Assembly: GCF_032191835.1 (NCBI RefSeq)
Contig: NC_083226.1
Coordinates: 136,896,001-136,960,000 of the forward strand
Origin: Heteronotia binoei
Lineage: Eukaryota
Direction of reading: 5' to 3'
DNA length: 64,000 bases
Shown here: positions 1 through 64,000 of the stretch, one piece after another
How positions within the stretch are numbered: the first letter of the stretch is position 1
How the letters are laid out: every line of letters starts with the position of its first letter
Notes under the pieces: generated by a model
Seen by the model: the letters and a program-made list of their open reading frames with translations, nothing else
Told to the model about the DNA's origin: nothing
The model's database searches: none
Translations under genes and position numbers: made by a program

Positions 1-880
1 CTTGCATTCATTGTTGGTGGGACTGTCCTAAAATCAAACCTTTTTGGTCACTAATTTGTGCTCATATTTCTTCTTCAATAAATGTACTAATCCCTGTTAC
101 TCTGGAGGTAATATTTCTCAATCACTGGTCAGGCATACAGATTACTCCTCCCAAAAAATCTTTAATTATCAAATTATTAACTATGGCAAAAACGTTGATT
201 GCACAAACCTGCCTGTCACTCGACTCCTGGTTTCTTAAGATCTGGGAACGTATTGCAATGGACAAAATTCAAGCTGCTTTAGATCAAATAGATCCCCTTC
301 AGGCTTACACCAACTATGTTGCAATATGGTTACCTATTCTGGAAAAACTAGATAGTGACCCATTTTATATTAACTCTCTTACCAAGAATACAACGTACAA
401 AGATCTTTTGTTGTTTTAAGTTTCTACTTGTAATAGCCTTCCCTTTTGGTCAACCAATGACCTAACATAAACAGCTTGCCCTGAGTATATCATTTTCTTT
501 TTCCCTTAGTTGTTGTGGTTATGTTATTAATTGAATTGTTGCACCTTATATATTGCCTTGGATCATATCTTAACATTAGTTGTGGTACACCAATAATAAT
601 ATATGACATGTCTCGGTACATAATGCTTTTCGTTAAAATTGTACTTACCATATGTTTGTATGATCCTTTCTATTTCAATAAAAACATTGAAACTTATATA
701 TTTATATTTATATATTTATATATTATGGCACCCAGTACAAGATTCCAGAATTGACACCATTCATAAAAAGAAGAGATACAGCACAAGCACTGTATTGAAC
801 TGAATGAATTTATTGCATATACAGGAATCAATTGAATACTGTCATGTTGCATTCTGAATAAATTTGTAACAATTCTAAAG
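1..880 (+). mobile_element. L1-clade LINE 3' remnant (ORF2 C-terminus plus 3' UTR), frameshifted
   Basis: From nt 2 reads CIHCWWDCPKIKPFW, the Cys-rich L1 ORF2 C-terminal motif. After a frameshift it continues AKTLIAQ...WFLKIWERIAMDK. An AT-rich tail with AATAAA follows (~858). Right boundary approximate. Confidence 0.7.
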
Positions 881-1671
881 AAACATATAAAAATTATAAA
901 GATACATTTTGGAAACAGCTAAAATTGTATTTTTAGTAATTCGACCACACTCTGTTATCATGTTATCATTGCTTATTCTGTGGTTCTCTCCGTTGTTTGT
1001 TTCCCTGAAGAAAATGGCTGCTTTAAAGAGTGGACTCTAGGGAATTGTACCATGCTGAGGCCCCTTCCCAAATCCTGCCTTCTTTCAGCTTCACCCCCAA
1101 AGTCTCCAGGTATTTTCCAACACAGACCTGGCAACCCTATCTCCCATTCAGATACTAACCACAAGCTTAGCTTCCCAAGCTCTAACAAGCTTGGGTTAAG
1201 CCAAGCTATCCAGGCGGCTAAGAATTTGTAGCCACAACAAAAACATCTGTATCCTTATACGGCTAATGTGTTTCAAGATCTTTTAAAGTGCTTTTTAAGG
1301 AAAAACATCAGCAAAGGCAGCAAACCGCAACAATCTTTTCACTTACAACCATGATGTCATTCATCATACTGGCAAAAGAAAATAAATTAGAGAACTGTCT
1401 GAGTGTTGGGGTGATGATTTGGAGATTAGCCAGGAAGGATAAATTAAAACCCATTACTATCTTTTTGACATTACTTTTCATTTGTGAGGTTAGGTCCAGA
1501 TGTCCTCTTCCTTTTAGCTAATAGTAATGCCTGATGTTAAAATGTCAAGTGTAGTTAGAGTTTGGTACATCCTTATTTAGATGGGCAAGGCAAGTTCCTT
1601 TTGAAGCCAGTCCTTACCACCTGCTTTTCCAGTCCAGGCAACACAACCTAAAGATCAGTTCTGGAAGAGAA

Positions 1672-1747
1672 ATGTACTTGTTTCTGCAGATGTTGTTTCT
1701 TTTGTTCAGTATATCCTGCACCTTATTCAGCACAGCAAGAGCAAAAA
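1672..1747 (+). CDS. F2R-like: PAR1-like receptor A, coding exon 1 (signal peptide)
   Basis: ATG 1672 encodes hydrophobic MYLFLQMLFLLFSISCTLFSTARAK, followed by the donor A|GTAAGT at 1748 (phase 1). Homologous to exon 1 of copy B (shared TTATTCAGCACAGCA and upstream TTCCAGTCCAGGCAAC). Confidence 0.85.
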
Positions 1748-2016
1748 GTAAGTACCACACAATAGAATGTGTCTATCATTTCAAATCTGCAGCTTTTGTA
1801 CATGGGGTGGGGGGGAGAGTTATGGTTCTCACACATTTTGCTTTAGTTCTTAGTGAAATTTCACTCATTATATTTCTAATGGCTGTACTACATTATATTT
1901 CTAATGGCTGTACAGAATGACAATGAAACTAAAAGAGAAAGGGGAGGCTAGCAGTAAGAATATTCCTGTTCTAGGAACATTTGCATGTCAGTGTATTAAG
2001 TCTGTGTACATAATGT

Positions 2017-2239
2017 CTCGTTATCTCTCTCATCTCTCGGCTTGGCTTCGCGAACGAAGATTTAAGAAGGATGCAATAGTCCACGTTTGCTGCAGGCTCG
2101 CTGGTGGCTGACAAGACCAATGTGGGACAGGCAGGTCCGGCCACAGCGGCTGCAGGGAAAAGTCTGATTTAGGGTTGGTCCTGTAGCAGTGCGATTCTTC
2201 CTCAATCTCCTTTTGTCCTCAAGACCAGCTATGCGTGCT
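2017..2239 (-). mobile_element. BovB-like RTE LINE, short 3' fragment
   Basis: Nearly identical to 32554-32760, the 3' end of the larger RTE. Flanked by GTACATAATGT / GTACTTAATGT (likely TSD). Confidence 0.85.
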
Positions 2240-2359
2240 TAATGTACTTAATGTAGAAAAGCCCCCTTTTTGTGCACAACTGTCCACACAGCACCCATAA
2301 CATCATTGTTTGTGCTCTGCTTCACAACATATTAATGAAAATTTGAGAGGAAAGGTGGC

Positions 2360-2530
2360 ATGGTATATCCTGATTTCATCAGATCTTGGATGCTAAACGG
2401 GGTCAATACTTGGATGGGAGACCACCAAGGAAGTCTCTGCAGAAGAAGGCAATGGCAAACCACCTCTTCTCACTTACCTTGAAATCCCCTTACTGGGGTC
2501 TCTATAAGTTAGTTGTGACTTGACAGTACA
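2360..2530 (+). mobile_element. 5S rRNA-headed Sauria-type SINE
   Basis: 5S-like head (CCTGATTTCATCAGATCTTGG...TACTTGGATGGGAGACCACCAAGGA) joined to a Sauria body (GAAGGCAATGGCAAACCACCTC...GACTTGACAGTAC). Confidence 0.65.
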
Positions 2531-2835
2531 TATTTAGGTAATGAGATTTTGCCACAGGACTGGGAAGAACTGGTCTGCCTGTTTCTCTCTTCCTGGCCAA
2601 GTCCTGGCCATTTGGCAATCCTGGGAAAATATCCTCCTCTTCCTTCTCCTGCGCTACATAAACTGGGATATGGATGCATTGTGATTATGCAAATTCAGCA
2701 TTTATTTTTAAATGACTGCAGTTTCAGGACGAAGAAATTTGTAAAGGGAAAATAGTAAAGATGTCTTCTACCATTGAAAGAGAACTAAAATGAAATATGC
2801 AGTTTAGTGATCTTGGCAAAGCTTTATTTCATTAT

Positions 2836-3420
2836 ATTATTTTTTTATTTTATAAACACAAAAAATAAATAACTTATTCCATAATAATACGAAACGAAAC
2901 TAGTCATATGAAAAACATGGACAATCACCTTATATAGACATAAACATAATATTAGACTATCACTTCTTCTACAACTACTTCATCTGACCTAAATATACAT
3001 AAACTACATGCTACAATAATCTAACTAATTGCAGTTGTCAATCAGAGCTTGCTTGCTTGCTTACATAAAACTTGTATATATATGCTATTAATTTTATACT
3101 TTTATTTACTTTTATATCTTTTCCTCATCACTTCATATCTAAGAATTCATTTTATAAGCATGTTACCTGACTTTCTTATCTTTCTCCACCTTAGTGATTT
3201 AATCCTGATTATCAGCTATATATTTGAAAAATGTGTTCCGTTTTTCTTGGAATCTAAAGTTGATCTGTTATGTGTATAAGATATAAGATGTTAGTTTTGC
3301 CATTGTCACATATTTGTTTAATTTGTTCTTCCATGTCATCCGTTCTGGACATTTCTCTGTCTTCCATTTTATCGCTAATGTTATCCTTCTGCTGTTATCA
3401 TATATTTAAATAGTTAAATA
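2836..3420 (-). mobile_element. L1 3' fragment (ORF2 end plus A-rich tail)
   Basis: Minus strand reads ...LAIKWKTEKCPERMTWKNKLNKYVTMAKLT, an L1 ORF2 terminal signature. T-rich tail at ~2840. Confidence 0.6.
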
Positions 3421-4019
3421 GTTAACTAACTCATGGATGCATTGTGATTATGCAAATTCAGCATTTATTTTTAAATGACTGCAGTTTCAGGGCAGGATAT
3501 AAATTCAATTAAAAATAAAAATAAAATATTCTCATGATATTACTTGGTAAGGCATTTAATAACGTACTTTGAGGGTTCATTGGAAACTTAAATTTTAATA
3601 ACTTTTGCATTTCATCATGGATTTCTATCCAATATAGTCTTGTTTTTTTACATATTCACCATATATAATAGAATGTTGTGTGTGTGTTCTATTATTATTA
3701 TTATTATTATCTGTTTCTTTATATTCTGCCCGTTCCTCATAGGGGCTCAGAGCGGAGTACAACATGAGGCCTTGCAAGTGCATTTCAGGAAATGAGTTTA
3801 AGTGTGTTGGAAAAGGCAATGTTTGGTGTGCAAAGAAGAGAAGAAGACCCTGCAGGGGGCAGCAAGAAGACAATTAGATAGGATTGTGAGGTCAGAGCTG
3901 TTATGTGGCATTCCTTGTCTGTCCCCAGATTACTACTCTCAGGGCAATTTCCCCCTTCTTCTTGGAAGTGCCACACTCAATCTTACCCCCTCTCTCTCTC
4001 AGCTAGAGATGTAGATTAA

Positions 4020-4640
4020 AGCTGGTAGCCATGTTGGTCTGAAGTAGAACATTTGAGTCCAGTGGCACCTGTAATACCATAAAAGTTTTATTCAAACTTT
4101 TGTGTGCGCACACACAACCATTACAAATAGAAAAGTGGGGGTAGTTGCCAGGAACAGCTAGTTAGAATCAAGATGCATAAGTAACTGGGCAAGTATAGCT
4201 GAGACTGAATTAAAGCAGTTGTTAAGATCTGTGAATGACAGTAAATTAGCATATACATATAAGAGTTAACAAACAGATGTGAGAATTAAATGTTGAGTCC
4301 AGTGATACCTTCAAGATCAACAAAATTCAGTTCGAGGCATAAGCAAGACATGAGAGATGTATGAACATGGTATAAGCAGTGTAGTTGCATGTGTATTGAA
4401 ACAGATGGGGGGCATTAATTGCCAGGAAAAGCTAATTAGAGTCAAGATGCATAAGTAACTGAGCAATAAATACAGCAATAAATACAGCTAAGATTGGAAT
4501 GACACATTTGGTATGATATATAAATAGCAGCAAATTGGCATACAGATAATAAAGATGTTAACAACAGGCATGAGAACTAAATTTGAGTTCAGTGACACCT
4601 TTAAGGCCAACAAGTTTAATTTCTGGGTATAAGTGAGAAC
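4020..4640. mobile_element. Penelope-like element remnants (tandem terminal fragments)
   Basis: Three copies of TTGAGTCCAGTG(G/A)CACCT..AAGA/CCAACAA. Same motif family at ~8910-9000, 12590-12640, 23830-23910, 30000-30090, 49780-49910, 54470-54650, 60180-60225. Family assignment is from memory. Confidence 0.45.
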
Positions 4641-4790
4641 TGAGTGACTTAGCATGTGTACTGATAAAAGAAGACAATATCTCTGTTAAGCCTTTAGAGT
4701 TCCATTGTCCTGAGCGCTGTAATAACTTCTAATTCAATAACCTGTTCCAGTCTGTTTCTGAAATTTCTTTGCAAAAAAACAGCTACTTTG

Positions 4791-5274
4791 AAAAGGGCAA
4801 CTAGAATGATTAAAGGGTGGAACACTTTCTCTATGAAGATAGGTTAAAACGCTTGGGGCTCTTTAGCTTGGAGAAACGTTGACTGCGGGGTGACATGATA
4901 GAGGTTTACAACATTATGCATGGGATGGAGAAAGTAGAGAAAGAAATACTTTTCTCCCTTTCTCACAATACAAGAACTCATGGGCATTCGATGAAATTGC
5001 TGAGCAGTCGGGTTAAAACGGATAAAAGGAAGTACTTCTTCACCCAGAGGGTGATTAACATGTGGAATTCACTGCCACAGGAGGTGGTGGCGGCTACAAG
5101 CATAGCCAGCTTCAAGAGGGGGTTGGATAAAAATCTGGAGCAGAGGTCCATCAGTGGCTATTAGCCACAGTGTGTGTGTGTGTGTATAATTTTTTTTGGC
5201 CACTGTGTGACACAGAGTGTTGGACTGGATGGGCCATTGGCCTGATCCAACATGGCTTCTCTTATGTTCTTATG
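4791..5274 (+). mobile_element. CR1 LINE 3' fragment in intron 1 of PAR1-like A
   Basis: Encodes MIEVYNIMHGMEKVEKE...WNSLPQEVV...ISGY*. Ends in the (TTCTTATG)n tail. Same family as 33604-38495 and 55671-57937. Confidence 0.95.
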
Positions 5275-6384
5275 AGGTCCCCTGTTGAGTTCCTTTGGAG
5301 GTTGAAATGCTTTACGGGTAGAGAGAACAAGAAATGTACTTAGGAACCTATCTCTGTCTCTCCTCTTTTCTATCAGGTATGTTAATTCCTAAATAAACCT
5401 TTATCTACTCTTTAATCAGGATGTGCACCTTTGCTGTGTTAATTACTCTGCCAACAAAGTGTAGGTGTCTCACAGAGCAATCTTAAGGAGAGCTAAATTC
5501 TTTGTAGCTCACTGATGTCAGTAGAAGTGTGTCACTTTTTGAGATTGTGCTGGCAGTAGACTTTTTGCTAATGTGTAGAATTCAAATTGAAGGTATAGTA
5601 GACATAAAGTGAACGGAACATGATAAGCTGCAGGTGCCAAGTAAAACCACTGATCCATCTACCTCACTGATATCTATTCCAACTAGCAGCAGGCATTTCA
5701 AGTAGAACAATGTCTTCACCAAGAGATGCTAAATGAGGGCCAAACTCATATTATGTTTTTTGATGAGACAGGACCAAATTGTCTTGACCTGACTTGCTTT
5801 CCATGAAGCCACACAATAGCTGCTTTTTTGTATTTTTTATGTGCACACATGTTTGCGTGTGTGTGTGTGTGTACCTGAAAGTCATGGTGACCTCTGGTGA
5901 CTGATCCCTACTGGGGCATGGAGAATACTCAGAGAGTTGGCTGAAGAAAGTCTGCCCTGTTCTCCTATCAAAAAACAAACTAGCAAACACCATATATGAA
6001 AAATGTAAACTTTAGAATTTTACTTTGTATATTGAGAAGCTGTACTTATAATAAACAATATATTACAAAACTATGTGTCTATCGGTTCTGTTAACCATCT
6101 ATAACAAATGCTATTGAGCTCAATAAATACATAATACGCAATAATTTACACTATATCAATGGAGTGGAAAATGGTAACTCTCTAATGTGTAGCCAGGCAG
6201 TATAGTCCACAATATAAACCCAGTGGATTATTTATCCTATATATATAGTCCTGTTTCAAGCCAGAGTTCTTTATCAAGGGTTTTTATAAATGTATAAGTC
6301 CTTTGTCTCCTGTTATGCTGGCCCAAAAAGGCTGCATTGCTATTGGCTCACATTGAGCTGCTCCATTGGCTGATCTCCTGGAGC

Positions 6385-6497
6385 TCCTTCTCTGTGGCAC
6401 TCCAAGGAGGGCTCCCATCCAAGTACTTGCCAGAGCTGGCCCAGCTTAGTTTCTGACTGACAAGATTGGGCTTGCCTGGGCTATCCAGGTCAGGGCC
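6385..6497 (-). mobile_element. 5S-derived SINE head fragment
   Basis: Reverse complement of the 5S-like head (CCCATCCAAGTACT...CCAGCTTAGTTTCTG...CCAGGTCAGGGC). Confidence 0.55.
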
Positions 6498-6959
6498 ACA
6501 GCAGCTACTATGAACGTTATTTTAAAGGTCTGCGGGGCCCCAATTTGGCTCTGAATGATGTAGGGGTAGGAGGGGCGTCTGCCTTCTCTGTGTGCCAGAC
6601 CTTGGAAGCAGTTTTTTGCCTCATATTGGAAATGTACATGCAGAATCACTCACTGAGGAAGCCAGGCATTGAACATGGGAACTTCTATATGCAAGATAAC
6701 ATGTTCGTCCACTAAAATACAATCTGGGCATAAAACGTTTCTCAAAGAACTAGATTTGTACTGTTTATTTATTATTTACAACCCCCTCAATTTTGTCAAT
6801 GTAAGAGGCATGGAATATAGAACAAGGCATTTTGGATGTTCTTCTCCCTAATAATAGAGGAACCCAAACTGAGAAGGTATAACAATTTTATCAACATGGA
6901 TTAATTTTTAAAAGCTTAAGTATTCCTATAATTGATTCACACAATACTTTCTCTTTCAG

Positions 6960-8128
6960 ATTCATCTTTACATGTTATGATTTTTTCCCATGCAATTACT
7001 GTTTTTAAAGTGAAGTCTGGAAATCAATCAAACAATTTTACTCAAACCACCACTTACATTAACATCTCAGAAGATGCTGAAAGATACCTGACTAGTGTAT
7101 GGCTGACCCGCTTTGCTCCTGCAGTGCACACTCTTGTTGTTGCATTGAGCCTCCCTCTGAACCTCATGGCAATCTTTATGTTTGTGATCAAAATGAAGCT
7201 TAAGAAACCAGCCGTTGTGTACATGTTCAACCTGGCTTCCGCTGATGTGCTCTTTGCGAGCGTGTTGCCTTTTAAAATTTCCTACCATTTTTCTGGACAC
7301 CACTGGACCTTTGGACCGGAAATGTGCCGCTTTGTCACTGCCACTTTTTTCTGTAACATGTACTGCTCCATATTGTTGATGACAGCGATAAGCATTGACC
7401 GCTTCCTGGCAGTGGTGTACCCAATGCAGGCTCTGTCATGGCGCACGGTCAGGGGTGCCTTTGTGGTGTGCTGTGTCATCTGGCTTGTTGCCATAGCTGG
7501 GGTTATACCTCTGGTTATCACAGAACAAACAAAGAGAATCCCTCAGTTAAACATCACTACCTGCCTTGATGTGCTCGATGTATCTATTGTTATGAAAATG
7601 TTTCATTATTATTTTCCTGCATTATCTTTTTTCTTCTTTTTTATACCAGTAATAATTTCTACCACCTGCTATGTGTGCATTATAAAAAAACTTAATTCAT
7701 CTAAAATTACTGCTACAAAGCCTGGTAAGAAGAGGCGGGCCAAACTCTTGTCTGCAGCTGTCTTGTGTTCTTTTATTTTTTGTTTTGGGCCAACGAATGT
7801 CTTAGTGGTGGTGCAAAGCTTCTTCTTTCCACCTGATCAACCACTGAAGAGTGTCTCTTATGCCATTATGCTGGCGATCTGTATGGGCACCATCAATTGT
7901 TGCATTGACCCCTTGATTTATTATTATGCTTGTTCTGAGTGTCGAAAGAAGGTCAAGAAGCTCCTGTGCCTTAAAGAGCATTCTGAGCTTGGAAAAGGAA
8001 GTCAGACAACCAGTAGTAGAATGGGAACTTTTTCTAATGATTTGAATCATTCAGTGAAGGTATGTACTTATGATGAGTCTGGCAACGTGGTGGGTGGAAA
8101 GTGCCATCCAGTTGCAGCCAATTTATAA
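6960..8128 (+). CDS. F2R-like: PAR1-like receptor A, coding exon 2 (7TM GPCR); spliced product 414 aa
   Basis: Acceptor CTCTTTCAG|AT at 6959/6960, phase 1, matches exon 1. PAR1-type motifs ISEDAERYLTSVWL, SLPLN, NLASADVLF, CNMYCSILLM, SIDRFLAVVYP, FGPTNVL, CCIDPLIYYYA. Stop TAA 8126-8128. Probably a paralog, not the thrombin-receptor ortholog. Confidence 0.93.
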
Positions 8129-8296
8129 TGGCCCATAGGGTTTTCAAGGCAAGAGATAAACAAAGGTGGTTTGCTATTGCTTGCCTCTGTGTACCACACT
8201 TGGATTTCCTTGGTGGCCTCCTATCCAAGTAGTAACCAGGGCCAACGCTACTTCGCTTCTGAGCTCAGGCTAGCCTGGACCATCCAGGTCAGGGCT
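8087..8296 (-). mobile_element. 5S-Sauria-type SINE overlapping the stop codon of PAR1-like A
   Basis: GTGGAAAGTGCCATCCAGTTGCAGCC...GGGTTTTCAAGGCAAGAGA...GGTGGTTTGCTATTGC is the antisense Sauria tail. CCTATCCAAGTAGTAACCAGGGCC...CCAGGTCAGGGC is the 5S-like head. Confidence 0.7.
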
Positions 8297-8413
8297 CTGA
8301 CATAATATACTAATTGTAAATCATAACTTTTGCATGTTAGAGATGTGAATGTAGTGGATGTCTTCAATTGATATTGTTGTGAAATTGTCTGGTTACTTAG
8401 AATGGGACTGTTA

Positions 8414-8788
8414 GGCTGATAACAGATGGCTGGAAATAGAGCCGGCTGGAAATAGAGCACCCTGGAGCTTCTGGATGGCGCTCGAAAAACGGGCAGGCCG
8501 TGGGCACCTGGAGAGCATCTGGAACACTCAAGCATCCTGTTCATGGCTCCCTGGGTGCTCTTCAGGTGCTCCCCAGCCTTCCAGATGGCCAGGAGCCATC
8601 TTGGAGATGCCCCAGCGAAAAGGCACCACTTTTGCCATGGTGCCTTTTTTGAGGTGGGTGGAGCGGCCTTGAGGACGGGGTGAATACATGATCAGGACAG
8701 CCACCAGATGTTGTCGTCTGGAAGGTTTTTTTGGGTCAACTTCAGAGGCGTCTCTGAGTCGACCCAAAGTGCCAGTCTGTAATCAGCC
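8414..8788. mobile_element. PIF/Harbinger-type MITE, 375 bp
   Basis: Imperfect ~19-bp TIRs GGCTGATAACAGATGGC / GCCAGTCTGTAATCAGCC with a TTA target duplication on both sides (8411-8413, 8789-8791). Confidence 0.8.
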
Positions 8789-11700
8789 TTACTGTGCCTA
8801 AAGCGACTGAGGAGGTACAACAAAAGAATGTGTTTCTCAGTGGCTGTAGATGTTTCTTCAATGTGTACTAATTGTTAGGAGAAAAGCTCCTGATGTTATT
8901 CATAGATTCAGAGGAGTTAGCCATGTTAGTCTGTTGCTGCAAAATAGTAGAGTCCTGTAGCACCTTGAAGATTAACAAATTTTATTATAGCATAAGATTT
9001 AAAGAAACAGGAAATTCCCCATTTGTCTGGTTAGCTCCATGAGGGTGGCTAGAAGATGTGAAATCTGTGGGAGGGGGGAAGCTACAGTCACTTCTCCCTG
9101 TGTTCTGTGGTGGCAAACAAAAGAGCTAGTGGCATCTTGGGGACTAAAGTCCCATCATGCATGTGATGCAAAGTCCTTGTGTGATGTGCAAAAAAATGCA
9201 AGGATTGGGGAGAGTTGAAATCTCCACTCTGCCATAAAACTTGCTGGGTAACCTTGGACCGCTTCATTTCTGTTAGCCTAAGCCAAGTTGCAAGTTTGTT
9301 GTGAGCATAAAATGGATGAGAGGAAGACAACATATGCTGCCCTGAACTCTTGAGTCCTTGGAGGAACTGTAGGATAGTTATGCAATAGGTGATGAAGATA
9401 CATAATTTTTAATTACTGATGGGTAGGCATGTTGGTTTGTAGCAGCAAATAAAGCACAAGTCCTCTAGATTCCAGTTTTATAGTTTGAGTATGGAGAAGA
9501 GAGAAACAGGACAGAGAATATGCTATGAACTGGCTGAAGTGTTTTAGACTGCTTCTCACTCATTCATCACTTACACATGAAGTTGCCTTATACTGAATCA
9601 GACTGTTGGTCCTTCAAGGTCAGTATTGTGTAGACTGACAGTGGTTATCCAGTGGTTCAAGCAGAGGCCTTTCACATCACCTGCTGCCTGGTCCTTTTAA
9701 TTGGAGATGCCAGGGATTCAATTTGTATAAATAAAGGAAATGTCACAACTCTCCAGACCTCTTCCCTGCTCTTTAACTGAAAGGAAACCAAATTCAGCTA
9801 GCCTCTGGAACTTCTCACTGCTGCTGGAAGTGGGAATCATCTAACAATATTCATATATTTCTGTCTCTAAGATATCATAAGATTATTTAGATAGTTATCA
9901 CACACAGTCCTGTGGTTTTGAGACACGTTATCCATTATTTTGTACCAATATGTAACATAAATAGGAAAAATATGCAATCCCCCTCATCTTTATCCCAAAA
10001 GCTTCAGTTATTTTCATTACATTCATTATTATTACCATTAACTTTCATTTGTTTTAATTTCCACTAGTTTCAATAGATATATATTTCTGTTTATAATGGA
10101 TCAGTTTTCCACTCTATTTGGATGTTCTCAGGGACTGTGTACTCCTTTCACAATAGACACCTGTCAAATTTTAGAAAGGTGGGAGAAAAGATTCCAGTAT
10201 TACAATAAATTAATTTTTTCACTTGACTGGCAAACATTTAGCATTCCCCAAAGACTGTCAGTCTTAAAGAATTAGTAGCGTTTGACCATCCAAGATGGTC
10301 AATATGACAGCACAGTCTACAATGATGGCTTGGCTCCACCAACAAGTCAGGCAACATAACAGGAATTAGAGAGATAAGCCTGTTACCCTAAGAAGGCAGA
10401 CACTAGTTTGCCTTTAACATCTACAAGAAGGCATGGTTTGCATCAGCACAATGGATTGGCTGCAGACTGGCATGTGGAATTCCAAGAAAGCCAATGCCAA
10501 GAAAGCCAAGAACAGGCAGGCAAAAACTGGCAACCTGGACCCAAGGGAAGTAACGTAGTATATTCAGGAGAATGTACAGAACATGGAATACATAGGAAAG
10601 CAAGTGGCAGTGGGGATACAGAAACTGAAAGCTTGCATCCTCAGCAAGACAAGGCAGCAGGGCATAATAAGCAGAGGTTGGCCTTTCCCCAAGTATTGAA
10701 GGGTGAACCATTAATGAAAGCTGCAAACATTTCTGTACAGTTCTCCCCTGTTACAAGATGTACTTCACTTCAATTATTAGGAAGGTACGATGGTAGTTTC
10801 ATACCTCCTTTGATGCTCACTCTGCTCTCTATCCAGATGCCATTGAAACTAATGAAATGTTCTGTTGTTTCATTTTGTTTTGTTGCAATAATTAATATAG
10901 GGATGTCCTCAGTTCACTTAAATTCGTTTCCAAATTAATTCGCATCCCTAGAGCTGTCATTCATGGCAGTTCTACACTACTGTGGCCATGCAAAATTGCC
11001 CCATTTTAAAGCATTCCACTTTAAGGCCTTGTCCATATCATGGAGTGCAACTCTCACAGGTCCCCCTCCCTGTTTATATATAGAAAGTTCTTTACAGGGC
11101 AGCAGGAGCCAAATTTTAGGCTTTTGCTCAAAATCAGATGTGCAACAGAAGATGAGGTTTTATAAGCCAATGTTATTTATTTGTCTGTTTTGTTTGTTTG
11201 TTTATGGAATTTCTGTCCTCATCAAGGCCACCAAGGCAAAATAGGATTGTACTCTATTGCACTCTTAATTGTATGTATCACTTTGCTCTTATTGCATTGT
11301 CTTCTCCCTTTGCCATTTTCTGCATCATTTTATAGTACATCGTGCCTTAAGACAGCTTTTATTTGTACTGTTTTCTAATTCTGTAATCCTAGACCTGGTC
11401 ATATTGCACAATTTATTAGATGTGCTGTTTGACTTAAATTTTAAAATATTGTATAAGTCATCTTGACACTCAGTAAGAAAAGCAAGGTCTGGTTGGATGG
11501 GCAGTGCCTGGTGATATTTCAAAAACTGGTGAACTGTGCTGGAAGGATTTCCAATAGCAGACAGAATGTGAGTTAAGGTGTACCTGAGTTTCCATTAACA
11601 CTTCCCTACTAAGTGCTTTGGCCAATAGCAACCCCTTAAAACCTGATTATAATTCCATAACTGTTTTCTATGGATGTATGATAAAATACACTGCCAATGT

Positions 11701-12990
11701 AAGATCAAAATGAAATAAACAGTACTGCTGGTGACAATAAGATATCTCTGTTTTATTGATAAATGTCTATGGAATGTAGAACCTTACCTGAAATTGTGCA
11801 AGGATTTCTAGCAGGCTGAAAAAAGGATTCCAGTGTGAACAGATGGCTCTGGAAAAACTTGGCAAGCTGATCACAAACTTGGCAAGCTGATTGACTATCT
11901 TTTCCACTTGCCAATGGCTGCTTTCAGCCTGAAAATGTCCAAGACCTAAATAGTGTCCAAAACCTGGTGTGGCTTTATTTCATGTAGGGTCTACACATGC
12001 AGCAGTTTGAGGCAGCAGAATCCTCATGTCATGGACTTGAGTGTGCTAGAAATGAAAACCAAACCTGAATTCTCTTGAGCTTCCCCCTGCATTTTCTAGG
12101 CCTTCCCCTATTGTCCAGAACAAGGCCATTTTAGATCCTCTAAGCCTTCTTGGTCTTTCTAAGAAGCTAATGCCTGTAGTCTTTCTCTGAAACAGTGTTA
12201 TTTTAAACACCAGCTGAGAGACAGCAGGGTAGACAGGCTTATCACCCTGAAGGTCAGTTGTTTGGAAGGAGAACAAGGAACTCAGAGACATGCACAATGA
12301 GAACATACAGTTTCCGAAGGTCTCATAAGGACCCAAGGAGGGTCCAACCATCTTATCATACCAAAGACTTTTGCAACATGTACGGAACATATAATTTTTC
12401 ATGATTACTCTGATGCATAGTAGTCTCATAAGGCAGTTTTTCATAACAGAATATAAAATGACTGCCCCACAAGCAGCAAGGGATCGTCCTTCTGCACAGG
12501 AGAGTCCACCCTGCTCTGTCAGTCTGTTCTTTTCTACCCACTGCAGGTGAGCTCTACTGGAGAAATGTACTCTGTCTGAAGAAGTGTTCATGCATACAAA
12601 AGCTTTGTTGATCTTAAAGGTGTGTCTGGACTCAAACATAGGACTGTCTGTACCTATGTTTGTCTTTTCTTCCTGGCACAATCTAGAAGTCTGTGCAGGA
12701 TTGCTTCTAAATTGCTTGCTGTCTGTTGTTGGATACATTCCGCTTTGGATGAGAGCCTGTTTCTTTGAGCCTTTGTGCCTTTAGGAGTGAGAGCAGCAAG
12801 AGTGCTTACAAGATAAGATTCTGCAGCTCTTGAGGAAGGCCCTGATCCTCCCTTTCACAACAAGGTTGCATCGATGTGACCAAGTTGTTGAGAGAATATT
12901 TCCCCAGGGGCTTAGAGATCTTGATGAAGAACTGCCCTCTGCCGTCCACCGCTGTGAAGTAGGACAGGACCAGATTCCGTAGCTGCAATC

Positions 12991-13123
12991 TCACACACTA
13001 AATAGTGCACTTTCAACCCACTTTCAGTGCACTTTCCAACTGGATTCTGCTAATTCATGCAGTAAAATCCAGTTGGAAAGTGCATTAAAAGTGGGTTGAA
13101 AGTGCACTATTTAGTGTGTGTGA
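12991..13123. mobile_element. Palindromic MITE-like element (second copy 55191-55328)
   Basis: ~56-bp near-perfect inverted arms TCACACACTAAATAGTGCACTTTCAA...GGATT / AATCC...TTGAAAGTGCACTATTTAGTGTGTGTGA. Confidence 0.8.
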
Positions 13124-15310
13124 TCACAGACCCTGTTTCCAACAAGTGAACCACTGCACCTGGGGAATTCTGTGACAATACTCCCTCAAAGATCCTACAA
13201 TTGAAAATCTCCAGACTATTGTGGGGAGAAGTTCTGTCCCAGTGTGTTTTCTACTATACATGTCATCATCTACTTGCAAGGGGTTTTCAGTGTATACAGC
13301 AGAACTGCAAATTACACCCTCTGGTTTGAAACTATACAGTCCATGTTGTGTCACCTGATTCTTCTGTATGTATAGACCAGACCTCTCTCTTGATCTTTCT
13401 CAGCCCTGCCAACTGAGTTCTAAAACAAAGCCATGAAGGGCAAGATCAGCAGCATGGCGTGTTACTTCTTGGAGCCTCCTTTCACATTCCTGGAGCATAT
13501 AAGGATTTAAGAATGCCACTAGATGGCGCCCGAATAGTAAAGTTACAGTCCAGTGCACATTTTCTTTGCATCAGTCTCCACTGAACTTTGGGTAAACACA
13601 TGCACAGCATATAGCTACATTATTTTGTATATTTCACTGAATCACCTAATGTTGTTTACATTAACATATGAACATAAGAAGGTCCCTGCTAGGTCAGACC
13701 AAAGCAGCTAAGCATTTAAAAACTCCACTAAGATGGCTCCTGAACATCTTCACTGTCCCATAAACCCTTCTTGTAATTTGAAATTAGTTTTGCACCAAGT
13801 CACCTACAACTTACAATTCATACCATTTCAGGTTCCTACTCCTGCTCATCTTCTAATGTGATTTATGTCAACAGTGCCCTTCCACTCTCTACATTGGACA
13901 AACAGGCCAGCACCTTTGACAAAGAATTAATGGACATAAGTCTGATATCAGAAAACACAACATTCAAAAAACAGTGGAACATTTTAACTTTCCAGGACAT
14001 TCAGTTGTAGACCTAAAATTTTTAACGTTTTTGAGGAGTTAGAAGTAACATTACTTGTGTGAAGGCAGCAAACAGGACGGAAGCTGTGGTCCTAGACTGA
14101 TGAAAAGGCTGTGTTTGTGCTCTTCAGCATAGCACATTTCAAGTTTCTTCTCCATATAAGGGAAAATAAGAAGCAAGCATCACAAACTCAGAACTACATC
14201 TGCCAATCGCACATTCATTTGCCAACTGCATCTTCCCACATTCTCTAGCTGCATTATCTTTTGTGCATAGATTAACATGATTATATTGTTTCTTGTTTCT
14301 TGAGACAAGTATGGAAAGAAGTTTATTATACAGTTTCTAAAAAAGAACTCTGACAATTCTTCTGCATCACCCAGAGCAGACTAGGGAACAAAAAATGGCT
14401 CTGGGAAAGGGCCTCTCATTCCCCAGCTTTCCCCCAATCCCCAAAGGAGTTCAAAAGGTGAAGCTTTACTCTCTGTCAGTTTTCTCTACGCCATACATGA
14501 TTATATAAATCTCTGTCATGTTGCCTACACCAGTAACTATTTGCTCCCCAAGGATGGAATAAAGAGTCAGACACAGAGTATTGGTATAAAATTGGGCCAC
14601 TTTATTCAATATTCTAATAAACAGCAAGGGTACCCCACCAGCGGCCTGGCCAGGGCTAGGGGTCACCGCGGCCACTCCCCTGCCATTAACGGGCGAGAGA
14701 CCGAGTCCCCCAGCTGGAGATGAGTGTTACTCAGCTCCCTCCAGGCAGGCCCAGCAGGGAGGCACGCACCAGAGGGCCCAAACCCAGACGCACGTCTCGT
14801 CAGAAAGGCACCCTCTAGCTGAGCCTCCCAGACAGTCTGCATTCTCCAAACCCGGGTCTTTAAACCCAAAGGCTGATCATGCCAGACCCCAAATTCCCCA
14901 AAAGGGGGATGCTTCACAGTCCTCCCCTAGCTGCATAGTGCCCTAAACTCCAAAAACCTGCCACTACTAAGGCCAAGTCTCTACTTAGGGCTTAGTGCCC
15001 ACCGGGAGGCCCAAAGCCACCAGCAACCCTTTCTGCAAATCTCTCAGGAAGCATATTAACCTTTTCCGAGAGATGGACCCCATTCCCTCTGTAGAGGTCA
15101 GAAAATTTCAAAAAAATGTCCGGATGGGGCAAATAGTGGCCCAATCCCTTTCCCAGCACCTTCCTGATCTCCTTATTAGCCTTATACCGGGCCCTTTTTA
15201 TAGCTTCAGGGTCCCAAGCACAACGCCACACCAGGCGGGGTAGCATGGCTGACCAAATTATGGTGGTTCCATGCCATCGCTCCCGAATGTGCTCGAAATC
15301 ATCCCGGGCG

Positions 15311-16213
15311 TGATATCCAGGAAGACACCCCTGTACTTATTCCCAAGCCATGCACCCCTGGAATGTGATATTGCAATGTAACCCTAGAATATTAAATATG
15401 ACACAGCAATGCCCATTTGAATTGGAATGGTCTCTCTTGCACATAAGGGAGAAAAATCCAGTTCCTTCTTAGCCCAAAGCAGGCTGTGGTGTGGTTCTGG
15501 TTCACAAGCCAGAACAACATGTGGCCAGCTGGAAGGTTGAGAAGCGTCCATCTTTCTGCTCCTGGGAATGAAAAAGTTCCGGGCTCAGAGAGAGACAAAT
15601 GTGGGCAGTGCTATAAAAATTCCTCCACTCTTTTGGCAACCTTTAAAGTCCTGTTAAAGAAATAAGAATGACCCAAGAAACCTCCAACACAAATAAATGG
15701 CTTGTCTGTTATTCCTCAGGGCAAGACAGCAGGTTAATTGAGTGATGTGACGTAATTTACCCTAGAAAACAGGCAACCCCACCTGTCAGGTGAGATGGTT
15801 GAAGAAGAAGAAAAAAGGAAGGAAAAAGGGAATCCCTTCATCCTCTCCTTCCTCCACCCCCTTCCTACCCTCACCCCACCCCTCTTCTCAAGAGAAATCT
15901 CCCTCCAGAGGCCTTGTATTTCCTCTGACTGAGTCTACCCTGCAAAGATCTAGGTATTGTATCACTTTCCCCCATCCATACTGATTCAGCTAACCTCTTT
16001 TGTATTCCTCTTGTATGCTTGAAATTGTTTGATTGGGATGTAACTATTTGAAAACCTATGCTATAATAAAATCCATTATTAACCAAAGGATTTTCAGTGG
16101 TCTATCTCCGTAGACATAGACATAGATCCTGTACACCTCACCTCTCGTAGGCCTACCATTTTGAGCTAAGAAATATTAATATTCCTCAATAAAAGGTTGT
16201 TTGAGGTGTAACA
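15311..16213 (+). mobile_element. Solo LTR (~900 bp) inserted in the Ngaro SGNH ORF
   Basis: TG...CA termini (TGATATCC...GTGTAACA). 4-bp flanks GGCG/GGCC. CTATAAAA ~15611, AATAAA ~16066 and ~16188. Removing it rejoins GKALVWQA-RDDFEHIRERW. Confidence 0.72.
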
Positions 16214-16649
16214 GGCCTGCCAAACTAAGGCCTTGCCCTTTAAGAGTCTCAGATCGTTACCTCCCAGGTGAACAATTAAAACCTGAGGAGGAGGACCCAT
16301 ACAGTCTTTAAACACCAAAGGCAGCAGGCCCGGCCACTGAAGGCCCCAGCGCCCCCGCCATTCAATACACACATGCTGGCTGAGTCCCAGCTGAGAGCCA
16401 ACCGCAGTTCTCTGAGCCTGATGAGCGGCCCAAAACATGTGGCCATGGCCGCATACGAGAACTCGGCTCCTCTGGCCAGGAGCAACAGCATCTAAAGAGA
16501 GAAAACAGTTAAACAAGAACAGAACCAACAATAAACAGACACCAAGTCACTCAAGGCCTAATAAAAGGTCGCACGTAAGCCTTATAGGCCGAGGAACACC
16601 ACCTTGTAAGGAAAGCCCCCTACTTTTCATACATATGAACATCGTGATC

Positions 16650-17807
16650 ACCAGTATGGTTGCCAGGATGCCTGGAGTTTTGACTCTCACATATCTGCTC
16701 TAAGAAGTGGACTTTGCTTACAGTTTCTAAGGCTTATGTGGATACTATAAGCCTCAGTTTTGCAGCAGCATTCTACATCTGGATGGGTGTTAGCCAGAAC
16801 TACAGAAGTGCTGCCAGCTAAAAGAAGCCATGCCACCATGAACTGTACAAGCAAACAGTTTCCAGCCTGTCTCCATGAACCAAAGGCTAGCACCACCAGA
16901 ATCCATCTTGTTTTCCTGACTTCATATCCTACTGCTGCTTCAACTTTTACATAAGGCCATCAAGCTTATCCAGGCATGGATCCTGCCAGACCACTCAAGC
17001 ATTTGTTTAATGAAACCCAGGACAAAGACTAGGTGCCAGGAAGAAGATAGAAAAAGAGGAAGATCATCTTCTACATGAGCTAAGTCTTTGTCTAATCCGG
17101 GTGATACCTAGGTCAATATTTGAGTCTCTATTGTCACCTTTTCAGATAAGCTCATATAATCTTAAGTGTTCCCCATCCAGTAATCACTTCTATTATTCTT
17201 CCCAACTGTCATTTTGGAGCTTGCCCCCACGGCCTGTTTCAATCTGAAAGTTCTTTCAGGTACCCAGGATCCAGGCAAGTTCATTGGTCAAGACAGGTAC
17301 CCAATTAGGTGTCACCAAGGAACTTGCTATTGGCTCTGTAATAGTCCAGCCCTCCTGGTCATTGCAGAGCCTCCCCTTTCTCCTCCCTCTGACCTCCCAG
17401 CCCCTGAGGGTCTAAGGCAGTCTATTTAACCTCTGACCCAACTCCACTCGTGTGCTTCTATCAGTAACCCACCTTCCGCTGCATAGATCCATCCCCGATT
17501 CCTGATCAGTTTCGGGTCCCTTCCCCCTCCCTGTCCTCTTTTGTCGCCATCGGAGCCTTCTTCGAAAACTAAGAGAGGTAATATAACCCTGTATGTCAAT
17601 CCTTATATGTTCCCCTATCGATCTGTCTATATTTCCTAGGACTGTGTGAATGTGTGATTGTATTTGTATCCTGTATGAACGACTATATTTTTCTCAATAA
17701 ATTACAATTGGTTTTATTAAATTAGAATCCAAATATTTGAGCATCACTCTCTGGTTGGTGGATCTTGTATACAAAGGTAAAAAGATTCCGAGTGAGCCTG
17801 GTGCCCA
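16650..17807 (+). mobile_element. LTR-like insertion between the Ngaro recombinase and SGNH ORFs
   Basis: Several ATTGG boxes, TATTTAA ~17422, AATAAA ~17696, ends ...GTGCCCA. Left boundary and TSD not resolved. Confidence 0.4.
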
Positions 17808-17812
17808 CCTAA

Positions 17813-18700
17813 CTAATTCCCCAACCTCGTTTGGAGGGCATTTAGGCTAACAACCTGCCCAATCTCTGAATGGAAGTGGAAGGATACCCCATTACCTGCT
17901 GTTGAGGCTGCCCCAATTCTAAAGGAGTGGGTCCCAAACTGCACCCCAGACAACCCCAACTCACCCAAAGCCCGTGACATTACTGCCCAAAACTGATGCA
18001 ACCATTCAAACCATTCGAATGTATAAACAAAAACCCCTCCATGGGCCCCCTAACTGCCAAAGAAGAAGCCAACGCAGTAACTGGACACAGCTCAAGATCT
18101 GAACAACAACCCAACTCGAGCACCGTACCCTTCTGCAACTGATCCGTCTTAGAGCGATGGACAGTGATGACTGCCTTACCCGCAAATAGCTGCAGATCCC
18201 TTAACAACAGAGCCTTACCAGAAACATCGTTTCTAGACCAGCTCACTTACTCTAAAAGCCCCAAAAAAGGCTAACAAAGGCGCAGCGTGAAACAAACATG
18301 CTTCAAATGACGAAGCACACACCACGTCCCAAACCCTCTTCAAACCCCGCAGAATCAAAGGAGACACAGGATTCGGTGTATCAACCCTGGGACTGGCCTC
18401 TTTGGCCCACCCCTCCAGCATCTTTCGAATACGAAAGTCAGCTGTTTCTTCCCTATAACCCAGCGCCTTACTGACAAAAGCCAATGCAGACAGGCGCCCC
18501 CTAATGGCTTGCACAGCCAACCCCTTACCTCGCAGCAAAACACGGTAATGGAGCAAATGCTCTACCGGGAGGGGCCAAACCCCGCAATACCCTACCTCAG
18601 CCCTAAAGTCTTCAAACTGCTGCACAGCCCGTTCGTAAGACTTCCTGGTGCTGGGCAAAATAGCTAGACCTATTGCTCTGCAGGCCTCGGCTCTCCAATC
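17813..18700 (-). pseudogene. Ngaro tyrosine recombinase, frameshifted into three ORF pieces
   Basis: MADWRAEACRAIGLAILPSTRKSY...AFRVSELV; VITVHRSKTDQLQKG...CPV; GTHSFRIGAASTA. Confidence 0.85.
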
Positions 18701-19376
18701 AGCCATAGCTCCTGGGGCATTGGCACCGGCTCTTTGTCGGCATCTGGGGCCAGCTGACAAAACCTCTCCATCTGTTTACGAGATAGAGCATCAGCCACCC
18801 CATTACTCACCCCAGGAACATGCTTGGCTAAAAACAAAATGTTAAGCCGCAAACAGCACAGAGTGAAGGCCCTCACCAATCTCATAACCCGGCCAGATTT
18901 GGATGAAAGGGAATTAATGACGTGGACCACCGTCATATTATCACACCAAAAATGGACAGTGTGATTGGCCATATCCTTCCCCCACAGCCAAACCGCGTCT
19001 AAAATAGGAAAGAACTCGAGAAACGTAAGATCCCGGTTCACACCAACCTTTACCCAGGAGTCAGGCCAACTATCCGCGCACCAATGTCCACGGAAATAGA
19101 CTCCAAAACCCAAGAAACCAGCAGCATCATACATGACCTGAAGCTCAGCTTCGAGCCTCATGTTGTCCCTCCAAAAAGAGACTCCATTAAAGGACTCCAA
19201 AAATTCCTGCCAAACCCTCAAATCATCCCTCTTGCTGCAGGTGACCCTAGTTCTATGCTGAGGCAAGTGTAACCCTGCCATAGCATCGCACAGCCTTCTA
19301 AGAAAAGCCCTCCCAGGAACAGCCACTTTGCAAGCAAAGTTGAGGTGCCCAACTAGCTGCTGCAACTCCAACAAAG
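18670..19376 (-). pseudogene. Ngaro RT thumb plus RNase H remnant (RT catalytic core deleted)
   Basis: DIRS-type RNase H motifs are present. No YxDD. Joined directly to gag sequence at ~19376. Confidence 0.8.
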
Positions 19377-20005
19377 TCCAAATACTGGAACAGGGATGCT
19401 GCCCGCCACGGCTGCGCCCTCGCAATCACCCCGGCATAAATAAAGAACCCAGGAAGCCAATTAGCCCAGGTCCTGTCCACCTTCTGTTTTTTTCAATTTT
19501 TCCTTCTCTTTCTCATCCAATTCTTCCTTGTCTTTTGTCTCAACCTCCCAAAAGAGAAGAGAAAAAATATCCACGTACTCCCCTTTTAATATTTTTTCCC
19601 TAGTAGCGGGAAGCAAGTGGTCTCCCAGCGGCAAGGCAACCTCCCCAAATGGCAAAACAGCAAAAGGCACCATCCCATATGTTGAGGGTGCCCCCATAAA
19701 GGAACCAGCCATGCCAGGATGCCCTGCGCCCGGGTACACACTAGAAACGCCTTGCCCACATGGCCAAGCCCAATTCTGAAATGCACCCAACGCAGAGGAG
19801 GCAGACACCCCCGCATTTGACATGGAAGCGCCCTGCCCGGCCGCCAAAGCAGGCCCCCATGCTCCCCATGGCCAAACCTGCCCAGGCCCCGCCTGCAAAT
19901 TATCACTCGACCTACCTCCGAATCCAGCAGGAACCAATGGCAAACCGACCCCTGATGCTCCAGCCGCCGCCATCAAACCCGCATCCGGACTGCAAAGGCC
20001 AGCAT

Positions 20006-20538
20006 TAGGGTTGCCAAGTCCAATTCAAGAAATATCTGGGAACTTTGGGGGTGGAGCCAGGAGACTTTGGGGGTGGAGCCGGGAGAAATTAGGGGTGGGG
20101 CCAAGATCAAGGCTGTGACAAGCATAATTGAACTCCAAAGGGAGTTCTGGCCCTCACATTTAAAGGGACGGCACACCTTTTCAATTCCTTCCTTCCATAG
20201 AAAATAATGAAGGATAGGGGCACCTTCTTTTTGGGCTCATAGAATTGGACCCCTGGTCCAATCTTTTTGAAACTTGGGGAATATTTTGGGGAGAGGCACT
20301 AGACGTTATACTGAAAATTTGGTACCTCTATCCCAAAAAACAGCCCCCCCCCCCCGAGCCCCAGATACCCGCAGATCAATTCTCCATGATTTTCTATGGG
20401 AATAAATCTCCATAGGGAATAACAGAGTTCCCAGCAGACATTTCCCTCCCCTCCCCCCGCTTTCTGATGACCCTGAAGCGGGGGGAGGGTCTCCAAACCG
20501 GGGGATCCCCTGCCCCCACCTGGGGATTGGCAACCCTA
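20006..20538. mobile_element. hAT MITE (Blackjack-like TIR), 533 bp, inserted in Ngaro gag
   Basis: TIRs TAGGGTTGCCAA / TTGGCAACCCTA. Perfect 8-bp TSD GCCAGCAT (19998-20005, 20539-20546). Confidence 0.93.
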
Positions 20539-22199
20539 GCCAGCATCCCTGCCAGGCACGACTCCACTAGACCTGCCCTCAAGAATAGACAACCTGATGA
20601 GAATACTCGCCTGCTTACCCTTCTTAGATTGCCTCACACCATCCTCCCCACCTGGAGAAAGGATGCCCGCTGCCTGTTCCAATGCTCTCAATCTACAAGC
20701 AATATTGGAATCAACCACCATATCACCCTCCTCATCAGAAGAGGATAACAGTGGTGGTGGCCTTTTCGCAGGAGCCTTGGGCGCCTTAGGCGCTGGCTTT
20801 TTTCCTTTGGGCTTGCCCGACCCTTTTTCACCAGCCATCTAAATAGCAAGCACAAGACCACAAAATGGCCTCCTGCAGCTCCACTTTAAAATGGCTTCCC
20901 CCTGGAAGAAGAAAGGGAACTCAAAATGGCCACAAAAGCCGCTGCTGCACACCAATGTCTCCAGTAGGAGAAAAATGGGGGGGAGGGGGAGGCTCTCCAA
21001 AATAGTCACCTGCCAATCTCAAGGGCAATAATAAAAAACCCAGGTTGCCCCACAGGCCCACACCCTCAAAAATTAAAAGGGGAAAGACCAACCCCTGGGC
21101 TCCACAACCCCTGCCCCAGCAGACCCCAAACCCTAGGCAGACTCAGCCAACAAGGACACCGCCTCCACCGCCTCCGATGCCACCGCCAGCCCGCAGCACT
21201 GCAGCCGACGCTCCAGCCGACACCGATGCTCCAGCCAACACTTCAGCTGCCGCTGCCCAGTCAACTGCCCTAATAAACCCCGACGTCCAACCAAAAACAA
21301 AAGAAAAGCCTCAGCCTCAGCCGATCGTCTGCCAAGACGAAGGAGCCGATGAGGAGCATCCTGCCTTTTCCTCTGCGTGCCGAAACGGGTGCCCCCTGAC
21401 TCTTCCCATCCAGGGAAGCAAACCCTGCTCATGCAGCCTAGCAGCTACACTGCAGTCTGCAAGCATAAGATTCTCTAAATTAAAAAGGTCCAAATATACA
21501 GATTTCTGTTGTATGAAAATAATTCATTTTGGTTGACTTTTTACTATGTTTTTTTACCAGTGTATATAGCATAATTTTATATATTTTTGCATTTTCCCAA
21601 CTACTAAGCAATTAAAATTTTTAGGAGCAATAGTACTAGTAGAGTTTATTTTCTTTTGAATGAGCATGCACAGGAGTCTTACAGCATCTTGTAAAATTTG
21701 TATTATTTAAAAGTATACAGGGGAAGCTCAGGTGCAGGGGATGAAGTCTTCCTACAGGGCAATGGGTCTCCAACATCAACTCCACAGAGAGAACCAAGGT
21801 GAGGCTTTGTACATCAAAGTGTTATGCAACACTGTCTTTGGGGTGGGGGACAACATGTGCACAGGCATGTATAGTTTCCCTGCTGCTGCTGCTGCTGCTT
21901 CACAGCAGCAATGGGACTTCCACATGGTAGGTTTCCTTGTAGTTTCCCTGTCTCCTAGCGGTGGCCACTCACATGCACACTGCTACCGGAGATTTCTCAC
22001 TCAGTTTCTCTCTCCAAAGCTGCCAAGCTAGGGTTTCTTCAAATTTATAAGGAATAACAATTTTTGTAATCAGCAATTAGGAATCTCATTCAAGAAGTTA
22101 TTGATATCAGGGGACCGTGATTGATTGATTCAATTTATAAACCTTCTCTTAACAATTAGGAAAAATCCAGTCAACAGCCCTGATTCCCATCAAATGACA

Positions 22200-22520
22200 A
22201 AAGGAAAAAGGAAAGGAAAGGTCCCCTGTTCAAGCACCAGTCGTTTTTTACTCTGGGGTGACGTTGCTTTCACAACGTTTTCACGGCAGACTTTTTACGG
22301 GGTGGTTTGCCATTGCCTTCCCCAGTTATCTACACTTTCCCTCCAGCAAGCTGGGTACTCATTTTACCAACCTCGGAAGGATGGAAGGCTGAGTCAACCT
22401 TGGGCCAGCTACCTCAATCCAGCTTCCGCCGGAGTCAAACTCAGGTCGTGAGCAGAGAGTTCAGACCACAGTACTGCAGTACTGCTGCTTTAGCACTCTG
22501 TGCCACGAGGCTGCTCAAAT
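22200..22520 (-). mobile_element. Sauria SINE
   Basis: Antisense Sauria body: AAAGGTCCCCTG...GGGGTGGTTTGCCATTGCCTTCCCC...GCTGGGTACTCATTTTACCAACCTCGGAAGGATGGAAGGCTGAGTCAACC. Confidence 0.85.
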
Positions 22521-23303
22521 GACAAAAACATGGCAATTAATCAATTATTGTCCAAATCACAATACTCAGTTGGAAATTCACAATACAAAGGATTTACTTT
22601 TCTGGTCCTTTTATTTCAGATCATGTCTGAAAACCAGCAGAAAATAGGCATTAGAAGCCTCAACTGGCTCAGCTTTTATTCAGAGCAGATAGATTTCCTA
22701 GTCTGATATTATAAATACATTCTCTCCATGATGGTCGTTAGAAACTTGCAGTATGCCAGATGGAAATCATTTCTCTGTTAACACAGTCGACTTCAGTAAA
22801 CATTGTAATTTAAACCAGAAACACCAGCTACTCTGATAAACAGAGATAAAAACCATCAACAGCACAGGAATCCAAGGTCAGTTTATGTAGCAAGGATGCA
22901 TCTGCACTGTTATCTCCCCCCTCCCCTAACCTCCAAAGCAACAAAGAAAAGACATTTTCCTTTGGTACCAGGACGCTGCTCACTTAAGGAGGGAAATAAA
23001 TTCGCAGAGTTGTCTAAGTGATATTTTTTTAAAATCAATCAGGAGGGAGACATTAAAAACCACAGTCATCCTTTTCCTCAGTTCTACCCTTTCCTTAGTT
23101 AGGTGGGGATGGTTCTTGGACTGTGTGGTTAATGTTGTGTCTCCTCTCCTGTTCTTTTAAGTTAATGGTCATGCTCAAATGGGACAAATAATGGACTTAG
23201 ATTTTTGCAGATCAGAAAAAAGGCATTTTAGCAGCCCAGCTGGGAACTGTTTTTTGCTTGCAGCCTTTTCTTCCAGTCCAGGCAACCAAATTCTAGAGTA
23301 GAA

Positions 23304-23370
23304 ATGGACCCTTCTCTGCAGGTGTGGTTGTCTGTCCTCTGCATCTTATTCAGCACAGCAGGAGCAAACA
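23304..23370 (+). CDS. F2R-like: PAR1-like receptor B, coding exon 1 (signal peptide)
   Basis: GAAATGG start. Encodes MDPSLQVWLSVLCILFSTAGAN, then the donor A|GTAAGT at 23371 (phase 1). Homologous to exon 1 of copy A. Confidence 0.87.
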
Positions 23371-24250
23371 GTAAGTACAACCTACCATGGTTTTTTTAAC
23401 ACCAGTCACTTTAGCTCAAGAGGGAGGGGAAGGGCTATATGTTCCCTGTTTGTTACTTTTTCTTTGTTGTGGAATTTCACACCACCTTTTCCTATGGATT
23501 GTGCCTTGAAAGACAGCCAAAACTAAGGGCGGAACAGAACACTTGAGTTCTTGAGAGATTTTCTTCCCAGTGTTTGTGGGATGTTTTTGAGTATGTGTAA
23601 TAATTTATTTGGCATTTGATCCTAAAAGATGCCATTCCAGCTAAAAATCACAAAAATACAAACCAATAACTCTGAATTTTGCACAAAATAAATGTAATCC
23701 ATACACTATCCATCGTTTGTCACTATTGATTGTACTCCCATTCTTAGGGAGGTTTTTCGCATAGAATCTAGTACATTACTAAAGAGGTACTTTCACACAC
23801 ACACACACTGAACATAACCTTTCATACATCTGATGAAGTGAATTCCAGCTCTTGTAAGCTTATGTCAGAATAAACTTGTTACTATTTATGAAGCTGCAAA
23901 ACTCTTTACTTATTAGAAGTAAAGTCACACAAGTTCTTTCTGGCCACTCTTCAATGCTTCATGATCCTTTTTAGGATATATCCCTCTCCCTATTTTCCCA
24001 CCCAAGCATATCAAACTGTGGAAGATGTGGATGCAGTTGTGCATATTCATCACTTATAAGAAAAACAGCTTAGGGGAAAAGAATGGTGTTTCTGCTTTTT
24101 CATTGTTTTTATGTTGTACCACGCAGCTTTTAATTGGAAACTACATCAAGCACTTTGGTGAAAGAGTTATATATACATTACTAGATAAAACAAATGAATG
24201 TATTAGTGTCTGGCATGCATGTGCAATTAATATATTGCTTCATCTTTCAG

Positions 24251-25350
24251 ACTCATCGTATCCTGATATAGTATTATTTACTTCAGTATTCACTTCTATC
24301 GATCATGAGTCTGGCATCAATCAGAGCAATCAGAGCGAAGAGCACATCATTATTTCAAATGACACTGAAAGATACCTGACTAGTGTATGGCTGGCCTGGT
24401 TTGTTCCTTCAATCCACACTCTTGTAGTTGCATTGAGTCTTCCTCTGAACATCATAGCAATCCTTATGTTTGTGATCAAATTAAAGATTAAGAAACCAGC
24501 CACTGTGTATATGCTCAACCTGGCCTCTGCTGATGTGCTGTTTGTGAGCACACTGCCTTTTAAGATTTTCTATGAGTTTTCTGGACGCAACTGGATCTTT
24601 GGACCAGAAATGTGCCGCTTTGTCACTGCAGCCTTCTACTGCAACATGTACTGCTCCATACTGCTGATGACGGCGATAAGCATTGACCGCTTCTTGGCAG
24701 TGGTGTATCCAATGCAGGCTCTGTCATGGCGCACAGTAAGGCGTGCCTCTGTGGCATGCTGTGTCATCTGGCTTATAGCCATAGCTGGAGTTACCCCTCT
24801 GCTTATCACAGAACAAACTAAGAAAATCCCTCAGCTAAATATTACTACTTGCCGAGATGTGATAGATTTGTCTGTTGTGTTGGAAATACTTCAGTATTAT
24901 TTTTCTGCATCAACTATTTTATTCTTTTTTGTACCATTAATAATTTCTGTCTCCTGTTACATTTGTATTATAAGAAAACTTAGTGCATCTAAAATAACTC
25001 CTGAAAAACCTGGTAAGAAGAGGCGGGCCAAACTCTTGTCTGCTGCTGTCTTGTGTTCTTTTATTTTATGTTTTGGGCCTACTAATGTCTTGGCCTTGGT
25101 GCAAAACTTATTCCTTTCAGCTGATCAAAGGTTTGAGGGTCTCACTTTTTCCTACATGCTAGCTCTCTCTATTGGTACCATCAACTGTTGCATTGACCCA
25201 TTGATCTATTATTATGCTTCTTCTGAGTGTCAAAGGCAGGTCAGGAATCTCTTTTGTCATAAAAAGCATTCTGAGTTTGATAAAAGTCAGACAACAAGCA
25301 CTAATATGGGGACCTTTTCCAATAGTTTGAATCATTTATCTCAAGCATAG
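24251..25350 (+). CDS. F2R-like: PAR1-like receptor B, coding exon 2 (7TM GPCR); spliced product 388 aa
   Basis: Acceptor CATCTTTCAG|AC at 24250/24251, phase 1. Same PAR1 motifs as copy A, uninterrupted. Stop TAG 25348-25350. Confidence 0.93.
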
Positions 25351-25359
25351 TATTATATA

Positions 25360-25857
25360 TAGGGCTGTCAATCCCCAGTTGGAGGCAGGGGATCCCGCGG
25401 ATTGGAGGCCCTCCCCCCACTTCAGGGTTATCAGAAAGCATGGGGGGGATGTCTGCTGGGCACTCCATTATACCCTATGGAGACCAATTCCCATAGGGGA
25501 TAACGGAGAATTGATCCATGAGTATCTGGGGCTCTGGGGGTTGTTTTTTGAGATAGAGACACCAAATTTGTAGCATAGCATCTGATGCCTCTCCTCAAAA
25601 TACTCTCTTAAGTTTCAAAAGGATTGGACCAAGGGGGTCAAATTCTATGAGCCCCCCCCCAAAAAAGGTGTCCCTATCCTTCATTATTTCCAGTGGAGGG
25701 ACGGCATTTAAAAGGTGTGCAGTCCCTTTAAATGTGATGGCCAGAACTCCCTTTGAAGTTCAATTATGCATGTCACAACCTGGCTCCTGGCTCCACCCCC
25801 AGTGTCTCCTGGCTCCATCCCCAAAGTCCCCAGATATTTCTAGAATTAGCAACCCTA
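25360..25857. mobile_element. hAT MITE (same family as 20006-20538, opposite orientation)
   Basis: TAGGGCTGTCA...TAGCAACCCTA termini. Perfect 8-bp TSD ATTATATA (25352-25359, 25858-25865). Confidence 0.9.
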
Positions 25858-26770
25858 ATTATATAATTACTTATTACCTAATAAGCTCATTCTTAAACAT
25901 AGGACTTGCATGTCACTGACACAAATACAAGTTTGTGCCAGCTAATGGTATTGTCCATATATTGCTGTATTTGGAATATTACCACAGTAGTTAAAGGTTT
26001 CTTGGTATTTCACATCACTATGAATTATAACCATGCCATCTGCTATTTTGGATGGACATGTAACACTACAAAGAGAAATACTGAATAATGAATGCTGGAA
26101 AAGCTTCGCTACTGTTTACACAATATAATTTTCTACAGCTGTAATTAAAAGCAAAAGGAATCTTTACCTAATGTCATATGCTCTTGAGAGAAATAAATAT
26201 AAATATGGCTGGAGTCTGTAAAACCATTTGTGAGTGATGTTTGTTGTCATAATCTGTTGTTCAGCCAAATATTCACATTTATTGTTATTAATCTGGGTCT
26301 GTTAACATATGCCACTGAAATGGAAAAGTTATATTATTCCATTTTCAAAAGGGCATATGGGGATATATTTGAAACTTGAGCTTTAATCTCCAACTCTGTT
26401 TAGCAGTGTCCCTGGGGGACACATGAGTTTCCCCAACAGCAACTCCCCCACCACCACCACAATGCTCCCCTGGGACTCTTTCATGCGGAGAAAATGTTCA
26501 CTGCAATTCTGTTCCTAGTCAGGTACTGCATGTGCAGGATAACCCACACCTCACACATGATTGTATTAAACTGACACAGGGTGGGAACCCCAGACCCAGC
26601 TGGTATTCTCCAGGATATGTGAAGAGTCATGTCATGGCAGTCTGTTCTCTAATCTGCCCTTTGTGAGCAAAATAATTTTGAAAGAGTAGTTGCGCATTTC
26701 CAGGTGATGCATTTGCCCCAGGCCCCTTTCAGTATGGCTTCAGTATGTAAAGTATAGACTCTGTTGCAGT

Positions 26771-27244
26771 TAGGGTTGCCATCCCCAGCTGAGGGCAGGG
26801 TGTCCCCCGCTTCAGGGTTATCAGAAAGTGGGGCAAGGGGAAGGGAAATGTCTGCTGGGCACTCCATTATTTCCTGTGGAGATTGATTCCCCTAGGGTAT
26901 AATGGAGAATTGATCCATGAGTATCTGGGGTTCAGGCGGGGCTGCTTTTTGAGGTAGTGGCACCAAATTTTCAGCATAGCAATCAGTGCCTCTTCTCAAA
27001 ACACACCGACACCCAGTTTCAAAAAGATTCAACCAGGGGGTCCAATTCTGTGAGCCCCCAAAAGGATGCCCCCATTATTTCCAAAAGGAGGGAAGGCATA
27101 CAGTCCTTTTAAATGTGGTTACCAGAACTCCCTCTGGAGTTCAATCATGCTTGTCACACCCTTGCTCCCAGCTCCATGCCCAAAGTCTCCTGGCTCCACC
27201 CCCAAAGTCTCCAGATACTTCTTGAGTTGAACCTGGCAACCCTA
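26771..27244. mobile_element. hAT MITE, same family
   Basis: TAGGGTTGCCA...TGGCAACCCTA. Flanks GTTGCAGT/GTTGGAGT (7/8). Confidence 0.88.
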
Positions 27245-27431
27245 GTTGGAGTCCTTAGTTTATTACCTCTGTTTGAATGTCAGCAAGGCTGTGCTTCTTT
27301 ATTATTGTTACTGAACTGGCAGCCTTTGGTACCATAAATCATACCATTCAGACACTTGGAGACAGAAGAAGGACTCAAGGGATTTGCTTTGCACTGGTCC
27401 TTATGGATCTAATCAAAAGAGCTCCTGTTGG

Positions 27432-27662
27432 TAGGATTGCCAGGTCTCTCCTACCAACTGATGGGGGCTGGGAGGACTTACCAGCAACAGGGCAGACCTA
27501 GGCCAGTGACACAGCTATGTTGCAATCAATGCAATATCACTTCTGGCATGCACTAGAAGTAACATCATCACATAGCCAGTGGAGTGGGACACTCTGTTAT
27601 ATGGGCAGAACCTCTATGATAAACTATGGTTCCTCACCCCTGGTGGAGGCCTGGCAGCCCTA
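27432..27662. mobile_element. Short hAT MITE, Blackjack-like TIR
   Basis: TAGGATTGCCAG...CTGGCAGCCCTA. Flanks CCTGTTGG/GCTGTTTG (6/8). Related short copies at ~990-1138, ~30930-31130, 43069-43319, ~46719-46885, 47933-48164, 62827-63056. Confidence 0.65.
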
Positions 27663-28679
27663 GCTGTTTGGAAGACTGGTTGTCATCAGTTTGGGGCTTG
27701 CTTGTGGGTTTATCCCCCCTTTGCTCATCTGAGTGAAACCTTCTGAAGGCTGCCTGAACATTCTGTGATTGAATGATGTGTCTGATGAGGTCAGGAAGTC
27801 TTCTACACTTTGATCCTTTAACAGAATGTGTAAAATAGAATTGTTCAAGAAAACATATTTAAAATAGGGAATAAGGTTGCAGTTAATATCTATGAAGTTG
27901 AATCAGTTTTCAATGCTTTGCTCCTTGGGTATATTACACTGTTTTTATTGCATTGTTTTACAGTTTTGCCCTGTTGCATTTGTTTGTGCTATACTGTTAT
28001 ATAGAATGCATTTTGTACACTGTCCTCTAACTTTGTAATCCAGTTTTATTCACTGTCACTGCTATGTTTTACATTGTCCTTATTGCATGTTTTTATTGCT
28101 GTATTCAGGTTTGTGTCTCAGCAAGGAAGGTGAATGATGAATGAAATAAATAAATTAAATGCAATATTATCCCCCTTTGAAGCATATAACTCTCGTGTTT
28201 AATCCATTTTATGGAAGTCAAGCCATACCTCTCTCATGCAATTCTTATTAACATACATATAGCAACATCAATATCTGCATTGCTTCATGACCAAAATTGT
28301 TGGATATTTCCCACCCCAGCAAGAAGCTTTTACTTGGGAAGTCAAAGACAAAAGAGCATTAACAGAAAAGTTCTTTGATATTTGCTTGAGGATGAGGCCT
28401 GGAGTCTGGAGGAGTTAAAACAAAAGCTCCCAGGAAAGGATGGGTTTGAAGGGTGGGAAAGGTACCCCCATATAACTGTTCAAGGATTATCCTGGAAGCC
28501 ATCATGGCAGCACAGACATTTGTTTCTGTGAACAATAAGCTGCAATTCATTATGCATGTAATACTGTCCTGGAGAATTGAGTTCCCGTTCTAAATAAAAT
28601 TATTTCTTGAGGCTCTTCATACATCTTTCTAAACTTACATTTGGTCCAAAATTATGCAAAGAGAAGAATCATCTTCATC

Positions 28680-29390
28680 ACCACCATCACCTCATTTTAA
28701 CTTGTGATTTGCCCAATCTCTCTGAGTGATGTACAACATGTTAAAAACATCAAACATAAGAAAGGATATATAAAGAAGACTAATACCACAAATCTAAAAT
28801 AATCAGATGGCAGATTTTATAATTGCTCCCCAATTTCAGACTGCCGATCACTTTGCAAGCAGGGAAGAAGAGGGATAATGCAAATACGGAAAGCAAGGGA
28901 CTGTGCCAGCCAGAATGGAAACCATTGCTGTCCTCAAAAGCCTGACAGAACATCTCTGCCTACAGGCCCCGTGGAATTGAATAAATTCCTGCAGCGTCCA
29001 GATGGTAATTGGCAGAGAGTTCCACCAGGCTGGGGCCAGAACCAAAAAGGCCCTGGGCCTGCTCAAGGACAGCTGGATGTCTTTGAGGCCACAGACCATC
29101 AGCAGATTGCTATGTAAAGAATGCAATGCTCTCCCAGAGACATACCGGAGGAGATGGTCCTGTAGATATATCAGCCTCTGGCTGCTTAAGGCCTTGAAGG
29201 TCAGCACCAAAATCTTGCCTGGAGATGACCATTGCATAGATTACCATGTCTAGGTCAGGGCTTGACAGGAAAGGGGTCAATTGCCAAGCCTGGTGCAGGT
29301 GGAAAAATGCCAGCCTAGTAATATGTGTAACTTGGGCATCCAAATTCAAGCAGGCATCCAAAATTACACCCAAACTCTTGACAGACTATC
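28680..29390 (-). mobile_element. L2 LINE 3' remnant
   Basis: GVILDACLNLDAQV...AFFHLHQAWQLTPFLSSPDL and RAFLVLAPAWWNSLP, typical of the L2 ORF2 C-terminal region. Frameshifted. Confidence 0.75.
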
Positions 29391-30708
29391 TGAAATCACT
29401 TTAGTTTCCTAAATAACTGAGGTGATTACAAGCTGGTTGAGCAACAGCTACTTAAGGATGCACTGTTAACTCTCCATCCTCTAAAATGCAGCCATGGAGG
29501 TGTCCTCCAAGGAATCTTTTCATCACTTTCATATTACAAATAGATCTACAAATGCTGTCCCTGCTGTAAAGTTAATTAAGAAAGGTGTGGGAAGTCAACA
29601 AAGTGTTCCTTGCCCTTCAGAGCTTCCTTCTATGATTTTGGCACATATAAGGATCTCAAAACTCTATCAGATGGCACCTGTGCACACAAGTTACAGAGTT
29701 ATGCATTTGGTATTACCCTTACTGAACTTTAGTAGACATCCATAGACTTAGGCTATAATAATAAGGTGAGCTTCTCTGAACCATTTTATTTGCATTTGAT
29801 TTCGTTTAAGATCAGACCAAAAGTTTATCTGATTCAGCATCCTCTGCCCCACAGTGGACAACCAAATATTTCCAGCAAGTCCAAAAGCAGAATGTGAACA
29901 CCAGTGGTGTCCCCCTCCAAACTGACCAATTGTTTCCTGCCAACAACTGGCATTTGCTTACATGTTGCAATTGCTGCATAATAAAATAGTTTTGAGGGTG
30001 GCCATGTTGGTCTGCAAAGGAACAGTTAGATTTGATCAACAAGATTTTTTTGGTGGGGGGGCACAAGCTTTTGAGACTTAAAACTCCCTTCATCAGAGAT
30101 CACATTACTCATTCTGATGTCAATGCAGTAGGGACAGTCAAATTAAGAAAAAACAAAATGCCCTGGACCTAGCTAGCATCTAGTTTCTTGGAGATGGTGA
30201 TGATTATGGATGCTCATAAGATAAAGATTCTCTTGGGGTATCACAGTTCAGCCTCTTGCAACAAAAACAGAAAGAAGTGTTACTACTTTATGAACAGTAG
30301 TTGTCAAATCTTTCTCATTCATAAAGAAGGGTATTCACATTTGTTTGCAGAAGAACCATGGAGCAGAAAATGTACTGAGCATTTTTTCATGTATTTCGAG
30401 CCATGCATAATGTGAAACCAGTCTGGTGTAAAGGAAAAATGAAAATTCTGTTCTGTTTAGTTCTCTGTTTAGTTACATATTAAAGGTATCTCAGAATATC
30501 ATCATTTACGTTTTTATAGTATGTATTCTTCTCAACCAAGCACAAAAGATCCCTTCTTTAATCTACAAAGATCTGTCTGTTTCAGTTTTAGAAATACATT
30601 TTACAGGCATGCAAATGTTTTTGCTTTCTTGGTTGCTGGGAACCATTTATTATCACATAGAGGTAAACATTGTATAAGGGTAAACAAATTAAAATTATTT
30701 GCAAAGTC

Positions 30709-30787
30709 AAATTCTTTTTCAAGCTTACAAATTCTTTTTTCAAGCTTACAAATTTTTTTTTCAAGTTTACAAATTCTTTTTTCAAGC
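30709..30787 (-). repeat. 21-bp tandem repeat (3 full plus partial) encoding Cys-containing heptads
   Basis: Unit AAG(C/T)TTACAAATT(C/T)TTTTTTC. Minus frame reads LEKRICK LEKKICK LEKRICK LEKEF. Confidence 0.9.
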
Positions 30788-32155
30788 ATAGATTCATTCT
30801 GGAGCAAGATCTTTAACTGTTTATTTATACGGCACATTTTTATTCTGTTCTTCTTCCAAGGAGCTAAGGGCAGTTACACAGTTCTATTCTTTAACATTTT
30901 GTTCTCATAACAACACTGTGAGGCATGTTAGGCTGGGAGAGTTCCCAGTTGGGAAACTCCTAGAGATTTGGGAGTGGAGCCTGGGGAGGACAGGGACCTT
31001 AGTGGGCTTTAGTACCATAGAGCCCACCCTGTAAAGCATCAGTTTTCTCTGGGGAAACTCATCTTTGTAGGCTGGGGATGACCTGTAATTCCAGGGGATC
31101 CCCAGATCCCACCTGGAGGCTGGCATCTCTAGGAGAGGATGACTGGACTAAGGACACCTAGTTTGTTTCATTTGAGCTCAGGTCTTCCTGGTCCTAGTCC
31201 AGCACTCTAAAGACCACACCACACTTAATGAACCCATTGGATTCAATGCAAAAGGAAGAAATATTTTTTCAAAACTTATACAGAAGCTGTGATTCTAGCA
31301 GTGCAGTCCTAAGCAGTTACACCCTTCTTGACTTCCATGGACATAGATGAGTGTAACTTTGATTAGGATTGTGCTGTAAGTAATTAATTGAAATGTCAAG
31401 CAATTCTTGTGCTCTTCAGCCTAACATACAAAGAATAGCCTTAAAAGGCAATGAGAAACAGGAAGAAAACATCAGTAACTCAGAACAAGCCATCTGCTTC
31501 CCACCTGCATAGTTCCACAGTAGTTTTACTGGTTTCATTGTGTTCTGTCCTGTGATCAACAGTCATATTATTTCTTGGAAAAATACATAGATGAGGCTTA
31601 GATCATGTTTGGGTGGTTCAATGTTTTCTTTTAATTAATTCAAAGTCATTCTGTATTTAAAACGAACATCTTGTGATTATTCTCCTGTTTTATGGGAGCC
31701 ACTTCATGTATTGTGGAAATGATGAGGCCATGATGACCGAATACAAAAGTAATAGTAGTACCTTTTACAAAGATCAATCAAAATATCACATAACTCTGTG
31801 TGTCACAAAGCAGCCTTCAACTTCTCTAGAACTCTTCCTGATTTACAAATTACTTCTGTTGACTCTTTACCTAGTGCAATACCTTAATTCAGTTCTCAGC
31901 TTTGATAATGCATATACCAACACATTTTCCAATTTCTTCCTGCCTTACAAGAGGCCAGTGTGACTCATTTACGCTGAAGATGTCAAAGACACTAAAAATA
32001 ATTTCCAAAACTGTTGAGTTCTTTATTGTACAATCACAGGAGAACAAAAGCAAAATTTCAGGGTGTTACCTCTTCCAAGTACATTTATAGTTCCTCTGAA
32101 AAGCATGAACAACTAGAACTTAAACATGGAGATCGATTTTGCACTCAGCTTACCC

Positions 32156-32369
32156 CACGGTCACGTTGCTCTTCTCTGCACAGTGTCTGTTGGATTTCCC
32201 ACTATCTGCGTCGGAGTTACAGGAAGCGTCGCGGCTTTTGGGCCGCAAACGAAAACAGCTAAAAACCAGTTTTCATTTGCTGTATGAAAGCCATGACACT
32301 TCCTGTAACTCTGGCACAGATAGTGGGAAATCCGACGGATGCTGCGCAGAGAAGAGGAATGTGACCGTG
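32156..32369. repeat. Long imperfect palindrome (hairpin MITE-like)
   Basis: Arms of ~85 bp from CACGGTCAC to GTGACCGTG, plus an inner stem GCAAACGAAAAC/GTTTTCATTTGC. Many mismatches are CpG transitions. Confidence 0.8.
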
Positions 32370-32553
32370 TTAATATTATGAAAGCCAAGCAGTTTCTAAG
32401 CACATGCTGGGAAAGTGAAAGTAACAGATCTGCCAGGTAGATCATCTAAGTGACAGAAGGTGGCTGGTTGCCAGATTGCATCAGCCTGCACAATGTCAGC
32501 ATGACTCAGCAGCAAGCTGATTGGTTACTGGGGTGGATGGATTGTATAAATGT

Positions 32554-33603
32554 CTCTCTCTCGGCTTGACTTCGCGAACGAAATTTAAGAAAGGTGCACT
32601 AGTCCACGTCTGCTGCAGGCTCGCTGGTGGCTGACAAGACTAATGTGGGACAGGCAGGTCCGGCCACAGTGGCTGCAGGGGAAAGTCTGATTTGGAGTTG
32701 GTGCTGTAGCAGTACGATTCTTCCTCAATCTCCTTTTGTCCTCAAGACCAGCTATGCATGCGTTCTCAAAGGAAGAGACAGCCTGGTGGATGGTGTGCCT
32801 CCATGCTTTGCGATCTGAGGCTATGTCAGACCACTGGTGATGGTTAATGCAACAGGTACCAAGGGATGTCTTCAAGGAGTCCTTGTACCTCTTCTTTGGT
32901 GGCCCTCTATTTCGATGGCCGGTGGAAAGTTCGCCATACAGGGCAATCTTGGGAAGGCGGTGGTTTTCCATCCTGGAGATATGCCCTGCCCAGCGCAGCT
33001 GCGTCTTCAACAGCAATGCCTCGATGCTTGTAACCTCCGCCCGCTTGAAGACTTCAGTGTTGGTCACAAAGTCACTCCAGTGGATGTTGAGGATGGTGCG
33101 AAGGCAGCGCTGATGAAAGCACTCAAGGAGTCGCAGGTGATGACGGTATAAAACCCTTCGGAGCCGTAGATGAGGGTTGTCATCACAACCGCTTTGTAAA
33201 CATTGATCTTTGTGCTTTTTTTCAGATGCTTGTTGCTCCACACTCTTTTATGCAGTCGGCCAAATGCACGGTTTGCCTTTGCCAGTCTATTGTCAATCTC
33301 CTTGTCGATCTTGGCGTCTGAGGAGATGATGCACCCCAGGTAGCTGAACTGCTGGACTGTCTTCAAAACTGATTCACCCACAGTGATGCAAGGAGGGTGA
33401 TAATCTTCCTGGGGTGCAGGCTGGTGGAGAACTTCTGTCTTCTTTAGACTAACTTCTAGGCCGAATAGCTTGGCAGCCTCTGCAAAGCAGGACATCATAT
33501 GCTGCAGAGCTGATACCGAGTGGGAGACAAGTGCAGCATCATCAGCAAACAGTAGCTCTCAGATAAGTTTTTCCATTGTCTTGGAGTCGCCTCAGGTTGA
33601 ACA
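32554..33603 (-). mobile_element. BovB-like RTE LINE, 3' portion (interrupted by CR1)
   Basis: ELLFADDAAL RT region, then FSYLG...AFGRL, RLRWAGHISRM...LYGEL and a C-terminal CSHCGRTC..HISLVSH zinc finger. (CT)n tail. Candidate TSD TAAATGT at 32547-32553 and 38603-38609. Confidence 0.92.
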
Positions 33604-33680
33604 TAAGAACATAAGAACATAAGAAGAACATAAGAGAAGCCATGTTAGATCAGGCCAATGGCCCATCCAATCCAACATTC

Positions 33681-33811
33681 NNNNNNNNNNNNNNNNNNNN
33701 NNNNNNNNNNNNNNNNNNNNNNNNNNNNNNNNNNNNNNNNNNNNNNNNNNNNNNNNNNNNNNNNNNNNNNNNNNNNNNNNNNNNNNNNNNNNNNNNNNNN
33801 NNNNNNNNNNN
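33681..33811. other. Assembly gap (131 N)
   Basis: Run of N. In sister copies this position holds the ORF2 stop and a (TG/TA)n microsatellite hairpin. Confidence 1.
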
Positions 33812-36763
33812 GGACCTCTGCTCCATATTTTTATCTAACCCCTTCTTGAAGGTGGCTATGCTTGTGGACGCCACCACCTCCTGTGGCAGTGAATTCCACA
33901 TGTTAATCACCCTTTGGGTGAAGAAGTACTTCCTTTTATCCGTTTTAACCTGTCTGCTCAGCAATTTCATCGAATGCCCACGAGTTCTTGTATTGTGAGA
34001 AAGGGAGAAAAGTACTTCTTTCTCTACTTTCTCCATCCCATGCATTATCTTGTAAACTTCTATCATGTCACCCCTCAGTCGACGTTTCTCCAAGCTAAAG
34101 AGCCCTAAGCGTTTCAACCTTTCTTCATAGGGAAGGTGTTCCAGCCCTTTAATCATTTTAGTTGCCCTTTTCTGAACTTTCTCCAATGCGATAATATCCT
34201 TTTTGAGGTGCGGCGACCAGAACTGCACACAGTACTCCAAATGAGACCGCACCATCGATTTATACAGAGGCATTATGATACTGGCTGATTTGTTTTCAAT
34301 TCCCTTCCTAATAATTCCCAGCATGGCGTTGGCCTTTTTTATTGCAAACGCACACTGTCTTGACATTTTCAGTGAATTATCTACCATGACCCCAAGATCT
34401 CTCTCTTGGTCTGTCTCTGCCAGTTCACACCCCATCAACTTGTATTTGTAGCTGGGATTCTTGGCCCCAATGTGCATTACTTTGCACTTGGCCACATTGA
34501 ACCGCATCTGCCACGTTGACGCCCACTCACCCAGCCTCAACAGATCCCTTTGGAGTGCCTCACAATCCTCTCTGGTTCTCACCACCCTGAACAATTTAGT
34601 GTCATCCGCAAATTTGGCCACTTCACTGCTCACTCCCAACTCTAAATCATTTATGAACAAGTTAAAGAGGATGGGACCCAGTACCGAGCCCTGCGGCACC
34701 CCACTGCTTACCGTCCTCCACTGCGAAGACTGCCCATTTATACTCACTCTCTGCTTCCTATTACTCAGCCAGTTTTTGATCCACAAGAGGACCTGTCCTT
34801 TTACTCCATGACTCTCAAGCTTTCTAAGGAGCCTTTGATGAGGAACTTTATCAAAAGCTTTCTGGAAGTCAAGGTAAACAACATCTATCGGGTCTCCTTT
34901 GTCCACATGTTTGTTCACCCCCTCAAAGAAATGTAACAGGTTAGTGAGGCAAGATCTTCCCTTGCAGAACCCATGCTGAGTCTTCCTCAATAACCCGTGT
35001 TCATCAATGTGCCTACTCATTCTGTCCTTGATAATGGTTTCTACCAACTTTCCCGGTATTGAAGTCAGACTGACTGGCCTGTAATTTCCCGGATCTCCTC
35101 TGGAACCCTTTTTAAAGATGGGGGTGACATTTGCTACCTTCCAGTCCTCAGGAACGGAGGCAGATTTCAATGAAAGATTACAGATTTTTGTTAGAAGATC
35201 CACAAGTTCAACTTTGAGTTCTTTCAGAACTCTCGGATGTATGCCATCCGGACCCGGTGACTTATTAGTTTTTAATTTGTCTATCAGTTGTAGGACCTCC
35301 TCTTTTGTCACCTCAATCTGACTCAGGTCTTTCAACACCCCTTCCAATATTAGTGGTTCTGGGGCGGGCAAACACTTCTCATCTTCCACGGTGAAGACGG
35401 AGGCAAAAAATGCGTTCAGCTTCTCAGCCATTTCCCCATCCTCCTTCAGTAATCCTTTTACCCCATGGTCATCCAAGGGCCCCACTGCTTCCCTGGCTGG
35501 TTTCCTACTTCTAATATATTTGAAGAAATTTTTATTGTTGGTCTTTATGTTTTTTGCAATATGCTCCTCATAGTCCCTTTTTGCCTGCCTGATCACAGTC
35601 TTGCATTTGATTTGCCACTGCCTGTGTTCCCTTTTATTAATCTCACTTGGACTGGTTTTCCACCGCTTAAAGGAGTCCTTCTTACCTTTTACAGCTTCCA
35701 TTACTTTGTTTGTTAACCATGCTGGCCTCTTCTTATACCTGTTTGTGCCTTTCCTAACTTGTGGTATGTATTTTATCTGAGCTTCTAGGATTATAGTTTT
35801 AAGTAGTCTCCAAGCTTCCCCAAGGGTTTTGACCGTATTTACCTTTCCTTTCAGTTTCCTCCTCACATGCCTCCTCATCTCAGAGAATTTACCCCTTTTA
35901 AAGTTAAATGTGGTTGTGGCGGTCTTTTTGGGCAACTCCCTATTTATACAAATGGTGAAATCAATAACATTATGGTCACTGTTCCCAAGTGGCGCAATCA
36001 CTTTTACGTCTCTCACCAAGTCTTGGGCATTACTTAGGACCAGATCCAGGATCGCCCCACCCCTGGTAGGTTCTGAGACCATCTGCTCCATAGCACAGTC
36101 ATTGAGAGCATCAAGAAACTCAATCTCTTTCTCTCGACCAGAACACATATTGACCCAATCAATCTGCGGGTAGTTAAAATCACCTATTACGACACAGTTT
36201 TTACGTTTAGCCGCTATCTTTAATCCCTCCATCATATTATAATCGTCCTCTCTCTTTTGATTTGGTGGGCGATAACAAACTCCCATAGTTAAATTTCCTT
36301 TTGGGCCCTCTATTTCAACCCAAAGCATTTCTAAAAGGGAATCTAATTCTCTGACCTCAGTCTTACTGGACCGTATATCCTCTCTGACATACAGAGCCAC
36401 CCCACCTCCAACCCTTCCCTCCCTATCCTTCCGATATAACTTATATCCAGGAATCACCGTGTCCCACTGATTCTCCTCATTCCACCAAGTTTCTGAAATT
36501 CCCACAATGTCTATGTTTTCTCCCAACACTAAACATTCCAATTCACCAATTTTACTTCGGACACTTCTAGCATTTGCATACAAACATTTATAATTTCCCA
36601 AGCAAGCTAGGCCCGCCACCTCTCTCCTGCCGCCTCGAGACTCTAGCAGACAGTCCATACTGTTTGTCACCATCACAGTGGACAACTCTGATCCGTTACT
36701 CGGTAGAAAAATAGAAGCCAACCCTTCATCTCTTTGAGACGAGTCCTCCCGAACCAGAGACAT
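33812..36763 (-). CDS. CR1 ORF2p (APE endonuclease plus reverse transcriptase); last few codons lie in the N gap
   Basis: LYANARS, ISETWW, GDFNYP and SDHN (APE); YLDFQKAFDKV, GVPQGSVLGP and KFADDTKL (RT). Open to KNMEQRS; sister copies end ISGY*. Confidence 0.93.
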
Positions 36764-36792
36764 TCCATCTCCTGTCGGCTTTCCCCCAAGAT

Positions 36793-37701
36793 TTAGTTTA
36801 AAAACTGCTCTGCCACCTTTTTGATTTTAAGCGCCAGCAGCCTGGTTCCATCCGGAGACAAGTGGAGACCGTCTCTTTTGTACAGCTCCGGCTTGTTCCA
36901 GAAAGCATCCCAGTGCCTAACAAACTTAAACCCTTCCTCCTTACACCATCGTCTCATCCACACATTGAGACTTCTAATTTGCGCCTGTCTCTCCTGCCCT
37001 GCACGTGGAACAGGTAGTACTTCCGAGAAGGCCACCTTGGAGGTCCTGGCCTTAAGTCTCCCACCTAGCAGCCTAAATTTCTCCTCCAGGACCTCAAGAC
37101 TGCATTTCCCCACATCGTTGGTGCCAACATGCACCATGACCACAGGCTCCTCCCCAGCACTGTCTATCAGCCTATCTACTACACGCGTAATGTCCGCTAC
37201 CTTCGCACCAGGCAGGCAAGTCACCATACGGTCAATACGCGGTTTCGCCACCCAGCTGTCTACTTGCCTAAGGATCGAATCACCAACTACCAAGACCCCC
37301 CCTCTCCCCCTGCCCAGGGATGGTTCCTTGGCGCGAAAGGATACCCGCTCACCAACCGAAGAAGAGGTCCCTTCTGAGGGCGCATTCCCCTTATCCTTAG
37401 CAAGGTGCCCTGTTCCCTCTAGACCCTCACGCTCTCTGGCAGCAACGGGGCTGCCACATTCAGAGTGGGGCTCATCTAATACGCCCCCAAGAGTCTTCCC
37501 CAATTGCCTAACTGACCGTCTCTGCTTCTCCAGGGCAGTCACCTCGGCCTCAAGGGTACGAACTCGTTCCCTGAGGACCAGGAGCTCCTTGCATCGAGCA
37601 CACACCCAAGACTTCTGTCCTGTGGGCAGATAGTCATACATGTGACACTCAGTGCAAAACACTGGAAAGCCCCCACCCCCCTGCTGGCATTCTACCTTCA
37701 T
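36793..37701 (-). CDS. CR1 ORF1p (zinc finger, coiled coil, SGNH esterase), 302 aa
   Basis: FCTECHMY...CARC zinc finger; LRERVRTLEAEV coiled coil; VVGDSILR, HVGTNDV and RDGLHLS esterase blocks. No stops. Confidence 0.93.
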   Translation of the reverse strand: MKVECQQGGGGFPVFCTECHMYDYLPTGQKSWVCARCKELLVLRERVRTLEAEVTALEKQRRSVRQLGKTLGGVLDEPHSECGSPVAAREREGLEGTGHLAKDKGNAPSEGTSSSVGERVSFRAKEPSLGRGRGGVLVVGDSILRQVDSWVAKPRIDRMVTCLPGAKVADITRVVDRLIDSAGEEPVVMVHVGTNDVGKCSLEVLEEKFRLLGGRLKARTSKVAFSEVLPVPRAGQERQAQIRSLNVWMRRWCKEEGFKFVRHWDAFWNKPELYKRDGLHLSPDGTRLLALKIKKVAEQFLN

Positions 37702-37897
37702 GATAAATATATTAAATATACAGTCCTCTTTAAATGCTGTTGTTTACGTGGCTCCCCTTCTGGAAGGTCAACTTACCTTATTGGGAGAACAAGGAAATCA
37801 GGGATCTGGGTTCCTGGTCCTTAGGAAGCCCCCAGGCAAAGAGCCACAGGCCAAGAGCCCTTTAGCTCTCGCCCTTCGGCTCGCGCCAAAGGCTCGC

Positions 37898-38479
37898 GCC
37901 TTTGGCAAGGCGCAGCTTAAAATGCAAAGAGGGTGGAGCAGACCACTCCTAAGCAATCATCAACAATTACTCTCAATCAATCAATCAATCACTTTCACCT
38001 TTAGCCCACTCACCCAAACGTACAGCAGTTCCCCAGCTATCACAACTCAGCCTTTTCAGCAGTCACCCAAGCCTCAGAATGAAGTCTTTCAAAACGCAGA
38101 AATTCTTAGCAACTTCTCCAGCTGTCTCAGCTTATCAGAGCTGCTCTGCGCTGTTCTGTTCCTCTCAGGCCTCTCTGAGATGTGCTCAGCCTTTGGCAAG
38201 GCGCAGCTTAAAATGCAAAGAGGGTGGAGCAGACCACTCCTAAGCAATCATCAACAATTACTCTCAATCAATCAATCAATCACTTTCACCTTTAGCCCAC
38301 TCACCCAAACGTACAGCAGTTCCCCAGCTATCACAACTCAGCCTTTTCAGCAGTCACCCAAGCCTCAGAATGAAGTCTTTCAAAACGCAGAAATTCTTAG
38401 CAACTTCTCCAGCTGTCTCAGCTTATCAGAGCTGCTCTGCTCTGTTCTGTTCCTCTCAGGCCTCTCTGAGATGTGCCTC
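37898..38479. repeat. 291-bp tandem duplication in the CR1 5' UTR
   Basis: GCCTTTGGCAAGG starts at 37898 and again at 38189. I see one internal substitution (CTGCGCTG vs CTGCTCTG). Confidence 0.95.
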
Positions 38480-38524
38480 AGGCCTCTCTGAGATGTGCCA
38501 TCGGTGCGATAGCCATCGGTGCGA

Positions 38525-38602
38525 GGCTGCCATCGGTGCGATAGCGGATGTAGACACCATCGTCATCATCTAAATCTACTGCGGCTCTTTGAAGCATCAT
38601 GC
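38525..38602 (-). mobile_element. BovB-like RTE LINE, 5' stub of the same element
   Basis: Minus strand MMLQRAAVDLDDDDGVYIRYRTDGS joins in frame to LFNLRRL at 33603 once the CR1 is removed. Confidence 0.85.
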
Positions 38603-38635
38603 TAAATGTAGCAGAATGGAGTCCTGGAACTTCTT

Positions 38636-39517
38636 GGTGTTTTAACAATTTATTAATAACATATGGTTACAATATTTAATTGTCTCTTTTCTATACTAAC
38701 CCATATGATATTTCAACCCCCCCTCCCTCCAGTATTTGACTTCCCCGAAGTTATAAATTTAAATTCAATTATAAAGGTACCGCTAACCAAAGTTCAATAT
38801 TTTTCTTCTCTCATTAATACTAAAAAATTGTCCAATGTCTTTTTACATTCCACTCTTTCTCCATATATCCTTTAAATTTCTTCCACTCCTTTTTGAATAT
38901 GTCTAAATCATAGTCTCTTAAAGTTTTAGTTAATTTGTCCATCTCACTTCACAATAAAACTTTCACAATCCAATCCCATTTCTCTGGTATTTTCCTCTGT
39001 TTCCACAGCTGCGCATACAATGTCCTAGCAGCTGAGAGCAAATACCAAATTAAAGTCCTGTCTTCCTTTGGAAATTTTTCTAATTGTAATCCAAGCAAAA
39101 AAGTCTCTGCAGTTTTCTTAAAGTCATAACCCAAAATTTTGGAGATTTCTTGTATCATCTTCCAAAATTCTTTCGCTTTTTCACAAGTCCACCACATGTG
39201 AAAAAGGAACCTTCGTGTTTTCTACATTTCCAACATCTATCCGACATCTTTTTGCTCATCCTAGCCAGCTTTTTCGGAGTCATATACCACCTATATATCA
39301 TCTTAAAACAGTTCTCTTTAATACTCTGACAAGTTGAGATCTTCATCGAGTTCTTCCAAAGGTGCTCCCACGTATCCATTTGTATTTCTCTATTCACATT
39401 GATTGCCCATTTGACCATTTGAGACTTTACTACTTCTTCTTCTGTAGACCATTTCAATAATAATTTATATACTTTCGATATTAATTTTTCATTATCTCCA
39501 AGCAGGACCCTTTCCAG
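38636..39517 (-). mobile_element. 5'-truncated L1 insertion with a 19-bp TSD
   Basis: KWSTEEEVVKSQMVKWAIN...CFKMIYRWYMTP...CWKC and HMWWTCEKAKEFW. TSD TGGAGTCCTGGAACTTCTT at 38617-38635 and 39518-39536. Confidence 0.93.
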
Positions 39518-39587
39518 TGGAGTCCTGGAACTTCTTCAGGGAAACAAAATTCTCAAAAAATGTTTAAAAGTTCATGAGTGGCATGCG

Positions 39588-40364
39588 TTTGCCCCCCAAG
39601 GTTGGAATAAAGAGTCAGACATAATGCTTTGGTATAAAATTGGGCCACTTTATTAAATTTCAATATAAACGGCAAAGGCACCCAACCAGTGGCCTGGCCA
39701 GGGCTAGGGGTCACCGCGACCGCTCCCCTGCCATTAGCGGGCGAGAGACCCAGCCCCCCAGCCAGAGCTGTGTGACTCAGCTCCCGCCAGGCAGGCCCAG
39801 CGGGGAGGCACACACCAGAGGGCCCAAACCCAGACGCACATCTCGATGGAAGGCACCCTCTAGCCGAGCCTCCAGGACAGTCTGCATTCTCCAAACCCCG
39901 GGTCTCCAAACCCCAAGGTTGATCCTGCCAGACCCCTAATTCCCCAAAAGGGGGATGCTTCACAGTCCTCCCCTAGCCGCATAGTGCCCTAAACCCCAAA
40001 AACCTGCCAACTAAAGTGACCACCTATTTAAACAGCACCTCCTGATAGCCAAATCCACAATCCACTGTACTGCTATGCAGGGCAGGCAAAAAACACACCC
40101 CAGCAACAGCCAATCAGCTGGGGTGCAAAAAATTCCTACCCAGCCCCCCAAATGAGGCAACCAGCAAATGCCTACATAACAGACAGGGCGGGCGGGAGGG
40201 CCGATCTTCCCCAGGACTGACACCAAGGAGCGGGAGTCTGGCTGTTAAAACAGCCAGACACCGCTCCTTACATTGCGCGCCGAAATGGCCGCCCCCTGAC
40301 TCTTTCCAGCCAGGGAGGCAAACCGGGCTAACGCAGCCTAGCAGCTACGCTGCAGGCTGCAAGC
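39588..40364 (-). mobile_element. Non-coding solo derivative of the Ngaro element
   Basis: 39588-40009 matches 14540-14963, and 40274-40364 matches 21374-21464. A ~265-bp spacer lies between. No ORFs. Confidence 0.85.
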
Positions 40365-41199
40365 CCCAGATTCTCCATTTCCCTCTTGAGAGTTTCAGCA
40401 CCTCTTTTCCCAGAAAACAAGTCCTATTTCTTAGTATCTTTCCCTGCTGGTGGTCATGACTTGATCCAAACCAGTTAATTCTAGTTTCAAGGTCACTTAT
40501 TCTTACAATCACAGCACATTGCACCTAACCTACATGACTTCACCATTCTAATATATCTCTACTCTGTGCCATTTATACTTCTACAAAGAGATGTTCAACT
40601 ACATGCTATCGCTCCTTTGTCCCAATCATTAGTGGAACTTGAAAACTTGTTTTGTATCCGACACCTCCACTTCAGTTGACAGCACACCCTGTACTCCATT
40701 TTTAAGTCTTCAATGGCAGACTTGGGGCTTTGTCACCATGACCCGGAATAACATTCTTTCTTCCTCCCCTCCTTCAGCCTGATGATCAGTTCTAAGAACT
40801 TGAAATTTGCACAGTTTTGTGCTATTTTGTTTGGTCCTAATAAAAGATATTATATGACTCTTGTGTTTAAAAGCAATATCTGTTCATCTCTTAACATCCA
40901 TGTTGACATACAAACATCATAAGGAACAATTAATGAGGGGACGCTGTAGAAATTTATAAAATTATTCCTGGTGTTCAAAATGGTAATTCCTCTAGAATTC
41001 AGGCCATTCAAAGAAATTGATTGGCTGTAGATTCAAAGTAGCCAAAAAGCACTTCTATACATTATGCATGAATTGTTCAGGGACAAGAAAAGTCCTCCAG
41101 CAAGGAGTACAGTTGATATGGTTTTTTTTTAATGGCAGGGGATGGGGTGCATTATTTAATCTGTGTTGAGAGGCATTTAATCAAAAGGTGGGTATACAC

Positions 41200-41330
41200 C
41201 CTGACCAAGCTAGCTTAGGCAAGCCTGATGTTATCAGATCTCAGAAGCTAAGCAAGGTCAACTATGAAAAGTACTTGGATGGAAGACCTCCTTGGAATAC
41301 CAGAAGTTGGGAGGGCAGGGGCAGACTTTA
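41200..41330 (+). mobile_element. 5S-derived SINE head
   Basis: GCCTGATGTTATCAGATCTCAGAAGCTAAGCAAGGTC...TACTTGGATGGAAGACC..TTGGAATACC. Confidence 0.6.
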
Positions 41331-41893
41331 TTCAGTCACCTCCCTGAATATCCTCTAAGCCCCCAGCAGGGGCCTGTCACCAGAAGTCACCATGACTTCC
41401 AGGTGCACACTAAAAAATACAAAAAACAAATCCCCCAAAAAGTTGATATACAATAACCTAAATAGTCACTGTTTTCAGTAGGTTTCAGAAAGACAGATGT
41501 AATAAAAATTATTAGCTATAATAGCTAATACAATCACAGCATTTCAAGGCAGTATGCCTCTGATGACCATGAAGAAAGTTTCAGATGGCCATGTTGACCT
41601 ACAGTAGAACAAATAGATTTGAGTCCAGGAACACCGTGGAGAACAACCCTGTAAAGAGATTTAGCTGAGAGGTTGTAATTTGCCTACAACAACCTAGTGA
41701 CATTCATAACTGACTCAGGATATGAACTTAGGTTTTTGGTCACCAGGCTCAACACTTTAGTCATTGACCCACATTTGCTTCAAAATGGCTGAGGCGTCAT
41801 CATGTGGTGACAATATTAATGTGCCTTTCAGCCAGCTAAAGACTTTTATTTTGCAACTTGAGGGACTATCATTACTTGAGAAACTCCTTGTCC

Positions 41894-42408
41894 TAGGGTT
41901 GCCAAGTCCAATTCAAGAAATATCTGGGGACTTTGGGGGTGGAGCCAGGAGACTTTGGGGCGGAGCCAAGATCAAGGCTGTGACAAGCATAACTGAACTC
42001 CAAAGGGAGCTCTGGCCCTCACATTTAAAGGGACGGCACACCTTTTCAATGCCTTCTTTCCATAGGAAATAATGAATAGGGGCACCTTCTTTTGGGACTC
42101 ATAGACTTGGACCTCTTGGTCCAATCTTTTTGAAACTTGTAGGGTATTTTAGGGAGAGGCACTAGATGCTGTATTGAAAATTTGGTGCCTCTACCCCAAA
42201 AAACAGCACCCCCCCCCCAGAGCCCCAGATACCCACGGATCAATTCTCCATGATTTTCTATGGGAATAAATCTCCATAGGGAATAATAGAGTTCCCAGAA
42301 GACATTTCCCTCCCCTCCCCCCGCCCCCGCTTTCTGACGACCCTGAAGCAGGGGGAGGGTCTCCAAACCGAGGGATCCCCTGCCCCCACCTGGGGATTGG
42401 CAACCCTG
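41894..42408. mobile_element. hAT MITE, close relative of 20006-20538
   Basis: TAGGGTTGCCAA...TTGGCAACCCTG. Flanks CCTTGTCC/TCTTGTCC (7/8). Confidence 0.9.
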
Positions 42409-43662
42409 TCTTGTCCTGAGGCTTGGTGGAAAGAGAGTACAGGCAAAAAGTTTTATGGTCTTGAATTTGCAGAGCGGCTTCATGAAAGGCATTTTCTTCT
42501 AACCATATTGTGGCCTATTTCATTGAAACCCAGCTACAACTTTTCTTTTCCAGTTTCTGTCTCTGTTTGAAGAAAGTGGTAAGCACAACAAACAAGGAAC
42601 ACCATGGTTTCCAAAGGACTGTGCATATCTTAGCAAGAGATACATACCAGCTGTAGTTTCAGGACTACAGCTTTGTGTGTTGTTATTACACAACAGCTTT
42701 TTTAACGCTGAATGAATTACTGAGAGAAAAAGAATGACGGCCAAAGTATATGATGCTCCAAGATGGGATAATTTTGACAGTGAATGGGAATAGAATTCTT
42801 AACTCTCCTCTCACCAGTTGGTTTCCCCAAACACCCCCACTCAAACCCCTACTTTTGCTACTGTGGTATTCCAGACAAATGTATGTGAGTTCAATAGTTT
42901 GTGAGACTGGTCGGTATGCAGCTCTGTGTCTGGGGAGAGGTGTTTCTAAGCTCCCGCCCCCCCCCCCCATTGTATAAGCTGCCATTACAGTGCACGCAAG
43001 CACAACACACACACCATTCATGCCAGAACATTGTGTAATGGGAAGGGAAAATGATAACACAGGAAGATTAGGATTGCCAGGTCCTCTCAGGCCACCACCA
43101 AGGGTTGGGATGGGAGACAGGGCTGCCAGATCCAAGTTGGGAAATTCATGGGGATTAGGGGATGGAACCTGGGGAGGACAGGAACTTCAGTGGGGTACAG
43201 TGTCATAGAGTCCACCCTCCAAGGCATCCATTTTCTTCAGGAGAAGTGACCTCTGAAGTCAGGAAATGAGCTGTAATTCCAGGGGATCCCCAGGTCCCAC
43301 CTGGAGGCTAGCACCCATATAAAAGGTTGCCATCCATAGGGAAGATGATCATTATTTTCTATTTATTTTAATTTTTTAAAAAATATATCTTGTGTGGCTG
43401 CTTATTGAACTCCACATGACCAGCAGCAAAGAAACTTAATTTCCTTTTCCACATTTTTTTCTATAACACAAAACAAGTCTGACTGCAAGCTAGAATGGTA
43501 GGGAAGACAGCTTAAGATAAGTATTCCCTTTCTTCCCATCCCATCTCTGAGGTGATGCCTATCTTTTCTCTTTTTGATCCTACCTGAGGATACTTTGGAA
43601 GACGAAGGGAGGAGAAGACTTATTTACAAATATAATTTGCCCCGAAGATAATGACAGTTAAG

Positions 43663-43767
43663 CAGGGCTTTTTTGAGCAGGGATGCAGTTCTGGCTGACT
43701 TGGTGTCAGGGGGGTGGCCTAATATGCAAATGAGTTCATGCTGGGCTTTTTCTACAAAAAAGCCCTG
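43663..43767. mobile_element. Small hAT MITE carrying an octamer motif
   Basis: TIR CAGGGCTTTTTT/AAAAAAGCCCTG. Perfect TSD CAGTTAAG. ATGCAAAT at 43724-43731. Confidence 0.9.
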
Positions 43768-44294
43768 CAGTTAAGGAAATATGCTTAAATTATTTAATAT
43801 GCAAGGAATGCAATTTTGTGTTGAAAGTAATAGGTGTGGTTTTTTTGTAATCAATATAATCAAATAATTTTAAAACAAACCTAAGCAATTTATATGGAAA
43901 TGGATTTCTTAACTTTTGGAACTTAAGAATGCTGTTACATGTTTGTAGCATAATTGCACTGCTTAATCTCCATAGGCTACAGAAAGTGGGACATTACGTG
44001 ACTGGGTAAGCTTTCGGATAATAGCAGCAGATGTACAAGTGAAACAGAGAATGTTGTTTAACAAACTGTAAACCAAGCTAATGAGTCACCAGTCGTCTGT
44101 TACCTAGTTATTACTAAAAATAGGAATGATGGTTATATTAGTCATTCTAAAGAATGATTGAAGTGATAGTTTGTAATGACAGGCAAAAGGTAACCTCTGA
44201 GTAATTTGCTGCTGTTCTTTAATTTATTGCCTGAATTTCCTACTGGCCATTGTGGTGTAGGGGTTAGATTATTGGACTAGGGCTGAGGAGTCAG

Positions 44295-44520
44295 TGTGAT
44301 GCAGTGGTTAAAAGCAGTGAAGTAATCTGGAGAACCAGGTTTGATTCCCCACTCCTCCTCCACATGAATCCTGCTGAGTGACCTTGAGCCAGTCATAGTT
44401 CTCTTAGAATACTTTCAGCCCCATCTCCCTCACAAGGTGCCTGTTGTAGGGAGAGAAAGGGAAGATGATTGTAAGCTGTTTTGAGACTCCTTAGAAAAGA
44501 TAAAAGTAGACTATAAAAAC
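44295..44520 (+). mobile_element. tRNA-headed squamate SINE
   Basis: A-box-like GTGTGATGCAGTGG and B-box-like GGTTTGATTCCCC, a GTGACCTTGAGCCAGTCA core, and an A-rich tail. Confidence 0.7.
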
Positions 44521-45789
44521 CAAATCTTCCTACTGAATGACTCTAGATCAATCATTCTTCCTTCACCCATGCCACCTCAAAGGGTTGTTGTAAGAATAAA
44601 AAGGAGGAGGGAGAAACCATGTTTGCTTTCCTGAACTCCTTTGGATTTGAGTTTTTACAAGGTTTTCAGGGACATTCTTGCTTTATTGACCCATATAAAG
44701 TTTTTAAAAATTTCTGCCACTTGTTTATTACTCATTGTGTGCAAAGCTCATATATCTTTTGTTGCACATTCACTTTATTTAATAGCAATGTTGCAAGTGC
44801 AAAATAACAAAAGGATCAAAACAGTTTTTTAAAGTTTGAAATAAAGAGCAGAAACATATGAGTAGGAAAAGGCACAGAACTACCGAAACTCAGTATAATA
44901 ATGTTGACTGAAAGAATCAGACTCTTCAGTACAATTTTTCAGCCATCAGTATCTAGAGAGGGAGCAAATCAAACCACTTTACATATTTATAACTGTAAAC
45001 GGTTGCTTCAAGGTAAATTAACTGAAAACACATCAAAAATATAGGACATAATACCTTTTCTGCTGTTTTTTTGTTTTGTTGTGGTGGTGGTGGTTCATGG
45101 AAAATATATCCCCAGAACACAAAAGGCGTATTTTTTAAAAATCTGAGAAACCAATGGACTTCTCAGTACACTGGCTGATCAGGAAGGGGGTCTCATCCAT
45201 TCATCTTCTTTAAGCAGGAGGTAACAAAAGCATGCAAGATCTCCTCCGTCACCCAATAATGATTTGATTCTATGGAGGATGGCTGTTCATGCGTAACCTA
45301 GAACATGGATAATACCTTTGTGAAGTACGGTACACGTACAACTCATTTCAGTCAGAATAATGTTAATCTGAACATGAGGGCTGAAGGGAAGTAAATATGG
45401 GTGTATATGTGAATAATGCAATATTGTTATACAATATTGGAATACATCAGCTGGTCCCTAAAACAAAAAAAGCAGCGCAAAGGATTAATGGCATATACAA
45501 TGGCACTGACACCTTTCAACTCTGCTTTAGAACTCCATTATATACTTTTGTACTATGGGCAATGTGAAGAAACTTTTAAGAAGCTGATTTGTTGTATTGT
45601 TAGCAGTCAGACCCCTCCTCTCACAGAGGGGCACTTTATAGCTTAGAGAGGCAGAAACACCCTCCTTAATTTTAAAAAAACCTTCCCCGAACTAATTAGG
45701 AGACTGCCTCTTTGGTTAACAGAATGTTTTCACTTCCTTTAAATTAGTCTGTTTTTTAAACTCCAGGTTGAGTTAATCATCACCTTACT

Positions 45790-45885
45790 CAGGGCTTTTC
45801 TTGTAGAAAACGCCCAGCAGGAACTATTTGCATATTATGCCACACCCCTTGACACAAACTGTGTTCCCACTCAAAAAAAGCCCTG
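45790..45885. mobile_element. Small hAT MITE (same family as 43663-43767, inverted)
   Basis: TIR CAGGGCTTTT/AAAAGCCCTG. Perfect TSD ACCTTACT. ATTTGCAT at 45826-45833. Confidence 0.9.
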
Positions 45886-46546
45886 ACCTTACTAATACAA
45901 ATATACTGTTTTCAGTGAGAGGAAATGAAATGATGTTTGGGCTAGTGTTGAAATACTATATCCATTCTGCAAAACATTCAGCAATTGGGATAGAAGCAGG
46001 TGCCTTCTGGCAGAAACCAACCATGTCCCAGGTGAGACAACCTTTTTTTGCTGCTGCTGCCTCTAATCTATGGCACTCCCTAATCTTCAAAAGGTGAGAT
46101 TGACACTATCTATATAGGCTTCTCAGAGCAAATTTAAGAACTTCCCTATTCTGGAAACAGACTAATGGAAAAGGCAGCAAGGATTGTTTCTGTATTCCCT
46201 GAATAATTTTTTAGGAATTTGGGAGGTTTTATTTATATTGGTTTTGTATCTTTAACATCAACTTGTTAGCTATCTTGAAGGTCTGTGAAGGCAGAAATGT
46301 GGCAACTATCTATTACATATCACAAAGGTGTTCTAATGTGTGAAATAAATGAAGTAAATTAAGGGGAAGGAACCAAGGTGGCTACACTGCAGCAAACACA
46401 GCAAGCTCTTCTGAGACAATAGAGATGACCAGGTCCGCAGATTTCTACTACTTCTTCAAAATGGTCTCTCTCACAATTGATACAACTAGTGGCTGACCTA
46501 CAGAATAACATAAAGCATCCATACTGACCCTTCTGTAGGTCTAGAA

Positions 46547-46682
46547 CAGGAGTGGCCAACAGTAGCTCTCCAGATGTTTTTTGCCTACAATTCCCATCAG
46601 CCCCAGCCAGCATGGCCAATGGCTGGGGCTGATGGGAGTTGTAGGCAAAAAACATCTGGAGAGCTACCACTGGCCACCCCTG
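46547..46682. mobile_element. Palindromic hAT-Charlie-type MITE, 136 bp
   Basis: CAGGAGTGGCCA...TGGCCACCCCTG; almost the whole element folds back. Perfect TSD GTCTAGAA, fitting the NTCTAGAN Charlie target. Confidence 0.92.
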
Positions 46683-49199
46683 GTCTAGAATATAGGCCTA
46701 CTGAAGGAATATAGAATTAGGACTGCCAGCCTTCAGGTCATAGTCGGGAATCTCCTAGTATTACATCTGATCTCCAGGCAACAGAGACCAGTACACCTGG
46801 AGAAAATGGCTGCTTTGGAAGGTGGACTTTATGGCATTATATTCCATTGAAGTCCCTCCCTCCACAAACCCCATCCTCCTCAGTGGTGACCAGACGCTGG
46901 GCAGCAGGAGACCCAAGGGCAAGGCGTCAGAACTTGGAAGGGCAGCTGGGAGTTCTGACCCTCCCAGTGGGCAATTCTGGCAAAGGTCTAGTGGTGGAAG
47001 AAAAGCCCCTCCAGGTGTGATGAAGCACCTAGGAGGACAGAATGGAATAGGGCCTGGAGGCAGAGCAAGCACATTGCACCACACTGCTTGGTAAAGAAAG
47101 GAACATTTAAAATTTATCAGTCTTTCGCAGCTACTGTGTCCTGCTAGCTCACGGCAATATGGCCTCATCCAGAGTTCGTGTTAGTTATTTCCAGTCCAGT
47201 GTCAGATTTGTGTATGCTGTAAATTAGGGGTAGGAAACACTTTTTGTCTTAGTACCAAAACTCCACAAATCTTACTGGGGGAGATGTGTGTGTTTTGGGG
47301 GGGGGGGGTCATGTTTGGCCAGACACGCTAGACACAAACTTGACTCCCTTGGGAGAAGAATGGCCCCCACATGCTGAATACAATGTTCTGTCAAGCTATT
47401 GTTGAGCAAACATGTTGGAAAATGGGTGGTCCAGCCAATATAGTATGAATGTATATTTAATCAGATTCTCCAACTCATCAGGGCCACATAAAGACTACTG
47501 TCAAATCTCTCTCATTCTGTTTGTTTAAGGGATTAAAACACTAATGATTGTAGCCCTTGACTCATGCAGACTGGAGTTATTGCCAAAGTTTGTGCTTGTG
47601 GTAACTTGCCTGTCACTATTCTGTCCTTTTACTACATTCCTCATGATCTTTATAGTTCATTGTGTCAAAAAGTCAAAATAGTTCCAGCAATTTCTAAGAT
47701 TATATAATAGACTGAATTTTAGCTGAAGAACACAAAAATCAAATTCAGGAACTACAGGCACTATTTATCTGTTATTTTTACATTATTCATTTATACCCCA
47801 CCCTTCTCCCCAGTGGGTACCCAAAGCAGCTTAGATCATTCTGCTAGATTCCATTTTATTTTCACAACCCTGTGAGGTAGATTAGACTGAGAGTGTGTGG
47901 CTAGCCATGACAAAACAGAGATCTGAATCTGGTAAGGTTGCCAGCCCCACTTCCCCGGTCATCAGCAGAGTATGAGGGGTAGGGTTTCCAGATCCAGGTT
48001 GGGAAACTCCTGGAGATTTGGGGATAGGGATGGGGAGGACAAAGACCTCAGTGGGGTACAGTGCCAAAGAGTACACCCTCCAAAGCATTCACTTTACCCA
48101 GGGGAAAGGGTGTTATTGTAATTCCAGGGGATCCCCAGGTCTCACCTGGAGAGTGGCACCCCTGGAACCTAGGTCTCCCAGATTCTAGTTTAAAACTGTA
48201 GCCAAAATACCACACTGCTTTCTTTAGGCAGCTCTGAGAAGCTTATGTCTGATTTCCCAGGCAGTTTCCCATGTAGGAACTGTCCCAGGTCTACACTCTC
48301 GGAACTATTACATTTTATCATATGCTTGTTCCAGGGAGCTCAGGGTGTTGTACATGGTTCTCACTAAGCAGTGGTATCGGTACAATACCCAAACAGCCCA
48401 AGCAGCTGTTTGTGGTGCCAGATTAGCAGTAGGCAGCACCAGGAGAGAAGGTAATGGGCAGTCAGTGCCCTACAGCAGTCAGATGAGGACTTGGGTTCAA
48501 AATCCCACAAAGCCATGAAGTAACTTCAGGCATCACAGCTAGCTGCCTTGCATGGTTGTTGTGAGGCCAAAATATTGGAAAGAGGAGGGTGTACACTATC
48601 CAATTTCTTGAAGGAATCCTGGAATACCAAGCATATCGCTTCGCAGACCTGTACTGCCAATATTTGGGTCCAGAATTGTCTGCAAAGGAGCAGCCTCCAT
48701 TAACTAGTCTGGAGTCCACAGAGAATGCACCCCCTTCTCCAACAATACTGCTACTGCCACGCTGGCCTCCACTAGACTGGTACAGGAGGACAGTTGGGTG
48801 CGCTGGACTGTTCTTCTCCTACTGTCAGGGCATGGATCTAGGGGGGAGCAGAGGGGGTGCTTGCCCTGGGTGCTGCTGGAAGGGGGGCATCAAATTGGGT
48901 ATTATGGAGTCCATTCTATTCTATGGGCCCATAAGGCTGGGGGTGTCATTTTTTAATTTTGCACCCCCTTTGGAGTTCAATCCTGCTTGTCACACCCTTG
49001 CTCTTGGCTCTACCCCAAAGGCTCCATCCCTAAAGTCCCCAGATATTTCTTGAATTGGACTTGGCAACCCTAGACTGGACCAAACTGAGCTCCAGACAAA
49101 GTGGGCACGTGAAGCCTGGTTTCCCAGGCAGTCCCAAGCCAGTGGTTCCCTGATGGCTCGAAGTTTCCGGCGCCATTTACACTTTCATCAAAGAAAGTT

Positions 49200-49700
49200 G
49201 GTCTGCACTCGTCAGGCCCAGACTCTTCCTTCACCGGCGGGCAGAAAGTCCGCCCCCGGCACGCCGCGTTACAGGCAGCTGAGGTCACAGCTGGCTCCTC
49301 CTCAGGGAACAGGAGAGTACCTGTAAAGGGTGTAAAGTCTGACGTCACGAAGGTGCGTTTAGGCTCCGCCTCTGCCGAGCCCCTCCCTCGCTCTGAAGTG
49401 TCGGAGAAACCGGAGAGGTGCAGACCGCCGAGGAGGAAGTAGTGGTGCTTGTGTAGCTTCTTGTCACCTCTCCGGCGAAGGCTGCGGACATGGGGCGCCT
49501 CGGCCCGGCGTGCTGGTGGATCCTGGTCGTGAGCGTCACTTTGGTGATTGCTTCTGATAGAGGTGAGGAGGAGAGTATGCCACAGCTTGGGGAGAAGGTG
49601 GGATGGGGAGGAGGGTGTGGTACAGACTCCAAAGGTTGCGCCCCCCCCCCCCTTTTCACTTCTCGTCCTTGCCGTAGGCAAGTTGGGGAGGGAGCGCTTT
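49200..49700 (+). promoter_or_regulatory. F2RL1 CpG-island promoter and exon 1 region
   Basis: The only CpG-dense stretch here that is not TE-derived. GC box CCGCCC 49250-49255, full CRE TGACGTCA 49340-49347, CTCCGCCT ~49364, ETS-like GGAGGAAGT ~49432. No TATA seen. Confidence 0.8.
49490..49562 (+). CDS. F2RL1: PAR2 coding exon 1 (signal peptide)
   Basis: GACATGG start. Encodes MGRLGPACWWILVVSVTLVIASDR, then the donor G|GTGAG at 49563 (phase 1), within the CpG island. Confidence 0.85.
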
Positions 49701-50289
49701 GATTCTTTCAGTTGCTGCAAAGTTTTTATTTCATGTTGACTCAGAGAGCGGAAGTTGAACTTCGCTGGGCTTAGAACCAGGTGGGCAGCTGTGTTGGTCT
49801 GAAAGTGCAGAACAAATTTTGAGCCCGCTGGCACCTTTAAAGACTAACAATAATGAATACAACTTCGTTGGTCTTAAAGGTTACCGTTGAAGTCAAAATT
49901 TGTTCTTCCGCTGGACTTCGTTCTCAAGTAGTCCAGCGTGATTCCTAAGCGTATCTGTTGGTAATAAATCCTACTGGGTTTTAAAAGGACTTAATCCTAA
50001 ATAAAATCGTCGGTTTAGAGATGTGGGCCATAAGCATTTATTTCTGGAGCTCTGTGTTCCTCAGCTTCGGCTTTCCTTTGAAAAGAAATAAAAAAGGCTG
50101 ACCTTGAATTACTAATTAGACCGAGTCTGTTTTCAGTGCAGGGTTATCCCTTAAATTCATGTTAAATTGATGGGAAAGAATTCCCCTGAGTGTATGCAGA
50201 TTACTCTTCTTTCACTGTTGGGTAGCTATAACCAGCATTCACATGTTTACAAGTAATTATTTAAAAAAAAACAAACCCTGTGATTTTAG

Positions 50290-52500
50290 TTTTCAAACAA
50301 TTTTATTAGTAATATATGGCAATATATTCAATTTCTTATATCATTAATAACTACTTTCCCCCCATATATTATTCTACCTCCCCCTCCCCCCATTACTTGA
50401 CCCCTGCCGGTGTACTAAATTTAAAACATCATTATAAAAGGTAGCCCTAATTAATAAGAACCAAAGTTCGTATCCTCCCCCCACTTGTACTTAACCATTA
50501 TCAAAGATTGTCCAATGGCCTTTTACTTTCCATTCTTTTTCTACATATCTTCTGAACTTCTTCCACTCCATCTTAAATACTTCTAAATCATAGTCTCTTA
50601 AAGTTCTCGTTAACTTATCCATATCACTCCATGTCATAACTTTAACAATCCAATCCCATTTCTCTGGTATTTTTTCTTGCTTCCACAACTGCGCATACAA
50701 TGTCCTAGCAGCTGAGAGCAAGTACCAGATTAAAGTTCTGTCTTCCTTTGGAAATTTTTCCATTTGTAATCCTAACAGAAAAGTCTCTGCAACTTTGTTA
50801 AATTCATATCCCAAGATTTTAGAAATCTCTTGCTGAATCATCTGGCAAAATTTTTTAGCTCTTTCACAAATCCATCACATATGGTAGAAAGAACCTTCAT
50901 GCTTTTTACATTTCCAGCATCTGTCTGGCATCTTGTTATTCATCTTTGCCAATTGTTTAGGAGTTATATACCATCTGTACATCATCTTAAAACAATTTTC
51001 TTTAATATTCTGACATATTGAGAGTTTCATAGAGTTCTTCCACAAATATTCCCAAGTTTCCATCTGAATTTCTTTATTCACATTAATTGCCCATTTAATC
51101 ATTTGAGATTTCACTACTTCATCTTCTGTAGACCATTGTAGAAGTCTCTTCAGGATCTTCCTCTAAAAATTGTGCAATTATTTTCGTTATATAGTCCGTA
51201 AAACCGCCCTCTTCCAACTAGCTTTCTAAAATAGAACCTGGTAGTAACATCAAGCCATCTTTGTACATATTGAGATTGTGGCACAATTAAGTTATACTGG
51301 TTTTAGATTATTTATTTCATAATATTTAATTTATGAATTGTATTGTAATTGTATTATCTTGTTTTTATTGTTATAACATGGTTTATACCATGTCCTGTAA
51401 GCTGCCCTGAGCCTGCCTAGGTGGGGAGGGTGGGGTATAAATAAAAAAATATTATTATTATTATTTTAGATCACCATCTTCCTTTTCAGGTACTCCTCTC
51501 AGACGTATCTGAGTCTCCATCAATTTGCAGTCATGGATTGTCACTTTTTCTTGCATTTTCCACAAGGCGGAATCATATACTTTCATTCTACCGTCTACCT
51601 CCTGCACTTTCTTAGATGTTTCCTTTCTGAGATCTTCCATATCTTTTTTAATCTCTTCAATAATTTCTTTTTTCAATTCAGTTATCATCTTTCTCATACC
51701 TCTCATCATTCTGGCCTCCATTGCCTCTAGTTGGTCCTGCATTTTTTTCCAAACGGGGTTGCTTGTGTTCTGACATTTAAAAAACAGCGAAAATTTGGAC
51801 CTCACCAATTTCAACTTCAACTATCAGATTCAAAAGAATAGGACTTGCCTTTTATAACAAGCCTAATTTCGCCATCCTCAGAGCTCCCAAAGTCAAGGAA
51901 TTTATTTTTAAAGTTTTTAAATCTTTCAAAATGGTGGTCGCGACTTTCTACTGCTCCTTACAATTTTTCCCCTTTTAAAAACGTCTAAAGGCCTCACAAA
52001 TATGTCCAATAATATTTATCTTCTTATCCTCTTCTCAATTAATTCCAACTATTTTTAATGTCCCGAACACTCCAAAAACATTATTTTAATTTTAACCTCC
52101 AAACAATGGCCGCTGATATTTCTCAATGGTGTTATATTCCTAGAGTAGGTTTTCTTTCCACTTTTTAGCACTATCCTTTATATTTACAAAGTCCAAATTT
52201 CAGCTCTTCCTCCCTTCTTCTTCCAAACTTTCTAGATTTTCATTTCCCACCTTTTAAATTTATTCCATTAAACTGTAAATAGTCCCGGAATGAAAGATAG
52301 TAATCTGTACCTTCTCTTCCATTTATCTAAGTTCCCACCGGTCTTGCATAACTTTAGATGTTTAGCAATGTTCAAGAAGGTTAGGATTCTGTCGAGCTTA
52401 TGTCAAATAAATGACTCTGAAAACTTCTGCAGATGATGAAAATGCAACTCTTCCTGGAGACCCCTCAAAGCCTCAAAGGAGCTCTCCCCCCCCCCCCCCC
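50290..52500 (-). mobile_element. Internally deleted L1 in the F2RL1 intron (5' UTR and partial ORF1 fused to ORF2 C-terminus)
   Basis: ORF1 coiled coil ending QIRLRGVPE (51461-51820), continuing DYITKIIAQFLEEDPEE (~51140-51210), then directly QWSTEDEVVKSQM...CWKC (ORF2 end). A SINE-tail-like insert lies at ~51215-51470. Outer boundaries approximate. Confidence 0.75.
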
Positions 52501-54469
52501 GGACTCCCTTTTAGCCAAGGTAAATCTCCTCAAAAGTTTCCTGTGCATATCTTGGACTAATCTCTAACTGAGAAAAGTAGGCAGTAGGTATTAATTTGCC
52601 TTCCACTATCCCGGACAGAAGTTCCAGCCTGCTCCTGTTATGGGAAGCAGCTCAGCTCGACATTTTCCTCCCCTGGAAGTCCAAAGCAAACAAAAAAACC
52701 CCTGATTTTAAAGCTTTTCTTATCCTTATGAAAGCCTTTCCACAATAATTCGTCTGCTTTGAGTATTAAGGGGAGGGGGAAATTATACCAGGCACACTCA
52801 GCTTGCATGGAGTGCTGGTCAGGCCTGTTGGACTTGATCATTACCCCTGCATTAATTGAGTGTGCCCTTGAACACACCTTCCACACTGCTGATCATTAGA
52901 CAGAAGGATTGGGACTATAAGGAAAATTTGTCTGCAACACTGTTGTTATTTTCAGTGACAAACTCCTTATAAGCTTGCCGGACAACCTTGCAGTATTCTA
53001 GAATGCATTTAAAAAACCACAGTTTGACAACATCTCTGAAGGCACCTGTATTTCAATTCAAAGTTCAAATGTGATCCTGTACAAAAGACATGCATGTCTA
53101 AAGGACCAACGTCTATAGCAAGAAAGGGGTACTGAGCATGCTGGCCCCACTTATGACCAAGTGTACTGGCCTGTCCCTCCTTAGTGCATATTTGTTGTAC
53201 AGAAATATGGTGCTGTGTACATGCATTGCTTCTGTCCCTGTGAATATTCCCAGGAATGCCACCCCACACACACATAGGACACTGTCCCCATGTAAGGTAA
53301 ATGTGCACTGGAAGAATCAATATGTTCAATTGTGAGTGAGGGATCATAGGACCATTTATTTATTTCTCCACACACACACACACACACACACACACCGCAA
53401 TACTGTTGGATCTGCAGACAAACTATGCCATGGGGCTGTTAAATGCTGTGGTGGGCTCCTTGACAAAGATTCCCTTTGGGTCCTTCTTTCATAGTCAGAA
53501 GAACATACGTAAAGTGTTTGATTGGAACAATATGACCATGGTGATGCAGCTGCCCCCCTGCTGAATTACTTATCTGCATTCTTGTTAATGAAAACTGACT
53601 GTCGTATATCACTTTGATCTGTTTTGACCCTTATTACATCTATAAAGGTTAGCACTCTTGCATAAATCTGGGACATCAATGATATTGTCCCTTAAACATA
53701 TATCAGCTGCTGATGTTGTTATTTCCAAAGAGATAGTGGCCTTTCTCTGCTCCACCCTGCTTTTCTAGCCGGTTGTTCTTAGTGCATCTTGCAACCTGTT
53801 TTGCACCCAGCACCATGTGTTCCAAAACAGTCTGCAACACGTGCTGCATTCCATTTTTAAGCTTGCCAACTGCAGACTGTGGTCTTCTCCTTTGTGCTGT
53901 GAAATGTCTTTTTCTCTTCTGCCTGCCTTCCTTTTTTGACTTTTGTGCTGAGCACCCAACCTGATAGTGAGCTTCTGTCTTTCCTAGAATTCTTTATTTG
54001 AAAAACTTTTGCCAGGCCTAATCAAAATGTAATATGCTGCTGGAGAACTGATCCGTAATATGGCTAATAAAGCTTCAGCCTGGCTGAGTGCTCTGATGTG
54101 CTGGTTACATAAGCCAATATTCTTCCTTTTGCCATGCCACCTGTGTACATGGAACTTGCTGGCATAAACAAAAAGTGCAGACCTGATGTTCCATGGTGGG
54201 GAGGAGAACAAGAAAGACATGAGAGGCAAAGTGAATAAGGAATGAACATATGCATATGTGCATTTATTTGTATACTTTATAGCCACCTTTCTCATTGCAA
54301 CCTAAGGTGGATTATAGAATGAAAAACAATACAATTACACATCATAAGACATCAGTGAGCAAGGCAAGCCAAAGTGTGAGTAGACAACATGAACTACAAC
54401 TGTCTCAACAAGGTATAGTGGAATTACAAAGAGAGAGGACAATGCAGTAAAAGCAAGATTATGCCGAAG

Positions 54470-54627
54470 AATAAAGTTTTAAGTCCAGTGGCACCTTTAG
54501 GACCAACAAAGTTTTACTCTGGGTATAAGCTTTCACATGTACACACACTTGTGGATGCACGCAAAAGCTTATACCCAGAATAAAACTTTGTTGGTCTCTG
54601 AGGTGCCACTGGACTCAAACTTTGTTC
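54470..54627. repeat. Inverted pair of Penelope-like termini
   Basis: Arms ~54470-54533 and ~54563-54627 are reverse complements (GTCCAGTGGCACC...GGGTATAAGCTTT / AAAGCTTATACCC...GGTGCCACTGGAC). Confidence 0.75.
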
Positions 54628-55190
54628 TGCTGCATCAGACCAACATGACTACCACATGAATTACTAAGAGTAATCACTGCAGTGAACTACAATCCTTCAT
54701 TATAAAGGACCCTGTTGGACCGTTCGATTCTGCCTTAATTGTAATCCCTTAATATGTGCAAGTAGTTAAACTTTATTGTGGTGTGATACAAATTATATAT
54801 ATGTTGGAGTCATGGGAAGTTGGGGGATGAGTTCTAGCCAGTTCTGTCTTGCTGTTTGAGAATGTAGAATCTATCAAAGCGTGTCTATACTAGTTGTAGT
54901 GTCTCTTTTGCAGGAAACATAGCTACACTTAGTCAGTGGGTGAACATACCTGTAAAGTGAATCTATACTATCATTATAAGTGCTGTACTGTGATGCAATA
55001 TTTGTGTTTTTTAAAAATACAGTTTGGTTATCGATTATTGGGGGTGAGTGTTTTGCAAAAAACACTGTAATGTGAGCCCTTTATTTTACCAGCATGGAAC
55101 AAGCCAACAGTCACTTTTGAATTCACAGTAGCTAGTTTGTATGGTTAAAAAGAGGGACACTTCATAACATTCCTTATAGTGGAAATGAAT

Positions 55191-55328
55191 GCTGTGGTCA
55201 CACATACTAAATAATGCACTTTCAATCCACTTTCAATGCACTTTCCAACTGGATTTTACTGTGCGAACTGGCAAAATCCAGTTCGAAAGTGGATTGAAAG
55301 TGCATTATTGTGTGTGTGTGATCACAGC
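55191..55328. mobile_element. Palindromic MITE-like element, copy 2
   Basis: GCTGTGGTCACAC...GTGTGATCACAGC. Internal sequence homologous to 12991-13123. Confidence 0.8.
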
Positions 55329-55670
55329 TGGAGTGCATGTTTAAAATACAGTTGGAAGGAATGAAGTTTGGGTTATGACTTCTTGGGCAAGGCCGAGGGC
55401 TTAGATTTTTAGAGAATAAGAGACTACATGGTTATAATTTGGTCTGAATTTTCTCACTGCCTACTCTTATTTGTGTACACTCTTACTCAAAGTGGAAACA
55501 TAGACCTTTTTCATTCTAGTTTTTCAAGTAGTTTGAGGTGTGTGCTACACATAGCATGGCCTGTCCTTGAGCATCATCAGAAACAACAGAAAGGGCACTT
55601 AGTTTGCAGGAATAACTTCTCAGTGAGTAAACCTTTTGTCAGTGGGCCCAGTTAGCAGCCAATAGTAATA

Positions 55671-57937
55671 AGAACATAAGAGAAGCCATGTTGGATCAGG
55701 CCAACGGCCCATCCAGTCCAACACTCTGTGTCACACAGTGGCAAAAATTTTTATATATACACACACACTGTGGCTAATAGCCACTGATGGACCTGTGCTC
55801 CATATTTTTATCTATCTTTTTTATTGCAAACGCACACTGACTTGACATTTTCAGTGAGTTATCTACCACGACCCCAAGATCTCTCTCTTGGTCAGTCTCT
55901 GCCAGTTCACACCCCATCAACTTGTATTTGTAGCTGGGATTCTTGGCCCCAATGTGCATTACTTTGTACTTGGCCACATTGAACCTCATCTGCCACGTCG
56001 ACGCCCACTCACCCAGCCTCAACAGATCCCTTTGGAGTTCCTCACAATCCTCTCTGGTTCTCACCACCCTGAACAATTTAGTGTCATCCGCAAACTTGGC
56101 CACTTCACTGCTCACTCCCAACTCTAAATCATTTATGAATAAGTTAAAGAGGATGGGACCCAGTACCGAGCCCTGCGGCACCCCACTGCTTACCGTCCTC
56201 CACTGCGAAGACTGCCCATTTATACTCACTCTCTGCTTCCTATTACTCAGCCAATTTTTGATCCACAAGAGGACCTGTCCTTTTACTCCATGACTCTCAA
56301 GCTTTCTAAGGAGCCTTTGATGAGGAACTTTATCAAAAGCTTTCTGGAAGTCAAGGTAAACAACATCTATCGGGTCTCCTTTGTCCACATGTTTGTTCAC
56401 CCCCTCAAAGAAATTTAACAGGTTAGTGAGGCAAGATCTTCCCTTACAGAACCCATGCTGAGTCTTCCTCAATAACCCGTGTTCATCAATGTGCCTACTC
56501 ATTCTGTCTTTGATAATGGTTTCTACCAACTTTCCCGGTATTGAAGTCAGACTGACTGGCCTGTAATTTCCCGGATCTCCTCTGGAACCCTTTTTAAAGA
56601 TGGGGGTGACATTTGCTACCTTCCAGTCCTCAGGAACGGAGGCAGATTTCAATGAAAGATTACAGATTTTTGTTAGAAGATCCACAAGTTCAACTTTGAG
56701 TTCTTTCAGAACTCTCGGATGTATGCCATCCGGACCCGGTGACTTATTAGTTTTTAATTTGTCTATCAGTTGTAGGACCTCCTCTTTTGTCACCTCAATC
56801 TGACTCAGGTCTTTCAACACTCCTTCCAAAATTAGTGGTTCTGGGGCGGGCAAAAAGTTCTCGTCTTCCACAGTGAAGACGGAGGCAAAAAATTCATTCA
56901 GCTTCTCAGCCATTTCCCTATCCTCCTTCAGTAGTCCTTTAACCCCATGGTCATCCAAGGGCCCCACTGCCTTCCTGGCTGGTTTCCTACTTCTAATATA
57001 TTTGAAGAAATTTTTATTGTTGGTCTTTATGTTTTTTGCAATATGCTCCTCATAGTCCCTTTTTGACTGCCTGATCACAGTCTTGCATTTGATTTGCCAC
57101 AGCTTGTGTTCCCTTTTACTAATCTCACTTGGACTGGTTTTCCACCGCTTAAAGGAGTCCTTTTTACCTTTTACAGCTTCCATTACTTTGTTTGTTAACC
57201 ACACAGGCCTTTTCTTATGCCTGTTTGTGCCTTTCCTAACTTGTGGTATGTATTTTATCTGAGCTTCTAGGATTATAGTTTTAAATAGTGTCCAAGCTTC
57301 CCCAAGGGTTTTGACTGTATGTACCTTTCCTTTCAGTTTCCTCCTTACATGCCTCCTCATCTCATTGTATTTACCCCTTTTAAAGTTAAACGTGGTTGTG
57401 GCGGTCTTTTTGGACAACTCCCTATTTATACAAACGGTGAAATCAATAACATTATGGTCACTGCTCCCAAGAGGCGCAATCACTTTTACATCTCTCACCA
57501 AGTCTTGGGCATTACTTGGGACCAAATCCAGGATCGCCCCACCCCTGGTAGGTTCTGAGACCATCTGCTCCATAGCACAGTCATTGAGAGCATCTAGAAA
57601 CTCAGTCTCTTTCTCTCTACCAGAACACATATTGACCCAATCAATCTGCGGGTAGTTAAAAATCACCTATTACGACACAGTTTTTACTTTTAGCCGTTAT
57701 CTTTAAGCCTTCCATCATATTATAATCGTCCTCTCTCTTTTGATTTGGTGGGCGATAACAAACTCCCATAGTTAAATTTCCTTTGGGGCCCTCTATTTCA
57801 AAGCATTTCTAAAAGTGAATCTAATTCTCTGACCTCAGTCTTACTGGACCGTATATCCTCTCTGACATACAGAGCCACCCCACCTCCAACCCTTCCCTCC
57901 CTGTCCTTCCGATATAACTTATATCCAGGAATCACCA
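55671..57937 (-). mobile_element. 5'-truncated CR1 with a ~0.5-kb internal 3' deletion, antisense in the F2RL1 intron
   Basis: Very similar to the full-length copy. AFAIKK is joined directly to IDKNMEHRSISGY*. Frameshift near 57660. (ATAAGAAC) tail at ~55671. Confidence 0.95.
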
Positions 57938-58514
57938 TGCTAGCCACTCAAAAGGATGAGTTTGTTCATGGAGTATGAGGCTTGCCATAGTAGGGTTTGG
58001 TCCTTATTAACTGTAAAGTAAAAATCTATGCAAAGTGCATGAGAGTAGGCAGTAAGGAGTACTTTGGCCAACACTCATTCTGTTTGCTTAGGCAAGTAGT
58101 ATGTGTTCCCAGTGCCCCATTTATGTTCTCATACAAGACAAAGATGGTGAGGGTTGGCCTTTAAGAACCTTCTCTTGGTCTTTGCCCCTCTATGCCTCTG
58201 TGCCTTCATGCACAAATGTCAGGATGAGTATGTATCTCCCCATCTGTGAGGCTGACCGCAAACCCAACTCCCTCTGCCCACCTTTGCTGAGGGGGGTGAT
58301 GGAGGCATATTCTCATGTAGGACTGGAATTATCATGGAGGAAATTGGGTCTTGGAAGGGAACAGGGGAAGTGGCAGGTGCAGAAAGCCTATCTTCTGGTT
58401 GTTTTCTACAAATGATCTCAACCCTCAGCTTTCTTTGCATTAGTAAAGTGTGGTTTTGGGGGGAGTTCTTTGGCTGACTAAGGTGGAAGTATTTTGAGAC
58501 CAAGTATTTTGGAC

Positions 58515-59740
58515 CAGGGTTTCCCAACATGCCCCCCCCCCAGACCAGTTATTTCTATACTTCTCCTTTGTGGCCCACTAAAATTTGAGGGTGGAGCCGG
58601 GAGACAGGAAAGTACAAAAATGCTTAAAAGTCTTGCAATATTTTGTTTCAGAAAGATAGAACAGTGGGATTTTGCAATGCAATCTTAAAAAATAAAGCAT
58701 CAAGAAAAAGCACAAGAATCACATTCAGAAAACTAAAAAAATATAATGCTCTCAGCCTGGGAAAACATGAAATGGCAGGAAGGGGCTTTTCCTCCCCCCC
58801 CCTCCCCGCCCGTCTACTCAGATTAGCAATGGGAAGGAAGAAGAACCTGATTGACAGAGAGAAGACGGGAAAAGACAGAGAGAGAGAGAGAAAGGAAGAA
58901 AGGGAGGGAAAGGCAGGGGGGGAGTGGGAAATAAAGCTTCCCTCTGGCCAGCCTCTTATCCTCTTTATTGCCCCACACCTCTATCCCATGTGCCTTCTCC
59001 CTTCCCCATTCACCTCTCTGCCTGTCTCTCAGCCTTCCCTTCCGTTGCTGCATTCCTCTCCCCCTCGGCCTTTGCCCCACCCCCAGGCCAGCCCTCCTCC
59101 TGCTATCCTTTTGCTCCAGCTGGCACAGGCTGCTGGCAACGTCAGGGCTGCTGCTGCTTCAGCTGCTCGGGCCTGGGTGTCACTCCTTCCTCTCCCCCTG
59201 CCGTCGCGGAGACCATCGGGGCTGTCCGCAGCTCTCCCAGCAGCACTGTCATCAGGCATAGCCAAGCCCGGCCAGGGAGGCTGAGCCAGAAGGACGTGTT
59301 GGGCGGGACTGCCCTGGTTGCTGCATTGGGGCCCTGATGGGCACACACCATCCCCGTCCCTCGCTGTTGGCGGTGATCTCACCCAACATGTCCTTCCGGT
59401 GCAGCCTCCCTGGCCGGGCTGGCTGTGCCTGATTATGGCCACTGGGAAAGCTGCAGCCAGCCCCGATGGTCTCCACGACGGTGGGAGGGAGGGGGAGGAG
59501 TGACACCCAGGCCTGAGCGACTGAATTAGCAACCCTGACGTTGCCATCAGCCTGCACCCGCCGGAGCGAAAGGATAGCAGGAGGAGAGCTGACCCAAGGG
59601 TGGGGCAAAGGCTGAGGGGGAGAGGGATGCAGCAACAGGAGGGAGAGAGGGTGTGGGCAGTGTGGCAAGGCATCCATGGCCCGGCATCGAGGTGTCCAGG
59701 GTGCGGTACCAGGTCGGGACCTGGTAAATGGGAGACACTG
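58515..59740. mobile_element. Non-autonomous hAT-like element (~1.2 kb) with a long internal inverted repeat
   Basis: Termini CAGGGTTTCCC / GGGAGACACTG. Flanks TTTTGGAC/CTTTTGAC (6/8). Internal arms ~59037-59303 and ~59382-59643. Confidence 0.65.
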
Positions 59741-59748
59741 CTTTTGAC

Positions 59749-59941
59749 CAATACTCCCTCTAAGCTGTGGAGTCTTGTGAGCAAAAGTTCTACTTTGGAA
59801 CTACTGGCATTAAAGCTGTGAGCTGCTGCATAAATTACTTTGCTCTGGAGCCATATTTCCTGAGCTAAAACAAAAATGTGTAAGCTGGAGGCCAAAAAAC
59901 TGTGAGCTAGCTCACACTAACTCAGCTTAGAGGGAACACTG
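59749..59941. mobile_element. hAT MITE, 193 bp
   Basis: CAATACTCCCTCTAAGCTG / CAGCTTAGAGGGAACACTG termini. Flanks CTTTTGAC/CTTTAGAC (7/8). Confidence 0.8.
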
Positions 59942-61366
59942 CTTTAGACATGTCTTCATTAAGATGGAAAACTAGTTCATGTAGCTGGGGGCTTAATTGA
60001 TTGAACTCTCTTTCTCTCTCTCTCACACACACACCCCTACATGGAGAAAATCATCATAATCACAACTTTATTAGCATAGCAAACTAAACATGTAGAAAAA
60101 TTCACCTTGGCTTACTGATTTTCTGTGGGAAGTTTTGTGAAGGAAACGTTCAATCATGTATGCTTCCATCTGTAATCTGTAGACAAACTTTGCTGGTCTT
60201 AAAGGTGTCACTGGACTCTAACTTTATTCTGTGGAAGAACAGATGGAATGCAGGTTTAGCACCTCAGTGTTTATTTATTCGTATTTATATCTCGCCCTCC
60301 CTGCCGAAGCAGTGTGAACTAGGCCATTTTCACTCTGGGGATAGCTTGTGCTATGCATTTCTGTGGCTCACTTTTCTATAACAGTTCTTCCAGAGTATTG
60401 CCAGACAGAGACAGGACTCTCATTTGTTTCAAAGAAGAAGAATCTACTCTAATAGAACTACTGCTAGTGTTAGTTGTTTTTACTTACCAATATTTCTTTT
60501 AAAAATGGATTTTAACCTTTGGCTTTAACTTTCACTTTGCAAGTTGAGCATGCAAGTCCTGCAGTCTTTGTAAGACACCAAACGTGTGACTGGACTGGAC
60601 TGGACTCCAACATGCTTTGATAGCCAGCACACAGTTTGTTTAATTGGTCCTCTTGTTGAGGCCAAGCTTGCATAACAGTCTCTCATTTTAATGGTCACGT
60701 TGTTCTGAAGCAAAGTACATTCTAGCAGAGGGACCAAATTCAGGTATTTTAAAGAGAATTTTCTTTCATTCTTTGGGATGAAGGATGGGCTTTTTTGAGA
60801 AAGGAACATTTGAGTAATAAAATAACTAAACAAAGTAACTATCTTAAGGTCATCATAACAAAAAATTGACATAAATCAATATTTAGATCTCTTTGTTCTT
60901 CTGGCGCCTGATTCTCTTTCATGCAGAGGTCAGAGGAAGGTATGATGTAACTGACATGGGGGTATTTCTCTCTTTTCACCCTGACTGTGCTGGGGCTGTT
61001 GGGCAAACAACCTCTTTCCCAATGTTCTTTCCCAATTCACATACCCCATGCTTCAGCTGCTCTTTATGGGGTGCTGTGCCGGGGAGTAGTTGGATATATA
61101 TCTCATCATGCCTGACTAATGTCTAGTGAGACAGAGGCAAGATAATCTTCTCTTGGTCCCCTGCTGGGTTAACAACACCAGTCTTGGCATGCAGCACATT
61201 AAGTGAGGGTAAAACATGGAGGGGAGGGGGGTAACAAAAGGAAACAGGATTAATCATGAAAATGCATTAAGACGTCTGCAACAAAGATAAACAATCTGCT
61301 CACTGCTAAAAATGTTAGGGATGTGCTAATTTTCTCTCACCTTTGTCTCCTCACCCCCCCTTGTAG

Positions 61367-62466
61367 TGGAAGATAAAACAGTGAAACCAAAAGGAAGAAC
61401 TTTCATTCGTCAAAATATCAACACAATCAATAGCTCTGAAGAAGCATATGGTGTGGATAGCTTTGCAGCCGGGATCCTTACTGGGAAACTGACTACAGTT
61501 TTTCTGCCTGTGGTCTATATTCTGGTGTTCATTGTTGGCTTACCAAGCAATGCCATGGCTCTGTGGGTCTTCTTGGTAAGAACCAAAACGAAGCATCCGG
61601 CAGTGATTTATATGGCTAACCTGGCACTGGCAGATCTTCTTTTTGTGATCTGGTTCCCCCTGAAGATTGCATACCACATTAATGGCAATAACTGGATCTT
61701 TGGTAAAGGCCTCTGCAGAGTACTGGTTGCGTTCTTCTATGGAAACATGTACTGCTCCATTCTTTTTATGACCTGCCTCAGTGTACAAAGGTACTGGGTA
61801 ATTGTGAACCCCATTCTTCACTCAAGAAAGAAATCAGACATTGCTGTGGGGATTTCAGTGGCAATATGGATTCTAATTTTTCTGGGTACCATTCCGTTGT
61901 ACATTGTTGACCAAACAGTTTATCTTAATGACCTAAACATCACAACTTGTCATGACGTCTTGCCTTACAAGGTTGTGGCTGAGGACATGTATAATTACTT
62001 CCTTTCCCTTGCAATTGGGGTCTTCTTATTCCCAGCTGTTCTTACATCTGCTGCTTACATTCTCATGATCAAGACTCTGAATGCTTCCATTACAGATGTA
62101 AATATTGGGAAGAAACGGAAAAGAGCCATCAAGCTCATTATTACAGTACTTTGCATGTATCTCATCTGCTTTCTGCCTAGCAACATCCTGCTTGTGGTGC
62201 ACTACGCCCAGATAAAAAACCATCGCATTGGCAACGTATATGCATCCTACATCACAGCACTGTGCTTGTCTACTTTAAACAGCTGCATTGATCCATTCAT
62301 TTATTATTATGTTTCAAAAGACTTCAGGGACAATCTGAAAAATGCTCTTCTCTGTAGAAGTGTGCGCAAGACAAGGAGGATGCAAGTTTCCCTCTCTTCA
62401 AGCAGATACGCACGGAAATCCCCCCCTTATTCATCTAGTTCAAACACAACACAGTCGACCTACTAA
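61367..62466 (+). CDS. F2RL1: Proteinase-activated receptor 2, coding exon 2; spliced product 390 aa
   Basis: Acceptor CCCTTGTAG|TG, phase 1. KGR cleavage site; ILTGKLTTVFLPVVY, GLPSNAMALW, CLSVQRYWVIVNP (PAR2-specific QRY), NITTCHDVLP, LNSCIDPFIYYYVSKDF, RMQVSL. Stop TAA 62464-62466. Confidence 0.97.
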
Positions 62467-63312
62467 GTAAATATATATGTGAGGAAGGCAAGAAAACCTC
62501 AGCATGTTGGCAGAGAGACTTTTGCTTTTGGAAATGGAACTCTAGGAAAGTTTTGTTCATGCTAGAACTTGATTACAAGTGGCAACTCGTGCTTTTTTTC
62601 TTTCTTATGGAACTCAAGTGGCTTATACTAGTATGCTTGTTTTCAAATGGAAAGATAGGCAGTAGTCCTGATGGAGGTGCTGTGCTTGAAAAAATCAGAA
62701 GGGTTCTGGTTTTGCAGAGCAGTTATGTGCCGAAGGACTTTGTGTGTTTGTGTTGATAAGTGGACTATTATTAATATCCAATACATTGTATCAGAAGTCT
62801 TGTCACTGATCTGTTTAATAGGTAATTGGGTTGCCAGGTCCTCCTTGGCCACTGACAGGGGATTTGGGGGGCGCTGTACCAGGTTTGCCAGATCAAGGTT
62901 GGGAAACTCCTAGAGATTTGGGAATGGAACCCAAGGAGGGCAGGGACCTCAGTGCCATAGATTCCAGCCTCCATTTTCTGCAGGGGATCTTATCTCTGTG
63001 GTCTGGAGATGAGCTGTAATTCCAAGGGAATACCCACTTGGAGGCTGGCAACCCTAGATAAACAGTCTTTAGCATGGTACTGTTTGTTTAATAACAGATG
63101 AAGTCGTGTCCTGCAAAATGTGTTTGCAGTATGGAAACCAGTTGTTTTTATGTTTGCCAAACCTATCTTTTGCCAATATAGGAATGTATGAGAAAGACCA
63201 TGTTTTCTTCATTTGCACTGATTCACATATCCTATTTTATTTTTAACATATTTAATAAGTATTGGTTATCCTGCATGTAGCATGTAATGACAAGCTACTT
63301 CTGAAACTGTTT

Positions 63313-63408
63313 TGTATTTCACCCTGAGCTCCTTTGAAGAACAGTATAAAATATATAATGCATTATATATTTTATACTGTTCTTCAAAGGAGCTCAGGGT
63401 GAAATACA
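63313..63408. repeat. Perfect 96-bp spacer-less palindrome
   Basis: 63313-63360 is the exact reverse complement of 63361-63408 (checked base by base). The centre is ATGCAT. Confidence 0.97.
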
Positions 63409-63519
63409 GGCATCTGTTTTACCCTCACAACATCCCTGTGAGTAGGTTAGGATAAGAGAGAGCAATTAGCCCATGGTCACCCAAACAATCTGATAGCTGG
63501 GTAGGGATTTTTGTGATAT

Positions 63520-63950
63520 AAATGTTTTTTATTTTATATATACAAACATAGAAACGAACAGAAAAAGGTAGAATAAGATAGAAATACCACAGTAATTCAT
63601 TTATACATATAAAATCATATTTTGGCAAATACCACTCTTGCTGCCATCACCATATATTTAAATAGTTCATTATGAATTTTTGATACATTAGATGGTACTA
63701 TGTTTAATAACAATTTTTTTATTCATCAGGAAGTTGACTTTCAATGTCTTTTGTATTTCTTCATGGATCTTTATCCAGTTTTTTAATCTTTGTTACAAGG
63801 CCATGATATATAATATAAGGTTGGATCTGTACTGCATTTCCAGCATCTGGCATTGTGGCTCTTGTTTGCTTTTGCAATTTCTTTGAGTATGATGTACCAT
63901 CTGAAGAACATTTTATACCAATTGATTTTGATTTTTGATGCCTATGCTAT
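63520..63950 (-). mobile_element. L1 ORF2 C-terminal remnant
   Basis: Minus strand YKMFFRWYIILKEIAKANKSHNARCWKC, then decays into an A-rich tail. Confidence 0.65.
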
Positions 63951-64000
63951 CAAGTCTTGGCTCAGTGCTAACCCCTACTTCACACAGGCTATCGGTACTA

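What the first reader, a model, noticed from the sequence alone, without database searches (positions are those of the whole stretch)
1672..25350. Tandem PAR1-derived GPCRs that have lost the thrombin activation switch
Seen: two intact two-exon PAR1-like genes next to F2RL1. After splicing, the N-termini read ...ARAK-NSSLHVM-IFSHAI (A) and ...AGAN-NSSYPDIV-LFTSVF (B). Established: mammalian PAR1 reads NATLDPR/SFLLRN followed by the acidic hirudin-like DKYEPFWEDEE exosite. Copy A aligns without gaps (NSS-LHVM-IF vs NAT-LDPR-SF); B is one residue longer. The glycan sequon and the ligand position-2 Phe are kept, but P1 Arg becomes Met (A) or Val (B), P1' Ser becomes Ile/Leu, and the acidic exosite is gone. 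B has no Arg or Lys anywhere in this N-terminal segment before the ERYLT motif. Inference: these are not thrombin receptors. They may sense elastase-, chymase- or MMP-like, microbial or venom proteases, respond to a non-tethered ligand, or act as PAR co-receptors. I do not know whether such paralogs have been functionally described; automated annotation would simply call them PAR1-like.
Basis: partly seen in the sequence, partly recalled or inferred. Interest (0 to 1): 0.88.

Follow-up and report, generated by a model that had tools for sequence, protein, structure and literature searches.

The report
Gecko PAR1 duplicates without thrombin site
Bynoe's gecko carries two intact, evolutionarily maintained copies of the thrombin receptor gene that have lost every sequence feature thrombin needs to switch the receptor on, as part of a lizard-wide and so far undescribed branch of this receptor family.

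Summary
The window is Heteronotia binoei chromosome CM063328.1. It holds two intact two-exon PAR1-like genes on the + strand: A (1672-1747 plus 6960-8128) and B (23304-23370 plus 24251-25350). Both lie upstream of F2RL1.

The canonical F2R sits about 21 kb upstream of A. It keeps a basic P1 (LGPK|TFVY) and the acidic exosite. A and B keep neither.

A and B belong to a PAR1-like clade found in tuatara and all sampled squamates. The clade nests inside amniote PAR1, as sister to canonical sauropsid PAR1. None of the 22 clade members tabulated has the hirudin-like exosite. The basic P1 was lost repeatedly.

- **Copy A:** the Met is recent. Gekko and another gekkonid have Lys, and Eublepharis has Arg.
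- **Copy B:** the aligned P1 is Asp, not Val, and it is conserved in all five geckos examined.

Both copies also replace the ligand-docking residues H336, Y337 and Y350, which are invariant in all canonical PAR1, PAR2 and PAR4 sequences tabulated (Y337 is Gln in the PAR3 representative). Each lineage keeps its own replacements.

7TM dN/dS is 0.22-0.35, against 0.11-0.14 for F2R, so these are constrained genes rather than pseudogenes. A has nevertheless been lost in two gecko lineages.

No RNA data were available and the activating stimulus is unknown. The family carries only automated annotation. This is a new variant of a known kind, of moderate interest.

The parts
1672..1747 (+). Gene A exon 1: start codon, hydrophobic signal-peptide-like segment, ends ...STARAK plus the first base of an Asn codon (phase 1)
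   Evidence: The exon with its ORF and GT donor is about 90% identical in Gekko (L003) and Paroedura (L005), and is also present in Sphaerodactylus and Eublepharis.
1748..6959 (+). Gene A intron (5.2 kb), GT...AG, contains an interspersed repeat
6960..8128 (+). Gene A exon 2: rest of the receptor (exodomain, 7TM, tail) with stop codon
   Evidence: Pfam 7tm_1, E = 4.8e-55. 100% identical to NCBI P0001 over 298 aa.
6977..7003 (+). A: Met codon at the aligned P1 (6977-6979), followed by the tethered-ligand-like IFSHAITV
   Evidence: ATG here corresponds to AAG (Lys) in Gekko japonicus and in a related gecko's contigs (6978 T>A). Eublepharis has Arg.
23304..23370 (+). Gene B exon 1: start codon and signal-peptide-like segment, ends ...STAGAN plus one base (phase 1)
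23371..24250 (+). Gene B intron (880 bp), GT...AG
24251..25350 (+). Gene B exon 2 with stop codon
   Evidence: (spliced product equals NCBI P0004).
24265..24294 (+). B: Asp codon at the aligned P1 (24265-24267), followed by IVLFTSVFT
   Evidence: The Asp-Ile junction is conserved in five gecko species.
61366..62466 (+). F2RL1 (PAR2) exon 2 ORF, retains ...KPKGR|TFIRQN. Context gene, not part of the finding.
   Evidence: Groups with the PAR2 clade at 100/100.

Best explanation
A and B are functional, selectively maintained members of a lepidosaur PAR1-like paralogue clade. The clade arose by tandem duplication of F2R after the mammal-sauropsid split. It sits between F2R and F2RL1. A and B then split within geckos. 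Their transmembrane signalling core is still PAR1-like, so they are probably signalling-competent GPCRs. They are not thrombin receptors: the exosite-binding acidic element is gone in every clade member tabulated, and the basic P1 residue is gone in both Heteronotia copies. The canonical F2R about 21 kb upstream keeps both features. Inferred mechanism: they still use an N-terminal intramolecular ligand, and both the trigger and the docking site have been re-coded together. In A, the ligand-like segment [I/F/V]-F-x-x-x-I-T-V keeps Phe at position 2. It was preceded by Arg or Lys until a recent Lys-to-Met change in the Heteronotia lineage. In B, a conserved Asp-Ile junction (P-D-I motif) replaces Arg-Ser in all geckos examined. 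This points to unmasking by a protease that is not trypsin-like, such as an Asp-directed enzyme or a metalloprotease. What is shown: gene structure, synteny, phylogeny, selection, and motif and pocket changes. What is inferred: signalling competence, any proteolytic activation, and the identity of the protease.
For: Structure and synteny. Phylogeny: PAR1-like clade 100/99, sauropsid canonical PAR1 99/93, both together 100/93, amniote PAR1 100/98. The A/B split is gecko-specific (99/95). Selection: 7TM dN/dS is 0.22-0.35 for A and B orthologue pairs against 0.11-0.14 for gecko F2R. All eight gecko exon-2 ORFs are intact. The Heteronotia terminal branches show nonsynonymous/synonymous change ratios near 1.1, roughly omega 0.4. 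Switch loss: canonical PAR1 exodomains have 6-10 acidic residues per 20-residue window, and about half of the sequences tabulated match the [FYW][ED]x[IFL][PS] pattern; PAR1-like have 3-6 and none of the 22 matches. Canonical Heteronotia F2R reads NDS-LGPK|TFVY plus an acidic run. Ligand and pocket: H336, Y337 and Y350 are invariant in all canonical PAR1, PAR2 and PAR4 sequences tabulated (the PAR3 representative has Gln at 337), but are Q/S/S in every A and Q/N/T in every B except Sphaerodactylus B, which keeps Tyr at 337. D256, Y161, C175-C254, F182, M186, I190, D199-R200-F201 and K135 are kept in both Heteronotia copies. Y350A lowers tethered-agonist potency 158-fold in human PAR1 (PMC11443083). 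Extracellular loops are 92% (A) and 79% (B) identical between Heteronotia and Gekko, so the new pocket is itself constrained. The B exodomain evolves at omega 0.4-0.9, similar to the F2R exodomain at 0.3-0.8. Pfam 7tm_1.
Against: No RNA run could be listed, so expression and A's exon 1 use are unverified. NCBI's A model omits exon 1. A is dispensable: its exon 2 is deleted or pseudogenised in Paroedura and absent in Sphaerodactylus. Gekko B's exon 1 donor reads AT instead of GT. A's exodomain evolves at omega 0.7-1.8 on only 38 codons. Loss of Y337 and Y350 could equally mean that tethered-ligand docking was abandoned. In AlphaFold2, a cleaved canonical gecko F2R shows an N-terminal strand (residues 2-4) plus an extra ECL2 strand, while B cut at Asp28|Ile29 shows a disordered N-terminus with pLDDT below 50 for residues 1-21. 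This is weak evidence against canonical docking in B. No protease is identified.
Confidence: 0.45

Rival explanations
1. A and B are no longer protease-activated. They act as co-receptors or dimer partners that modulate F2R or F2RL1 signalling, as PAR3 does for PAR4 and PAR1, or they respond to a soluble, non-tethered ligand.
For: The docking residues H336, Y337 and Y350 are replaced. There is no basic P1. AlphaFold2 does not dock B's N-terminus although it does so for the F2R control. ICL2 is 85-90% and TM3 90-100% identical to gecko F2R. The genes sit in one cluster with F2R and F2RL1.
Against: The position-specific Asp-Ile junction and the following S-x-[V/I]-F-T segment are conserved in B across five geckos, and Phe2 plus I-T-V is conserved in A. 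A pure co-receptor role does not obviously require this. The C-tails differ strongly from F2R (23-26% identity). Co-expression is unknown.
Confidence: 0.25
2. The two genes are under relaxed constraint and drifting towards loss. The missing switch is decay, not re-specification.
For: 7TM omega is about twice that of F2R. A was lost in Paroedura and Sphaerodactylus. Gekko B has a mutated exon 1 donor. A's exodomain omega is near or above 1. Heteronotia A's Lys-to-Met change is very recent.
Against: Eight of eight gecko exon-2 ORFs are intact. Omega of 0.22-0.35 is well below 1. Lineage-specific pocket residues and extracellular loops are conserved. The Heteronotia terminal branches still show roughly omega 0.4. 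The clade has persisted since before the tuatara-squamate split.
Confidence: 0.15
3. The N-termini are mis-modelled. Real transcripts use a different first exon or acceptor that supplies a normal Arg/Ser activation site.
For: No RNA evidence is available. NCBI's A model has no exon 1 and an unexpected 3' exon. In Paroedura, NCBI joins A's exon 1 to B's exon 2, so first-exon choice may be flexible.
Against: The exon 1 ORF, the GTAAGT donor, the polypyrimidine-AG acceptor and the phase-1 junction are conserved across geckos. Any first exon joined at this acceptor would still be followed by the same exon 2 sequence, which lacks a basic P1 at the aligned site.
Confidence: 0.05

Closest known systems
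PAR1 / F2R (thrombin receptor), including the canonical Heteronotia F2R about 21 kb upstream (P0025)
   Same: Same gene cluster and orientation, and the same two-exon phase-1 structure. About 60% identity. They nest inside amniote PAR1 in the tree. DRF, K135, Y161, D256, the C175-C254 disulfide and the F182/M186/I190 relay are kept. The N-glycan sequon lies just before the activation-site position.
   Different: No basic P1 (Met in A, Asp in B). No hirudin-like acidic exosite. The exodomain is about 30 residues shorter. H336, Y337 and Y350 are replaced. TM7 is only 58-62% identical, against 91% between gecko and primate PAR1. The C-tail is 23-26% identical.
PAR2 and PAR4 (F2RL1, F2RL3)
   Same: PARs that lack a hirudin-like exosite and are opened by proteases without exosite-I docking. 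The ancestral PAR1-like clade (Arg at P1, no exosite) resembles this design.
   Different: PAR2 and PAR4 keep Arg at P1 and keep H336/Y337/Y350 equivalents. A and B do not. A and B are phylogenetically PAR1, not PAR2 or PAR4.
PAR3 (F2RL2) as a co-receptor
   Same: A PAR family member whose main known role in some settings is as a cofactor rather than an autonomous signaller. This is a possible analogue for A and B.
   Different: PAR3 keeps a thrombin site (Lys/Arg at P1) and a hirudin-like motif. A and B have neither and are not PAR3 orthologues.
Other lepidosaur 'PAR1-like' genes (tuatara, skinks, lacertids, amphisbaenian, teiid, varanid, iguanian, snakes) and anuran 'PAR1-like' expansions
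   Same: The lepidosaur genes form one clade with A and B (100/99). None of those tabulated has the exosite. Several independently lack a basic P1 (Hemicordylus La Gln, Podarcis Lb Gly, Rhineura Tyr). Frogs show an independent PAR1 expansion with non-canonical N-termini.
   Different: Many lepidosaur members keep Arg at P1 (a skink-like Logan contig LHDPR|LY, Lacerta DAAR|SL, Podarcis TILR|FA, boid and pythonid snakes SKPR|KL, Eublepharis A SNR|VF) and keep Y350. Among the species examined, Heteronotia is the only one with two intact copies in which neither has a basic P1.

Membership tests
Class A (rhodopsin-like) GPCR | 7TM_1 domain with conserved TM3-ECL2 disulfide and D/E-R-Y/F motif | tested here: met
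   Pfam PF00001, E = 4.8e-55 for both. C175, C254 and D199-R200-F201 are present.
PAR1 (F2R) subfamily | Phylogenetic placement within the PAR1 clade rather than PAR2, PAR3 or PAR4 | tested here: met
   Inside amniote PAR1 (100/98), sister to canonical sauropsid PAR1. The best solved-structure match is human PAR1, E = 4e-121.
PAR1 (F2R) subfamily | Two-exon gene (signal-peptide exon plus receptor exon) in the IQGAP2-F2R-F2RL1 cluster | tested here: met
   The order F2R then PAR1-like is also seen in Paroedura and Sphaerodactylus.
Protease-activated receptors (canonical serine-protease switch) | Arg or Lys at P1 of the activation site, preceding the tethered ligand | tested here: not met
   A has Met and B has Asp at the aligned position. 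The canonical Heteronotia F2R has Lys.
Thrombin receptors (PAR1/PAR3 type) | Hirudin-like acidic exosite-I binding element C-terminal to the cleavage site | tested here: not met
   Maximum of 3-4 acidic residues per 20 in A and B against 6-10 in canonical PAR1. No [FYW][ED]x[IFL][PS] motif in any of 22 PAR1-like sequences.
Protease-activated receptors (tethered-agonist docking) | ECL2/TM6/TM7 docking residues D256, Y161, H336, Y337 and Y350 (Guo et al. 2024) | tested here: not met
   D256 and Y161 are kept. H336, Y337 and Y350 become Q/S/S (A) and Q/N/T (B). They are invariant in all canonical PAR1, PAR2 and PAR4 sequences tabulated; the PAR3 representative has Gln at 337. Functional weight of Y350 is from PMC11443083.
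Protease-activated receptors | Signalling triggered by proteolytic unmasking of the N-terminus | not testable with these tools
   Needs expression and protease assays. AlphaFold2 gave only a weak hint: docking-like strand in the F2R control, none in B.
Expressed gene | Transcripts with the proposed splice junctions | tested here: inconclusive
   No RNA run was listed. The DNA contigs laid came from related species. NCBI's B model agrees and its A model differs.

The most novel reading that the evidence does not exclude
The lepidosaur PAR1-like clade is a distinct, undescribed PAR lineage whose activation switch has been repeatedly re-coded. The gecko B receptor, with an Asp-Ile junction conserved across the three gecko families sampled and a co-changed docking pocket, would then be a natural PAR tuned to an Asp-directed protease (granzyme-B-like) or to another non-trypsin-like protease. 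That would be a new input channel for protease sensing by GPCRs.
Probability: 0.2. Interest if true: 0.75.

Novelty: new variant of a known kind. Interest (0 to 1): 0.5.

Why it matters
All four PARs characterised so far have a basic residue (Arg or Lys) at their canonical activation site, and PAR1 pharmacology is built on the thrombin-hirudin-site-tethered-ligand model. This clade is a set of natural experiments. PAR1 descendants kept a PAR1-like transmembrane signalling core for a very long time while discarding the exosite. In several lineages independently they also discarded the basic P1. In geckos they lost tethered-agonist docking residues that are otherwise invariant in canonical PAR1, PAR2 and PAR4. 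If they signal, they would show which parts of the PAR1 activation machinery are replaceable, and could reveal new protease-receptor pairs in reptile haemostasis, immunity or wound repair. The one published family-wide evolutionary analysis found here reports a single PAR1 in reptiles, so the clade appears to exist only as automated 'PAR1-like' annotation.

Tried and rejected
1. RNA-seq confirmation of the splice junctions. No RNA run could be listed for A, and only three low-share DNA or unknown runs for B.

2. Read laying on A exon 2. The contigs of X1 and X2 are about 91% identical, so they come from a related gecko, not H. binoei. They could not verify the Met codon in this species, but they show Lys at that position.

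3. First trees without canonical amphibian PAR1 placed the PAR1-like clade outside amniote PAR1, and an AU test rejected a lepidosaur-specific duplication (p = 0.013). After adding canonical amphibian, caecilian, salamander and platypus PAR1, the clade moved inside Amniota as sister to sauropsid PAR1. The AU test no longer rejects a lepidosaur-specific origin (p = 0.15). The 'pre-amniote fifth PAR' reading is therefore rejected as a sampling artefact.

4. Orthology of A or B to PAR3 (F2RL2) by position. Rejected: both are PAR1 by tree, and F2R lies upstream next to IQGAP2.

5. AlphaFold2 of cleaved B against a cleaved F2R control. Only pLDDT and secondary structure were available. The result is suggestive, not decisive.

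6. Literature searches for a description of these paralogues found none.

Full report
**Identity and anatomy**

The best protein hits identify the genome as Heteronotia binoei (Bynoe's gecko). P0001 is 100% identical to A's exon 2, and NCBI names all these genes 'proteinase-activated receptor 1-like'. Gene B maps to CM063328.1 at 136,919,304, which puts window position 1 at 136,896,001.

- **Gene A:** exon 1 at 1672-1747, GTAAGT donor, a 5.2 kb intron, acceptor at 6959, exon 2 at 6960-8128.
- **Gene B:** exon 1 at 23304-23370, an 880 bp intron, exon 2 at 24251-25350.

In both genes the phase-1 junction builds the Asn of an N-S-S sequon. The spliced B protein equals NCBI's P0004 residue for residue.

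NCBI's model of A differs. It starts at a Met inside TM1 and splices from a donor near 8058 to an extra exon at about 11988-12065. A's exon 1 use is therefore supported only by conservation. The exon, its ORF and its donor are about 90% identical in Gekko and Paroedura, and are present in Eublepharis and Sphaerodactylus.

**Where the real thrombin receptor is**

A third H. binoei protein, P0025 (431 aa), is encoded at 136,857,316-136,876,213, directly after IQGAP2. That is about 21 kb upstream of A. The gene order is IQGAP2 - F2R - A - B - F2RL1.

P0025's exon 2 begins GFLLK-NDS-LGPK|TFVYSSSDETVEKISWDYSDSDTENE. It has a sequon, Pro at P2, a basic P1, a T-F ligand start and an acidic run. F2RL1 in the window keeps KPKGR|TFIRQN. 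The loss of the switch is therefore specific to A and B within this cluster.

**Phylogeny**

An early tree and AU test suggested a pre-amniote origin. That result did not survive better sampling.

With canonical frog, salamander, caecilian and platypus PAR1 added, the careful tree gives these supports:

| Clade | Support |
|---|---|
| Amniote PAR1 | 100/98 |
| All sauropsid sequences | 100/93 |
| Canonical sauropsid PAR1 | 99/93 |
| PAR1-like clade (tuatara plus all sampled squamate groups) | 100/99 |

The AU test does not reject a lepidosaur-specific duplication (p = 0.15). The genes are therefore PAR1-derived. The duplication dates to the sauropsid or lepidosaur stem. The A/B split is gecko-specific (99/95). 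Frog 'PAR1-like' genes are a separate expansion nested within anuran PAR1.

**The switch across the clade**

Canonical PAR1 exodomains are 86-100 residues long. They have 6-10 acidic residues in their best 20-residue window, and about half of the sequences tabulated match a [FY]E-x-IP-type pattern. All 22 PAR1-like exodomains examined have 3-6 acidic residues and no such motif. Those with a complete N-terminus are about 63-68 residues long including the signal peptide. Loss of the exosite is therefore ancient and appears clade-wide.

The basic P1 is patchy:

- **Arg kept:** Eublepharis A, a skink-like Logan contig (LHDPR|LY), Lacerta, one Podarcis copy, one Hemicordylus copy, boid and pythonid snakes, and tuatara.
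- **Basic P1 lost:** Hemicordylus La (Gln), Podarcis Lb (Gly) and Rhineura (Tyr).

In the A lineage the sequences are:

- Eublepharis: NSS-SNR|VFYSVITV
- Gekko: NSS-LLFK|FFSHAITV
- Heteronotia: NSS-LHVM|IFSHAITV

The Met codon ATG differs from Gekko's AAG by one base. Contigs from another related gecko also read Lys. A's loss is therefore recent, and Phe at ligand position 2 is conserved.

In the B lineage all five geckos read x-[P/H]-D|I-x-[L/Y], followed by [S/A]-[V/I]-F-[T/S]. By spacing from the sequon and by Paroedura's LDPD|ILLQ, the aligned P1 is Asp.

**The docking pocket**

I used human numbering taken from an alignment to a primate PAR1 and the contacts reported for tethered-agonist-bound PAR1 (PMC11443083).

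- **Kept in both Heteronotia copies:** C175-C254, Y161, D256, V257, F182, M186, I190, D199-R200-F201 and K135. L258 is kept in A and is Ile in B.
- **Replaced:** H336, Y337 and Y350. All three are invariant in all canonical PAR1, PAR2 and PAR4 sequences tabulated; the PAR3 representative has Gln at 337.
  - Every A orthologue reads Q/S/S, plus E347K, and Y353 replaced by Ile or Leu.
  - Every B orthologue reads Q/N/T, except that Sphaerodactylus B keeps Tyr at 337.

Y350A alone costs 158-fold in potency in human PAR1.

Regional identity to gecko F2R:

| Region | Identity to gecko F2R |
|---|---|
| TM3 | 90-100% |
| ICL2 | 85-90% |
| TM7 | 58-62% (91% between gecko and primate PAR1) |
| ECL3 | 6-12% |
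| C-tail | 23-26% |

The extracellular loops are still 92% (A) and 79% (B) identical between Heteronotia and Gekko. The altered pocket is therefore itself under constraint. This agrees with another first-stage note on the same stretch.

**Selection and gene fate**

All eight gecko exon-2 ORFs are intact.

| Measure (NG86 dN/dS) | A and B | Gecko F2R |
|---|---|---|
| 7TM core | 0.22-0.35 | 0.11-0.14 |
| Exodomain | B 0.4-0.9; A 0.7-1.8 (38 codons) | 0.3-0.8 |

The Heteronotia terminal branches show nonsynonymous/synonymous change ratios near 1.1, roughly omega 0.4.

These are constrained genes, but less tightly constrained than F2R. There are also signs of dispensability:

- A's exon 2 is reduced to a stop-containing remnant in Paroedura and is absent in Sphaerodactylus, with no assembly gaps at either place.
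- Gekko B's exon 1 donor reads AT.

**Structure prediction**

AlphaFold2 was run on canonical gecko F2R starting at Thr41. It shows a short N-terminal strand (residues 2-4) and an extra ECL2 strand, reminiscent of the published ligand-ECL2 sheet. B starting at Ile29 has a disordered N-terminus (pLDDT below 50 for residues 1-21) and no extra strand. This is only a weak indication that B does not dock in the canonical way.

**Interpretation**

The descriptive claim is well supported, at about 0.9: these are tandem PAR1-derived receptors without the thrombin switch. What activates them is not known.

I favour retained intramolecular-ligand signalling with a re-coded trigger and pocket, at 0.45 for the whole statement. 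Three observations support this:

- the Asp-Ile junction and the ligand-like segment are conserved
- the new pocket residues are conserved within each lineage
- the transmembrane signalling core is intact

The rivals are a non-proteolytic or co-receptor role (0.25), relaxed drift towards loss (0.15) and mis-modelled 5' ends (0.05).

**Novelty**

Searches found no description of these paralogues. The family-wide study PMC4771116 states that reptiles have one PAR1 copy and that lineage-specific PAR expansion occurs only in teleosts. This is a new variant of a known receptor kind.

Noticed in passing
upstream of the window: CM063328.1 136,857,316-136,876,213 (L001:10001-28898): The canonical H. 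binoei F2R uses Lys, not Arg, at P1 (LGPK|TFVY). Paroedura also has Lys (FVPK|TFVY), while Sphaerodactylus has Arg. This is a PAR3-like Lys site in a PAR1 orthologue.
   Followed up: partly
window 8058 and about 11988-12065: NCBI's model of gene A splices from a GTATGT donor just before the end of the exon 2 ORF to a small downstream exon, replacing the last residues. The read-through tail (…NVVGGKCHPVA…) is conserved between Heteronotia and Gekko.
   Followed up: partly
L005:9990-24234 (Paroedura picta) and L007:3697-10897 (Sphaerodactylus townsendi): Gene A's exon 1 survives with an intact ORF and donor although A's exon 2 is a stop-containing remnant (L005:11507-11855) or absent. NCBI joins A's exon 1 to B's exon 2 in Paroedura (P0007). 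A's first exon may therefore serve as an alternative first exon for B.
   Followed up: partly
L006 about 7690 (Gekko japonicus): The exon 1 donor of Gekko B reads AT instead of GT, and NCBI's model (P0003) skips the signal peptide and the ligand region. This is either a real splice-site loss or a draft-assembly error.
   Followed up: no
proteins P0122, P0276-P0359: Neobatrachian frogs carry large independent expansions of 'PAR1-like' genes: at least 8 in Leptodactylus fuscus, 5 each in Hyperolius and Mixophyes. Many have non-canonical N-termini lacking the K/R|TF site and FEEIP motif of canonical frog PAR1. One (P0122) has a duplicated F-x-F-x-S-F-Y-F-N-P-E-S-R segment.
   Followed up: partly
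window 8116-8200: Directly after gene A's stop codon lies a very high-copy interspersed repeat, with summed contig depth in the tens of thousands in all three runs laid.
   Followed up: no
window 18233-19976 (- strand): The A-B intergenic region holds overlapping ORFs that look like a retroelement, in a GC-rich (about 0.50-0.52) block. The element type was not determined.
   Followed up: no
window 33650-37701 and 55774-57666 (- strand): Two copies of a LINE with a long reverse-transcriptase/endonuclease ORF lie between B and F2RL1. The first is interrupted by the 131-N run at 33681-33811, which was left untouched.
   Followed up: no
L004:9800-10882 and L004:19174-20280 (Eublepharis macularius): Eublepharis A and B are identical over a long TM2-TM3 stretch where other species' A and B differ. 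This suggests local gene conversion between the tandem copies.
   Followed up: no

What the first reader, a model, noticed from the sequence alone, without database searches (positions are those of the whole stretch)
7230..25210. Ligand pocket rewritten while G-protein-facing loops stay almost identical
Seen: between A and B, ICL2 (SIDRFLAVVYPMQALSWRTVR) and ICL3/TM6 (KPGKKRRAKLLSAAVLCSFI) are identical. Late ECL2, the top of TM5 and ECL3 differ strongly (VSIVMKMFHYYFPAL vs LSVVLEILQYYFSAS; QSFFFPPDQPLKSVSYAI vs QNLFLSADQRFEGLTFSY). The PAR-wide ECL2 motif TCHDV, retained in F2RL1 here, is TCLDV in A and TCRDV in B. The TM6 HY pair of PAR1 becomes QS/QN, and the TM1 Tyr (VYT) becomes His in both. 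Established: these positions correspond to the human PAR1 extracellular ligand pocket (H255, H336/Y337, Y350/Y353 region). Inference: diversifying selection on ligand recognition with conserved signalling, a pattern typical of immune or chemosensory receptor arrays.
Basis: partly seen in the sequence, partly recalled or inferred. Interest (0 to 1): 0.72.

Follow-up and report, generated by a model that had tools for sequence, protein, structure and literature searches.

The report
Two diverged PAR1-like gecko receptors
A gecko genome carries two neighbouring copies of a thrombin-receptor-like gene that keep different ligand-binding tops on a shared signalling base, a mosaic produced by old divergence plus gene conversion, with no detectable ongoing diversifying selection.

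Summary
The window (Heteronotia binoei) carries two tandem PAR1-like genes: A (exon 1 1673-1748, exon 2 6960-8128) and B (23304-23370, 24251-25350). They lie between canonical F2R (outside the window) and F2RL1 (61367-62466).

A and B are 73% identical in the receptor core. A 34-residue TM3-ICL2 run and a 20-residue ICL3-TM6 run are identical (P=0.0003). At TM6 top, ECL3 and TM7 top, 14 of 18 residues differ (P=0.0007). Residues that hold the tethered ligand in human PAR1 (H255, Y337, Y350, Y353, also H336 and a TM1 Tyr) are invariant in 18 amniote PAR1s and in F2RL1. All are replaced in A, and all but Y353 in B.

Most of these replacements are old and shared by a lepidosaur-wide PAR1-like family. 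The A/B-specific ones are conserved across four A and six B gecko orthologues. Codon tests on ten sequences find no omega above 1 (M2a vs M1a p=0.75; post-duplication stems about 0.6). The outer/inner omega ratio matches canonical PAR1. Identity of TM1-TM4 and ICL3-TM6 owes much to gene conversion. Heteronotia A and B both lack a basic residue at the cleavage-site position; all B orthologues have Asp.

Reading: an anciently diverged, still constrained receptor pair. Diversifying selection is not shown.

The parts
1673..1748 (+). Gene A exon 1. It holds an ATG, a 25-codon signal peptide plus 1 base, and a GTAAGT donor (phase 1). It is missing from the NCBI model of A.
   Evidence: Read. A 43-bp match to B exon 1 was found. 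Intact homologues with the same phase occur in Gekko, Eublepharis, Paroedura and Sphaerodactylus.
6960..8128 (+). Gene A exon 2. It runs from the acceptor (cag|AT) to the stop and encodes the N-terminal exodomain, 7TM, helix 8 and tail (388 full codons from 6962).
   Evidence: It is 100% identical to the NCBI protein 'proteinase-activated receptor 1-like [Heteronotia binoei]' over that model's shared part. AF2 model.
6962..7141 (+). A residues 1-60: N-terminal exodomain and TM1 outer half. This is a paralogue-specific block (orthology pattern) and has no Arg/Lys at the site homologous to the PAR1 cleavage site.
7142..7501 (+). A residues 61-180: TM1 inner half to TM4, including ICL1, ECL1 and ICL2. 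This tract is homogenised between A and B by gene conversion. The B counterpart is 24430-24789.
   Evidence: Quartet site patterns, region tree, AU tests p=3e-4 and 2e-6, dS by block, and Eublepharis A/B dS near 0.
7502..7681 (+). A residues 181-240: TM4 top, ECL2 hairpin (TCLDV) and TM5. This is a paralogue-specific block.
7682..7801 (+). A residues 241-280: TM5 end, ICL3 and TM6 inner half. This is the second conversion tract. It includes a Lys codon (AAA) shared by Heteronotia A and B where the other six gecko A and B sequences have an Ile (ATA) or Val (GTA) codon. The B counterpart is 24970-25089.
   Evidence: a run of 17 matching polymorphic sites at residues 254-265, P=0.011.
7802..8128 (+). 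A residues 281-388: TM6 top, ECL3, TM7, helix 8 and C-tail. This is a paralogue-specific block. It holds 10 of the 15 residues diagnostic for A versus B across geckos, nine of them within residues 282-302.
23304..23370 (+). Gene B exon 1: a signal peptide of 22 codons plus 1 base, with a GTAAGT donor.
   Evidence: matches NCBI protein P0004.
24251..25350 (+). Gene B exon 2, from the acceptor to the stop (365 full codons from 24253). It has Asp at the cleavage-site position (SYPD|IVLF).
61367..62466 (+). F2RL1 (PAR2) exon 2. It keeps a basic site (KGR|TFIRQN) and all canonical pocket residues, and serves as an internal control.

Best explanation
A and B are two intact members of a PAR1-derived ('PAR1-like') receptor family. 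The family sits in tandem between F2R and F2RL1 in lepidosaurs, and A and B split in the gecko stem lineage.

The family's activation module differs from canonical PAR1. This module is the N-terminal exodomain plus the pocket made by TM1 top, ECL2, TM5 top, TM6 top, ECL3 and TM7 top. The thrombin-type site and the hirudin-like stretch are absent, and the residues that hold the tethered ligand in PAR1 and PAR2 are replaced.

After the gecko duplication, each copy fixed its own version of three blocks: the N-terminus, ECL2/TM5, and TM6 top through the tail. Each copy has kept its version under purifying selection since then.

The segments between these blocks (TM1 inner half to TM4, and ICL3 to TM6 inner half) encode most of the transducer-facing core. 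They are kept alike by purifying selection and by repeated gene conversion between the neighbours.

Shown here: gene structure, ancestry, the mosaic, and the constraint pattern.

Inferred: each copy pairs a private N-terminal peptide with a private pocket. On this reading the two respond to different, non-thrombin triggers while sharing the G-protein interface loops (ICL2, ICL3).
For: Identity and locus:
- Both carry Pfam 7tm_1, and the best solved relative is PAR1 at E=8e-122.
- The nearest named proteins are 'PAR1-like' from geckos and other lepidosaurs.
- The gene order is IQGAP2, F2R, A, B, F2RL1.

History:
- The A clade (4 geckos) has support 100/99, the B clade (6 geckos) 100/99, and A+B together 99/98.

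Intact genes:
- ORFs are open, splice sites and signal-peptide exons are conserved, and overall omega is 0.3-0.4.

Pocket:
- Six pocket positions invariant in 18 canonical PAR1s and in F2RL1 are all replaced in A, and five of the six in B (Y353 is kept). The replacements are conserved inside each orthogroup.
- The nine pocket positions have a relative rate of 0.24 in canonical PAR1 against 1.82 in the PAR1-like family.
- Loss of canonical-invariant residues is enriched on the outer face.

Durable A/B differences:
- 15 diagnostic residues all fall in residues 213-324, in addition to the N-terminus and the tail.

Mosaic:
- Species-pattern sites fill residues 61-180 and 241-280, and orthology-pattern sites fill the remainder.
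- Trees from different segments conflict, and AU tests reject orthologue clades in the tract and species pairs in the blocks.
- Run tests are significant, and dS differs by block.
- The elements that keep paralogue identity are the same ones the cryo-EM papers list as tethered-ligand contacts: TM1, TM5, TM6, TM7 and ECL2.

Core constraint:
- The G-protein core shows 0 nonsynonymous against 10 synonymous differences.
Against: - There is no expression or functional evidence. No RNA run was listed, and NCBI's model of A lacks exon 1.
- AF2 gives no confident placement of the N-terminus, either uncleaved or starting at the putative new N-terminus of B.
- Helix 8 and the C-tail are also paralogue-specific. 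The 3' block may therefore simply lie outside the reach of conversion, so signalling regulation may not be fully shared.
- 44% of codons in conversion-free blocks fit omega=1, so part of the divergence may be drift.
- A's exon 2 is deleted or fragmentary in Paroedura and was not found in the Sphaerodactylus stretch examined. The Heteronotia A tip has omega about 1 (p=0.15). A may therefore be dispensable.
- The selection tests used only 10 sequences and 115-200 codons, so power is low.
- The outer/inner classification rests on an AF2 model with mean pLDDT 72.
Confidence: 0.6

Rival explanations
1. One reading: ongoing diversifying (positive) selection on ligand recognition, of the kind seen in immune or chemosensory receptor arrays, with conserved signalling.
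For: - Differences are concentrated on the outer face.
- Pocket positions are among the fastest in the PAR1-like family.
- The N-terminal cleavage-site region is hypervariable between paralogues and lineages.
- Copy number varies between lineages.
- N-terminal omega is near or above 1 in some pairs, though counts are small.
Against: - No omega>1 class was found (M2a vs M1a 2dl=0.56, p=0.75).
- Stem omega is 0.62 and not above 1.
- The outer/inner omega ratio is no larger than in canonical PAR1.
- A/B-diagnostic residues are conserved across all sampled gecko families.
- A-to-A and B-to-B comparisons show no outer-face excess (odds ratio about 1).
Confidence: 0.12
2. An ordinary GPCR pattern combined with relaxed constraint. 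The copies, A especially, are drifting or decaying duplicates. Outer loops vary because they are always the least constrained, and the inner core looks identical because of conversion.
For: - Canonical PAR1 pairs at similar identity also show an outer excess (odds ratios 1.3-1.8).
- The M1a fit puts 44% of codons at omega=1.
- PAR1-like omega is 2-3 times that of canonical PAR1 on both faces.
- A exon 2 is lost or not found in two gecko lineages.
- The Heteronotia A tip has omega about 1.05.
- Heteronotia A alone carries Y183F.
Against: - ORFs, splice sites and signal-peptide exons are intact in several species whose lineages separated early in gecko history.
- Diagnostic residues are fixed and conserved within orthogroups.
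- The G-protein core shows 0 nonsynonymous against 10 synonymous differences at a dS of 0.29, so recent conversion alone does not explain it.
- Residues invariant across PAR1 and PAR2 are replaced by clade-specific conserved residues, not by random ones.
Confidence: 0.2
3. The receptors have left tethered-ligand activation altogether. They act as receptors for a soluble ligand, as constitutively active receptors, or as co-receptors or decoys for canonical PAR1 in the manner of PAR3.
For: - The basic cleavage site, the hirudin-like stretch and the tethered-ligand contact residues are all lost.
- The exodomain is short.
- No PAR3-like sequence was seen at the mammalian position next to IQGAP2.
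Against: - A hydrophobic N-terminal motif at the tethered-ligand position is conserved among gecko B orthologues, and a similar motif occurs in tuatara.
- Some family members keep Arg at that position.
- The relay residues below the pocket (F182, M186, I190, F271) and the G-protein core are kept.
Confidence: 0.08

Closest known systems
Vertebrate PAR1 (F2R, thrombin receptor)
   Same: A and B are 55-61% identical to it over the receptor. They share the gene cluster and the two-exon layout with a phase-1 intron just before the cleavage-site region. They keep the TM3-ECL2 cysteines, the DRF and DPxxY motifs, the ICL2 residues M208/L211/S212, and the relay residues F182, M186, I190 and F271.
   Different: Heteronotia A and B have no Arg/Lys at the cleavage position, and there is no hirudin-like acidic stretch. 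The exodomain is about 40 residues shorter. H255, H336, Y337 and Y350 (and Y353 in A) and the TM1 Tyr are replaced. ICL3 S306 is Gly, and the C-terminus differs.
Lineage-specific PAR1 expansions in teleosts (PMC4771116)
   Same: Extra PAR1-type copies arose in one vertebrate lineage.
   Different: That survey reports a single PAR1 copy in reptiles and expansion only in teleosts. The lepidosaur family seen here is a separate expansion, known to me only from automated 'PAR1-like' annotation.
PAR3 (F2RL2)
   Same: It is a PAR family member that departed from autonomous thrombin signalling, so it is a useful analogy for a diverged paralogue.
   Different: It is not orthologous. A and B are far closer to PAR1 than PAR3 is, and they lie between F2R and F2RL1, not next to IQGAP2. 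The statement about PAR3 function is from general knowledge.
Tandem paralogues homogenised by gene conversion except at specificity-determining segments (for example primate red/green opsins; from general knowledge)
   Same: The exon is a mosaic of converted tracts and conversion-resistant blocks that carry the functional difference.
   Different: Here the resistant blocks are the tethered-ligand region and its pocket in a PAR-type receptor. Whether selection or simple sequence divergence blocks conversion there was not tested.

Membership tests
PAR1 (F2R) gene lineage, by descent | Rhodopsin-type 7TM receptor whose closest relatives are PAR1 | tested here: met
   Pfam 7tm_1 at E=5e-55 and 1e-54. 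PDB PAR1 at E=8e-122 against PAR2 at 1e-63. The protein search returns PAR1 and PAR1-like proteins.
PAR1 (F2R) gene lineage, by descent | Position in the IQGAP2 - F2R - F2RL1 cluster | tested here: met
   F2RL1 lies downstream in the window. In Paroedura and Sphaerodactylus, F2R and the PAR1-like gene lie tens of kb apart on the same record, and IQGAP2 lies just upstream of F2R in Heteronotia and Paroedura. The exact F2R-to-A distance in Heteronotia was not seen.
PAR1 (F2R) gene lineage, by descent | Two coding exons: a signal-peptide exon and a phase-1 intron just before the cleavage-site region | tested here: met
PAR1 (F2R) gene lineage, by descent | TM3-ECL2 disulfide cysteines and the DRF and DPxxY motifs | tested here: met
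   C122, C201, R147 and P317 are invariant columns; alignment.
Canonical protease-activated receptor (tethered-ligand activation by trypsin-like proteases) | Arg or Lys at P1 of the N-terminal cleavage site | tested here: not met
   At the homologous position A has SLHV|MIF and B has SYPD|IVL. All five B orthologues with DNA in hand have Asp. Canonical gecko PAR1 has GPK|TF or GPR|TF, and F2RL1 has KGR|TF. Gekko A (Lys) and Eublepharis A (Arg) have a basic residue nearby.
Canonical protease-activated receptor (tethered-ligand activation by trypsin-like proteases) | Hirudin-like acidic exosite-binding stretch after the tethered ligand (PAR1 type) | tested here: not met
   The exodomain is about 40 residues shorter, and the acidic stretch of gecko PAR1 has no counterpart.
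Canonical protease-activated receptor (tethered-ligand activation by trypsin-like proteases) | Tethered-ligand contact residues H255, Y337 and Y350 (with Y353) | tested here: not met
   A has L, S, S, I and B has R, N, T, Y. These residues are invariant in 18 PAR1s and in F2RL1. Contacts are taken from PMC12033368 and PMC11443083.
Canonical protease-activated receptor (tethered-ligand activation by trypsin-like proteases) | Relay residues below the pocket (F182, Y183, M186, I190, F271) and the G-protein interface | tested here: met
   They are kept in A and B, except Y183F in Heteronotia A. ICL2 M208, L211 and S212 are kept, and S306 is Gly. The core shows 0 nonsynonymous differences.
Canonical protease-activated receptor (tethered-ligand activation by trypsin-like proteases) | Activation by proteolysis of the N-terminus | not testable with these tools
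   This needs expression and protease or peptide assays.
Receptor arrays under diversifying selection (immune or chemosensory type) | A class of sites with omega above 1 | tested here: not met
   M2a vs M1a p=0.75. Stem omega is 0.62. Power is low at 10 sequences.
Receptor arrays under diversifying selection (immune or chemosensory type) | Copy gain and loss between lineages, and exchange between tandem copies | tested here: met
   There are 1-3 copies per species. A exon 2 is fragmentary in Paroedura and was not found in the Sphaerodactylus stretch examined. Conversion tracts are shown.

The most novel reading that the evidence does not exclude
Lepidosaur PAR1-like genes form a small, turning-over family of protease sensors that have left thrombin. 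Each paralogue would carry its own bait or cleavage site and its own tethered peptide/pocket pair. Gecko B orthologues would then be opened by a protease that cuts after Asp, since the motif Pro/His-Asp|Ile is conserved in the five B orthologues whose N-terminal DNA was read. Gene conversion would keep a common G-protein-facing core.
Probability: 0.25. Interest if true: 0.8.

Novelty: new variant of a known kind. Interest (0 to 1): 0.5.

Why it matters
PARs are textbook receptors with four mammalian members, and their tethered-ligand contact residues are conserved between PAR1 and PAR2. A lepidosaur-wide PAR1 offshoot changes three things: the residues that hold the tethered ligand, the thrombin-type site, and the hirudin-like stretch. 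Yet it keeps the relay and the G-protein core under constraint. This is a natural experiment on how the ligand/pocket pair of a self-activating receptor can be re-made.

The only survey I found states that reptiles have one PAR1 copy (PMC4771116).

The gecko pair also shows cleanly how gene conversion and paralogue-specific constraint together produce a 'same base, different top' mosaic. That mosaic can be mistaken for diversifying selection.

Tried and rejected
- **RNA evidence:** The look-up of sequencing runs with A exon 2 listed no run.
- **AF2 models:** A exon 2 and B starting at the residue after the conserved Asp both left the first 22-23 residues below pLDDT 50. This gives no information on docking of a tethered peptide. 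No coordinates are available to scripts, so the outer and inner halves were set from helix midpoints.
- **Rooting with F2RL1:** this put the root inside the PAR1-like group on a branch of length 4, which I treat as unreliable. AU tests reject neither a lepidosaur-only clade (p=0.062) nor PAR1-like monophyly (p=0.255), so the age of the family is open.
- **Branch models:** a higher omega on the post-duplication stems was tested and rejected. A higher omega on the Heteronotia A tip was not significant.
- **Diagnostic-site enrichment:** 10 outer against 5 inner, p=0.18.
- **Literature searches:** no work on a squamate PAR1 duplication was found.
- **Other copies:** no further PAR-like remnants exist in the window.
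- **Codon likelihood code:** it was my own. Its M0 likelihood matched iqtree2 GY+F3X4 exactly at -2376.35.

Full report
**What is in the window.** Three rhodopsin-type receptor ORFs lie on the + strand. They are A (6932-8128 as an ORF), B (24025-25350 as an ORF) and a PAR2-type gene (61366-62466). The best solved relative of A is human PAR1 (E=8e-122), against PAR2 at 1e-63. The word-index protein search identifies the genome as Heteronotia binoei. A equals NCBI 'proteinase-activated receptor 1-like' over that model's shared part, and B equals a second such protein, P0004. A third protein of the species, P0025, is the canonical PAR1 and is not in the window.

**Gene structure.**
- B has a signal-peptide exon at 23304-23370 with a GTAAGT donor. 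Exon 2 starts at 24251 after a cag acceptor, in phase 1, exactly as in P0004.
- A has the same layout. A 43-bp match to B's exon 1 led to an ATG at 1673, 25 codons of signal peptide, a donor after 1748 and an acceptor before 6960.
- NCBI's model of A lacks this exon, starts at a Met inside TM1 and uses another 3' exon at 11991-12065.
- An intact A-type exon 1 with the same phase is present in Gekko, Eublepharis, Paroedura and Sphaerodactylus.
All searches and folds used exon 2 by reference, or database proteins.

**Locus and family.**
- IQGAP2 ends about 5 kb upstream of canonical F2R in Heteronotia and adjoins it in Paroedura.
- In Paroedura and Sphaerodactylus the PAR1-like gene follows F2R within tens of kb on the same record.
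- The order is therefore IQGAP2, F2R, A, B, F2RL1.
- PAR1-like proteins occur in geckos, lacertids, skinks, cordylids, teiids, amphisbaenians, varanids, snakes, Anolis and tuatara, often in 2-3 copies. All non-lepidosaur hits listed are canonical PAR1.
- In a 48-protein tree, canonical amniote PAR1 forms one clade. Gecko A (4 species) and gecko B (6 species) are each supported at 100/99 and are sisters at 99/98. The A/B duplication therefore predates the split of eublepharid, sphaerodactylid and gekkonid geckos.
- The age of the whole family is unresolved.
- A 2016 survey of PAR evolution reports one PAR1 copy in reptiles and expansion only in teleosts. I found no paper on this family.

**The observation.** All quoted strings are present. 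Two cryo-EM papers confirm H255, D256, L258, Y337 and Y350 as tethered-ligand contacts, and Y353, F271, Y183, F182, M186 and I190 as the relay. Identical runs and the cluster of differences are far beyond chance, and differences are enriched in outer halves (odds ratio 2.4, p=0.001).

**What the pocket change really is.**
- The TM1 Tyr, H255, H336, Y337, Y350 and Y353 are invariant in 18 canonical PAR1s from mammals, birds, a crocodilian, turtles and squamates, and also in the window's F2RL1.
- In the 28 PAR1-like proteins these positions vary between lineages.
- Their relative rate is 0.24 in canonical PAR1 and 1.82 in the PAR1-like set.
- Of 122 core positions invariant in canonical PAR1, those replaced in every A orthologue are 11/59 outer against 3/63 inner (p=0.022). 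For B the counts are 10/59 against 2/63 (p=0.014). They cluster in TM1 top, TM5 top, TM6 top and TM7 top.
- Most of these are changed in 64-100% of all PAR1-like proteins, so they predate the gecko duplication.
- Inside geckos the states are stable. A orthologues have L255, Q336, S337, S350 and I/L353. B orthologues have Q336, N337 (Tyr in Sphaerodactylus), T350 and Y353, with a variable 255.
- Only 15 residues separate all A from all B orthologues between residues 70 and 335. All lie in residues 213-324, and nine lie within 282-302.

**The N-terminus.**
- Canonical gecko PAR1 has Gly-Pro-Lys/Arg followed by Thr-Phe and an acidic stretch. F2RL1 has Lys-Gly-Arg followed by Thr-Phe.
- At the homologous place B has Tyr-Pro-Asp followed by Ile-Val-Leu-Phe. 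All five B orthologues with DNA in hand have Asp then Ile.
- Tuatara has Asn followed by a similar hydrophobic motif.
- Heteronotia A has no basic residue there, while Gekko A has Lys and Eublepharis A has Arg nearby.
- Other family members vary, and some keep Arg.
- The exodomain is about 40 residues shorter than in PAR1 and lacks the acidic stretch.

**Selection.**
- Whole-exon omega is 0.40 for A against B, 0.31-0.39 for orthologue pairs, and 0.17-0.21 for canonical PAR1 in the same species.
- After normalising by dS, the outer and inner halves differ little: 0.42 against 0.35.
- The 59 codons of TM3 inner half, ICL2, TM6 inner half and TM7 inner half show 0 nonsynonymous and 10 synonymous differences, which indicates real purifying selection.
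- I wrote a GY94-F3x4 likelihood. Its M0 value equals iqtree2's.
- In conversion-free blocks the outer part has omega 0.66 for PAR1-like branches and 0.26 for canonical PAR1. The inner part has 0.22-0.24 and 0.065.
- The post-duplication stems have 0.62 (outer), equal to the crown (p=0.89) and not above 1.
- M1a fits far better than M0 (56% of codons at 0.2, 44% at 1), but M2a adds nothing (p=0.75).
- The family therefore evolves 2-3 times faster than PAR1 on both faces, with no detectable positively selected class in this small sample.

**Gene conversion.**
- Sliding dS between A and B is about 0 over TM1-TM3 in Eublepharis and 0.1-0.25 over TM1-TM4 in Gekko. It is 0.20-0.26 around ICL3/TM6 in Heteronotia, against 0.5-1 or more elsewhere.
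- In species quartets, sites grouping the two copies of one species fill residues 61-180 and 241-280. Sites grouping orthologues fill 1-60, 181-240 and 281-388.
- The TM1-TM4 tree joins Eublepharis A with B (99/97), while the 3' tree recovers the A and B clades.
- AU tests reject orthologue clades in the tract (p=3e-4 and 2e-6) and reject species pairs in the blocks (p<1e-10).
- Run tests are significant in Eublepharis (p<2e-4). In Heteronotia they are significant at residues 254-265 (p=0.011), where both copies share a Lys codon in place of the Ile or Val codon of the other gecko sequences.
- In residues 61-180 all Heteronotia/Gekko A/B pairs have dS 0.3-0.4, so there is no orthology signal. 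In the blocks, orthologues have dS 0.03-0.28 and paralogues 0.4-0.7.
- The ICL2 identity lies in an older homogenised tract under strong purifying selection, and it is nearly the same in canonical PAR1.

**Reading.**
- The blocks that keep paralogue identity are the N-terminus, TM1 top, ECL2, TM5, TM6 top, ECL3 and TM7. These are the elements that touch the tethered ligand in PAR1.
- TM2-TM4 and ICL3/TM6 inner half are shared.
- This fits two private activation modules on a common transducer core, kept apart against conversion.
- Helix 8 and the tail are also paralogue-specific, and the A clade has lost the Leu-Ser-Gln-Ala C-terminus common in the family. Regulation may therefore differ too.
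- A is dispensable in at least one lineage. Its exon 2 is a fragment in Paroedura and was not found in the Sphaerodactylus stretch examined.

**Limits.**
- There are no expression data.
- AF2 is uninformative on the N-terminus.
- Few coding sequences were available.
- The N run at 33681-33811 was left as is.
- No human contig was met. Human PAR1 was used only through the PDB alignment printed by the tool.

Noticed in passing
window 1673-1748 and 11991-12065: NCBI's model of gene A (P0001) starts at a Met inside TM1 and ends in another exon at 11991-12065. A conserved signal-peptide exon at 1673-1748 is not used, and the open reading frame of exon 2 continues 24 codons past the model's internal donor.
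   Followed up: partly
L005 10001-24267 (Paroedura picta); L006 3768-10900 (Sphaerodactylus townsendi): In Paroedura only a C-terminal fragment of A exon 2 remains (11507-11855, in two tblastn pieces that overlap by 14 bases). The annotated protein joins the A-type exon 1 to B's exon 2. In Sphaerodactylus an intact A-type exon 1 sits 4.4 kb upstream of the B-type exon 1, with no A exon 2 between them. This may be an alternative first exon.
   Followed up: partly
window 7745-7786 (A codons 262-275) and the B counterpart: The TM6 inner-half codons are nearly invariant at the nucleotide level, synonymous sites included, in all eight gecko A and B sequences. This is more than amino-acid constraint alone would give, and it is unexplained (repeated conversion or a nucleotide-level constraint).
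   Followed up: no
window 25327-25350 (B C-terminus); A 8054-8128: Most PAR1-like proteins end in Leu-Ser-Gln-Ala, which resembles a PDZ-type C-terminal motif (from general knowledge). The A clade has lost it, through a 24-residue extension in Heteronotia and Gekko and an earlier stop in Eublepharis.
   Followed up: no
L007 5137-27687 (Heteronotia), L008, L009: No PAR3-like (F2RL2) sequence was found by tblastn between IQGAP2 and F2R or in the F2R intron, which is where the gene lies in mammals.
   Followed up: partly
window 7349-7351 (A codon 130): Heteronotia A alone among gecko A and B copies has Phe at the position of PAR1 Y183 (3.33), a residue whose mutation impairs PAR1 activation according to PMC12033368.
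   Followed up: no
window 61366-61420: F2RL1 exon 2 keeps a basic site followed by Thr-Phe-Ile-Arg-Gln-Asn and every canonical pocket residue. This contrasts with its two neighbours.
   Followed up: partly
L007/L008/L009 (canonical gecko PAR1): Canonical PAR1 has Lys at P1 in Heteronotia and Paroedura, not Arg, while Sphaerodactylus has Arg.
   Followed up: no
window 33650-37701 and 55774-57666 (- strand); 18233-19976 (- strand): There are two LINE copies. One has ORF1 with a GDSL esterase domain and an ORF2 whose truncated paralogue at 55774-57666 matches reverse transcriptase; it contains the N run at 33681-33811. The other is truncated. A GC-rich block between A and B holds three overlapping ORFs without Pfam matches and is probably another mobile element.
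   Followed up: partly
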